Notes under the pieces: generated by a model | Seen by the model: the letters and a program-made list of their open reading frames with translations, nothing else | The model's database searches: none | What the model was told of the DNA's origin: nothing | Made by a program: the position numbers and the translations under genes | DNA from: Kudoa neothunni | Taxonomy: Eukaryota; Animalia; Cnidaria | Assembly (NCBI GenBank): GCA_964304625.1 | Contig: OZ199839.1 | Location: 6,215,200-6,279,199 of the forward strand | Direction: 5' to 3' | Length of the DNA: 64,000 bases | In this document: in pieces, positions 1 to 64,000 of the stretch | How positions within the stretch are numbered: the first letter of the stretch is position 1 | Layout: every line of letters begins with the position of its first letter

Positions 1-644
1 CACACGAACCAATGAGTTGATGAAAAATGACTATCTCTCTAATTACATGTCACCCGGCGAATTATATAACGAATTTTTCGACAAGGAACCTACGGACACA
101 AATAGAATCCATGGGGATACGATAAAAAGTTACCAGACTTTGGGGGAATAACTGGAAGAAATCCTTTGTTCAGTTGCACAGTAGATTCACCATTATCTCC
201 TCTAGTTGATCGGTTACGACCTGGTGGTGTTGGAGGGGCATTTTTGGTTGGCATTGCTGGTAGATTTTTAGAACGGAAGTTTGATAGTTCGGATTCCTGA
301 TTCGAAATGGAAGATGGGTTTCTGAATGATGATCTTACTCCAGGTATGGGTGGTGGTGGTCCCCTCGGTAACGGAGGGGGTGGGCCTTTTATTGAAGACC
401 TACTTTTTACTAAAAAACATCAAATCAGAGTTAAAAACCATTGTTTATAAGTATGCAAAAACAAAATCTATTTATAAATATTTTGTATGTACCCTCTTCA
501 TTGTCGACAGTATCTTGACGAGGAGGTGGCGGTGGAGGAGGCCCAGTATTGCCTCCCGCGTTAGCTGCCGGTGCTCTTAAAACAGTTGAAATTCTATTGA
601 AAAGTATTGATAATTGAAACTTACGAATTTCCTCCTTTTCGCAT
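1..644 (-). CDS. Proline-rich protein, 5' part (multi-exon; 3' end uncertain or outside window)
   Basis: Manual splicing: ATG at 644; exons 644-625, 575-493, 409-~133, then <90, joined by GT-AG introns. Gives MRKGGNSAPAANAGGNTGPPPPPPPRQDTVDNEEVKSRSSIKGPPPPLPRGPPPPIPG...APPTPPGRNR...LPVIPPKSG. Multiple PxxP motifs are adaptor/WIP-like, but no family is assigned. Confidence 0.65.
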
Positions 645-2516
645 TCAAATAACAAAAAATCTACTATCCAAATTTAACACTTTGTGATTTTTTTCGTTTA
701 ATTAGGCTGTCTGCCTGGTCCCACTCTAATAACACTACAGAAACAGCATTAATTTCAACTTCTCTCCAATCGAAAGTAAGTAATAAACGATTACAAACAA
801 GCAGTTTACGTTAAATGACAGGTTAAAAGCTTAATAACTCTAACTAATACGCTTATAGTTTTACACGAAGTTCTACAACTTTATCGAACAGGGGATTTTA
901 TCGGATTCCACTGAGATACGCGCTGATATGACATGATATTCCTACAAATCATTGGACGCTTGGGTTCAAACCATTTTTTGAGAATCCCTCTCTGCCAATA
1001 AAAAAAAGCTTTTACACTCTTATTTGAAATAGGCTTAAACATATTAATCGGTGCTTTGCATTAAACCTTATCCAAAATTTGCATTCGAATAATTGTAAAA
1101 ACATTTTAATATTTAATTAATTATTTAAAAGAATAATTAAAAAATTGTATTCATGAATGAAAACGCTAATGTGATGATTTTTATCAAATTTTACAATTAT
1201 TGAGTCATATCACGAACATGACGAATAATATATCCTCTTTGTGCTTAAATAATACCTAAACTTATGTGAAAAATTTTCCAATCTAACTATATATCGCTAA
1301 GTCACCCATTCAGTTCAGAAATTTATAGCAGTTATATTGGTATAATAACGCTCGGAATTTTTGTTATTATCTAAATCGGCTATTAAACATGAAAATATTT
1401 AAAACGATGATTCATTTGTTTCAACTGTCAGCTTTGTTTCACCATAACAATTTATCCTATTACTGAAAATCTAAAACTCAGCTGTTAATGATAAATTTTC
1501 ATAAAAGACTGATGCATTTAAGCCAGAATGTATCTAAAACATACTGTCGACTTGAGAGTTCATATGACTGTGGTGGCCAAAATTGAAAATTGTTTAAGCT
1601 AATTTAATTAAACGACAAACTTAGTTATCCACTGGTCGTGTATTCCTGCCTACCAAACCACGAACCACAGTCGAATATATTCGTGTTTAGGAAGCTAATT
1701 GTTCTTTCAAATAATCGGTGAGGGTCGGATTATTTTTAAATTAATAATTCAGCCATTTATTGATTTAAACTTATTTTAAAATAACACATCATTGAATTTT
1801 AATATATTTAAGGGGATTTAGTTATGAAAAAACATTAAGGAGTTAATAACATGACACTGAAGAGAAGAAACGTTTTTATTGTGATTAGTCTTAATTATAT
1901 TATCCATGGGAGATATTTTGATTATATCCAACATGTATGAGATAAATTTTAAATCATTCGACCCAACATGGCACTAATATTTTCTAATAAGTCATCTTTA
2001 GGTAGGCTTTAAACATCTAACAGACTTTATCTGATGTTAATTATGAACAGCTTGGCACAGAGATTAAATTTATAAGATTAATTTTATCTCCTGTGAGTTT
2101 AATTCAAGACATAAGATAAGTTATCTATTAATTTTTAAAGGAAACTTATTGTCAGATGATCCTGCTTTAGCGATAAATCAAGATAAGATAGATCATGGTA
2201 GTTATTAGTGTATTTTATCAATATTCATGAGTATATTTAAAGATTGGTTAATTAGATATATATTTGAATAATTTTCATTTTTGTTTCTCGATAATTATTA
2301 TTATACATTATCTGTAATAAAGGAGAAAAATTAATGATTAAATTGCAGAATAATGGCCATAATCCAAATCAGCGATAACGGATAAAAACGAACCTGTTAG
2401 TTATTTTAGTTTTTGTATTTATCAGTGTTGCATTATAATTAGGTTACTTTCGGCATTATATTTGTTATCAATAATAGTTTCAGTAATGTATTATTGAAAC
2501 AACTGTTAACCCCTCC

Positions 2517-2858
2517 ACTTAACTTATCCTTACATACTTATGCGGTAGTGTGGGACTTCAAACCCATTAAACATCCTCGTCTCAGGGCGACCACCACCCC
2601 ACACACTATCCCTTTAAGCACGTTGGCTCTGTGAGGTCTGAAAAGTACTTACCTTTCGATGGGTTCCGGAGATTCCAATTCCTATTTACGCTCACCCCAC
2701 TTTGCAGCGAGTGTACATTGTAACCACAGCTACCAAATATAGGATAGAGAATCACAGACACGGAAAGCAGTAGTCTAGTAGTCTGACCATCAGCGGATTC
2801 GAACCCATTACCTCGTAGTTCTGAGTCCGAGTGTCACATCGATGTGCTATCCGTCCTC
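2517..2858 (-). mobile_element. tRNA-derived SINE-like element
   Basis: The minus-strand head 2858-2783 is tRNA-like (A-box-like TAGCACATCGATG, B-box GGTTCGAATCC), followed by a GC-richer body. Absent at the equivalent position of the host repeat copy near 53.8 kb. Confidence 0.65.
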
Positions 2859-2952
2859 GAGGGTTACTGCAACTGGCAATACCATTTAATCGATCGAGTA
2901 AAAGCATACTTTATTTTTCCTAAAATTGGAGTTTGACAAATATGATTTAAAT

Positions 2953-3606
2953 CAAGGGTTCTCAACCTCTTTTTCAAATTTACCCCCATCAGCCTGACGA
3001 ATAATCGAAATTCACCCCTTTGACTTGTTTGGATGCCAAATTCACATTTACCATATGGTTTATACTGGTTTAGCTAGAGCAGAGGCTACTTGAGGGGTAA
3101 ATTCTGATCCAACAAAACATGTATGCTTGCATAATGACAATTTTTAATCCCATCAACTGTTACTCACGAACTGTATATAAATTTTATTCTTTAGACTTGA
3201 CTAAATAAAATTATTTCTTTCCTAATCCTCCGCTCTATGGGACTAGAAATAATTAAAAATAGTCAAAACTAATGACACTTAAATATTATTTACCATGAAA
3301 CTAGTCATTTTAATTATTATTATTATTATTATTATTATTAGGTTACACCATTAAAAGATCAACGAGACACGAAACAATGAGACTGAGAATAATTTTATAG
3401 AGAGCTGTTTAAAAACTTATTCCTAAAAAACATTTAAAGAATGTTTGCCTAATTCTTATTGAGTTTAATAGCCTTGAATAATACGATTACTTAGAAATCC
3501 TGAAGTACGTCATAAATCCATAATGCAAAAATTCTCCTTATCTAATTTTGATGTTACTTAATTTATCCCCTGTCATTTAAATTTTACCCCCGGTTGAGAA
3601 CCCCTG
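2953..3606. mobile_element. hAT-type non-autonomous element (MITE)
   Basis: TIRs CAAGGGTTCTCAACC / GGTTGAGAACCCCTG; 8-bp TSD ATTTAAAT / ATTTATAT; empty site visible in the repeat copy near 53760-53800. Confidence 0.85.
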
Positions 3607-4103
3607 ATTTATATGGATTGTCCAAATTTCTCCTTGGCAATTACCTGCTATTAATTCTGTCTACAAGAATAAAAACTTCATATTTTCCGAAAACAGCGGC
3701 TGATTAATTGTATCAATTGCTTAAGGTTAATATCAAAAATAATTTACTGGATGAAATATGGGTAATCCTAATTCAATTTTCCAATCAAATATCATTTTAA
3801 CTTGATTTCAAAAGTCTAGGATTAATTTCAGATCTAATTATAATCATTTATCGGAAAATTCGAACATTATTATTCTTTATTTTAACCGGCAGAGGATATT
3901 TTCATGGAAAATTCTAATTCCAATATTCATACGAATGCGCGTGCGCGTGGTAATTTTTAATCTCATCAACCCTCATTCACAAGTTATCAACAGATTCAAT
4001 TTTTTAGAACCTATTATATCTAATTATTTCTGATCCACTGTTTCACTCTTTGTATTTAAAGTAGTTCTATTCCAAGCGTCGCATTCATAAAAGTTCTTTA
4101 ATA

Positions 4104-4599
4104 TCTATTATATAAAGCAAACCAGTAATCTGTGTGTATATGTCGGTGTGTACGCATTTTTCATTCTTTATAGAGAGACATATCGCTCTGTTTGAGCACA
4201 CGTATGGAAAGGTGAAATTTTATTTAAACACAGAAAAATACTTTAAAAATTATTAGAAATTAATTTGGTAATTGAAATAGTTCAAATAAGGAAGGTAATA
4301 TTAGGTTATGTATCCAAGCATTAATATGAAATTCATTTGTTGATGTTTAACAAGATTAGACTTATTCATATGGTATGATTTAGAGATTACTGCAAATAAC
4401 AAGGAGAACATCGATATTTTAGGAGCACTAAATAGGAAATTCAAAAATATTAACTAATGTTCATGCGCCCAATAAGTTAAATAAATCATCAGTTAATTGG
4501 GTAATCTTTGTACTATTGATCTAAACACTCTGAATTTACTTTGAACTTCAAATGACCTTGGCCTACTCAAGGCTTTAGTCTGCGGGGCTTTTGCGCTAG
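4104..4599 (+). mobile_element. Non-autonomous Helitron
   Basis: 5' TCTATTATATAAAGC...CTGTGTGTAT; 3' GC-rich stretch ending CTAG; inserted between A and T. Confidence 0.6.
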
Positions 4600-5009
4600 T
4601 ATATATATATATATATATATACTATGATCTGGGGGGTTGCAAACGTGTCCAAATATATTGATAAATGAGGTTTTCTGGTGTAAATTAAACTTAGGTAATA
4701 TATATTATTAGTAAATTGACGTAAAAAATCAAAACTGAATTATAAAATTCGAATATTAACTTTTTCGTTTCCAACTTGGGTTTAACTGTAAAAGAACAAG
4801 TTAAAAAATTCCACCTCCATTGGGCTGTATTTTTATATTTTTTCCTGAATAGTTTCAAAATGGTATAGTGATTTAATCTATTTTAAAACAAATTAATAAT
4901 AATTATAAAGAAATAAAATGCTAGAATATGCATTCAATAGTTACAGTAAGTTTCAATTTTAAACAAAATAATTTATTTTTATATACATAATCGTAATTGG
5001 TTATAATGC

Positions 5010-5480
5010 AGAATAAGGTTCGAATTTTCCGATAAATGATTATAATTAGATCTGACATTAATCCTAGACTTTTGAAATCAAGTTAGAATGATATTTGATT
5101 GAAAAATTAAATTAGGATTATCTATATTTTATCCAGTGAATTATTTTTGGTATCAACCTTATGCAATTGATACAATTAATCAGCTGCCGTTTGTAGCAAA
5201 TATGAAATTTTTATTCTTGTAGACAGAATTAATAGCAGGTAATTGCCAAGGAGAAATAAATGTTACATTACTCGATTGAGTGTTAGAGCTTTTAAAAATA
5301 ATTAAGGTGTTAAGAGTTCAATATAATATTACAACAACTATTGTTGATAACTAATATAGTGTTGAATAGTAACCTAATTATAATGAATCATTGATGAATA
5401 AAAAAACTAAAATAATTAACAGGTTCGATTTTGTCCGTTGGCGCTGATGAGGATTATGGCCATTATTTTACATTTTAACC
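5010..5480. repeat. Dispersed ~500-bp repeat, copy B (inverted relative to copy A)
   Basis: Reverse-complement match to 3627-3875 and 2338-2500. Confidence 0.8.
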
Positions 5481-7920
5481 TCGTCATTTATTTCATGTAA
5501 TTTTTTCGTTAAAATATACTTTTATATTGTTTGATAATATTCACAAATACATTTAAAGAGTTTAGAATTAGTTTAAAAAAATTATGTAAGGATTATTATT
5601 GTTATTATTAATAATAATCAAACAATTTATCTATCTAAGGCAAAAAATATATATATACCAAAAATCGATATGTCATTATCTCATTGTAGGAGCTTTAAAA
5701 ATTTTCAGATATGAATTATTTTTGAAACTGAAAAATTGGCGCGCATGCACCAAAAATATTGATCCATGTAGGTAAATTGATTATATTATGCCATTGTTTA
5801 AAAACAAAATAAAATGTAAATTTAAAATGCATTGTAAGTAGTTAATGAAATTTCCACCTTTTCCTGCAATTAAACGATATATGGACTGATATAACATTTT
5901 TTAGCTTTTTCATGTCGTTAAAACTAACCATTTTTACATGATATATTATCTGCAGACCACAAAAAAAATTTTGGCATTAAAGGGTTAAGGAAAAATTAAT
6001 TTATCCGCTTCTTTCCATATTTGCGATAAGCCCTGGGATGAATTACCCTGTGTGATACTCTGTTTGAAATATCACATAGTTCGATCTAAAACTTCAACTC
6101 ATGAATTTCATTATACATAAAACTTGATTTTTAAATGAGTAACTTTTAGATTACAGCGTATATGTGATGCAAGGATTTCATATGCGTTGATCCGCAACTA
6201 GCCTTTCAAAAAATCGAGGGTATGTGGATTATCCTCTATTTCGAAGAGATTAAGTCAATGTATTAACAAGATTATGCGATTCGTTCACAGCGGATTTTTG
6301 TAATCAATGTTAGGACTAATTTTCTTATCAAAATTCAACAATACATTACTTTTTAGAATAAACTATTTTATTTATTTTAAAATATCGGCTGAACTACAGT
6401 ACTACAATATCTGTGTACGAACTTCGGTCGGTGTCGCATACAAGATCGGAAATAAAGTCGTTTCCTACAATTTGTCCTGTTAATTCACTTCTCTTTCAAA
6501 AGTTTTTTCGTTTTTTATCTTATCACAAAAAATTACACTACTGAGTTCAATCCAGATCAAAAAGAATCCATCTATAAACTGGAAATAAATCTTAAGTCAT
6601 GCAACAGAGATTCACGTGGAATCTCTGTTGTTGATTAATACATCAAAAAAATTATTATTTCACTATAATTTTAACAAATTCAAAGTCGTCAATTGTTCAC
6701 TGAATTTTTTTTATTTGTATCTGTTAGTAAAAAGTTTTTAAATGTTCAATCTTGTAACTTCATATTTTATAAGCAGAACTTTCTGATTTATTCTATTCAA
6801 CATTAGAAAGACGATTTTTCAATTTAACAATGGCATTCCTCAATGCGATTTTTAGTTTATAAATTTTGTTGGGTAGTTTTTTCATGATTTAAATACATTT
6901 ATTACAATATTTGTTCAAAAAATCCAAAATTCAAATTTTAATTTGTCTTATTAAGTTATCTTTTTATTTGTATACGTCAAATAACAACAATAAAATCAAT
7001 AACTATTTTTTAATTAAAATAAATATTAAAATAATGCAATCGTCACAACACAAAAAATACGGTTTTTAAGTAATTAAGGATAAATCAATGATAGATATTA
7101 ATGTGTCCAAAGCATTTTTTTATCTCAACAATATAAAAATGATGTAAAATCAATAATTTAACAAATATTACCTCATATTTTATAATATATTTCAATATTT
7201 TTGGGTGGTTGAATGTTTTAAAGACCTATCAAAAACTCGTCGAACTGCTGTGCGCATCCGCATCAACAATATAAAACAGCGCTTCTCAACTAAAACTGGA
7301 CTTGCACCACTTTCTCATATGATAAGGTGTAACTGAATCAAAGTTTCTCAAAAATTATTTTCTATTGTGGTCGAGTCTGGCACCCCAAACCCACAGTTTA
7401 CACCCTTAGGGATAGGGGAGCCACTGTCATGCAGGGTTTAAACATTCTCGATATTTATCGACATCACATTTTATTGTTTAACATGACACAATTACATAAT
7501 TACTCAGTAAACATTTTCGCACATTATTAGAAAATTTAAACTTTATTTCAGAATATATTTTGAATTATAAAGTAATTAATTGGGAGTGTATTGATCTACA
7601 CGAGATATTAAGTATGAGTGAGTGTTCGTGCCAAAACATCGCAATCATACGGCGATAAATTTAAATTTAATATCTGAAGACGTAATCATTGAATCGAAAA
7701 AGTCAACAACTTTAATAGATACAGTTCTATTTTTTGGTTGTACTTTAAATTAATGTTTTTTTTAATTCCGCTGGCAACCCTGTGTTAGGGGTGACACCTC
7801 GGGCCGTACTTTGGTGACCTCTGATATAAAAGCGGTTTCAGGGTATTAGACTTGCTATATTTCGAATTGAGCTTATAATTACTTTTTATTTTAAAATAGT
7901 ATTTAGGTTTTTAACATAAG

Positions 7921-8120
7921 ATGAAAAAACACGCAAGAATGTTATATCATTATAAAAACAGAGAGGAGGGGATAAAATCTTGTATAATGGTTATTTTTAT
8001 GTGAATGACCACAAATCTAATTCAAATCAATGTTGTAGATTTTAGAAACGTGTTTGTAAAGGAAGTCTTAACATCTCTGTATTGCCACCATAATCACATT
8101 GTTACGTTTTATGTTTAAAT
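7921..8120 (+). pseudogene. FLYWCH zinc-finger remnant of a MULE transposase
   Basis: RGGDKILYNGYFY...C...CKG...HNH with stops; resembles the 5' end of the MULE at 28.3 kb (RRGDKILLNHCFY). Confidence 0.55.
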
Positions 8121-8710
8121 CGGACTATTATTAACGAGATAATTAAAAAATGTGTTATATATGAATAATATTCAATTCAGCAAGCAGGGTATACTTAAAT
8201 ATTTTTATAAATGAAACTCGTACAATTCGATTAAATATCATTTTAAAGAGAAAATATCAAATTAATACCACAAAACTATGGTAAATATTCTTCAAAATTT
8301 TATCTGAAATCAACATCTAAATAATATAATTAAAAATTATATTAATTTCAAATAATAATGCTATTTTTCTGGAAACATGGTTTTTATTATTACTTTTTCG
8401 CACGCGCCCCATGGGATTGCATTAACATCTTTTTAACTTCTATTCATTTTGGTTCGAATCTCGGCTCGAACACCTTGTGTCAGAATGTCTTTTACGGCAG
8501 ATTGAAGTTTACGTGTAGAAAAAATGGATATTTCATTAACCTTATAAAAAAATGGGGAAGATTTTTACCCCAAGTGAATTTTACACAACAATATCATAGC
8601 GTATTAATGGAACATAACTTCTATCCAATTTTTGAAATCCAATATCTTTACGAAAGCTTTTAAAAAAATGAATTTAATTTTTTTCCTTACATTAAAAAAT
8701 CAATGTATAA

Positions 8711-9212
8711 ATACCCCCTAAATAAAATCGGGGTAGAAATCTACCCCACATTTTTCTTTTCTAAAATTTTCTAAGTGTTGGTGAAAGTAATTTTAAAAAT
8801 TTCCGGAAATTCTATTGAGAAAATAACGAAACACTATACATGCGATTCCCTACAGCATACACAACATCAATATAATTATGTAATCCTCTCTGAATGCAAC
8901 GATAACGATAATTCCTCGTACCCTGATTATTCTTATACTAGTTATTTAAAATAAGATAAATTAATTGGCAGAAGTTTAAAAAGTTGGATTAAAGTTAAAT
9001 ACTAAGGAAACTTAGAGATAGCCCCATAAATTCAATTATACTCCAACGAGACATAACACATTACATCTTCGCGCAAGCGTAAACAGAATGTAACCTTAAT
9101 AATTGATCATTTATTCGAATTTTACCAGTATATGCTGACTTTCATTTGAGACAATTTTATCAAATAAAAACGTGGGGTAGATTTCTACCTCATTTCTTTT
9201 ATTTGAGGGTGT
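8711..9212. mobile_element. MITE with ~40-bp terminal inverted repeats
   Basis: TACCCCCTAAATAAAATCGGGGTAGAAATCTACCCCAC at 8711 versus the inverted GTGGGGTAGATTTCTACCTC...TTTATTTGAGGGTGTA at ~9172-9212. Confidence 0.65.
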
Positions 9213-9532
9213 ATCTATTTCAGCTAATTAGAAAAGTTAAAAAAGACGAAATAAATCGAGCCTATGTTTAATTCAAATTTAATTAAAACCCTAATGTAAT
9301 TGTTTTTAATTTGGATAATAAAATCCGCTCGTAGAGTGTTAAATGGATTAATGCATAATTTTCAAGGCGCGCGCACTTAAATAACAAAATATATTTATCA
9401 ATAATTCCATGCAACCTAAGACAAATTTCGCTCAAAAAATATATTTAACATAATTATATAAAATATATTATAAAAATATATAATTTATTTTACTTTTACA
9501 AATATTAATTAACTAACCGATTTGCACGTGAG

Positions 9533-12432
9533 ATGACAAACATGAAGTTGAAGTTTTGTTTACCAGTGGACAACTGTTATAAGATTGTTCCAGTAGATGG
9601 GAATGGCGCCAGAATTGGTATAGTTTGTAAATGCACAAAAAACTACACAGAAAATGTGCATATTTTTATATTTTTAAGCGAGTTGATTGGTTTTAACTCA
9701 AAACATAGATCGAGATGAAAATTAAGGAGTTGAAAGAAAGAAATTATCGCGAAAAATTACGTGCTATTGAAGCCAATGGGACCGAGTATTTAACATTAGT
9801 AATGTTAAATCAAGCAGAGAATTTTGTTTTAGAGTTGATGACAATGGCAACCTATTAGGTCACTCTATCAAAAACCTTCTAGAGTATATATTGGTGGGGA
9901 AAACCGTTGATATATATCATAATTTTGACGATCCTTATTTGCTGTTTCGAAATTTTATTGTTGTACTCATAGTTACTATCATTTCAACCCCTAAATTTTT
10001 AATCCATTTAGGTTGGTATGGGTTTGATGATCAACTTGGTGATAGATACTTCCCATATTGTCTATTTGGTTTATTTGTTTCGATATTTTGAGCAGTTTAA
10101 AGTATTTTAATCATCCTCAATATAAATATTGATAAATATTGATAAATAAATATATATATATATATATATGTATATATCTATATTTATCTATATTTATCTA
10201 TATTTATATTGAGAGATAATCCATTGTAACATTATTTTTCTATAACAAAATACCTTCAGGTTGACAATATATTTGTTTTTGTAAGAGGTATAAATTTCTA
10301 GTTATTTATTAAATAAATAGCGGATTTTCTTTTAGATTCCTGTTGTCTCCCTATGGTCTTAAGAAAGTACGGGGTCAACATTAATTCATCATTTTCAAAA
10401 ATATTTGTAGATTATTAACTTGGTTTTATTGTGTGACATTTTTGGATATTAATTCATTAGATGTGATCAAGTAATCTTAGATTTAAATTTTTTTATTAAG
10501 ATTTGAAAATTAAATCATTTCTCTAGAGAATCCATTTCTAACGATACTTATCGATCCACTACCCATATTATTATAAGTAATTGAAATGTAACTACAGAAA
10601 AATGACTGATAAATAGATTTGTCATTATTGGATGATAAATTAGTAATGGATAATCTAAAGTTGGTGCAATTATTGCAGGTTTTATCTCACGAAAGTGGGT
10701 TTTTTATCTCTCAGCACTCTAACTAGTGTAATACCACTATATAGATAGTGATGTTAAATACAATATTATATCGATGAGTCTTAGCGTTGTTTCTGTATTT
10801 TTTAAATGCTATCAACTCCCTTTAATATATCTACATCTAAATTTTTATCAGGACCCATATAAAAATGCTATTGAGCGAGTGAAAATTTCGGTGATACCGA
10901 CATTTTCGTTTTCTGTAATTTTTGCTGATTCGACGTAGTGTGATTTACATTAATTAGAGTTTTAAAGACAGTTTCCATAAATTCAATTTTAAATACAGAC
11001 GGACTCTTTGGGAGTTTATTCATGAACACCTCATTAATGGTACTCATTTGTTACAATGTGGAATCAGTTGTAAATTTATTCCACGTTAGATAGTTCAAAA
11101 ATCTTTCAACTCCATCCTTCAACCGTGCTAGCTTATTGTTTGTTTATTTGTGATAAAAATCGATTAAATTCGTCGACAACCACTGTAGACTCACTGAAAA
11201 GCGATTTTTATGCTTTAGTTTTTCAATTCAACCAATTTTATAAAAGGTTGTCTTCCAGAAAATCTCAGAAATTGTTGAATTAGACGTTTTTAGAAATCTC
11301 GAAATGAATCAATCGGGAGTTGAACTTATGGATGAGGTTTTCTTTGGGTGTTTAGAATTTTTTTCGAGTAGAAATATTATTTTGAATACTACCTCCGATT
11401 CCATCATCAAGATAAACTACTCAAAAAATAATGAACTAATTCAACTTGCTCATCCAGTTATTTTATTTAGAGATAAAATTGGCGATTCCATATAAATTTT
11501 CTAGTTTATCTATAAAGATTTCTTGTTTATTGTTTTCAGTCTTACTATCCAATTGCATTGTAAATATCAATTGCATTTATTCCGGTTTGACTCGTCTTCC
11601 TACCAACTGTCTATTGATTACAATAAAGTTGGTCGATTTTTCGCTTCATAAGCTCATCTGTCTTTATTTTAGTTTGTAAAAACCTACCACGACCTTTATT
11701 ACCTTCTTAAAGATCTATTCCATGGTCATATTCCAGTATGAGGATATCAATGGTTGATATCAGTATATTTTTCTTTAGGAATGCACCGATTTGAAGGATG
11801 TATGCTACGAGCTATTGCTTGAATGTTGTTTTTTGAAGTTGTTACGTAGCAATAAAGTTTCTTCTATTGTGTGTATGTGATCTAATTACAATATAGAACA
11901 AAGTTCACCAAAGTAATCGTCTGCAATATCTTGAAAGCGACCCCCTCTCAGATAGTCCTCAGTGTGACAATTTTGACAAATCATATTCTGATGAAGAAAA
12001 TGATTTCACCTTCGATGTTGTCATTTATATATTTATTTTTGTTTAAATTTCCTAATAGATCTTTATTTCTCGATCTCAAATGGATTATTTTCATAGAAGA
12101 TGTTTTATTTTGAAACCATTGTTCACATTAACGCGTCATTTATTGGATTTGTTACTCAATCGTAAAGATGATAGTTTTTGTTTCGTTATTGATTTGGTTT
12201 AGAGAACGTTTCTGTGTCTGGTTTGATCACACAAGTGGAAAGTCATGCTGCGTGTGATATCGCTTGCCCTTTAAAATGCACAGGCTGGGGTTTTTGGTTG
12301 GATAAAGCCTTAAATCTATTGTCACACTCAAATATCATTGAGCCCAGAGAATGCGAGTCAATAAGTACATCTCTGTTGAAAGAATTCAAAGATCATATTG
12401 ACGAGATAGTTTCTGGTTACAATATATATTAG
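9533..12432 (+). CDS. Uncharacterised multi-exon protein (~18 micro-introns)
   Basis: Successive GT-AG micro-introns splice into a continuous frame over most of the length, e.g. IEMKIKELKERNYREKLRAIEANGTEEFCFRVDDNGNLLGHS; FVKTYHDLYYLLKDLFHGHIP|ECTDLKDVCYELLLECCFLKLLRSNKVSSI|NKVHQSNRLQYLESDPLSDSPQCDNFDKSYSDEENDF; last exon ...CDIACPLKCTGWGFWLDKAL...YNIY*. The start and some internal junctions are uncertain. Confidence 0.65.
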
Positions 12433-12455
12433 TTTTATTGTGTTTTTTGGCATTG

Positions 12456-13266
12456 TCATATCCCTTTGAAGTAGTATTTTCTAAATCAATTCAAACATTG
12501 AAATAAGAGTGTGCGTTTACTCCTGGCGATTTTTTCTATATCGATGAATACAACATAGTGTTGATAGTAAAATCATCGCTCCCACACTGACACAACACAC
12601 TATTGCACTAGCTATCAGTATACGACGGTGAACGTGCCACGAAACTTTAATAATAATAATAATAATAATAATTATCATCATCATCATCAATATTATCAAT
12701 ATTATCAATAATATATGGATATGTTTATATTACAGAAAAATACTGTTACCTCTACAACCGGCGTAATACACACTAGCTACTCCACAATAGTCCCTTGTAT
12801 TTGCGGTAAATCGCATACACTCACCAGTTTTCCCACAATAAAAACACTGAGTGAAAGTCTCATTACATTTAGTAATAGCTCGGTAGTTTTACTTTTTTAT
12901 TAGTTACACATGTTTCACAAGGATGATTGCTGCATTCGTCTATACCTACTTAAATGTAAGTGCATATTAAATTGTATTACCGGGTGGAATCAAGTGGGGA
13001 GGACTGGTTGTGTATGATTCTTCATGAGGAAATTCAACAATAATCTGATGAATTAATATGCCGAATTCTTGGTCAACCTTCCTTATATCTTCTTTTCTGT
13101 CTTTAAATAGATAGATAATGTTGTCTCGTAACGTATCCACATTTTTTAGAATTCGTCGTTTTATGCTTATGATTTCATTAACTTAATTATGTGAAAGATT
13201 AATCTATACATTGCAGAGCAAATAAAAACATACACGTTTCTTGATCAACTTCCAATATTATTGTAT
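12456..13266 (-). CDS. PTTG1IP/PBF-like single-pass membrane protein (PSI domain + TM); 5' start not located
   Basis: Spliced exons 13181-12981, 12945-12893, 12846-12750, 12644-12521, 12480- give GIDECSNHPCETCVTNKKCFYCGKTGECMRFTANTRDYCGVASVYYAGCRVSW...ILIASAIVCCVSVGAMILLSTLCCIHRYRKNRQE. The CxxC-x5-CxYC-x5-C PSI pattern, TM, Cys pair and basic stop-transfer match PTTG1IP. Stop at 12456 as assembled (12386 if one homopolymer base is spurious). Confidence 0.7.
12646..12712. repeat. Compound (AAT)n/(ATC)n microsatellite in an intron of the PTTG1IP-like gene
   Basis: Direct inspection. Confidence 0.85.
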
Positions 13267-15195
13267 CTATAAAATAATTTTTATTGTCTTTATAATAGAC
13301 ATGAGTAACTTAAAATATTGTTTTTACGTTTACATAACAATATAGTTAGATTATATTATATTAAGTATTGAGTCATAATTCATTTAATAATAATCGAGTA
13401 TATTTTTAAAAATTTCGATAATTAAACAATTTATAATTTATTAGATACATAAAAATTTAAAAAATTTCATTGTTTTCTTCACCTATAATTTTGTATATCT
13501 AAATGAAATGTAACGTATGATAACTTGAACGTGCGAAGGGGGAGTCATTAAATTTAACAGTTAATACATGCAACAAATAAATTTCACGTGTAGTATTAAC
13601 TTATTCGGTTTATTAGTATAACAAATTTATTTTCAAACGACTCGCTCTTTGCTTTGCAGTTGACATTAATATCGATGGAATTTTGAGGTCTAAAGGATTC
13701 AACGAATATAATATTTTAATGATAACTTGTAGTTTGGGCTATTACATGCTATTTTTAGTCTTACAACTAGTAATTAATGGTTTCTATTAAGGTTTTTAAT
13801 TATTATTTGTGTCAAGTCTTGTCATTATCATTAATTAAATCTTAAAATATTTCTTTTTGTTTTAGTTTCACACATATCTCCAATTAAAATAAATTTTAAA
13901 TATCATGTTTACCAATAAATTATCAAAAATTTCCTCAAAAAATTCGAAGGTTGTATTAGCCAACATCGTAAAAATTGATTTTTAATTTAAAGTTTTTTCG
14001 TTTCCAAAAATGGTTGAAACATTTTATTATTTTCTATTATAGGGCCCACACATTTAAACCTCTGTAAGAATATGACACTTTCCACCGATTAATACACAAT
14101 TATTTAGAAAGGAAGAGTATTGTTTGTGGTAATCGGAATTTTTATTATTCATTCATATATAAACGTGCTAGAACTCATTCTTTACCACCCTCAACCTATT
14201 GTATACAATGGAAGTCAAAATCACTTTTAGGCAAATAGTTAATCATTTATTTAGACTAACGTAACAAGGGGAATCCTTTTGTTTCGAGATTTTTAACAAT
14301 ATATGATAATTACTCTAGATTATTGATGGACCCAGGGTAGTTAGTTGCACTACGAAAATTTTCTTATTCATATTTTTCTAAAACTTACAGAAAATTACGT
14401 TAAGGAAATATTAGACAGTATTTTCGAAGATATTCATTCCCTGATATAGAGCCACTTTCTTAAAAATTCCCAGTGTGCAAACGTACATTGCTTTTAAGAT
14501 TAAATTGTACAGCGCAAATAGCTTCTTTCATAATTAAATTTATATAAATATATAATATAAATTACTTAGTTATCAGAATAAAACATTTCCGATCTTTTAA
14601 AAAAATTAATTTATACTTTTGTAAATAATCAGAATAAAAAATTTAAATTATATAAAAATATGAGGTAAATACTCTCAATTTTAAAAATTAAATTAAAAAG
14701 AAATATAAATTTATTCTCGATTATGCTCGTTACTGTAACCAACCTATAAGTTGACAAAAACTCACTCGAATTGGTTTCATCTATATTTCCAAGGTTGCGA
14801 TCAATTATCTTGCTAGACTAAAAATTGATTGAAAAAATTATTAGGTAAGTAACACTCAAATACCTTCACCTTGTGGACAGATTCGTTAATACAATTGACA
14901 TAGATATTGCTTATATTCCAAACCAGGCCAAACACAGCTAAAGAAATTTGACGATTTAATCATCCTCATATCTCAAACTAACCATACCGAATAAAGTAAC
15001 TTTAAAAATGGTTAAATTCATAATGCACTTATACTGATGTTATCTAATGGTGGGAACAATATCAAACTGCTTTCTGTTACTATATAAGAAACTACCGATG
15101 TGTACTAACTGGAATTATTGTATTATTTCGAACAATACACGATGAAAACACAAACACAAAATATTATGATTAATCAGTGTGAGAATAGATAGTTA

Positions 15196-18025
<2,830 letters not shown>

Positions 18026-18342
18026 TGCGCCTCTTTTCTCGCTAATCCGTGCATACCCGGATTAATAATTTATAATCCATTAAAATACAGGTATAATTTT
18101 ATTTATACATATTTCCTCCAAATTAGAACATATGAATCAGTCGTTTTATTGAAACAATACCTAAATTAATTATATTCTAATCACTGCTAATTTATATTTA
18201 GTTATTTGATTCGGAAACTATTGGGCAAATAAACGCATCCATATTCCTTATAATTATTACATTTGATTTTACTTTTAGAAAAAAAGATGTGATAACAATA
18301 AAAATCATATAAAAAGAATAGTGATTGTTTGCGGTAAAAAAT

Positions 18343-18876
18343 TCAATATCGCAGGTTTTTATTAGCGGAAACAGTAATCAATCGATCAAAATTTGGTGAA
18401 TCTATTCGTTCCCCCTTTAGCACACCCTGGAGAGGATTCAAAAGATGCTTGACAAGAAGTTGATTGACGTCGTTGAAAAAAATTCGAATCCCATCGTGAT
18501 TGGGGACGTCATGTAACAAAATCATTCGAATACCCGAATAACACAAATATCCGGATATCATGTATTCGCCATATTTGTCAACTTGTTTGAGGTAACTATC
18601 AGACAAAAATTACACCAAACCATTATTGGTCACCGAATCTTACAACTGGTCGGTTTTAAATTTTATATCATCAACAGCATCCAGCGCCGAATGACACAAG
18701 TATTGAACATGGTGTTTGTAGTTGTCAGGCTGCAGATACATCAAATAGATTACTATAACGATAATTACTCTAGCTAAGAAACCATTTCGAGGACGAAAAC
18801 AAAATTCAGTATCATACACCATACTATCGTCATCTAACAGAATCATAAAATAGTAAAATTTGCATGAAGAAGACAT
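18343..18876 (-). CDS. TRAPPC2: Trafficking protein particle complex subunit 2 (sedlin)
   Basis: Introns 18730-18768 and 18596-18643. Spliced protein has HHVQYLCHSALDAVDD...YLKQVDKYGEYMISGYL...RMILLHD...DGIRIFFNDV...LLNP...FDR, collinear with sedlin motifs. Confidence 0.9.
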
Positions 18877-19790
18877 TAAATTGATGAAATAAGTCCAACT
18901 TAATGTCGGAATTCATCGCAATTTTCCGGCGATTTTGTAAAAATTCTTTGGCCGTGTTTATTTTGCCGGACGCGCTTTTTCTCTTAAACTAATAATTCAG
19001 TCGTTATTATACCCACTAAAAAATATCTTTTATAAAGGCGGAATATGAATTTGATTTCATTAATTCAGGGACGTACCTTAACCTAACCAATTTGTATCAA
19101 TATATTCTAAATGAAACCAAGGTGTAGTACAACTATTTGGCTAATTCTTTGATAAAATTCTTACAATAAAATAAATATCTCATGGAATGATTATACATCA
19201 TTAAAATTTAATAAAATGTTGAGTATTCTATTTTTTCAATTTTTAGATAGATGATACCATGTAACTTCACATAAAATTAAGTTCTATTCCTATATATCGA
19301 CATTATTATTATTATTATTATTGTTATCATTATAATAAAAGAATTATTTTCTAAAATCTATAACTATTTGTAATACAACTTTTGGTCTGCCTCTCAACTT
19401 CGTCACTGTTGGTAACTTTATTCCTATAATTTCGGGGATTTCGCAACATGGATAAAATTCAACTAGCTATCAAAGATGGATATTTAACCGTATAACCATT
19501 CACAATATCCTCGATTTTCATAACAGTTATTTATGTGTCATTATCTCGAACTCCTTGTATATCGACCCTCTCCTTTCATTATTCCTCAGTAACGGAGGGT
19601 AAAATAAAAATTGTACTTAATGCACTCTTATTAAATTTTGGATCTGAAATTTCTTGATTGTTGTTGATAATAGATTTAGAGGTTATTTTAAACTAAATTA
19701 TGTTGATATATTAATAATAGAAAACATGAACTATCTTATCCAAAGAATCCTCGTTAAAAATAAGCGAGATTAATTCATACAAAATTTTGT

Positions 19791-20301
19791 TTAACCCTTT
19801 GAACCCCGAATTTAATTCAGCGACTGAAAAGGTTATTTTTCCTCATTATGTTTAATTTTAAATAACTTCATTTAAAATATCCAAAAATTGAACCACTAAT
19901 TTCAAAAATTATAGGGTTACACACATGGTGCCAAATGTCAACATGGATTAATCTGTCCTTTTAACATACATGTAAACACATATTTTTTTCTTAGATTCAT
20001 TTTTAGAATAAACCTATTTAATAGTATATGTGTATATTTTTTAATTCTACCGAAACCTCCAAATTCTAAGTTAAATTGCATGGTACTTTTTGTTTTTTGT
20101 ATATTTGCCGTCAAGTTTGATATTTGTCTATATTGCTATTGATATAAAACGTATAAGTTTTTATAATTCATTTTTAAAAAATCACATAAATATGAACTAT
20201 ATTATTATGATAAAGATATATTTAAAAAATGTAATTAAATGGTTAAAACACTCAAATAATTAAAATGTTGCCATTCGGCAATATCAGGACTTAAGGGTCA
20301 A
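19791..20301. mobile_element. piggyBac-type non-autonomous element
   Basis: TTAA-CCCTTTGAACCCCGA at the left end; degenerate inverted end TCAGGACTTAAGGG-TCAA at the right. Confidence 0.45.
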
Positions 20302-20944
20302 TATATCATGTTTAGTCCTCAGCGATGCCATTTTTTTTGCAAAGAATTTAAGCTTTAAATATCGATTAAAGGTAGAGTTTGGAGCAGATAATTCATTCGA
20401 ATTTTATCTATTAGCCGGCTGCACATTACAAAAATAATTCTAAATATGTATATCTTGGTCATTTTAATAAATGATGGGTAATAATTCTTGTGTCCCTTCC
20501 AATTATAAATTTTTTGGTCATATAAATCCATATTCATTTTCTTTCTAATAGTAATAATATGTCTGCATGTTAACTTTATACTTAAGCTGACGCAACATGT
20601 TCAATTATCGGAATAAGATTCGATTTAATTATTTATTTCAACTTTCATAATATTGTATGCATATAACGTGAATGATGTGTTATATCTTATATTAGTGTCT
20701 GAATTTCATTTTTTAACGGTTTGAGTTGTTAGCTCTTTAACTGCTCTACTCTCCCGCTCAGTTCTTATACTTGATAAACAAATTGGCAAATCTTCTATAA
20801 TCTCCGATCCAGTAACAAAAGTGCTTCCGTTTTGAATACGTATCTATTGATTCTTTAGCCTTTCCAAAATTCGGTAATGAATCAACGACCTCAAGGTCTG
20901 GTATAGTATCTTGCATAATTAGCGTTTTATCAGACTCTCCTTCC

Positions 20945-21780
20945 TTAACCTTCTAAAGAAGTGAAAAAAACTATCTTCGGAGGATCTTTGGGGTCAATTT
21001 GACCCCAGATTATTATTTGATAAACAAGTTCCAAAAATCGCTACCAATTCAATTTTCTGATACTTTCAATTTCCATCGACCATTTTTTCAGAAAAATAAT
21101 ATGAAATATAACAATTATTATTTAATTTCACTTAGACCGTAATACTTTTTCAGTTGTTTTTATTAATCTAAACTAGCGCGAAACCCCACCTTTGTCAGGT
21201 TACACAAATATTTTGAGTTGAAGAACCCTTTTTAAAATCATGCAAAATATATTTATAATCTTAGTTACCCCTAGGATTAACGAAACTAAAATATTTTTAA
21301 AGAAAATCGCACAAGCTGTGTATCAACCACCTCACACGGACCAAAATTTAAAGAAAGGGGAAATAGTCTTCGAATAATTGATAAAAAAACTCAAACCACA
21401 TGCTCATGTTACAATAAATACTATTGCTCAGTTCGTTCATGAAGAAATGTAGGAATTGTTCAAATAATCAGATAATTCGGATCGAATTTTTAAAAATTTT
21501 TATAATTTTTTTGTTGCAAGAGGAATGTATAGTATTCAATTTATCGACTAAAAGAATTGACGCAAAGTATCATTTTTCGTACAATCATTTGTGAACAGGA
21601 TCCGAGATTATTAGGAAGATATTAACACAGATTAAATGATATATTAATCACCATTTTACCAAAGAATGAGTCGATAGAATTTACAAAACATCACTTTTGT
21701 ACTTTTTAAAAAATTTTTATAGTATAATTGTAAAACAAAAATTTGGGGTCAATTTGACCCCAAAGTCCTCGGAGGGTTAA
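20945..21780. mobile_element. piggyBac-type MITE
   Basis: TTAA-CC...GGG-TTAA ends; the subterminal palindrome GGGGTCAATTTGACCCC occurs near both ends (~20990, ~21745). Confidence 0.8.
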
Positions 21781-22227
21781 TGGTAGAATTAGGTATTATC
21801 ATCGTTACTGTTGTATTTTAAAGGTCATTTTACTCGTTTATGATACTATACTACATACAGTTAACTTCATTAAAGAAATATACACTGGTTCATCAAAAAC
21901 TTAAAGTATTAGTATTGATACTTATACGAGAATTAAAAATATCCTCGATCCACTTGGTTTCCTAACTGTTATCTAACAAAATAAATGAAACCAAATTTAC
22001 ATTTTGCATTTAAAAAAGATACTTTTGGAGAAAATGATAACGATTGAATTATTACTTAAAAGAAAAAGCGCGCTCAGCAAAATAGACACTGCCAAGTAGA
22101 TTAATCCAGGTCCTTCTGATTGTTGGTCCGAGGCGAAAAACTTAAGTCAATGATAAAATTTTACGGCGAGCATGCTTTGTACCTAACGAGAACCGATCCT
22201 AAGAAATCAGAATTTCTCCCGATAATA

Positions 22228-22873
22228 CAGTCGAACCTCTATTATCTGGAAGTCGCGCTATTTTGGTGATATTTTAAATTTTATTTGGATTATATTGAGA
22301 TTACGTGTCGATAAATGTTCGATTATCCAGAATCTCGCTAACCGTAACAATTATTTAATCGTAATTCCGATTTAAAATACTGCCATTCACCATAAGACTT
22401 ATACGACGTAGCATATATACAAATTCGATACTTTAAACAAAAATATTTCTAATTATTTATTAATTTTTCTTTTAAAACTTAAATTAAGCATTCAGTCCTT
22501 ACATAAACTTTTATTGTATCTGAACATATGCCTGCATGTATATTAAACAAGCTTTAATTACCGATTATTTAAAAAAATGGATCATTTCTCTGTAGACGTG
22601 TTTTTCCCATAATTATGTACTGATTTTTCCTACAAGTTTCCATATTCTTTGTAATTAGATTTTCCAATTTTTATCAATTTAAATTGCGTAAGTCAAACTA
22701 TTTCACTTAATAAATAGTAAAAATTGTTTATAAATCAAATGATCAATCTTCTAAGTAGAATTTTTTTAAATTTGTAAACGTGTGACAATGCTTATCTTCG
22801 ATTAACCGGAACCTCGCTATCCGGGGAAAATCGCTGGTCCCAAATTTTCCACCGGATAGTCCAAGTTGGACTG
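22228..22873. mobile_element. pogo/Tigger-type MITE
   Basis: TA|CAGTCGAACCTCTATTATCTGG ... CCGGATAGTCCAAGTTGGACTG|TA, with internal repeats of the TIR motif. Confidence 0.8.
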
Positions 22874-23095
22874 TATATCATGCACGATTTTCGCGTAATC
22901 GACTCCGAAATAAGTTTGATGCAAATAGTCATTTTTTTACAAAAAGCTATTTAATATATTTTTGATTCATCGATTAAAATTTTCTCAACAATTCCTTTAA
23001 TTTTAAACGAAATTTTGTTAAATGAACACGGAGAAAAACTAAAAATTAACTTTCCGATGTTGATTAATGATAGCTGGTGAGGTAAATTTTTAAGG

Positions 23096-23860
23096 ATGAG
23101 CGGTTTTGAGCACGAATTTATGTTGAATGATGATACTGAGGCCAGTAAAATTTATGACGACAAAATTTCTGAAAATTGCTATGTTGATAAAAATAAAGAT
23201 AAATGTTCGATTGAAAGACCTAGAATAGCGACAACGGGAAGGGAGAATATTATAAGCCAACACTCTGGAATAGCAACGTACGCTACAGCAAGAATCACCG
23301 AAATGGTGGATTCGTTTTTGATATTTTTCAATCAAACTTTTTTTCAAATGTGATATCAAAGACGAACAAGTTTGGATTGGTTCATTATAACAATAACTAG
23401 AAAACTTTAACCGATGTGGAAATGAAGGCTTACATAGATGTTCTTGTCTATGTAACTATTTCAAAAACTAAGTTGGAGTCCATGATGTTGCTATAGAATG
23501 TCGAATAGGTAAACCTATATTCAGACAAATAATGCCTCTAAAACGAATTACCAAAATATCGAGGACGCTCCACATTGATTACTTTGAAACTCATGAAGCT
23601 CGTCGTTCTGTAGACAAAAGTTTCCCAATGTTGAAAGTATTTGAAAACTGGATAGCTTGCATTTCCAAATTGGTTATACCTGGAGAGAATTTGACAATGG
23701 ATGAACAATTTGTTGCGTTTCGTGGAAATGTCCCTTTAAAGTTTAAACAGTACATGCCTCCAAGACAGCTGCTTATGGCATCAAATTTTTCTTGGTCACC
23801 GATTCTGTAACGAAGAATACACATAACATATCAGTGTGTTTAGGGAGGAATAATGATCAA
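23096..23860 (+). pseudogene. piggyBac transposase pseudogene (element ~22060-25674)
   Basis: ENIISQHSG...SFLIFF...EMKAYI...PIFRQIMPLKR...PGENLTMDEQFVAFRG...FKQYMP (first catalytic Asp region), with stops and frameshifts; probable right end GCGAGG-TTAA at 25674. Confidence 0.9.
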
Positions 23861-23862
23861 CG

Positions 23863-25523
23863 AGCGAAAAATGTCAACTCGTAAATTTTAGCAATTCTTC
23901 ACCCGAACACTGTCCGATACCTGTTCAATCTCCATTTTTTTCCAATTAACATCGATAATAATAATTTAATTTCTCCATTTAATAAACGTTAGACTTATTC
24001 AATGCAATAATGAGATTAACATGACATGTGTGAATTAAGTGGTTTCATCTAGTTTTTTCGGAAATTTTACTTGTTTTCATTAAGCAATAATCCAATAAAA
24101 TTATTATATACATTGTTAGATGAAGGTTTTCTTCGAGATCTTCCTCGAATGTATTCTAATTTTTCTTATTTCAATTGCTTTTCAATAACAAAATGCCGAA
24201 CTTATGTCAGAAGAGCTGTCACAAATGGAATCATATGAGCGATATGATTATGATTATATGTTTTTTTATTTCTTTAAAGATTAATAAAATCTCTCCAAAA
24301 CCGCTTTAGTACGATTTCGGTCACAAACTAAATTATCCCTGATAAGAGGATTTCTTTCCAATTTCAAGTTGTGATGGTCCATCTCTCGTAATCTAAGTAT
24401 GAAAAAAAATTATTTATCATTATTGCATAGACAATTTTATTTTATCCGGATCTAACATGATTATTTGGGGAAGTAAAACGGGGCCCAACTGTTTTTTGAA
24501 ACTTGGAGATATTTGCTTTCTCAACGTTAATAGGCGAATCAATTGGCGGCGAAAGTTTTGTGATTGAAATTGACAAAATTCTCAATGATAAATAAAAAAG
24601 TTTTCTTCGATAATCTAGAAAACTTTTAGCCGAGGAATGGTTTTGATAAATTTAGGGTAGAAATGTTTAATTTTTAATCAACGTTCTAAGGACAATTAAA
24701 TATACTATTCAATAAACAAATTAATCAATTAATCAGAATTTGAATTTTTAACGTGTAAAAAAAAAGATGTGGTATTTTTATTATAACCATGTGTACGTAG
24801 ATTTAATCGAACCCAATCCTAAAATGATTATTAAATAATAATATATAAAAATTAATATAAATCCAACAATAACACACATAGTAGTTATGGAATTATTGTC
24901 AACAGTTTCATAACTTTAATTAAAAATTACGCTATGTTTACGATATAAAAAATATATATTATTACTTAATACTTATAAAATTTTAATATTAAATTAATAT
25001 ATTAGTTAAAAAATAGATTGCATATAAAATCTGCCAATTATGTTAACATTCCTTGTCAACATTTATACTAAAATCTAATTTTTAATTCTAATTTTATTTA
25101 TCAAAAATGATTAGTTATATTAACAAATTTCTGTATAAAATTCGTACAAAGATTTTTTAAATAAGGTATCGAGTATACTGATAGTTTTGAATTGTCCATA
25201 TTACTATAAAAAATTTATAAACTAACCATGACGTTGGTAAACTTATATATTTATATTAATGTTAAAATAATACTTTTGTAATATGGAAAATAAGATGTTT
25301 TTGTTAAATATTCGAGTAGTCCATTTTTAGTATTTATCCACTTGAAATTGTAACATTTAAATATAGGAAAAATCTAATGAATGGTAATGAATAAGTTTTA
25401 AATTAAGAACTAGGAATAAGAAGAGAATATTCAATGTTAATTGTAACAAAATGGAGATTGCACGAGTACACGGCAGTGTTCGAATGAAGAATTGCTAAAA
25501 TTTAGAAGTCGTTATTTTTCGCT
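23863..25523. mobile_element. Non-autonomous DNA element with ~90-bp TIRs, inserted in the piggyBac relic
   Basis: 23863-23951 (AGCGAAAAAT...TAAATTTTAGCAATTCTTCA...CGAACACTG...CAATCTCCATTTT...CAATTAACAT) is the reverse complement of 25434-25523. Confidence 0.75.
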
Positions 25524-26713
25524 GTATATTTTATCACGATATTCTTTTATTTTATTATAAACAATCGTGAAAAATTTGGAGAAAAATCATTCGCATGATG
25601 GAGCTTTTCAGTTGCTACCCACTCCCCCATTACCGGAGAGTGTATTGTCGGTTTTAGAGCGCTCGCGAGGTTAAAAATAATTGTTGAAATATTTAATTTT
25701 TAATAAAAAAGAAAAAAAGTATAAAAACTTTTTAAAATAAATTAAAAAGCAAACGAGACTAAAACTTAAATTGTGGTCAAGAATAAGTTTTTGTTAGTTG
25801 AATTATTTTAGATTTTTATACTTAAATTCAAATCAATATGTACTCAAGAATTACTTAAACTAAACCTTTACATTCGACATTTGATCGAATATATGTTTTT
25901 TTCGTTAATCTTTAATTTCTAATTATAAATACAACATTTGGCTCGTGCTCAAAAATTTACGTCTAATATTTTGCACGAAAATATTATTATATCTAATGAA
26001 TCATAAAATATGATTTACGCATATCTTTATCCGATAAATAGCTTCGCATCGATTTTATTATTGTCAAAAAAGAGAAGAAAAAAAATTCCAAACAATTAAA
26101 TTAATTATCAGTAGTATTTATCTTATTTACAGTTGTTTTCTTGTTAAAGTAGTTGGGGTTTTTTCATGTTGGGATAATTTTAGTAACAAAATTTTTTCTT
26201 TCTATAAAGAAATCCATTGCTAAAAATTTGTATTGAAAAGGGATACAGGGTTCTCCTCATATATGGTAGGGATTGCTGAAAATAAAATGAATCGAGAAGC
26301 GCTGGATTAGATGATTTGATCTAATTAGAGACAAATTAGCCTGTTTTATCAATCCGTAAATTTCCATCTCCACAATGAGTTATAGAACGTACTTTCGCGG
26401 ATACCGGAGGTTTACTTTAGTTTTAAGAGAACCAATTTTGAGAAAATCTCCTTTAACAAATAATTAAGATAACGTATCGGAATTTTTTAAAATACTCTTG
26501 TTTGCTTCACTTTATTAGAGCTGCATATTACATTCCAAACCAAATGAAAAAATTTTATTCCTGATCAATACGGTCACAAAATATTGTAGATTTATGAAAA
26601 CATTTGATGACCGTTGTTTGTGAAATATGTCTCAAATATTTTTAATGGTTGTAATGTAATCTATTAACGTGTAATTATGTCCGCATAGAATTTTTCGGGG
26701 TGACATTTTAGAG

Positions 26714-27236
26714 CAGGGGTCTGAAACTTACGCCACGCGGGCCTAACCCGACCCTTCAGTTATCTATACCCCCTGTCATGAATTAACAGCATAAAACTTT
26801 TTCATAATGTATAAAATACCCAAATGATTTTTAAGTTTTTTCAAGATCATTTTTCTAAATGTTATATGTTGTTGATGTAAATATTTTAACCAAGTAAAAT
26901 TCATTTTCGTTGAATTGGAAAACTAGAATAAATATGATGATAAAATAAGGTAAAAATTATTTTTACAAAATTGTAATATATTTTGAAAAAGATAGGTACA
27001 TCTCATGTTGTTTGAAATCATCCAATAAATCGTTCTTTCACAAGGTAAGCGCAGGTTGATTACATTGGAAGTGAAAATTAAAAAAAATAATAGTATCATA
27101 CGACGTACTTTTCTATTTTAAAAGACTTTTATAAATTCTTTTATATTCAAAATTGAAATTATAATTAACAATAATTTAAAATTTATATGGATTAATTTTA
27201 ATACTGCACGTCACCTATAAATGTTGCCAACCCCTG
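26714..27236. mobile_element. hAT-type MITE
   Basis: CAGGGGT...ACCCCTG ends; perfect 8-bp TSD TTTTAGAG (26706-26713 / 27237-27244). Confidence 0.9.
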
Positions 27237-27299
27237 TTTTAGAGAATGTATTTTTCCGGGATTCAATTGTTGAGTTCAACTAGTTTTATCATTATTCTT

Positions 27300-27900
27300 T
27301 GGTAAAAAGCGACATTTTATCTGTAGTAAACAGTCCAAACCTTTCTGTGGGGTTGATGACTGGTCTAATAAAATTAAAACTTTTCGATTCTTAACAAAAA
27401 GATTATTATTTAAATCTTATATTATTTGATGGAAAATGCTAAATGTCATCCAAGAGTTATTCTACGTGTAATACCCAACAGAAAATTTCGTAATTCCTTC
27501 GAATCAATGCGGATCTTTAAATTTATCGATCACAACCAAAAGAAGTTATCTCCCGCTTGGTTACTTGGTTAATCTGATACTAACACTGCAATCCTATTCT
27601 TCGAGAAAATTTTTTAACGAATATTTTTTATAATGTGACGGGTTTTTCAATTAATTCATTAAATTTTGAGGTGTCGACGCTCCCAACCTATCCAAGCAGT
27701 CTTTTGAATCGGAGTCCATGGAATTTTTTTAAATCCACAAAGTTATCCTCTACTTTCGGAAACACTTTTGGGCCCAAATTCTTCTCTGGTAAGCGTGGGG
27801 TTTTCCGTAATGACCTAACCAGGTACTGATTTTCTAAATGTCTTGCCTTGTAAACTCAATCATAAATTTAAGTATCCATACCTTAAGAATCACCTAAAAC
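27300..27900 (-). pseudogene. pogo/Tigger transposase (DDE_1) relic
   Basis: Degenerate minus-strand peptide LVVIDKFKDP..FEGI..FSVGYY..NNSWMTFSIF, matching the Tigger 'N.KAWMT..IF' region. Confidence 0.55.
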
Positions 27901-28282
27901 AATTTTTGTTGTCAGAAAAATAATAATTGGCTAATTTTTTATTCAATTGCAAGTGTGGCTTCAAACGCGAATGACCTATACATCTTTATATGAATATTTA
28001 AGAAAAAATAATTTGAAAATATTTAATATTTTTAATGTGTCACATTTTTGCACCGATTATGTTCTCTCTAAATTTCAAAAAGTTAATTATCTCGTAAAAG
28101 TTTATTTGATATTAATTGTTTTCGAGTCATTCTGAAACCTCGCTAAACTCAGTCACGGACTTCAAAAAGCCACGTTATACGGGGGAATTTCGCAATCGGA
28201 AAACATTATCACGTTTGATCATTTTCGTTAAAATCTTTACTCCATATTTATAATTTAAGACAGAATATAGATACATAGATTC

Positions 28283-29752
28283 GGCGAACATTGCCTATTT
28301 ACGCGCATGAATAACCTTCAACATGAAACAAAGTGAAAACTCATTCGTCATGCACCAAATAAAACGCAGAGGCGATAAAATCTTGTTAAACCATTGTTTT
28401 TATGACAGGAAAAAAATATAGGGATCATCAATTATGGAGATGCGATAAAGGAGGTTGTAAAGGACGCCTGTGGCCTTTTTGGGATGAAAAGATTAATAAA
28501 CTTGAAGAATGTGGAATCCATAATCATGTAATGTTAGAGGAGGATATAAATAAAATCATGTTTGAAAAAAAATTCGTAACGTTTCCGAGAATCAACAATA
28601 CACCACAAGTGATATATATTCCTTCATTACTACTCAAAATATTCGTAAAAGAATACAAATAGATGTTAATATCGAAAAAAACTTGGCAAACGCTAACTCA
28701 CTTAACCTAAGAAACGAAACTTTTTGCTTTCATGATTCTGGGTCTATAGCAGACGATAGAATAATAATTTTTACAACTGATAAGAATATTCAACAACTGA
28801 ATAATACGAATGTATGACTGGCAGGCGGTACGTTTAATGTTGTTCCTGAAGATTTCTCTCAGTTGTATATCATCCATGGCAGAATGATGAGAAAATTCTT
28901 TCTTTAATATTTGTCTTAATGACTGAAAAAACTCAAGCATTATATGAACAAGTTTTAAATATTTTAGAAAATAAGTTTTTTTCTATGTTTCCCCGAGAAA
29001 GTAATTAATCTAGAAAAGTCAGCTTTTAGCTCTTTCAAAAATGTTTCACAAAATACTAATATCTATCTTTGCATTTTTCATTTTAGCCAATGTATTTGGA
29101 GAAAAATACAAAATATAGGTGTCACCGAATTTTATCTACACAACAATGATTTTAAATTGTATATTAAATGTTTTATCTCGTTATCGTTTGTACCATTTTT
29201 AGTATTTCTGACGAATTTCCTAAATTAAAAAATAAGTCAAGTTAGTTCGTTAATATTAATGTATCTCCATTTATAGAATATTTTGAAACAATTTTTATAA
29301 AAACATCCAAATATACTCATGAAACATGGAACAGTTTCTAGAGTATTATCAATAATATTGATCTTACAACGAACTCTGCAGAACTTTTCCATCGTCATTT
29401 TTAGTCTCGATTCGATCAATTTCATTCAGTTCTAACAATTTTTCTGGAAAAATTAAAAGAAATTCAAAGTCTTGTAAAGCAAGATATTAAATATTTAATG
29501 TGTAACCCAGAATATTCCAATAAAACCCCTAGTTATTTAGAAAAACTTTAAAAAATAAAAACAATCTGACAAAATTATACAAAATATTACAGACTACATT
29601 ATTTAGAGGCTACATCTAAAACTAATTCATGAAAGTTAAAATAATTATTTTGTTGCTAGTGAAAATGAGTATTATTTCATATAAAATAATGTATTCCTTA
29701 ACAAAAACACGTTTTTATTTGTTCTTGCGTCATTATCGGCGAACTTTCGCCC
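28283..29752 (+). mobile_element. MULE (Mutator) transposon relic with FLYWCH + MULE transposase pseudogene
   Basis: LWRCDKGGCKGRL...HNH (FLYWCH); FLLHDSG, GTFNVVP..FSQLYIIHG, CIFHFSQCIWRKIQ, TTNSAE.FH (MULE core); degenerate TIRs GGCGAAC... / ...TTCGCC; many stops. Confidence 0.88.
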
Positions 29753-30038
29753 TAGGATTGAATGATGGAGTATTTTTTCGGATGAAGATTATAAGTTTTT
29801 TGTCAGGCATTCTAGAGTGTGAACATTGAAAATGTAATCATTTTGAAACGACTATTTATTTTTTCCATAACTTATGGATTTTTATTTTGAATACTATTGT
29901 TCCTTAGCGAAACACATTGCTCTTGATCAATCAGTTGAATTAAATCAATAGAATACCCCTTCAAATAAATCATTACAGATAATTATCAACAATGATAGAG
30001 ATTATTCATCGTTATTCTTATTATTAAAAACGATATTA

Positions 30039-33000
30039 ATGTCGGGGAAGTGGAGAACTTTCCAATCAATGCATCTTTTATATTTTTCTAGTACTTTTCA
30101 TTATATTTTTATAATGAACAATTTTTAGTTTTCTTTGGAAAATGTGTTTTTACATCGGAAATTGATAATAATATGATAAAATATCATTTTTCGCAAACAT
30201 CAGAAAAATACATTCTTTTTATTTCGGGATACAATATTGAAAATAGTAACAAAAAATGCGGTCTCCAGTTTTACGATAAAGACGAGTCGACGTTAAAAAA
30301 CATTCCTACGTGCACTACGGATATAAAAGGTAACGATGATGTCCAAACTTCGAAAATGTGCATTTACGAGTGCAAAAAAACAGAATTGAAGTTTAGTGGG
30401 GATGAATTTAAAAAAATTAAATATTTAAGATGGTGTCAAGGGAAAAATGACGATGATGTAAAAAAATGCTATACTAAAAGAATTTTTTCATTCGAGGGTA
30501 TTTAAATCTTTATGTATATAAAAACCACTAGATATTATTATAGACATTTCAATAAAAACTATTTTTGGAGTGGAAAAGGCGAATGATGAATTTACAGTTA
30601 AAGTTAAAAGCAAAAACAATATGGGTTTCACTCATAAAGAAAACTCTGATACTGAAATAATTCAAACACCTAACACTTCATTTTACACAGAATCATCGGT
30701 AAAACTTAAATCGAAATCATATAAATCAAAATATATTCTTGAATTTAACGATAAATCTCCCGAAATATATCTCAATCCAAAAAAACCAGCTGAAGATTGG
30801 TTTATTGCATCTGGAATAAAACAAACTACTAATTCCAAACATTATTACACACTACAATTACAGAACCCAGAACCATCAAAGTTGTGCTACTTTGGTATAA
30901 AAGAAATTAACGATTCACACTTTTCGTCCTCTTGCTCAGATATGAATAAAGCGGGACCATGCATACAACCTTGCTATAAAGCAACATTGTTGCATTCAAG
31001 TGATTTTAAATTCGCTCAAGTGCTTGTTAAATCAATCATTCAATCAACTTCAAAAGAATTCATTCAAACTGTGACATGTATTTATTTAATTTCATTATAC
31101 TTTTAATTGACATTGTAGTTGGCAGCAATCAACCTCTCGTTGTCCGTACAATTAATAATAGCGAAGTAACGTTAGATTTATCTAACTTGAATAAAAACGA
31201 AGATGACACTTCAGGGGATGGAGCAGTGATTACAGAAGTAAAAATAATGGAAAAACACTTTGGGATCGAAAAGGTCGGCGATGATGCAATATGTAAAGAA
31301 AGTTGCACCAGTTTCGCTTCAAAAACTATAACAGGACTTTCACCGTTAACTGAATACATTCTAAAAATTAAAATAATAGGCTTAAAAACTTTAGATTCAG
31401 CTGAAGTGAAACATTATCATCGATATTTTTATTTCAAAACCAAAGGTAATACGATATTGAAAGATTTAAATAAATGCTTAATTAGGGAATGAATTTCAAA
31501 ATGGTAAAGAAATCTCAGTATTGCCTAATATGGGTCAGCATACACAACTATCGCTAACTACCACCAATCTTTTTCCAGCGGGGTTTATAAATGACGCCAA
31601 ATGTGAACTGTATTACTTTGAAGATGGAAATGAGCCATCAAAATTCCCTGCTACTTGCGAGAAAAACAATGAAAAATTTTTTTGTTCTGATGCTTGTAAT
31701 AGTCCTTTTACGATTGTAAACCTTAACCCAAAAACAAACTACAAAATCATTGTTTGCTCCGACGGTTTCACTTGTGCTACTAGCTCGACTATTTCCAGTA
31801 TTTTTTTATATAATAACATAATAGTTATTTTATATAGCCAGTGGCATCGTCTTAACTGTAGAAAAACCAGCAGATGATACTGCAGTGAAAATTACTGCTA
31901 TCACGTCCTCAACGTCAGGTTCTTTTGGAGATTTATGGGGATATATTCTTTTGGAGAAAGAATCTAAAAAAAACCATTTTGGACTGTTTAAATAGCGTAT
32001 GTGATCCTGCGGTACAAACATCGGGAATTATCTCACTTGATATTTCATTGAAGACTATTGATGTTGCAATGATATACGAATTAATAATTATTAATAAAGA
32101 TTTCGCAAAACCAGTGAAATTAACAATCACAAGTAACTTAACTAATTTATAACGTAAATTTAATTATTCTAGGAGATATGGAAGTGACAGAGAATGAATT
32201 AACATTAAAGTATTACACAGCATTGAATAAATACAAAGTGAAATTATGGGAAGATATAGTAATTCACTCAAACTTTGTATGTTCGATAAAAAAATTTAAT
32301 TCTCAATTATCTGAATATGAAAATGCTGGCGAAAATAATTCTAAAATTGAGAAAATCTGTGATAGATTTGATGGATTGGAATCGATTATTGATCTTAGTA
32401 GTGAAGACAAACTGAATTATATTTCCGTTAGATATTTTTTTGTTAATTATGGAATACGCGCCACTTCTGACGGAACTAATATGGTGGTCAAGATGAATAA
32501 ATCTTTAGAAGAAATCAAAGATCGCGATTACAAGAAAGATTTCGAGCTTTTTTTAACCAATATAACACCATTTAATCAAATCAATATACATGACATGTAC
32601 TATATAGGAAGAGTCTATTCATCCTACACAGGTAAAACTAAAATGTACACTAAATTTAAGGTTGTTAAGATTATTTCGAGGAGATTCCGCATATAGCAAC
32701 ATTGCATCAAGATCAAATAAAATTACAAACGAAAAAGTGTTCTCTAAACTGCGAAAGATTTAAGGGTGAACATAAAATGAATCATATAATGGAAACTCAA
32801 GATCATCAAGATTGTACTTTGGAAGTTACCCAATCCAATTTGATGAGTTAGTTGAAGATTATTTTATAAGTTGCCCAAAACATGTTGACTTTCATTATTT
32901 TTATGATAATACTTTTGTTAAAAATACTGCACCAATTTTTAGCAGGTTTTATTATGAATTAGCTGTAGATGAAACAAACAATAATCTAACAGTTAAGCTG

Positions 33001-36000
33001 GTTAACGAAGAACCGTTTAATATATGCACATTTGAATGGATAGATGCTACATCGTCATCTCAAAATAGATTTTATTCAAACATTTGTAAGAATAATAAAA
33101 ACTGTGTTTACAGCTTGTGTAGTAATGTTACGTTTGATAATATTCCAGAAGATGTGAAAGCAGTAAAATTGCGTGTTCTCAAATTAGGGATGGAGCCCAC
33201 TATTGGTTATCAAAACAATATTTACATACGTAATTGTTTATATTCAATAAAATATAATTAAGTATTTTAGTGAAACATGGAAATGACGTTCCTGTTCCTA
33301 CATCTGGTGATAAAATTAAAATTGATATCTCTTCAAATAACAAGGATGAAAACGGTGAAGCTATAACTAGTTCAATACAACCAACTTGTTATCTGCAAAT
33401 GTGGAACGCATATGCTCCACTGGTTAAAGAGAATGGAAGAAAAATTGTTGGTAGTCCAGAAAATTGTAACTTTGCGAAAATGGATATACCAGCTAACCCA
33501 ACTGATGTACCCAACGATATTATGGCTGAAATAATCGGTATACCGCATTATTCACTAAGAAAATACTTTTATCATAAAATAAGTATATAATTTAATTATA
33601 ATAAAAGATATTTATATTATACTAGCTCAAAAAATATGTTGTCTAGTGGGTCTATATCAGTTACTGTAACCACTGATGGATTCAAATTTACACCTGATTC
33701 TACAGTTACAACAATCACATGTTCCATTTATGTGAGAGAACATAATAAATTATATTATTATCCTGCAATATGTACAGGAAGTGAATTGTGCGTAAAAAAA
33801 ATGCAATGATGAATTTACCATTGTGGGGTTATACTCTGGTGAAACCTATGATATAAAAGTGGTACCAAGTGGGAATTACAATTCTGTAATTTTGGAAAAT
33901 AAGAAAACAAGTAAAATTATTTATTTAACATCAAATAAATAATAATTAGCTGGCGAAACCATTGACTTTGAAATTTCGACAGAATCTACAAAAAATAATC
34001 TCAGAATAATTTCAAAAACAGGTATTGACGATGCTAGTACTAAAAATTGCTATTATCAGTTTTATGTTCATGAAGGAACAGACAGTAATAAATATAATCT
34101 TATTTATGTAATTATCTCTTAGATTCACCAACTAAAATATTGCAATCATGTGTTGGATGTGCAAATGATAGTGGAGATATTAAAAATTGCGATGATATTC
34201 AGTTCGGATCTTCCTTATATAACAAAAAGTATAACTACAGATTAATGATATACGTAGGTGAAAAATCTCCTCCATTTAAAATGGCGATTCCAGGTATAAT
34301 TTTTATGTAATGTTCTTATATCAAACGTCATATTTGCAGTCAATCTCGACACAACAGATCAGTCAAAATCAATTAATTTTCAAAAAATAATCATTAAAGG
34401 TGATATATCTAGTTTATTCTAATATATTCTCCACCGAGATGACCTAGAAAGTTAACCTAACAATTTTCAATATAAATTATTGCAGTGAGACCAAATGATT
34501 TGTTTGAAATTCTAAAATTGTCAAATTTAGTTTATTTTGATCGATGATAGTTTATTTTGATCGATGATCTTCTATCTAATCACTAATTATTTCCTGATTG
34601 TAAATAAATTTTCAATTGAACTGAGGTATGTTAAGTATTTGATAGAAATATAATATTTAAATTTTAATCAAGAATCACAATTTCAAGAACTTTTTGAGTT
34701 GTGTAATCTAATATATTCATTAACGAAAACTGGGTTTTTTTTAAGCCCTTTTTCCAACAAGTCGTCATTTACCCAGTGAGAGAAAATTTTATTCTTCACC
34801 AATTACAACATTTACTCGAATCATTTGTTAAATTATACAGTTTTTATCGATGGCTACCATCACAAAAATGTTTCTGATCGTTTCTGCTCTGATGGTTTAA
34901 ACACGAGAAGTTTCAGGTCGTAAGAATCTGAATCAGACAAGCTCTCAATATCGTCATGGGAACGATCCATAATTAATTTTTATATAATATAACTAAACAT
35001 AGTCTTTATATGTTTGGAAAAAATATATTCATATATATTAAACTAAAAAGTAAATATAACGATAGAGATTAGTTTAAAATATACAAGTTTTGAAATTAGC
35101 ATGTCAAAGTTCACTGAATTTATCTTTAGGCGATGATTTCGAAAACTTGTTTTTTCATGTAGAGAAAACAATATTTTAATTAATTTAAAATATTAATTAT
35201 ACGATTTATATATTTCTTTCTATTATTAACGTTCATGAAGTTATTATATTAGAGTTTTCATCCCGAGAAATTCAATATCACAATCTCTACATTTCTAATA
35301 TATTTTTTTTCTTTAAATTTTCATTTAAAAAATGCATGAATACTTAAAATATGGCGGTTATTTTAAACCTAAATTGCGTCCATCTGTGTTATGCATATAT
35401 TTTGTCAATTATTGTGTTATTAATATAGATTTGAAGTAATTTTTAATGTTTTAAAACAAAAGATTCTAAATAGTTAGAATATATGTTTAAAGACTAAAAA
35501 GTGCCGAATTTAATTATAAGTTGCGAGTTTGGTTGCAGTAATATCGTTTTTGATCCAGAAATCTTATAATTTATTTTATTAATTGTTCTGGTAGCCTTGT
35601 CTGGATTTGGGAAAACTAACACAGAAATTTGGTCAGCAAAATAATAATGATATTGGAAAACTCTCCGTAACATTGTCAGAATTTCCCAATGGTTATAAAT
35701 GCAATATAAAAATATCCAACTTTGAAGCTAACCATGATTATATCAAACCAACGTGCGCTCAAGATAATGATACTGAGTATTGCTTGGATAGGATGTGAAT
35801 CAGCCGATATCGAGATTTGGATATATAAATTCGAAAATAGATCGTTATATATCAGTTTGCTATAGTGAAACTGACGAGGAAAGCAAAATCTTGTAAAAAT
35901 GTGAACGTATTCGCCATAAACATGGGTAATTAGAATATTTATTCTATTCCTATATCTAATAAATGATATAAATAACATATTATTTAATAAATTTTAATTA

Positions 36001-38212
36001 TTATTTAGGAACAATACAAAAAAAATACTTATCAATTAAATCACGAAGGGAATGAAATCCGATTTACCTACAAAACAACATCAATAACAGGATGGAAGGT
36101 GTATGTGGATGGAAATGAGAATTCCATTAGCCAATCTAAGGAAACTGAATTTAAACGTGAATAATTATTCCGACACTGTTGAAACTAAACCAACTAATCT
36201 CCCGGGTCGATAGATATATAAATTATTATAAAATTGAATCCAGCCCTTTTGTGGCCTGCATTATTTTATTTACACAAACAATACATTCCTTAATAAAACT
36301 ATTACTATAAGATCTCAAATTATTTATTCTGTATCAACTATTGAAAATAACAATAATCAAATTAAATTAAATTTCACTCCAGGCCCCCTATAACGATGAG
36401 AATGTGCCACATTAAAAGTATATGAGGGTGAATGATGATGATGATGATCCCGATAAAATAGACAGTGTATTGAATGCTTGTGGGACTTTGGCGGATGGGT
36501 GCTATCAACTTTGTCAAGATGGTACCATTAATTTATCCAAAAGTTATCAAAAGGTTGGAGTGATTGTAAAACCAAGATTTGGTTCCACTGGATATAAGCA
36601 ATATTTCACAAGTAATGTATAATTACGTTCGTATAATTTATATTTCAATAGGGGGGTGACCTTGGTTTTAATTTGAGCGAAATCACTGAAACTGGCGTCA
36701 CACTTTCCAGACTTAATAATTATAAGAACATTAAAACAGGCATTAATTCCCAAACATGCACCATTAAAATATCAAGAGCCAATACATTATTCACTGAAAC
36801 AAGTGCTATATGTAATAACGGAAACTGCAACAACAGTTGCGATGAGTCATATTCCATTATCGGCCTTTCGGCTGGAACAAATTATTTAGTTTCAGTGACG
36901 ATCACTGATCTTGGTGTGAATGAGCCTTACATCAAAAAAATGATTTTCAGAACAAGTAACTATGAATGAAAACCATTTAAAATACAAAGTTTTAGGTGGT
37001 GGGACGGTATTGACAGATTCAGATATTGGAGAATACAGTGAATGGTGTAACTGCCACATTGACACCATTTACCAATGTGGATTCATCGTTATATGCAGAA
37101 TTCATCTTAAAAAGAAGGGCGCATCGACCCCAAAATTCATGGCTACATGTGAAGGATTAGGGGCTTGTGAGAACAAATGTCACAGTTCGTTCAAGATTAC
37201 AAACTTACAATTCGGGGTAACTTATGGAGTAATCATCGAGCCAACTGATGGTTACAAGGAAAAAAATATTGATATTACCACGCGTAACAAATATATCTGA
37301 ACTATAAAATTAATTACATTGGATTTTAGTTAATATTGTTACGCGTATAAGTTATACGCTGGACGAAGAAAGTGACATGAAAATTGACGTAATCTTTGAA
37401 GGTAAAAATGACAATAATAAATGTCCATTCATGCTGCATGAGAAGACTAAAAGTGGCATTCCAGAGCCCTGCAGTTACCTGGTGTAATGGTGTGAAGAGG
37501 AATGTTCAGCCAATGGATGTAACATTGATGTTAATGGATTATTGAGAGGAGAAGGATTACAGATTAACAGTGAAAGTGAAGGACCATTCAACCTATCAAA
37601 TCCACGATATTCCATGTAAATAAAAATTATTTTAATTAATTGTATATTTTAACCTATAATAATTGTATTTTATGGAATAAAGATTCAAAAATCAAAAAAT
37701 TTATTGGGGTATTTGAAATATAGTTATATATTTTTAATTATGATTTTAGTATAATTAATTTAAAAATGGGGTAAAATTAATAATATGTAGATGAAAAATA
37801 TCTTAGAAGTGAATATACTAATATTGAGATATTTGATATAGTTCCAATACTAATAAGGAAAGTAGAGGAAGGGTATATTAAATTTTACCAAGTTTTTGCT
37901 AATTTTTAATTAATTTAGTAAAATTAATAGAAATACCTGTATTAAATTTGAAATAATATAACATAGATAGCAAAGAAAAAAGCTGAGCGTGGAAGCAGCA
38001 AAAAATAGAAATCCGTAATTTTTGTTGAAAATTTTGGTATTTTTTAATTTTAAATAGGACCGTTCATCAGATACATGTAAAAGTCAATCGTGGATTCATA
38101 TTGAATTATGTTTAGTATATATGTGATGATACCAATTATGCTCCTTTTGTTAGTGGTGATACTATTGGCTATTTTCAGAAGAAAATCTAAAGATCCTGTT
38201 CACTATCTGTAA
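30039..38212 (+). CDS. Large Cys-rich FN3-like type I membrane protein, paralog 1 (most frameshifted; possible pseudogene)
   Basis: Exon 1 MSGKWRTFQSMHLLYFS|IFFGKCVF; ~22 GT-AG introns at positions shared with paralogs 2 and 3; FN3-like motifs ITGLSPLTEY, IVNLNPKTNY, IVGLYSGETY, IIGLSAGTNY, ITNLQFGVTY; TM IYVMIPIMLLLLVVILLAIF; tail RRKSKDPVHYL*. Confidence 0.85.
34320..35554. mobile_element. ~1.2-kb TIR element in an intron of paralog 1
   Basis: Intron 34294-35594 is ~1.3 kb versus ~40 nt in paralogs 2 and 3. Degenerate ~30-bp TIRs: ATCAAACGTCATATTTGCAGTCAATCTCG / CGAGTTTGGTTGCAGTAATATCGTTTTTGAT. Confidence 0.65.
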
Positions 38213-38429
38213 TATGGAAATAAGAAAATATACACTTTTGTCTAACTAAACAATTAATAGTTGTTAGTTTTACCTATTGGTGATTGTCGTCGTTTACGAG
38301 TCACAAATGTTGAGTTGTTTTATAAAATTAAAGCAATATTTTATAATTAATTTAAGCAAAATCGCAATTTTAATTATATTGCTAATGTAAAGATTGTTAG
38401 ATTAATTAAATATTTTTATCGCCAATACA

Positions 38430-38707
38430 CAGTCGAACCTGGATATAGCGATGTTTTGATATTGAACGTCCTATTTATTAATTTTGGAATTATTGAACTT
38501 TATTTTCAAATTTATTCGTTTTTTAAAATTAAAAATATATACAAAGACATTTTAAAAAAATATAAAATTTTATTTGGTCCCTTATAGCGATTGTGAGGTT
38601 CCATCAAATAACGTAGCTTTTTGCTTTTTGAGGTCGGAGACTCGATATGGCGAATTTTTACAATGACCCCATTTCAGCTTATTATTAACGAAAAAACGAG
38701 ATAATAG

Positions 38708-38743
<36 letters not shown>

Positions 38744-39300
38744 AATGACGTAACGCGAGGAAAAGGTACAAATAACAAATAATTTTAATTTTTTATACAT
38801 ATTTTTTCTCAAAGTATATCCACAAGATGGTATGGTCATTCGTAGTTGGATTCCTATACATGCGAATGGATAAAAAATTGAAAAAATTCTCATTTTTTTA
38901 GGATTTAAAGAATTTTTTTTATGGATATTTTAAATGTTTAAAAGCTAAAGTGTATCCTAGGTTTCCAACGCAAAAAATATGTTCCAGTTCATGCCATTAT
39001 GGGAAAAGCCATCCTTACCGCAAGGAATGTTGTCTCATGAATTTTTCTGCAGGTAGAGGATGGCTTCGTTAAGTAAGAAAAGACACGGAAACCGATACAA
39101 TAAACTTCTAACGAGAGATTGGAAGCATCGATACCTCAATATCTGATGAGTGCACTTAAAAGATATTTTTAGATTCCAAAAAAGTACAAAGATGAAATAT
39201 TATTTATGTCGATGAAACAGTTATTTTTATAACAAAACTTATCAAAGACTTTTAATTTTGAAAGATGAAAAGAATGTTCCCCGGAAAAAATCAATTCAAA
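38430..39300 (+). mobile_element. pogo/Tigger relic
   Basis: Terminus CAGTCGAACCTGGATATA (same as at 49351); degenerate GWL..RHG and YVDET motifs; interrupted by a Helitron. Confidence 0.65.
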
Positions 39301-39303
39301 GAA

Positions 39304-40310
39304 TCTATCTTCTACCTACTATATATATAAAGCTGAAGCGTCCGTATGTATGTCAGCAGGTACGCATGTACGTCAAAAATATATCCGTATAGAGCGATAC
39401 TTATGAATTTTTTTTAATTAAAAAGTTTCAAAAAATCTTTAAATCGTCTTCACACTAACATGTGTTCCCTAAAATGTTTAGAAAATGGTGATTTTATCGA
39501 TTCAAAATTTATTTATCGGATTACCTTAGTTCAACAATTGGATTAACACCGGCTCATGACCTGCTGATGGTCGGTTGAAGTCAACCTTCTTCCTTGTACG
39601 CTTTATCACATTTAAATAAGTGATATCATCTGACTTTGTATATAAATTTTGTGTGTACATTTATTTGTTCGTGCAGGTACACCCCCTTTGTCGGGAGTTT
39701 ACGTATTTTACTTGATTAACACATTTTGAAGTTTCTATTAATGGTTTAAGATATGATAAAAATCTATATATGTTTCATGGAATGACGAATTGGTTGAGAA
39801 CGTTTAAAAATCATATTGATTGAAGCGTTTATAATGGAAATACTGCGTCCGTAGATTTCATTGAAATCGTCCGCTAAGTTTACCTTTCCGTGATTAAATT
39901 TAATGCAGATGGTTGTACTTTTATTTCACCTTATCATTTAAATTGTTTATATTGAAGTTGACGCGATTTGTGTCAGTGTATGGGAAAACGCGCGTTAAGC
40001 TCATGCTGGGGCCAAGGGATATTAATTTGAATAATAAAAATTAATTTTCGTCTATTTTTCTTTCATGTCTATATCTTTTTTCTATTTATTTGTCTCCCGA
40101 AAACAGTGGTGCACACAGTTCCGAGCCGGGCCAAAAAATAACATTTAGGATAACATTTTAAGGGGATTTAAATTTCGCTAATCCAAATAGTTGAAAGTTT
40201 GTTACTTAAAATTTTTTTTGTTATTTTTTCATCTATTGATTAATTTGAATGTTATTCAGAAATTTCTCTATGCGAAATCTCCCCCAGCAACGCTGGAAAG
40301 TTCCCGCTAG
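39304..40310 (+). mobile_element. Non-autonomous Helitron
   Basis: 5' TCTA...CTACTATATATATAAAGC...CCGTATGTATGTC; 3' hairpin CCAGC-AAC-GCTGG ~10 nt before the terminal CTAG, followed by T. Confidence 0.8.
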
Positions 40311-40724
40311 TTTGTAATAAAATTAATGTAAATTGTCGGTTGAGCATGCGCATAATGAAACCAAAAAATACACTCAGTAACAAAATTGATACATCATTTA
40401 AGATCTCATTTAATATGTAGAAAATATATTGCCTAATTGTAAAATAATATTTCTCGTGATATTTTAATAGATAAAATTTTTAATTAAATATAAATTTAGA
40501 AAACATGAGTCCGCATATTAAATAACAATAAAAATATCACCACATAATAGTTTATTTATAGTGTTTATTGTATTAAACTTACGAATATAATAATTATTTA
40601 ATAGAAAACTAGGTATTTAATTCTTCCGACTTAATTAAATCAATAGGTTTTTCGTTCTTAAATAACAATATAAATCCATATTCATATATAGAAATAGTAT
40701 AAGACGTCGTCATCATCCCCAAAA

Positions 40725-43700
40725 ATGATAGTAATATCGGAAAGGATGAGAGTATTTCTCCTCAATGTGCATCTTATTTTTTACATGTAAAGTTTTTAAA
40801 ATCTTTATAATAACTATTTGTTGTAAGTTTTGATGAGAAATTTTGTCACGACACTCGACATTGATAACAATATAATGAAACTGAATTTTCAATCAAATAC
40901 TAAAAATTTGTTGTAACACTTTCTGGGTACAATATTGAAAAATAGCCACAGGAAATGTGCTCTGCAGTATTATGATAATGATGATAGGTCACTTAAGCTA
41001 TTCCAGATTGTAGCACTAATATTAAAAATGCTAAAGATGATGCAGATTCAAAAAGTTTGCATTTATGATTGCAAAAAAATTGAAATAGAATTTGACTATG
41101 AGAAATTTAAGAAAATTAAATATTTAAGATGGTGTCAAGGGAAGGGCGATGATGTAATAAGGTGCCCTATTAAGAGAGTATTTAATGTTAAAGGTATTTA
41201 AATATCATTTATTGTTTAACAATTATTATATAAAGAGCTATACATAAAAAGTGCTCACACTGTTGTAAAGAATAATTACGATTTTTTCGTTTCCGCTACA
41301 AGTAAAGTCAATAAAGGCTTTTCTATCAAAGTTGACGATACAGAAGAAACTAAGCAGGATCCAGACAGTGACTTTTACACTGCGAAAACTAAAGCTCTTC
41401 ACACAAAATCATTTCAACCAAAATATTTGGTTATATTCAATGATCAATCCCCTGAGATATTTCTCAATCCTAAAAAACAAACTGAAGATTGGTTTATTGC
41501 AATTGGAAACATACAAACTGCTGAAAAAGGACATTATTATACAATACAGCTACAGAACCCAGAACCGTCAAAGTTGTGTTACTTTGGTATAAAGGAAATT
41601 AATGATTCACACTTTTCTTCCTATTGCTCAGATATGAATAAAGCGGGACCATGCATACAACCTTGCTATAAAGCAACATTGTTGCATTCAAGTGATTTTA
41701 AATTCGCTCAAGTGCTTGTAAAATCAGTCGGCCAATCATCATCAAAAGAATTTATCCAAATTGTGACATGTATTTAATTGAGTACTTTTAACTTTTTTAT
41801 AGTTTTTTAGTTTGTAGCAGTCAACTCTCCGTTGACCATACGGATAATATTGGTCAGATGACTCTTGATTTATCTAACTTGAATAAAAACGAATGTGAAG
41901 ATGCAACGATCGGAGGGGCGACTACAGGAGTAAAAATAATGGAAAAACATTTCGGGATCGAAAATATCGGCAAAGATGCAACATGTGATAATGGTTGCGA
42001 CGGTTTTGATCAGAAAATTATAACAGGGCTCTCACCATTAACTGAATACATTTTAAAAATTAAGATAACAGGGTTAACGACCATAGATTCACCTGAAGTG
42101 AAACATTACCATCGATACTTTTATTTCAAAACTATAGGTAATATTGTATTTAAAGGTTTATCTAGATGGTAAATTAGGTAAAAAATTTGAAAGTGGAAAT
42201 CAAATTTCATCAACTACTAATAATATTGAGAATACAAAACTTTCGCTATCTATCACCAATCTCTTTGTCGCTGGATCTAATAATGACGCCATATGCGAAC
42301 TGTACTACTTTGAGGATGTAAATGATCCAGCAAAGTTCCCTGCTACGTGTGAGAAAGATGAAAAAAAAAATTTTTGTTCTGATACATGCACTGGCCCTTT
42401 TAAGATTGTAAACCTTAATCCAAAAACGAACTATAAAATCACTGTTTGCTCCAAAGGTTACACTTGTGCTGATACCTCTAAAATTTCTAGTACTTGATAT
42501 ATATAATAGCATGTCAATTATTGTAAACAGCTAGTGGAATTGTTGTTCAGTTGACAAAATCAGAAGATACTTCCAAAAAACAAACGACTGTCACCATGTC
42601 TCCTTCTAGTGGAAGCGGAAGCCCGGGCAGTTCATGGAGTTACATTTTGATAAGAAAAAAATCTTTAGAAACGATAATTGATTGTTTGAGCGACTGTGTT
42701 CCCACTTTAACCTCAAATAATATTGTTTTTGAATGGCAAATTCTCACTGCTGATATTGCTTATGAAGTAGTTGTAATTAATGATGATTATGCTTTTCCAG
42801 AGAAAATTGACATATCAAGTAATTGATTAATAGAAAAATAAATGTAATTGTTTTAGGTGGAGTCGTTGATGGTGATCAAAAAATGAATATACGATTTGAT
42901 TCAACAGGACAAAAATATAAAGTGAAATTCAAGAGTGAGTTGTTCGCCAGTATTGATAAAGATTGTATGGTTAGAATATTCAAATATGAAATCACTGATT
43001 ATGTGCATGGCGATGAAGATAATAGGGAAATCAAAAAAAGGTGCAGCATGCTTAATACAGAATTTATCATTAAACATAATGGGCAAAACAAACGAAATTA
43101 TATTTCGGTCACTTATTCGGTCACTAGAATACCTGAGCGTGCTAAAACCGTGTTTGCTAAAGCAAAAATGAACGAAGTTTTTGATGGTGTTTACGACATT
43201 AGCGATAAAAAATATACTCAGAAGTCACAACTAGCCAGATCAGAAGATTCAGAATCAGGATCTAAGGGTGACGGGACAATAACACCAAAAGTACCAGATG
43301 GAGTAAAAAAGCCAAGGGAGGGAGGAGATCTACAATTAGAGGTAGAAGTACAAGCAAAGCCAGAACCAATTACCTTCACCAAAGGGTGGGTCTTTTCCTA
43401 CTTCATTGGTAATATCAGTTTTAGTAATTACTGTATCTTTTTTAAGATTATTATGAGGAGATAACGCATGTTGTGACATTGAATGGAGACAAATTAAAAT
43501 TTTCCGTAAACAAGTGTCCATTAACCTGCGATGGATACAAAGATAAAACGAAGCTAAGTTCCTTCTCTAGAACTCAATGTGGATTGTCTTGTAACAATGA
43601 TAGTTGCTCAATTCAATTCGGCGATTTAATTGAAGATTATTACATAAGTTGTCCAACATATTTCGATTTTCACTATTTTTATGACAATACTTTTATTCAA

Positions 43701-46700
43701 AATTATGCACCTGTCTTCAGCAGATTTTATTACGAATTAACGATAAATGATGCAAATAGTAAACTCACTGTTAAATTGGTTAACGAACAACCTTCTGAAA
43801 TATGCACATTTGAATGGATTGACGCAACTGCATCATCTTCTAATAGATTTTTCTCAAACACTTGTGAGAACAATTCAAATTGCGTTTATAGTTTGTGCAG
43901 TAACGTTACATTTGGAGATATTCCAGAAGATGTAAAAGCAGTAAAAATACGTGTTCTCAAATTAGGAATGGAACCTACTGTTGGTTATCAAAATAATATT
44001 TATATATGTGATAATTTAAATTATATGCAATATAAATATATATTATCTAGTGAAACACGGCAATGATACTTCTGTGACTACATCTGATGACGGTAAAATC
44101 AAAGTTAATATTGCCGATAAAATTAAACACGAAGATGGGAATGTTGTAAATGGTGGTCCTGCTGCATCGTGTGAGTTGAAGTTTTGGAATACATATGCTC
44201 CATTAGTTAGCGAAACCGGGAGGAAAATTGTTAGCGAGATAAGTCCATGTACCATTGGAGAAATGAGTATTACACCGAATCCAACCAATTTGCCAAATGA
44301 TATTATGGTAACAATAAAAAATATACCAAATTTTTCTCCTAGAAAATACTTCTACCATAAAATAAGTAACTTTTAATAATTTAAAACCGTATAATATATT
44401 TTTTAGGCCCATCAATTTCTCTTTCTAATGAAGAGGTTACTGTTAATTCAAGTGTTAATGGATTCACACTCACTCCAAAGTCCGGATTAAATAATATTTG
44501 CAAAATTTATGTAAAAGAGAATAATACCCCATATTATTACCCTGCTATATGCTCAGGTGGAAAATTGTGTGCGGATAAATGCAGTGCAACCTTTGTTATC
44601 GTTAATTTACATTCGAATACCAATTATGCTATTAAAATTGTACCTAGTGGAAATTATGCGGTAAAAACAATCGAGAATAAAAAAACAGGTACGAATTTTA
44701 TTTATTGTTAAATATAATATAAATAGATGGTACTACAATCGAATTCGTAATTTCGTCTGATTCTAAGAAAAACAATCTTAAAATAACACCGACAAAAACT
44801 TATGATACTAATAGTATTATTAATTGTTATTATCAATTTTATGTACATGATAAAGAAGACAGTAATAAAAGTAACTTAACTTTTGTAATTTATTTTTAGC
44901 TTCCCCGACACGTATACAACAGTCATGTGTTGAATGCGATAAAGGGCCGAATAGTAGTAATAATAGTAATAATAAAAAATGCAAAAATATTAATTTTGGT
45001 GATAAGATCTATAACAACAAGCATAACTACAGATTAATGATTTATGTAGAGGGAGAATCTTCGCCATTTAAAATCGCAATTCCGGGTAAAATTAGTTTGA
45101 TTTTGTGTGTAATATTTTCTTAGCCTTTTCTCGAACTGGAAAACTTACACAAAAATTTACACAACAAAATCAAGATAAAATTGGAAAACTATTCATTACC
45201 TTGTCAGATTTTCCAAATAATAATAAATGCGCAATAAAAATATCAAATTTTGATGAGAATCCACAATTAATTGAACCTACCTGTTCCTCAACTGCTAAAA
45301 ATGGTTACTGCATATTGGAATGTGGAAAAGAAAATGCTGAAATAGGTTATGTTAATTCTAAGGTTGATCGATATATATCTGTTTGTTATGGTGACACGGA
45401 TGAAAAAGCAGAAACCTGTAAAAAGGCTAGGGTCTTTCCATTAATAATGGGTGATTATAATAAATATTTTTCTTGAATTGTTAAATAACTTTAAAAATTA
45501 AATTAACTTGTTTCATTTTCTAATTCCATTAATTTTATATTATTCATTATTTAATAGATTACAATCAAAAACATACTTATACTCTAAGCCATCTTAATGA
45601 CAAGGTTAGTTTCGCCTACACAACGAACTCAAAAACACAATGGATGGTATTTGTCGATGAAAAAAATGACCCGAACTCCGACACTGAAAAAAATAATTTG
45701 AATATAATAAGTTACCTCAGATAAAATAGCGGAGAGGTTCGCGACATTATCAGTCGATAGATATATGAGTTATTATAAAGTTGTCTCAGCAACTTTATGG
45801 CCTGGAATATTCTATTTTACTAATACCACCTTTCTGAATAGCACTATTCCCCTGAAATCAGAGATTATTTATTCCATAGCAACTTTTGGAAATAACAATA
45901 ATCAAATTAAAATTAAATTCTCCCCTGGTCAGTATAACGATGAAATGTGTCGCATAATAGTATTCAAGGTGAGTGATAATGGCGATGATCAATTAAATGA
46001 TGTTTTAAATGTTTGCGATAAATCAGAGGAAGGATGCTACCAACTTTGTCAAGATGCAGTTATTAATTTGAAGGGAGATCATCAAAAGATTGGTGTAATA
46101 GTTAAACGAAGAATTGATTCTGTTGGCTTTAAACAATACTTTAAAAGTAATGTTTAATTTTTTTATAAATTTAATTGTTCATAGGAGGAGACAATAACTT
46201 TGAATTGAGTGAAATTACTGAATCTGGAGTTACGCTTACTGGTCTACACAACTACAAAATTATTAAACAAGAAGAAAATGAAGCAGAATGTACAATTAAG
46301 ATTCGTAAAGCAAATACGATATCTTCTGAAACGACGGCTACATGTAACGATAATGTTTGTGACATTAATTGTAAAGATTCATATACTATTACTGGCCTTA
46401 CAGCCGGTACAAATTATATGATTTCCGTCACAGTTTCGAATCTTGGTTTTAAGGGTCCGTATGTTCAAAAACTTGCTTTTAGAACAAGTACAATTTAACT
46501 ACAACCCTCATGAAATTTAAAAAAATTTAGTTGAAGGAATTGAGTTAGTTGCATTAGCAGATTCAGATTTAACAATTAATGGTGGTAGCGCTATTTTAAC
46601 ACCCTTTCAAGCTAATGATTCACTTCCAATATGTCGAATTTACCTTAAACAAAAAGATGAAACGTCTCCAAAATTTATGGCTACATGTGATGGGATTGGA

Positions 46701-47735
46701 AAGTGCGAGCATAAATGCAACAATACATTCAAAATAGTAAATCTCGAATTGGGTGTTACTTACGAAGCAATCGTCGAACCGTCAAATGGGAGAAAAGAGA
46801 AAAAATTTGAAATTAAAACAGGTGATAAATATTTTCTTACTTTAAATTAGAAACAATAATAGATAACGTCATGACGAATGTTGCGGTAACATACGACAAA
46901 GATAGTGAAATAAAAATTGACGTAAATTTTGATAAAAAAGATAACCCAAAATGTCCATTCATGCTACATGAAAAAACTGATAATAACATACTGGGGCCAA
47001 TAATTCTTTGGTGCAGTGACGAAGAGGAATGTTCAGCCAATGGATGCGTAATTACTCTCAACGGGCTATCGAGGGAAAAGGATTATAAATTAAGTGTGAA
47101 AGTGAAGGACTTGTCGACTTATAGAATCCATAATATTCCTTGTAAAATATAACCTTAAGATTTAATAATTTCATTAAAACAAATAATAATTTATATGATA
47201 AAGACTTGAATATTTCAAAATCCCAAGGGTGAGATTAATATTCTTAAAACTAGATATATATATATATATTTAATGATATTTTTAGTAAATTCTACATCGA
47301 GATTGATGTAATCTGAATATTTATATAAGAGCATAACATAAGGAGCGAATATATCAATATTATGGTAGATGGTATTGTTCAAAAAATAATTAGGAAAGTT
47401 GAAACGGGGTAATAATATCATTATTTAACTGTTATAATTAAATTTATTTTAGTATACTTTTTTTAAATTTATTAACACTAAAGATACATGTAGATAGTAA
47501 AGAACAGTACGACCAAGAAGCTGCGAAAAATATTAATTCGTAAATATAAAAAGATGTTTCATATTTTTAATTTTTTATAGATCGGTTGGAAAATATATGT
47601 AAAGTAGTATTTATTTCTTCGTAACTTATTGTTTTTAGTGTTTACGCAATGATTCCAATTGTGGCTGGATTATTGGTAGTGATCGGATTAGTAATTTACA
47701 ACAGAAAACCCAACGACGATGCATATGAGTTGTAA
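40725..47735 (+). CDS. Large Cys-rich FN3-like type I membrane protein, paralog 2
   Basis: Same exon series as paralogs 1 and 3; hydrophobic N-terminus (MCILFFTFLMRNFVT); six FN3-like signatures; TM IVYAMIPIVAGLLVVIGLVIY; tail NRKPNDDAYEL*. A few 1-nt indels (~40755, ~40905-41055, ~45715). Confidence 0.88.
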
Positions 47736-49350
47736 GCACACTGATTTAATCATAGATTAATTTTTATTATTATTATTCAAAAGATATATTATTATATATT
47801 AGTATTTATGATAGTTATTTTTATATTTTTTATTCGATTTAACTACAATATATTTTATTGTTCCTGTGTGTGTTATTTAGTGAGTTGTACGCGACACTCT
47901 GCTAGAAAATTTCATAAAGTTATTTCACATTAAATTCATTGTCATTTGAGGTTGCGATTATTCTTCAAAATAGCTAAAGAATTTTTTTCATTCATTAAAT
48001 ATTTCTGATACACATATTTATACTTAAACATCGAATTTAAATCTATCTACTATATATACACTAGCACAGGGTTATTACGTAGCATGGTTATTGCGCACTT
48101 TTAGAAATATTGTCGAAAATTCAAAATATACAAATTAACTATAGATAGAAATCGTGAGATAATAGTAAAATATATCGATAAATACAATTATGAAATAATT
48201 TTTTCGTTGGGAAAAATAGGAGTACATGCTTATTGAGCAACCAAATTCTGTTGTCCGATTATGTTGGCATGGATAGTACACAGTAGGAAAATATGAAAAA
48301 TTATCGCTTACATGAAGAAAATGTGTAGATTATTAAATAATTGAAAAATTTGGAACTAAGAGTGGCGCTAAAGCGAATATCTTTAGGCGCTCCGTCCTTA
48401 AATCTGTCACCACATTGAATACAATTGTATCAATAAAATCAAAAATATTTTCAGAAATTATTTCAAGTGATTTAAAATTTTATTGCAAAACTCTTATAAA
48501 AACTTTCCAACTACTCGATATAAGAATTAACGAATTGATCAAACATTCGAGAACTTGAAATATAGAGCTGTCCAGAGAGTACAATAAAATAAGAAAATAA
48601 ATTAACCAATAGCATAAAAGACGTCACAAAAGACAACACTCCTGTAACTGTCAGCAGAGGACAGTTCGATGAGTTTGTTTCGAGAGTTAGTCTAAAAATG
48701 AACAAATTAAATAGAAAATCTAACAAAAATTAAGAAATTATTCCAGATCTATCACACCGAAATGAGGGCACATTAGAAAATAAAATAAATTAAACTTCGT
48801 TTAGAACAAGAGAAATAACAAATTTCTTGTTGAAAAAATAATTCTCTCTTAAACTACCTTATTCATTTTCAAAATACTCTGTGAACAATAAAATAATTTT
48901 TACGAAAATTTTTCACATCCTATTAAAGTTATTAATAGTGAAACGAGAGAATACATAAAAAAGCAGAAAAAGTGGTAACACACCCACCAAATTTTTCCCC
49001 ATGTGCGCCGACGCTGAAAGAGTGTCTGTCAGCGATGGCAATTTCGTTCGTTCAAAAATTTGGAGCTGTAATTTCTTTCGCGTTCGTTCATTAGTATTTT
49101 GTGAAAATTTTGAGTTTTGCAAGCGAATACGAACTTATCATCCCCGCCTCAGACTAATGAAAGATTCTAAATGTCGAAGTCTAGGAAAGTTGGTAACAGT
49201 CATTTTACCGAGACCTACCAGCAACTCGAGCTCCGAGAGGGTTTCTTCTAATAGCGAAAAAGTCCGTAGAAGAGATCGTTCACACATGAACTCATTGACC
49301 TTGTTGAAACTGCCGGTCTATTCCAATAATAATGTTAATAAATGTAACTA

Positions 49351-50810
49351 CAGTCGAACCTGGATATATATTGTGCAATTTTTTGGGAATGGTAACTAAT
49401 TACGCAATAGGGAGATTTTAAGAAATACAAGTTATTGGTGCAAGCGCGTTACGTATAAAAAACAAAAATTTATTCGAGTTTAAAATTATTGGTAATTTCA
49501 GTTTGTTTGCATCAATTTTTGATTATTTCAGATATGAACTCCATAACTGGGTGTTTTGAAATTAATGTTGTTGAGTTTTCTAATATAAACGTTTTATGAT
49601 TAAATTAATTGAATATTTGAGTTCCCCAGTTGACACAAGCGTTTTATCATTTACAAAGTTTGGATCGACATTTTTTTAAATCTTTCAACTGAGTACGCTT
49701 CAGGTAAAGCTATTGATTCTCCATGTATTTTTTTCTCTTCTTCAATGTTGCTGATTTCCTTATATTTTTTTATCAAAAAATTAAAGTTGATAAACAATTA
49801 AATAGTGTAACGAAATTTTCAACATTATTTTTAGAAAAATCTTGATTTAAGTTTTTATTATCTACTAATGTTTAATTTAATATATTGAAGAATCAAAATA
49901 CAATGTTCAAAATTCTAGATTATCTTCAGCAATTTTGAATAATAGTCGATGACACGTTTTCCGATGCTTGTTTTAAAGTTTTTATTAAAACAAAAACGGT
50001 ATACATAAACAAATTTGAATTATTCGTATTTAGTATGTTGCACTCTTCGTATTCTAGTGAAATTTCTGGGAACTTTACAGAAAAAATTAACCAAAATTTG
50101 AATATTCACATTGTTTGTTTCACCATGAAATTTTTTATAATTAATTCCTAGTTTATGCTTAAATCCCATGAACCAACCGTTACTACCGGTGAATTTTTCA
50201 ATACCTATGGATTTAGCATTACTTTTCGTTTCTTGCAAAATTAGGTGAGCAGAAAAAATCTTTTTCTCATTTTGCGTTTTAGTTATCCAAGGAAAGAATA
50301 AAGTATCTAATTCCGCGCACTTGTCTTCTTTTATTTTTTTTTTCGAAGCGGAACCAGCAAAATTAATAATATCGTATCAAGAAGCCAAGATTCTATTAAT
50401 TGTAGTGTACCTTGAAAATATATTATATTGTGGTTAGATAATTTCATATTATTAGATGTCTTAGGATGTTTAAAAGTCGTTGCTTTTTCTCCTTTGAGTG
50501 ATTTAATCGAATTACAATATTCGATAATTTACATTTTTTTCAACCACCATTCGCTGATTTTTTACAATTTTTTTGGCAGAGTTAAAAAAATGATTAATTG
50601 AGGATTAAATTGAACAATCTGTTACGCAGTAGCGAGATTTTAGTTTTAGTGCAATATCTTAAATTTATACTTCTCTAGTAAAACATTTTCATCTTTGTTC
50701 GATCTTGTAACATTAATTTAAATGATATATAAGAAAATTTTAAGTTAAAATTATGATATCCTTTATATTTCAATAAACTTGTGAAATTACGAAATATTCA
50801 AGTTCGACTG
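49351..50810 (-). mobile_element. pogo/Tigger transposon, internally deleted
   Basis: TA|CAGTCGAACCTGGATAT ... ATATTCAAGTTCGACTG|TA; CENP-B-type HTH peptide FTGSNGWFMGFKHKLGINYKKFHGE at 50020-50238. Confidence 0.88.
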
Positions 50811-51779
50811 TAATAATTATGTACAATATGAAATAGTTATTGATTTCTTTTAATTTCACATCATGATCCATCTTTTTAAGAATTAAAAAAATTGTTTGTT
50901 CGCTTTATTGGTCATAACTTTGATACTAACTAATTTCTGTTACCACCTAAGTCTTTGGTTGTGGGAACTCTCTCATGATGTTTGCTTAAACCCGCGTTAG
51001 AAAATACATGGCGCAAATGATAAAATAATCAAAAAATCGCTTCGCTCAAGATTGAAAACTACGTTATTATCCTCAAAACTTGATCTAGCAATCATCCAAA
51101 TACTTCAGGAATAGTTAAAGAAATGTCATAGATTATATTTCTCACTCAGAGCCGCTAACATAGCTATTAGGTAAATTTAAATCGTTATTCAACCAATAAG
51201 AATAAGCATTAATTTAAATACAATTTGTTTTTAAAATTAAATACAGTTATTATTCATTATTATCCAATAAATTGTCTCTAAAAACAAATACGTTCTTAAA
51301 CGGCCGATATATTTAGATCCGTTCCGCGGAAAAAATTTAAAATTGTGATTTCGTTTGTGTTTGCTCACACGAACGAAACTCACGTATTTGCCATCCCTGT
51401 TCAAAAGTGAGTTTTAGTGGATTAAACGGATTAAAATTGGATGTAAGCACTGCCTGATAGTGAGACCTCAAATTTTGCAAAAATTGCGTCAAATTAACGT
51501 TATTTCATTTTTTAGATAGATTATTTAATTCAATGATTATTAACATCGAAAAATTCACAGTTTTTAATACAGAAATTAATTAAAACCACCAACTACCCAA
51601 TAACGAACCTTGCATTATCGACATCTTACTGTATATTGTAAAATGGAATAATGATAACCATATTATAAGTCTATATAAAAATATTTTTGTGGCAATTAAA
51701 TTAAAATCATAAATATTAATATAACTGTTTTGACTTAATGACGAGTTTAGTTCAACTTATGTTTTTTTAATTTAAAGTT

Positions 51780-53176
51780 TTAACCCTCGCAGGACCAACT
51801 GCTGTCATTTGTGACCCCAATTTCGACAGTTTGACTTTGTTTGCATATTGAATAAAATGAGAGGGCTAAAAAATTCTGGATTCCTTAATTATAGACCGTA
51901 ATTGATAATTATAAAGTTATGATGAAAAAAGTGTATTTACTGATTTAAATATTTTACTTTTAATAAGCGATGTGCTCGCTACTTCATTTCAATGTAACAG
52001 TTACGAATCGATATCAAAATAATAAATATTACAATAAAAGCTATTGACAATAATTTTTATTAAAAAGTGTTGAAGTATTATTAGAAGCATATTAAGTGTA
52101 TATTATGGTTTTGCGCCGATGAACTCCGTTCAAAAATTGTGATTATCCAGAGATTGTCCTTTAGAAGAGATTTCAACAAGCAATGTAATTGTTGTATTCG
52201 CGCATAAAATACAAATCGAAACTAAGATAAAACTAAGGCAGAAAAATCGATACGTTCGAGGATTAAGTAAATTAGAGTATTTGGATAGGGATGGCTCATT
52301 TTTAACGCCACAGCCGCGTTAATGGAAATGTGGTAGAGCTGGGATAGTATCGTTTCCCATGGCAAGAATAGAAAGTATGGATAAGGTTGTCATTGTGGAT
52401 TCTTATACGATTTTTTAGAAGAATGAGTTTAGAATAAGGTGTCGGAAAGTAGTTGTTAGTAGGAACCGTAGAATGAATGGAAAATCGAATGCAAGAGTTT
52501 TGTTGTTTAAAATGATTAATAGAAAGGATTACTTAAGGGTTGATGGAACATGAGCGCATAGAAAAGATTTTTAAACACAACAGTAATGAAGGACTGCATA
52601 AATGGAATTTTTAAGTCAAATCAAAAAGGAGAGTCAATATAATCTGTCAGAAAATTTTAAACATTTATTTTTATATAAACAAATGTTTTATAGTCTCCAC
52701 ATCTGAATAATTAAAAGTTAGTTAGGAAGAGCGCCTCCATTTAATAAATAAAGATCAAATCATAATCTCCAGTTGCATACACGTATTATCGAGCCAATCT
52801 GAGGTTGTAATCACCATATACAATACATTGGGTCTGATCTCAAAGTTCATTTTATAACTCAATTAAATATTATGTTATCGTCGTCTACTCTTTGAAAATG
52901 TTCTAAAATAGTGGTATCTATCTATTTAAGGCGTGATATCCATTCATATACGGGTAACATGGAAAATGGTTTATGTAACGATGTAAGCATTTAATAGTTA
53001 CTTAGAAATGGTAGAAGTCTCACCGACTAATTTTTGTAAAATGCATATAATAAGTATAAAAACTAAATAGAGTAACAGAGTTTAGCTGTTTAATATAATG
53101 AAAAAGTCACAGGGTCAAAAATGATCCCAGTTGGTTCCTCGCGTAAGGTTTTTTAAGCTGGTGCTTCAAGGGTTAG
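51780..53176. mobile_element. piggyBac-type non-autonomous element
   Basis: TTAA-CCCTCGCAGGACCAACTG...TGACCCC at the left; GGGTCAAAAATGATCCCAGTTGGTTCCT...AAGGG-TTAG at the right. Confidence 0.7.
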
Positions 53177-53519
53177 TATTCAACATTACTGTCATAATTT
53201 TTACCTATTCTTAGGCATGTGCGAATGGCAGGTATCAATTAAATTCATATTTATAACATTAAATTACATTAAAATAACCGTTCATTATTCAGTGATTCTA
53301 TTCATTAAGTTTTAGTAGTTATTTTTATACAAACATAATATATTAATAGTATGATACTATTCGTTTTTTATTTAATATATATATATATATATATAATAGA
53401 CCGAAGAATAAATAATTATTTTACGATTTACCTGTATAATGAATAATTCGGAAAGTCTAATATACGTAAAATGAAGTGATTTTAAGGTTAAAATGCTGGA
53501 TAGTGGCCGCATGTACCGA

Positions 53520-54036
53520 TTAAAGATTATATTTAGACCGAGCATTAATCATAGATTTTTTAAATCAAATTAGTATGATATTTGTTGAACATTTAATTAT
53601 CGGAATGAATGGATTTCATCTAATGAATTATCGAAAATAATTTACTAGAAGCATTTGATACAATTAATCAGCTAATAATTGTATAAAATAGTGAATTTTA
53701 TTTATTAGAGACATAAAATTAATTAATAATTGGGGATAGCTAACGAGAAAATTGTAGCAATCCATTATAATCACCATTGCCACACTCAAATTTATGGAGA
53801 AATAAGGGTTACGTTATTAGTAACATTGAGTGTTAGTGCCTGTAGCAATAATTAAGAGATAATAAGAGTTCAATGTACTATTACAACAACTAATGTTGAT
53901 AACTAATAGAATGACATAAATTAATCTAATAATAATGATGCAAAATTGATAAATACAAAAATTAAAATAATTAATAGGTTCGTTTTAGTCAGTTGTCGCT
54001 GATTAGAATTACGGCCGCTGTTCTATATTTAAACCT
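53520..54036. repeat. Dispersed ~500-bp repeat, copy C (uninterrupted)
   Basis: Same orientation as 5010-5480 (TTGATACAATTAATCAGCT..., AAAATAATTAA.AGGTTCG...). Confidence 0.75.
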
Positions 54037-54380
54037 TTAGTATGATACGAACTGGTTGTATTGACTTGCACGTATGCTTCTCGTATTAAATTGCACATCA
54101 TGAGAGTTGATTAAAATCATAATAATAACGAATTATTTTCATAGTTCTCGTTAATCCCATGATAAAAATTTGTTTTTCTAAAATATTGTTTCTAATAACA
54201 CTAATAATTATTAATTAATAGGATTATTTTAGTTTTATTCATGGATAACGATTGATTTTATTAAAAGTGGAATTTGTAATTATTCGGGCTAAATGAAAAT
54301 GATTTACGACTTATTATAATATATTAATGTAAATATCCTTCGTGAATACAAGTATTATTTTTGTCATAAAATCTCCAAAA

Positions 54381-57300
54381 ATGATTTTATCATCGTTTAA
54401 ACAGAGATTTGTCCTAAAATTATGTTTGTTTATTTTTTCACGTATTCACTCAAATTATTTCGTACTTTTAATATTTATTAGCAATAATGAATAAATTGGT
54501 TTCTACACAAGATATTGATAATAATTTAATGAACTTGAATTTTTCGCCCGATCAAAATAAATACGTTGTTTCTTTAGCTGGTTATCACATTCAAAATAGC
54601 TACAGAAAATGTTCCCTACAATATTACGGTAGTAAGACTTCCTCTTTTAAAGCTATTCCAACGTGCAATACTGATATAACGACTGCTAATGCAAACGTTG
54701 ATTTCACTTCAGAGAAATGCATCTATGATTGTAAAAAAGTGGAATTGAAATTCAATTGGGACCAAATTAAGGAAATGAAATATTTAAGATGGTGTCAAGG
54801 AAAAGATGAGGAAGATGTCAAAAAATGTCCCTTAAAGAAAGTTTATAAAATCAATGGTAATTTCGATACATATGCCATTATAAATAATTTTTGGTTAGAT
54901 ATATATCTTAAATCTACATTGGGGGTAGATCGTGCAATCGGTCAATTTACTGTGCGCATAAAAACTAAAATCGATAAGGGTTTCATTCTCAAATCTGACT
55001 CTATTGATGAAGTTATTCATGCTGCAACTAGCCGTTTTTACACGGTAGAATCAATTCAACTAAAAACAAAATCATATCAACCAAGATATATTGTTCAATT
55101 TAATGATAATTCACCTGAAATATTTCTGAATCCCAAAAAACCTGTCGAAGATTGGTTTATTGCAACGGGGTCAAAATCAGGATCTGAATCTATGTATTAT
55201 TTCACAATAATACTTCAAAATCCCGAGCCGTCCAAGATGTGTTACTTTGGAATAAAACATATTAACGACTCACACTTTTCATCTTATTGTTCTATAATGA
55301 GTAAAGCTGGTCCGTGTTTTCAACCTTGTGATAAGGCGACATTATTCTATGATTCAGATTTGAATTTTGCTCAAGTACTTGTAAAATCAGTTGGACAATT
55401 AAGTTCAAAAGAATTTATTCAAACTATTATATGTATTCCATAATTATCTCAAAATTTTATAAAATTATGTAGTTCGAAGTGAACATCCCACCGACGCTTT
55501 TTCGGCTAAACAAAATGATCAAGTTAGGATTGATCTATCAGAACTAAACAAAAATGGTGAAGACCAAAATAAAGTTGACAAAGCACAAATTACAGAAATG
55601 AAGATAATAAAAAAGTTTATGGGAACAGAAAGTATCGGAGATGATGCAACCTGTACAGATGACTGTAATGAATTCGCTTCAAAAACTATAACGGGGCTTG
55701 AATCGTTAACTGAATACATTTTAAAAGTGAAAATAAAGGGTCTAACAACAGTAGATTCGCTCGAAGTGGATCATTATCATGGTTACTTCTATTTCAAAAC
55801 TACAGGTAACAACCAAGATAAAAAAATATATATCAAATTATTTAATAGGGAGGGATTTTATTTATAACAATCAAATTACACCTAGCGCAGATAATAAGGT
55901 ACATACAAAATTGACTTTAACACCGTCCAGTCTTTTTTCTACTGGATCTACCAACGCCAACGATGCAAAATGTGAACTATTTTATTCTGTTGGAAATGAG
56001 AAATCCCAATTTCCTGCTACTTGCGAAAGAGATGCAAAAAGATTTTTTTGCTCAGATATCTGTAAAAATGAATTCACCATTATAAACCTTGATCCAGAAA
56101 CAAGCTACAAAATAACTATCTGCTCCAAAGGTTATACATGTGCTGAGAGTAACCCTGTATCGAGTAATTTTTATGTAAGTCAAATTTTTCTTAGTTTAAA
56201 TAGCAAGTGGTAGTACTGTTACCATAATTAAATCAGACGTAACTACAGCACGAAAGATCGAGGCTACAATGTCTGCTGCTCCTAATGGAAATATTGTGAA
56301 TTCCTGGCGTTATATTTTATTGGAAGAAAAATCCAAGAAAATTATAGTGGACTGTTTAAATATCGTTTGTGCTCTTGAAGCGCAAACAGATTTAGGATCA
56401 AAAAAACTAAACGTTCCATGGGCTACTATTGACGCAGAAGTTTTATATGAATTAGTTGTGATAAATATGAACCGTGCAAAACCAGTCAAAAAGAAGATAG
56501 AAAGTTATTAAAAAATAAGCGGAATTAAATATATTTAATTAGGAGCCACCGAAGAAGAGACAAGCGAGATGATTCTAACATATGATAAAACACGAAACAA
56601 TTATAAAGTGAAATTTACAAGTGCTCTGTTCGAGAACAATAATAAACAATGCACAATTAAAAAATCTGACAAAACGCTGTCTGCATACATCAATGCTGAT
56701 GATGGTAGTTCAGCAATTGAGAAAACTTGCAACCAACTTAAAACTGCTTTTAATATTGACCTTAGTAGTGGAAACAAGCTGGCTTATATTTCAGTTACGT
56801 ATTCGGACACGAAACCTTCTTCCCCTATTAAGCCACCTAAAAGTCTATCAAGTCTCGCTAAAGAAAATAATGAAGAAACCTCCCATGGTAATTACGTAAA
56901 TGTGGAAAAAGCTTATATTTCTAAATCTATCATAGAAAGGTTAGAAAGATCGCTTCCTGATAGCCTTAGCGTACCAGGGGGGCAAAGAATCGATGGGCCA
57001 GCTGATTTACAAGGAGCTCCAGTAAATGGAAATCCAAGTCATGATAGCAACGGAACCGAGAAAAGTGAAACTGCAAAAATTGAAGATAAAAAAAAAGATG
57101 CGATAAAGAAAGAGCAAGAGGAATCAACGCCACCACCAAATATCAATTTTACTGCAGGGAAGGTCTATTCGTATTACATAGGTAAATCTGTTTTGGGAAA
57201 TTATATAATGTTATTAAGATTTTTACGAAGAAATAACGCATGTGGCAGCATTACAGGGAGATAAAATAAAATTAAATGTTAATAAATGTTCTTTAAATTG

Positions 57301-60300
57301 TGATGGGTATAATGATAAAAGGAAGCTAGGTTCCTTCTCCACTGCTACAACTGGGTCACCATGTAACAATGATAGTTGTGCATTTCAATTCGACGAATTA
57401 GTTGAAGACTATTACATAAGTTGTCCTAAATATTTTGACTTTCATTATTTTTATGACAATACATTTGTGAAAACCAATGCACCATTTTTCAATAGATTTT
57501 ATTATGAATTAGCTGTCAGTGATCCAGTTAATAAGTTAACGATAAAATTGGTTAACGAACAACCTTCTGAAATATGCACATTTGAATGGATTGACGCAAA
57601 TGCATCATCTTCTAATAGATTTTTCTCAAACACTTGTGAGAACAATTCCAACTGCGTTTATAGTTTGTGCAGTAACGTTACGTTTGGAGATATTCCAACA
57701 GATGTAAAAGCAGTAAAAATACGTGTTCTCAAATTAGAAATGAGGCCTATTGTTGGCTATCAAAATAACATTTATCTTTGTAATCGTTTAAATGATGTAT
57801 TATATAAATATATATTCTAGTGAAACATGGTAACGATACTTCCGTTACTTCATCCGATAATAATATAAACATAAACATTAGCACTAATAACAAAGATGAA
57901 GATGGTGCAGCACTTACCACTGGTACCGCCCCAACATGTCAACTCAAGATCTGGAATGTATACGCTCCATTGTTTAAGGAAACTGAAAGGAAGGATGTTG
58001 GTCAACCTAATAGTTGTAACTTTGGAAAAATGATCATTACACCAAATCCAAATGATTTACCAAATGATATTATGATAACAATAGCAAATATACCGAGTTA
58101 TTCGCCTAGAAAATACTTTTATCATAAAACTGGTAGTTTATGTAGATTTTGCAACTTATTTTACAAATATAGATCAAACAACTACTCTTTCTGGTGGGTC
58201 AATATCGGCTACGCCAGCAACAAATGGATTCACACTTACTCCAAGTTCTACAGTTTCAGAAAGCACGTGCTCCATTTATGTGAGAGAAAAGGATAAATTA
58301 TATTATTATCCAGCTATATGCACAGAAAATGAATTGTGTATAAAAAAAGTGTAATTTGCAGTTTACTATCATTGGATTGTACTCTGGCGCCCGACTATGA
58401 TATTAAGATTGTACCTAGTGGCCAATATAAGGTTCATACTCTTGAGGGCCAGAAAACAAGTAAAAACATTTGAACTTTTTGTGGATAATAATAATAATAA
58501 TTAGTTGGTAAAACAATTCAATTCATAATATCACCTGAGTCCAAAAGAAATAATCTTAAAATAATATCGAAAGAAAGTATCGAGAATGATTCCCAGTGCT
58601 GACTGCTATTATCAATTTTATATGCATAAAGAAGGAAACAGTAATAATAAAAATATTTAATTCTTTAATTTAGTATTTAGCTTCATCAACAAATATACAA
58701 CAGTCTTGCGTTGAATGTGCTGATTCATCGAGTAGTCGAAAAAAATGCAATGATATTCAGTTTGGTTCAGGCTTATATAATAATAAGCATAATTACAGAT
58801 TAATGATATATGTAAATAACAAATCACCACCATTTTAAATTAGAAATTCCAGGTAAAAAAAATATAAATATTTTTTAATATTATGAGTAGCTTTTTCCCG
58901 ACATGGGAAACTACATCAAAAGTTTGAAAAAGCAGTTAACAACGATATTGGGAAAATCTATGTTAAATTATCAGATTTTCCAATTGGGGATAAATGTGCC
59001 CTAAAACTATCCAATTTCGAAGATGTCCACAATTTTTTGAAGCCAAGTTGTACAACGAACACTGACAATAACTTCTGCATAACTGAGTGCACGTCCCAGA
59101 ATATTGAAATTGGATATGTTAATTCCAAAATTGATCGTTATCTATCAGTATGTTATGGCATAGATGATACTGATGCGAAATCCTGCAAAAAATCTAGAGT
59201 TTTTCCAATTATAATGGGTAATTATAATAAATATTATTTTAATAATTTAGTGATATTGGCATATTATAATTCAATGTTTTTAGATTATAATCAAAAGCAT
59301 ACTTACTCTATAGCTCATACAGATGGTAAAGTTCGTTTTTCCTACAAAACAAACTCAAAAACCGAATGGACGGTGTATGCTGATGGAGAAAAAGACTCAT
59401 TTAGCGATTCAGAAAAAACCAACTTGGACGTTACCAGTTACTCTGATTCAATAACAGATAAAATCTGCAAGTTTCGTTGTTGACAGATATATGAGTTACT
59501 ATAAAATTAACTCAACACTATTGTGGCCAGGAATTTATTATTTTACGAATACTACCCTATTTAATGACACTATTCCTCTAAAATCAGAGATTATATATTC
59601 CATTTCAGCCGTTGAAAATAACATTAATAACTTGAAAATTCGATTTTCTCCTGGTCCCTATAATGACGAAATGTGCAAATCACTATATTTCAAGTAGATT
59701 CTACTGGCAAAGATAAAACAGAGAATGTTTTGAACGTCTGTGAAAATAAAGAGAATGGTTGCTATCAACTTTGTCAAGATGCTATTATTAACTTCACAGG
59801 AGACCATCAAAATGTTGGGTGTGATTGTTAAAAGAAGATTTGATTCGGCTGGTTTCAAACAATACTTTAGAAGTAATTGAAATCCAACATTATTAATAAA
59901 ATTTTTTAGGAAACGATATTGGTTATAACCTGACAGAAATCACAAGCAACAGTGTTAAACTTACTGGGCTTCAAAATTATAAAAAAAATTAAAAAAGAAA
60001 AATAATCCTCAATGCACAATTAAAATATCTAGAGCAAATACTATATCTACTAACACCATGGGCTCGATGTAGTGGTGGTGAATGTAATAAAAACTGCGAT
60101 GAGTCATATTCGATTACTGGCCTCTCAGCTGGTACAAGTTATATAATTACAATAAAAGTTACAAACCTTGGTGTGAATAATGATTATATCAAAAAAGTTT
60201 TCTTTAGAACAAGTAAATGTAGCTTGTGATCATATTATTAATTGTATTTAGTTGATGGAGAACAGCTAACAGAATCAAATTCTCCAAACGCTATCATTGC

Positions 60301-61443
60301 AAGCACTGCTACTATTATACCTTTTCAAGCAGACAATTCGTTCTCATTGTGCAGAATTTATCTACAGAAAAAAGATGATTCAAATGCAAAATTTATGGCT
60401 TCGTGTGAAGAAACAGGAATCTGTGAAAATAAATGTGGCAGTTCATTCAAAATCGTTAACCTAGAATTGGGAATAACATACGATGTTATTGTGGAGCCAT
60501 CTGATGGCAAAAACCTAAGAACCTTCGAATTTGCTACTAGTATTAGATTTTTGAATTTATTATTATAAAATAATTAATAGTTAACGTCGATACATCGGTT
60601 ACTTACACATCTTATGGTGATAGTGGTATAGCAATTTAATGTATTGTTTACTGAGAAAAAGGAAACTTCAAAATGCCCGTTTATGTTTGCACGAAAAAAA
60701 CAGATGTTGGCAAACCAGAACCAATAATTTTTTGGTGTAATGACGATGAAGAATGTTCATCCAACGGTTGTAATATTGGTATCTACGGATTATCCAGGGA
60801 AAAAGATTATAGGTTGACTGTGAAAGTGAAGGATTTATCGAAATATAAAATTCACGAGATTCCATGTAATTTTGAAATTAATATCTAACTTATTGTTTTT
60901 GGTTAACTAATAATATGATGTATTGAAAGACTCAAAAATATCAAAACATTCAGGGTAAAAAAAAATATTTTTAAATTATTTTAATATATTGTTTAGTAAA
61001 TTTTTATGGATTATTTTGAAACTAACATACCAGCAGAAGAGCAAAATATAAGAAGTGAATATACAAACATTGACGTAGGTGATATTTTTCAGAAAAAGAT
61101 TATAAAAGTTGCACAAGGGGTACATTGCATACTTTCGAACTTTTCTAATATATTTTTAGTAAATTATGATAATAAGCTGTTTTAAAAAATCTGTAGATAG
61201 TGAAAGAAAGCACGAATATGAGGCCGCCAAGAACAGTCATTCGTATTTTAAATAATATTTTAATTTTTAAATTAATTTAATTTAGGTCTGTTGGAAAATA
61301 CATGTAATGATAATTTTGTGTAATCTTTTGGAATAATTCTTTCTAGCTGTTACGCAATGATACCAATCGTAGGAGCATTGCTAGTAGTGATAGGTTTGGT
61401 CATGTTCCGAAGGAAACCCCAAGACGTTGCTTACGATTTATAA
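54381..61443 (+). CDS. Large Cys-rich FN3-like type I membrane protein, paralog 3
   Basis: Exon 1 MILSSFKQRFVLKLCLFIFS|PIMNKLVST; same introns; FN3-like ITGLESLTEY, IINLDPETSY, ITGLSAGTSY, IVNLELGITY, IYGLSREKDY; TM ICYAMIPIVGALLVVIGLVMF; tail RRKPQDVAYDL*. Several +1 indels (~58345, ~58391, ~59462). Confidence 0.88.
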
Positions 61444-61523
61444 GCATACTGTAGCAGAATATATTATTAGAATACGTATTATTTTCAAAATTAATAACAT
61501 ACGTATTTCAATCATTTTATATA

Positions 61524-62475
61524 CAGTTATGCCTCGATAATGCGTAATTTAATTTTATTAACATTATGTGATCTTATTCACTAAATAAAACATAAATCAT
61601 ATTCAATATGCTTGAATAATTAATTCGACAAAGGAACTTAAATTTTCAACAAGCGGATATCCAAAAATTAGGAAGAACTTTGTGTCTCGATATTGCGTAG
61701 CTCATTATTTTTGTTTTAATTCTTCTAGTCTGCTGGCTGCATTATAAAAAGTTTGAAAAGATCCCAAAGAAGTAAAGAGAATAAAAAAAATTATTATTAT
61801 TAATTCTTCTACAATTATATCTGATGCTGAAGCTATGATTTTAAAACGTTTAGGTTTAACAAGCTATTTTAACTTCAATATTGTTCGATAATTTAAAACA
61901 GGTCATTCCACTCTTGATTGAATCTTGGTTACCAAGATTAAATGTTCTACTTAAATCTTGAACCGCCCAGAAAAGTCTATAAACCTGGAAACTGTGAAGA
62001 TATTGACACTAATTTTTAAATTCGGGTAGTTTCAATGCAAGAAAATAAATTATATTACCTGGGTTTATAATTTTGAAAAATCTTATATTATTGTCAATGT
62101 TATTTTAATAAACAATTTTATCGAAAACAATGATGGTTTAATAACTTGAGAATACGTTACGGTCTGAAAAACTTTAAATTACACAAAAAACGAGGATCGC
62201 TGATTTTAAATGTATTAGTCAATGAATAAGTAAGTCTTCTGAGAATGTATCGAGATACAACCCGGAATGCATATTAAATTTGGATGACAAGGCTCATTTT
62301 TATGATCAGCTGATACAACACACGTAAATCACCAAATATAAACACAGTGTAAAGGGTATAAAACAATTCAAGGTGTATTACAGTTTTAGCCAATGATTAT
62401 TCACCGAAGAAAAATTTCCTTAATACATAATAAGAAAATTTAAAAACCCCGGTGTTCTAATAGAATTAAATGCTT
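61524..62475 (+). mobile_element. pogo/Tigger relic
   Basis: TA|CAGTTATGCCTCGATAATGCG terminus; degenerate CKGIK...ITVL...IIRKFKNPRC at the start of the DDE_1 region. Confidence 0.5.
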
Positions 62476-62480
62476 TCCGT

Positions 62481-64000
62481 TTAACCCATACCGGGTCCAA
62501 TGTTTAGACTTTATTATTTGATTTATATATACATATTATATCATTTATTAACAATACAGATGTAACAGATTTTTTTAAAAATGAAATATTTAATGATTTA
62601 CAATAAAATTCATAATTGGCCCAAAACGCAATGAAAAACTACCGACGTTTAACTTTCTAATAGCAAGTTTGTGTTTGCGGTACACAAAACATATGATTTA
62701 ATGTGAAAAAATAGGAAATAATTATACCTTATGGAATTTTTTTGAACATTTTATATACGTGTAACATTTGCAGTTGATACATAAATGTATTGTATTTTTT
62801 TACAAACTATACGTCTGCGTTTCTTTTTTGCACAATGATTACACTTCAAGTTTTGATAAGGACGATGTTCTAGATAGTTTTTCATGATCATTAACGCTGA
62901 TTAAACATGTTGCAATATTTCTGATATGTTCCAACAATTTTATTTTTTCATCATTTGGATAGGTAACCAATTTATAGAAGTTTAGCACCACCAAGGATAA
63001 TATATTCGTAAACAGGGCCAATAGCATATTTAGGTCTTTATATTGAGTATGTAACATGAAAATGAAGCATCGATGACATCGACTCCTCCCATATATTTTG
63101 TTGGCAATGTCTATTGGCCCGAACAAAATGATTTATTTAATTTTCGAGCTTTTTATTATAGCAAATCTGTGTTGTCTGATATAAACAACATGCAATTGTT
63201 TAATTAATTTTTTTATCGAGTTATATAGTTTAAAAATAGGCTGCGACTATTGGCCCTGACGTCTTGCCAATAGACACTTCCTATACATAAATTTACTGAA
63301 TTCAGTATAGTTGTTCTTTGTTATATTATGAGCTATTAACAGATGTCTGTTTATACCGTCAGTTATTCGCTTAACTGTCATATCTTTAAAAATTTTTAAC
63401 CTCCATAAATTGCATTTGGCCATTCGATTCTCGTTTGCTTCTTTAAAACAACCAAAATTAGCTAACATTCATTATGAAATTTTAATAAACTTATATAATA
63501 TAACACAAATTCTTTAATAATAAACCAAAAAATAATGATAAAATTCTAAAAATGTGTGATGTACTTCATGCGCTTGACGTGACACGCGTAGAAACCCTAT
63601 TCGTAATTTCTAGGATTGGGCACGCGGTACTGAGGAGGATACAATGCTATAAATCAACTATAAAGATAATTTATTGTGGGGTAAATTTATCAGTTATAGA
63701 AAAATTCGTATGTTTTCTGACAATTACATTGTGTACTTTTCGTTCAATATCCGTTTGATGTTTATTACTATTTAAACCATGATATTTCAAGTAATGTCTT
63801 AAATCAGACAAATAAGAGAGAAGGAAATTTTGAATGGGATAATTCTTCGTCCTATGCATCAAATTTGTGAAATTTGTCGTCTCTGTACCAGTTACGATCA
63901 CTTATAAAATCATTAATATTGGCGTCATTTTCAATATTGTTTCCACTCCACGCCATCGTTAATTTTGTAAAAACTTTATTATTTTTTATTTTTTTTTTAA
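62481..64000 (-). mobile_element. Probable piggyBac relic (runs off window)
   Basis: TTAA-CCC terminus at 62481; minus-strand fragments DGINRHL... and GRSRCHRC resemble the piggyBac C-terminal Cys-rich region. Confidence 0.4.

Follow-up and report, generated by a model that had tools for sequence, protein, structure and literature searches.

Large families of membrane-anchored surface proteins with short cytoplasmic tails and recombining sequences are the usual signature of parasite surface repertoires. Large, clustered, recombining variant surface families of protists and fungi include Toxoplasma SRS, Plasmodium 6-Cys and var, Pneumocystis Msg and trypanosome VSG, of which SRS and 6-Cys also use disulphide-stapled beta-sandwich repeats, though their fold differs from that of the proteins described here. 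Within the Myxozoa, antigenic variation has been proposed for Sphaerospora molnari, which has 18 VSP genes resembling those of diplomonads: a signal peptide, a Cys-containing ectodomain with over 10% Cys and more than five CxC/CxxC motifs, one TM helix and a short tail (10.64898/2026.02.11.705288). Fibronectin type III (FN3) folds occur at the host interface in the taeniid oncosphere antigens EG95, 45W and TSOL18, a variable multigene family of surface or secreted proteins thought to be adhesins, in which EG95 has a single FN3 domain and a GPI anchor (PMC2671473). In cnidarians, the clustered, single-pass Alr proteins of Hydractinia carry, with one domain per exon, 1-3 V/I-set Ig domains plus one FN3-like domain that has three Cys but lacks the E-F Leu and Tyr corner, and often end in ITAM/ITIM tails (PMC9546547). 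Finally, canonical FN3 repeats (Pfam PF00041), which have a strand-B Trp and no disulphides, build fibronectin, titin and the ectodomains of RPTP and DCC/neogenin.

Here we describe three genes of Kudoa neothunni, a myxozoan parasite of tuna muscle related to jellyfish. They belong to a family of at least about 240 predicted membrane proteins built from Cys-rich FN3-like domains. On sequence evidence alone, with no RNA or protein data, this family is a strong candidate for the parasite's variable surface coat. Kudoa species live inside fish muscle and spoil commercial catches, and some cause food poisoning, yet in the papers we could search nothing describes the molecules they show to the host. 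The published genome paper does not mention fibronectin, surface or multigene families (PMC12239612), and literature searches, which did not cover subscription papers, found no description of the family.

Gene structure and predicted domain architecture

The window, the whole stretch of 64,000 nucleotides analysed here (contig OZ199839.1, positions 6,215,200 to 6,279,199), contains the following features.

30039..38212 (+): gene 1, long form, 22 exons, about 1,960 aa; about 22 frame breaks as assembled, most in 35787-38068
40725..47735 (+): gene 2, long form, 22 exons, about 1,990 aa; breaks in exons 1-2 (about 40765-41048) and one at about 45716; the ATG at 40725 is out of frame with exon 2 as assembled, the one at 40765 is in frame
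54381..61443 (+): gene 3, long form, 22 exons, about 2,030 aa; no break in the first 3.96 kb, 12 breaks in 58343-61111
40828..42818 (+): gene 2 cassette 1 (exons 2-6; six domains, exon 3 holds two)
42857..45085 (+): gene 2 cassette 2 (exons 7-12; exon 8 holds two FN3-like domains, exons 11+12 one)
45124..47141 (+): gene 2 cassette 3 (exons 13-17)
44407..44688 (+): exon 10 of gene 2, one four-Cys module with a predicted FN3 fold, the one modelled
43130..43370 (+): hypervariable charged/Pro/Ser-rich insert in exon 7 of gene 2 (approximate ends; about 56810-57140 in gene 3)
47204..47735 (+): gene 2 stalk, TM helix and 11-aa tail (exons 18-22)
47228..47493 (+): two consecutive [D1,2]-type nested twin introns (47228-47329, 47408-47493), inferred from DNA only; also gene 1 37708-37790 and 37872-37966, gene 3 60954-61036 and 61119-61196
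30859..31027 (+): gene-conversion tract shared with gene 2 (41551-41719)
43773..43965 (+): gene-conversion tract shared with gene 3 (57545-57737)
34294..35594 (+): enlarged intron 12 of gene 1 (1,301 nt)

The observation made in the preliminary description, three same-strand genes with a common exon order that encode giant single-pass proteins, is confirmed. We built a model of an unbroken paralogue outside the window (L034, 1,938 aa) and aligned the three genes to it with introns and frame breaks allowed. All three have 21 introns at the same codons and phases, with GT (or G|GT)..AG ends intact in 63 of 63. Introns 1-19 are phase 1 and most are 37-46 nt, and the exonic length is 5,893-6,084 nt. 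Each gene shows one strong hydrophobic peak near the C-terminus (KD 2.7-3.2), followed by an 11-aa tail. Judged by hydropathy alone, the N-terminal leader is clear in gene 3 and in L034 and a second outside paralogue, L033 (KD 1.6-1.9), but weak in genes 1 and 2. The preliminary description had counted the Cys cluster plus E-F motif at least six times; it recurs more often, in about 10 four- or six-Cys modules among about 18 domains, with 63-66 Cys per protein. The frame breaks, the 1.3-kb intron 12 of gene 1 and the nested twin introns had not been reported.

Exon 10 of gene 2, folded with 35 modules, gives a seven-strand beta-sandwich model at pLDDT 87. Its top structural matches are nearly all FN3 domains, the best being fibronectin EDB (Z 9.9, rmsd 2.1 A over 83 residues, 11% identity). 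Exon 8 is predicted to fold as two such sandwiches (pLDDT 76), with weaker FN3-type matches (Z up to 7.5). The remaining domains are assigned by profile match and Cys pattern, and the match is weak for exons 6 and 7. Four Cys, the E-F loop Leu (L67) and the Tyr corner (Y73) are invariant in the 35 modules, and Pfam fn3 is recovered in 9 of 35 (best E 6.7e-6). In common with canonical FN3 proteins, the domains are mostly encoded one per phase-1 exon. They differ from the canonical domain in having four (two to six) invariant Cys around strands C-C'-E, no strand-B Trp (1 of 35 modules has any Trp), 6-21% identity, a six-domain higher-order cassette and hundreds of paralogues.

A known conserved receptor of the usherin, RPTP, ROS1 or DCC type in disguise is very unlikely. 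The generic E-F signature does hit such proteins, but Pfam scans of single exons gave nothing but weak fn3, with no LamG, EGF, Ig, PTP or kinase domain in any exon scanned. The stop codon lies 11 aa after the TM helix, there are about 65 long paralogues where such receptors have single-copy orthologues, and none of the long FN3 proteins hit has the four-Cys motif. A PDB sequence search with the exon-8 profile was blank, and Atlas features gave generic FN3 for exon 16 and nothing for exons 2-3. Of the conditions named beforehand as potentially refuting, those accessible from sequence and models, namely usherin, PTP or RTK domains, a full-length known relative, or modules not folding as beta-sandwiches, did not materialize, although our searches and folds were made exon by exon and were limited in length, so that full-length relatives may have been missed. 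Compared with the other systems, the proteins have about 18 or 7 domains, retain the E-F Leu and Tyr corner and give no Ig hit, which excludes Alr membership. They contain 3.2-3.3% Cys and 0-1 CxC/CxxC motif, which excludes the VSPs, although the basic tail of the short form described below is like the VSP motif. At 840 or about 1,950 aa with a TM helix and charged tail, they are not EG95/45W antigens, none of which appeared among the hits.

A family of long and short genes on all three chromosomes

The 40.26-Mb genome lies in four contigs, of which the three large ones are 17.15, 12.04 and 11.05 Mb, and one end carries a (TAAACC)n array. The published assembly (40.2 Mb, N50 12.0 Mb, three chromosomes, one telomere with that motif, median intron 49 nt, 5,316 predicted proteins) was built from about 7x HiFi k-mer coverage of an infected yellowfin tuna (PMC12239612). 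Exon 13 finds about 65 long-form loci, with all 129 candidates scored, and these pair with the close exon-8 hits. A second class, 23-31% identical in exon 8, proved in four modelled loci to encode 840-aa proteins with a leader, seven domains, a TM helix and a basic tail, without twin introns. At least 173 such loci are listed, capture-recapture gives about 216, and a first look had 472 candidates. Both classes occur on all three chromosomes in clusters, and 69% of short genes have a neighbour within 25 kb against 23% at random. Profile comparison pairs short exon 3 with long exons 8, 3 and 14; short 4 with 15; short 5 with 10, 16 and 5; long 2 with 13; and long 4 with 9 and 15. The long protein is therefore three copies of the six-domain cassette of the short form.

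These data partly support the interpretation in the preliminary description. An undescribed, lineage-restricted and diversified type I membrane family of Cys-containing FN3-fold modules is supported, whereas its placement in a TE-rich accessory region is not: the window holds a housekeeping MCM helicase gene, the genome as a whole is 45.6% repeats (PMC12239612), and the family is spread over all three chromosomes. Likewise, the genes are not a three-gene array but part of a family of about 240 or more.

Relatives also exist outside this genome. Across 1.84 billion representatives, full-module hits among the best 150 were short unnamed fragments, and the long hits were generic multi-FN3 proteins, none with the four-Cys motif. 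The fragments come from four samples (ERZ28624939, SRR33849685, SRR31175926, SRR33529766). Their contigs are AT-rich, those we modelled share the intron positions, and two samples hold both long and short forms in multiple copies. We infer that they derive from other marine myxozoans.

Sequence evolution and possible roles at the host interface

Among long paralogues, dN/dS ranges from 0.19 in the two-domain exon 8, the most conserved part at 65% identity, to 0.47 in exons 6-7, showing purifying selection. Among close pairs exon 6 reaches 0.68, and a single exon-7 pair reaches 1.27. As exon averages these values are below 1 in every exon with enough pairs, so there is no direct sign of antibody-driven positive selection. 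Exon 7 carries the hypervariable insert and varies from 126 to 221 aa across 21 paralogues, with a mean identity of 36%. Genes 1 and 2 share a 169-nt tract at 96.4% and genes 2 and 3 a 193-nt tract at 96.9%, against 66% overall and far above shuffled controls. Synonymous differences fall to 3/61 inside against 28/80 outside (family median 43% for the same tract), and 5/53 against 24/43 for a third gene, which rules out selection as the cause. The nearest neighbour changes from exon to exon, and twenty tracts of 120 nt or more at 93% or more occur among 30 loci, though some lie between generally closer pairs.

We propose, with moderate confidence, that these genes are members of a Kudoa-lineage superfamily of type I membrane proteins that form a diversified, non-enzymatic coat or adhesin repertoire at the parasite-host interface. 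Our analysis establishes a chain of FN3-fold domains (folded directly for three of about 18), invariant Cys, one TM helix, a tail too short for a catalytic domain, the number of long and short genes, the triplicated cassette, purifying selection, tandem clusters, segmental gene conversion and one hypervariable insert. Beyond this point the model is inferred, including expression, surface location and switching. The Cys would form disulphides that staple the C-C'-E side of the sandwich and stand in for the lost core Trp, and the proteins would reach the plasma membrane as rods of two heights (roughly 25 and 65 nm at about 3.5 nm per domain). Duplication and conversion would keep reshuffling exposed surfaces on a conserved scaffold, and different cells or stages might show different subsets, thereby blunting fish antibodies and/or tuning binding to host tissue. 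Several observations temper this view: no RNA run was found to hold the stretch, the genes are not confined to subtelomeres, we saw no expression site or silent-cassette archive, gene conversion is common in any tandem family, and the leader is weak in genes 1 and 2. A family equal to about 4.5% or more of the predicted gene count in a reduced genome, missed by domain annotation, is nevertheless an obvious candidate for this interface. It provides concrete targets for expression, serology and binding tests, and allows antigenic variation in myxozoans to be addressed outside Sphaerospora. It also adds a variant FN3 domain with inferred Cys stapling and a clear case of a giant protein made by cassette triplication.

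Alternatively, though we consider it unlikely, the family could serve parasite-parasite recognition or adhesion, working like Alr, clustered protocadherins or short Dscams. Isoform-specific homophilic binding would then sort cells during cell-in-cell development and spore assembly, or tell strains apart in the annelid host. The cnidarian precedent for Cys-modified FN3-like folds in single-pass proteins with one domain per exon (PMC9546547), purifying selection on every member and the conserved hydrophobic C-terminal end of the long-form tail, which resembles a PDZ-binding motif, would fit this view. However, there are no Ig V/I-set domains or ITAM-length tails, about 240 genes is far more than a few-celled animal seems to need, and variability is highest mid-rod (exons 6-7) and not at the tip. 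A similarly tentative possibility is a sub-functionalised set of host-ligand receptors or decoys, co-expressed and not switched, in which tandem FN3 pairs bind host cytokines, immunoglobulin, matrix or muscle-cell receptors and each paralogue has its own ligand. The conservation of exon 8, the cytokine-receptor FN3 pairs among its fold matches and the presumed adhesin role of taeniid FN3 antigens (PMC2671473) speak for it, but those matches have Z 7.5 or less, tied with fibronectin and others, and show only a common fold. In addition, no WSxWS-type motif was seen, and conversion would erode fixed ligand specificities.

It is doubtful that the proteins are structural material of the spore valve, cyst wall or polar-capsule membrane, cross-linked through their cysteines. 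They are Cys-rich, repetitive and cnidarian, and an even Cys number in nearly every domain fits a disulphide-rich extracellular protein, but even, invariant Cys sets point to bonds within domains, and structural proteins rarely need hundreds of divergent, recombining copies. A bolder hypothesis, unlikely on present evidence though not excluded, is true antigenic variation in an animal parasite. In this scenario single Kudoa cells would express one or a few of about 240-400 FN3-based coat genes, switch between them and refresh the repertoire by gene conversion, with nested twin introns ahead of the TM exons possibly gating membrane-bound against shed forms of the long class.

Frame breaks and unusual introns

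As assembled, genes 1, 2 and 3 have about 22, 5-6 and 12 breaks of 1-2 nt and no true in-frame stop, with the breaks clustered in 35.8-41.05 kb and 58.3-61.1 kb. This raised the possibility of a pseudogene array or a mostly dead, passively amplified family, which we consider very unlikely. Window positions 28431-37769 have a near-identical twin upstream, just before a 200-N scaffold gap at the window's start, which may be an uncollapsed haplotype. The two copies differ by 3 substitutions and 44 gap events, 39 of them single-base; 17 of 23 breaks in gene 1 fall on such differences, and only one break lies near the same codon in both. This is the pattern of read error and not of decay, where 6-7% of substitutions would make stops. 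For genes 2 and 3 the same cause is probable but inferred: gene 2 exon 2 differs from L033 by five single-base indels and 12 substitutions. A homopolymer-context test of the breaks was only weakly positive (25-40% against 16-17%), and we therefore rely on the two-copy comparison. Furthermore, 148 of 150 short-form exons are open, most long-form loci are unbroken over 3.6 kb, and dN/dS is well below 1. A TE-borne repeat was likewise rejected, and a comparison of upstream regions revealed no shared motif beyond AT-rich words.

Introns 18 and 19 have the layout of [D1,2] stwintrons, in which an internal intron splits the external donor between G and T (PMC12403724). The arrangement G|GT..AG|T..AG is present in 10 of 10 cases in five genes, the five long genes examined, and in a distant relative at about 30% identity, and it is needed to keep the TM helix in frame; two-step splicing is inferred from the DNA alone. 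Finally, the enlarged intron 12 of gene 1 is shared at about 80% with two paralogues (L015 and L018), and is thus an old subfamily trait and not a disabling insertion.

Other genes and transposon relics within the window

Besides the three long-form genes, the window contains the following features:

About 15400-17500, - strand: MCM replicative helicase gene, with Pfam MCM, MCM_OB and MCM_lid matches
1-about 800, - strand: proline-rich gene fragment, WIP/verprolin-like by eye
23472-23807, 48959-49396, 50023-50376; 2332-5478 and 23863-25523: transposon relics (piggyBac-like DDE, weak hAT, Tc5/pogo HTH) and MITE-like inverted repeats; a related copy lies just upstream of gene 3 (about 53650-54040)

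Copies and members of the family elsewhere in the genome

Window positions 28431-37769 have a near-identical 9.3-kb twin at 6205700-6214999 of contig C2, differing by 3 substitutions and 44 indels and ending at a 200-N gap right before the window. This twin could represent either an uncollapsed haplotype or a very recent duplication, and our family counts may be slightly inflated by such twins. Scattered single-base frame breaks are also carried by the short-form genes L035, L036 and L038, and automated annotation of this assembly therefore probably fragments many family members. In addition, three loci at 2.58-2.62 Mb of contig C2 (L089, L047 and L074) constitute a third, more divergent subfamily of the same superfamily, apparently with a different intron set. 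Although most members are internal, we found dense clusters of short-form genes near two chromosome ends, at C3:68000-460000 and C1:16.3-16.9 Mb (29 and 17 listed loci per Mb).

A broken 18S rDNA copy

At locus L001 (C2:5424779-5428248), from about 1965 onwards, an 18S rDNA copy breaks off near model position 1157 into AT-rich DNA with a C2H2-zinc-finger-like ORF. It is possible that this is an R2-clade, 18S-targeting retrotransposon.

Follow-up and report, generated by a model that had tools for sequence, protein, structure and literature searches.

Our analyses support recurrent germline ectopic gene conversion, together with unequal crossing-over, as the very probable cause of the mosaic structure of a large protein family, three members of which lie in a 64,000-nucleotide stretch of genomic DNA (hereafter the window), and the sequence comparisons suggest that most of the exchange has taken place between neighbouring copies. 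The three genes (copies 1, 2 and 3) are one member each of three old subfamilies, A, B and C, of a family that counts 60 or more close members, ~1800 aa long, in an AT-rich 40-Mb animal genome. Two short tracts are shared between neighbouring genes of different subfamilies, and further mosaics link the three copies to other members of the family.

Gene models and assembly quality

The preliminary description of the window had considered three paralogs only, an undercount, as a search of the genome with the exon that contains the second shared tract returned at least 150 matches, and copy 1 has a 99% identical twin (L031) 38 kb upstream. Family members are spread over all three large contigs, and the cluster to which copies 1-3 belong lies at 6.18-6.36 Mb of the 12.04-Mb contig C2. 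The main features of the window are as follows.

30039..37623, + strand: copy 1 gene, subfamily A, from ATG to stop, multi-exon, with GT..AG introns of ~40-75 nt
~34300-35570, + strand: A-specific intron expansion of 1.25 kb in copy 1
40725..47152, + strand: copy 2 gene, subfamily B, ~18-19 exons, signal-peptide-like N-terminus, C-terminus ...IHNIPCKI before the stop; approximate splice model
54381..60888, + strand: copy 3 gene, subfamily C; approximate splice model
1..37769, + strand: second unit of a ~37.9-kb head-to-tail tandem duplication (as assembled), units >99% identical

The first unit of the duplication ends at C2:6214999, 200 nt ahead of the window start. The two units differ almost only by 1-nt indels, and an alignment of 28.4 kb contains 93 gap openings against 16 mismatches. 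Indels of 1 nt, attributable to homopolymer errors, occur in this part of the assembly about once per 300-600 nt, and the exact gene models are therefore uncertain; the splice models are approximate because our script over-splices at such positions. Copy 1 has apparent frameshifts at 31966 and 33794, both within runs of A8 where its twin carries A7. These assembly problems, i.e. the homopolymer indels and a putative 37.9-kb tandem duplication, affect the annotation of the region. As for the genome as a whole, its HSP70 finds its best matches at only ~78% identity, in assorted protostomes, and its COX1 (contig 4, 2716-3945) has 8 in-frame TGA and uses a mitochondrial code, in line with a divergent animal.

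An orphan family of predicted secreted proteins

From sequence reading and structure modelling, the family proteins look secreted, cysteine-rich, composed of Ig/FN3-like beta-sandwich modules, and lineage-specific. Their N-termini read as signal-peptide-like, while the C-termini, which end in ...IPCK before the stop or similar, carry no recognizable hydrophobic transmembrane or GPI-signal tail. Protein searches used exon-wise references as queries. A Pfam scan of seven exon translations gave no match above the cut-off, and a word-index protein search with one exon retrieved a single match, a fragment of 118 aa. The family is regarded as an orphan because a HMMER search against 1.84 billion representative proteins gave only eight weak matches, mostly unnamed metagenome or Logan fragments, with 26-39% identity, a 106-aa fragment at 72% being the exception; of the two named matches, one is a protein from a bacterial MAG and the other comes from a fern, and both are weak repeat matches. 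The structure model was all-beta (pLDDT 75), with residues 1-64 resembling Ig C-type domains and residues 74-172 resembling FN3 domains, both weakly (Z ~6, Foldseek E >=1e-3). Between close family pairs dN/dS is raised (0.3-0.5), and a hypervariable low-complexity linker occurs at one position of the proteins.

Two tracts shared between neighbouring genes

The shared derived and diagnostic bases of the tracts were read from a 17-gene alignment, and runs of identity were evaluated by permutation (5000 permutations) over the 3177 variable sites of a three-way alignment of copies 1-3. The two tracts are the following.

30932..31027, + strand: tract 1 as it stands in copy 1; all 96 nt agree with copy 2 and with the twin, L031
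41624..41719, + strand: tract 1 as it stands in copy 2; a derived haplotype that only copy 1 and L031 have in common with it
43773..43966, + strand: tract 2 as it stands in copy 2; it matches copy 3 at 187/194 positions and bears diagnostic bases of subfamily C
57545..57738, + strand: tract 2 as it stands in copy 3; probably the type of the donor

Both tracts had been noticed in the preliminary description, and their identity counts are confirmed: copies 1 and 2 match at 96/96 positions of tract 1 vs 67/96 for copy 3, and the ~190 nt with about six differences reported for copies 2 and 3 correspond to the 187/194 of tract 2, where copy 1 reaches 158/194. The run of 29 variable sites at which copy 1 equals copy 2 exceeded all 5000 permutations (p<2e-4), as did the run of 13 at which copy 2 equals copy 3 (p<2e-4). 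Genome-wide, the best partner of each tract is the neighbouring gene, with a gap of 8 identity points to the next match. For tract 1 no other genomic match exceeds 86%, apart from another gene, L032, which has the right half of the haplotype (94% over the tract, with its own differences); for tract 2, copy 3 stands at 97% and the next match at 89%.

The identity covers synonymous sites, as had been claimed: dS is 0.05 in tract 1 vs 1.06 gene-wide, and 0.08 in tract 2 vs 1.13 gene-wide. Four-fold sites differ at 1/12 positions in tract 1 and 2/23 in tract 2, counts that taken alone are only moderately significant. The flanks of both tracts are ~65-80% identical. In the tree of tract 1, copies 1 and 2 group with L031 and L032 (support 100/99), and in that of tract 2, copy 2 groups with copy 3 (93/92); the flanks of both restore the subfamilies. 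Inside the tracts, AU tests reject subfamily monophyly (p=0.0009, 0.007 and 0.016, the first of these for tract 1), p-values that are optimistic for short tracts because the tract windows were picked after inspection.

Tract 2 sits within a wider C-like stretch of copy 2 of ~0.5-0.8 kb (about 43530-44349). Since copy 2 has the diagnostic bases of subfamily C there, it is taken as the likely recipient, and the transfer looks like one of C-type sequence into copy 2. The proposal that the likeness of copies 2 and 3 runs on into the next intron did not hold, as copy 2 is closer there to L037 (47/51) and L044 (46/51) than to copy 3 (42/51).

Mosaics with other family members

Exchange is not confined to these two tracts, and the window contains three further segments in which a copy resembles another family member.

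35995..38290, + strand: copy 1 tract of 2.3 kb, ~99.5% identical to L043 (13 mismatches), with sharp boundaries at both ends
40571..41843, + strand: 5' 1.2 kb of copy 2, like L032 (85-100%, mostly 92-100%; 70-85% further on)
59517..61250, + strand: 3' portion of copy 3, patches of which resemble L033 and L034 (96-100%; elsewhere 75-90%)

The partner of the first segment lies at C2:11.915 Mb, 5.67 Mb from copy 1 and on the opposite strand. Copy 1 and L043 differ by ~0.5 mismatches per 100 nt inside 35995-38290 vs 5-40 per 100 nt outside, are ~85-88% identical along the remaining, upstream part of the gene, and have a dS of 0.012 in the tract vs 0.29 outside it; the tract takes in introns and extends ~670 nt into the 3' flank. 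L032 is located 25 kb downstream of copy 2, past copy 3. The patches of copy 3 include exact runs of 99, 216, 104, 140 and 133 nt with L033 and L034. In region trees, the sister of copy 2 changes from L032 at the 5' end (100/100) to L040 (100/98) and then to L032 with L035 (100/99), while L041 belongs to subfamily C at its 5' end and to B elsewhere.

The preliminary description had proposed dS profiles, region trees and a GENECONV-type test as checks on such mosaicism. The drops in dS are those given above, and the region trees conflict: AU tests reject sister groups swapped between regions (p 3e-4 to 1e-54). In the GENECONV-type test 51/91 pairs were significant at p<=1/300, and the PHI test was likewise positive (z = -20 to -52). 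The original proposal of recurrent ectopic conversion thus stands for tracts 1 and 2 and extends to other members on the evidence of trees, AU, PHI and GENECONV-type tests and dS; its third tract does not belong to this evidence.

The resemblance of copies 1 and 3

That third tract was a suggested exchange between copies 1 and 3 at 33720..33810 (+ strand). The two copies are indeed closest there (75/91 between 33720-33810 and 58268-58358, vs 57/91 for copy 2), but the candidate was rejected, as the resemblance is common to all A and C members, each subfamily being monophyletic in this segment, and the longest run at which copy 1 equals copy 3 in the three-way alignment covers only six variable sites (p=0.54 by permutation). 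The likeness is a subfamily-level feature of A and C with a long B branch, with no copy-specific exchange.

This segment is accounted for by local selective constraint or uneven substitution rates, which could shift the closest pair from segment to segment with no exchange at all. As a general explanation this could also draw on the conservation of the tract 2 exon, in which four-fold differences between other pairs are ~25-30% vs ~50% gene-wide, and on relative subfamily distances that change between the 5' and 3' regions. Nevertheless, we judge it very improbable for the mosaics as a whole: the identity in tracts 1 and 2 is specific to neighbouring genes rather than to subfamilies, silent-site divergence is 14- to 20-fold lower inside the tracts, the tract shared with L043 includes introns and untranslated flank, and subfamily trees are rejected by the AU tests.

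Read support

Equally improbable is an artefact, in which polishing with mis-mapped paralog reads would have overwritten a gene with its neighbour, the 99% twin of copy 1 being a false duplication. The assembly is indeed imperfect, as seen from the excess of gap openings over substitutions between the duplication units, and tracts 1 and 2 are about one short read long. We compared the assembly with read data in the form of low-depth Logan contigs from the same sample. These depart from the assembled sequence by 1 nt at each of 41056 and 45715, agree with copy 2 over most of the 6 kb compared, and equal it exactly over 41766-42786, 42097-43700 and 43955-45591, so that the flanks of copy 2 are matched exactly. 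In tract 2, contigs with the copy 2 and the copy 3 variants occur at about equal depth, exactly at the six assembly differences; with six to seven differences, this tract is moreover not identical between the copies, which speaks against overwriting. As a gauge of the tandem duplication, the summed contig depth at tract 1 gives discordant values, ~3.6-4x baseline in X1 and ~1.6x in X2. Forks in the read contigs run into other paralogs, and De Bruijn contigs break inside the shared tracts, so that the linkage of tract to flank is unproven on single molecules.

Further points against an artefact are that mis-mapping is improbable between sequences ~80-85% identical, that the tract 1 haplotype is partly present in a fourth gene, L032, with differences of its own, and that short-read polishing could not account for tree conflicts at the kb scale or for a 2.3-kb tract shared across 5.67 Mb.

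Mechanism and comparison with known systems

The mechanism itself is not new, as conversion among paralogs is established textbook knowledge, and what we describe is its ordinary form in a new family. In the scenario that we favour, i.e. ectopic conversion with unequal crossing-over, non-allelic homologous recombination would have led the copies to trade sequence repeatedly over evolutionary time. Short non-crossover repair would paste segments measuring ~100 nt to 2.3 kb into a paralog from a donor that is in most cases a physical neighbour at a distance of 10-35 kb, while unequal crossing-over could have produced chimeric genes and the 37.9-kb tandem duplication. The molecular route would presumably be double-strand-break repair with a paralog as template, and the events were probably germline. 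Conversion appears recurrent because the tracts differ in age, with divergences of 0% (tract 1), ~0.5% (copy 1 and L043) and ~3.5% (tract 2), in addition to older kb-scale switches.

The closest animal parallel is found in Caenorhabditis, for which a review covers the GENECONV survey of Semple and Wolfe and the cases fog-2/ftr-1 and col-12/col-13, and reports that conversion frequency is negatively correlated with distance (PMC3966223). As in those paralogs, short identical or nearly identical tracts occur here in moderately diverged genes, introns and silent sites included, exchange favours close neighbours in the same orientation, and local identical stretches allow exchange despite moderate overall divergence (PMC3966223). 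Unlike them, the present genes form an undescribed orphan family of at least 60 members of ~1800 aa, exchange crosses deep subfamily boundaries (gene-wide dS ~1.1), and one tract joins inverted genes 5.67 Mb apart. The plant RPP8 NLR genes (bioRxiv 10.1101/694240) are likewise tandem and dispersed paralogs in which interlocus exchange makes new combinations and the rate of protein change is raised; they differ in protein fold and kingdom, and our data come from one genome.

The preliminary description had further linked the mosaicism to antigenic-variation families. A large archive with mosaic members is indeed present and, as in the mosaic VSGs of Trypanosoma brucei (PMC3708902) and the ves genes of Babesia bovis (PMC7485966), a diverged archive yields mosaics built from short segments of several donors. 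Those systems, however, belong to unicellular parasites, with somatic switching during infection into an expression site and surface-anchored antigens (PMC3708902, PMC7485966), whereas the present genes belong to an animal and record exchanges of old, germline appearance. A programmed diversity system of the VSG, var, ves or msg type, in which a silent archive would frequently, and possibly somatically, donate segments to expressed copies by conversion, would fit the family size, the pervasive mosaicism, the raised dN/dS of close pairs, the hypervariable linker and the secreted appearance of the proteins. It is nonetheless highly unlikely, given tract divergences of 0.5-3.5% that point to old, fixed germline events, C-termini that read as free of a membrane anchor, a cluster that lies mid-chromosome (6.2 of 12.0 Mb) rather than subtelomerically, no evident expression site, and no RNA run among the listed sequencing runs that contain the stretch. 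The link is only an analogy, and no test result supports programmed variation.

Significance

That this secreted Ig/FN3-like orphan family of more than 60 members might provide its bearer, an animal with a small genome and possibly a parasite, with a repertoire that generates diversity is an improbable extension of the same analogy; if true, frequent conversion among clustered copies would keep making variants with which to engage a host or partner, and the family would be to metazoans what antigenic-variation archives are to protozoa. Independently of that idea, our results document a large, fast-evolving and previously unnamed family of predicted secreted proteins whose members are shuffled, and any tree, dating or selection analysis of it must allow for exchange. 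They further indicate that, in this family, exchange extends across subfamilies even at a silent-site divergence above 1, provided that the genes lie near one another.

Three old subfamilies of a large gene family

The window is AT-rich (GC content 25-40%) and contains three head-to-tail genes, each of about 6.5-7.6 kb with numerous short GT..AG introns, which lie at near-equal distances from one another (64-66% pairwise nucleotide identity over alignable columns). Informative sites in the three-copy alignment united copies 1 and 2 at 933 positions, copies 2 and 3 at 928, and copies 1 and 3 at 837. Whole-copy DNA searches of the genome (a 40.26-Mb assembly in four contigs, three of them large) placed the three genes in three old subfamilies, whose further members (L031-L044) are located on contig C2, where the window spans 6215200-6279199, and elsewhere:

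Copy 1, window 30039-37623: subfamily A, with L031 (C2, 6.207 Mb, its upstream twin), L042 (C3, 9.50 Mb) and L043 (C2, 11.92 Mb)
Copy 2, window 40725-47152: subfamily B, with L032 (C2, 6.281 Mb), L035, L039, L040, L041 and L044
Copy 3, window 54381-60888: subfamily C, with L033 (C2, 6.304 Mb), L034 (C2, 6.33 Mb), L036, L037 and L038

The chromosomal order is L031 (A), copy 1 (A), copy 2 (B), copy 3 (C), L032 (B), L033 (C), L034 (C, minus strand) and L035 (B). The family is larger still, as the exon carrying tract 2 (see below) has at least 150 genome matches, spread over all three large contigs; some 60 reach 55% amino-acid identity or more.

Several local features accompany these genes. One intron has grown by 1.25 kb (34300-35570) in subfamily A genes only (copy 1, L031, L043 and L042); the added sequence, which weakly matches (67-80%) some ten further loci, resembles decayed repeat fragments. 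L034 (C2:6329800-6339700) is broken by a 2.97-kb insertion with terminal inverted repeats of about 190 nt, probably a DNA transposon, between parts matching copy 3 positions around 59500. A charged, Pro/Ser-rich low-complexity linker occupies one fixed position (32450-32600 in copy 1, 43134-43360 in copy 2, 56820-57170 in copy 3); it is hypervariable and unalignable between subfamilies (35-58% identity), and kilobase-scale switches in tree topology occur near it. The window also includes a dispersed repeat of about 1 kb (6195-7222; spread over all three large contigs in at least 40 copies, 76-85% identical) and, in its first part and upstream of copy 3, inverted and direct repeat pieces (2338-5481 and 53486-54036; 178-552 nt, 67-91% identical) that look like transposon sequence. 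On the fourth contig (about 18.2 kb), COX1 (G000:C4:2716-3945, minus strand) has 8 in-frame TGA codons and is therefore read with a mitochondrial genetic code in which TGA encodes Trp. HSP70 of this genome reaches no more than about 78% identity to that of assorted protostome animals, and the source was accordingly taken to be a divergent animal.

Encoded proteins

The predicted proteins are cysteine-rich and modular, of about 1800 aa, with signal-peptide-like N-termini split by an intron and C-termini ending in IH(N/D/E)IPC plus a few residues, where no hydrophobic tail was found. With exon references as queries, a Pfam scan gave no match, and HMMER run in full against 1.84 billion representatives gave eight weak or fragmentary matches. 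Structure prediction for a 172-aa exon, aided by 25 family sequences, yielded an all-beta model (pLDDT 75), in which residues 1-64 align to Ig C-type and 74-172 to FN3 domains, at Z scores of only about 6. Values of dN/dS between close pairs (0.35-0.5) indicate that the family evolves fast.

Two short tracts exchanged between neighbouring copies

A preliminary description had read three tracts as conversion between the window copies, a reading that holds for the first two (permutation, trees, AU tests and dS) and fails for the third. In tract 1 (30932-31027 in copy 1, 41624-41719 in copy 2) the reported identity is complete (96/96), copy 3 matching at 67/96. Among 5000 permutations of the 3177 variable sites, none gave a run as long as the longest one shared by copies 1 and 2 (29 sites). 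Identity extends to silent sites, as had been claimed, with an NG86 dS of 0.05 vs 1.06 for the whole genes and one of 12 four-fold sites differing. A 17-gene alignment shows no difference among copy 1, L031 and copy 2 over columns 1079-1175, and L032 agrees with them in the right half; the four genes, all inside 75 kb, have derived bases that they share, the common state being kept by L042 and L043 (A) and by L040 and L044 (B). They form a clade in the tract tree (support 100/99), both flanks return to A and B, and monophyly of A within the tract is rejected (AU test, p=0.0009). The exact tract occurs genome-wide only in copy 1, L031 and copy 2, followed by L032 (94%) and a next match at 86%.

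Tract 2 (43773-43966 in copy 2, 57545-57738 in copy 3) is near-identical between copies 2 and 3 (187/194; copy 1, 158/194), their longest shared run (13 sites) again beating all 5000 permutations. Silent sites are likewise conserved (NG86 dS 0.08 vs 1.13; 2/23 four-fold sites differing). The proposed continuation of the similarity into the next intron, of 41 nt, was not borne out: copies 2 and 3 agree there at only 42/51 positions, copy 2 being closer to L037 (47/51) and L044 (46/51), and copy 3 to L033 (49/51). In columns 3441-3629 copy 2 has C-type diagnostic bases, e.g. GCA where other B members have AGC and L041 has AAC, and some further bases occur in copies 2 and 3 alone; before column 3441, copy 3 stays C-type and copy 2 B-type. 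The tract tree joins copies 2 and 3 (93/92), copy 3 returning to L033/L034 in both flanks, and AU tests reject monophyly of B (p=0.007) and of C (p=0.016). Since copy 3 is also the best genome-wide partner of copy 2 (97%; next match 89%), we conclude that C-type sequence was probably copied into copy 2. The donor would be copy 3 or its close ancestor, the recipient copy 2, 13.8 kb upstream, and the six or seven differences would have arisen after transfer. Tract 2 is nested in an older and broader stretch of C-like sequence (copy 2, about 43530-44349) that is closest to L037.

In the third tract (33720-33810 in copy 1, 58268-58358 in copy 3) the resemblance noted is real (75/91; copy 2, 57/91), but exchange between copies 1 and 3 is ruled out. 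Their longest run, 6 sites, is ordinary under permutation (p=0.54), all A and C members are alike, and A and C are each monophyletic (95/93 and 85/81), with B on a long branch. The resemblance is a property of the subfamilies, explained by a variable rate in B or else by some very old event.

Stronger mosaics with other family members

Up to 35994, copy 1 differs from L043 (5.67 Mb away, opposite strand) at 5-40 sites per 100 nt; the next 2.3 kb (35995-38290) have only 13 differences, and divergence returns beyond them. This tract covers introns, the stop codon and about 670 nt of 3' flank, with dS of 0.012 vs 0.29 upstream. Copy 2 matches L032 at 85-100% (mostly 92-100%) over its 5' 1.2 kb, then at 70-85%, and its sister gene changes along its length: L032 (100/100) for the 5' end, L040 (100/98) for columns 6400-7600, and L032+L035 (100/99) for the 3' end. 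In its 3' 1.7 kb, copy 3 has stretches of 99-216 nt in perfect agreement with L033 and L034. L041 (C2:895800-905700) is chimeric, its 5' 1.8 kb grouping in C and the rest in B (both 100/100; AU test of B monophyly at the 5' end, p=1e-54). Swapped regional groupings were rejected (AU tests, p from 3e-4 to 1e-54), the PHI test was strongly positive overall and inside each subfamily (z -20 to -52), and a GENECONV-type maximal-segment test identified 51/91 pairs at p<=1/300.

Assembly errors and tandem duplication

That the tracts are polishing artefacts of the assembly is argued against by Logan short-read contigs from four runs of one sample, probably the assembly's own, which match copy 2 without any difference over 41766-42786, 42097-43700 and 43955-45591 and include both tract 2 variants, the second at exactly the six positions differing in copy 3 and with roughly half the summed depth. 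Being de Bruijn contigs, they are interrupted within tracts that paralogs share, and their loose ends run into copy 3, L034, L035 and L043, so that the agreement is at the level of contigs and not of single molecules.

Window 9366-37769 differs from C2:6186600-6214999 by 16 mismatches and 93 gap openings over 28.4 kb, and window 1-9400 matches C2:6177341-6186634 at 99%. Window 1-37769 is therefore the second unit of a head-to-tail tandem duplication of about 37.9 kb, its units (the first at C2:6177341-6214999) being >99% identical, which could be either very recent or an assembly artefact. If it is real, tract 1 predates it, because the twin L031 also carries the tract. The gap openings are nearly all 1-nt homopolymer length differences, and that they so outnumber substitutions suggests long-read errors left uncorrected. 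All three copies have reading frames interrupted by homopolymer-length errors: copy 1 has A8 at 31966 and 33794, where L031 has A7; in copy 2, read contigs are one base shorter than the assembly at 45715 and in the A5 run at 41056; and further breaks lie at about 40900-40945 and about 58340.

Mechanism and comparison with known systems

Internal patches with two boundaries point to non-crossover repair with a paralog as template, i.e. gene conversion, and single-switch chimeras and the tandem duplication to unequal crossing-over. Conversion among Caenorhabditis paralogs favours neighbours and, even where overall divergence is moderate, seeds of local identity (PMC3966223), the same preference as in the Kudoa family. 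Mosaic formation here also resembles segmental conversion in VSG and ves genes (PMC3708902, PMC7485966); a large mosaic archive is the sole defining feature of antigenic variation found in this family. Mosaicism by gene conversion among these paralogs is real, well supported and mechanistically ordinary; the process is known, and this undescribed gene family supplies a fresh case of it.
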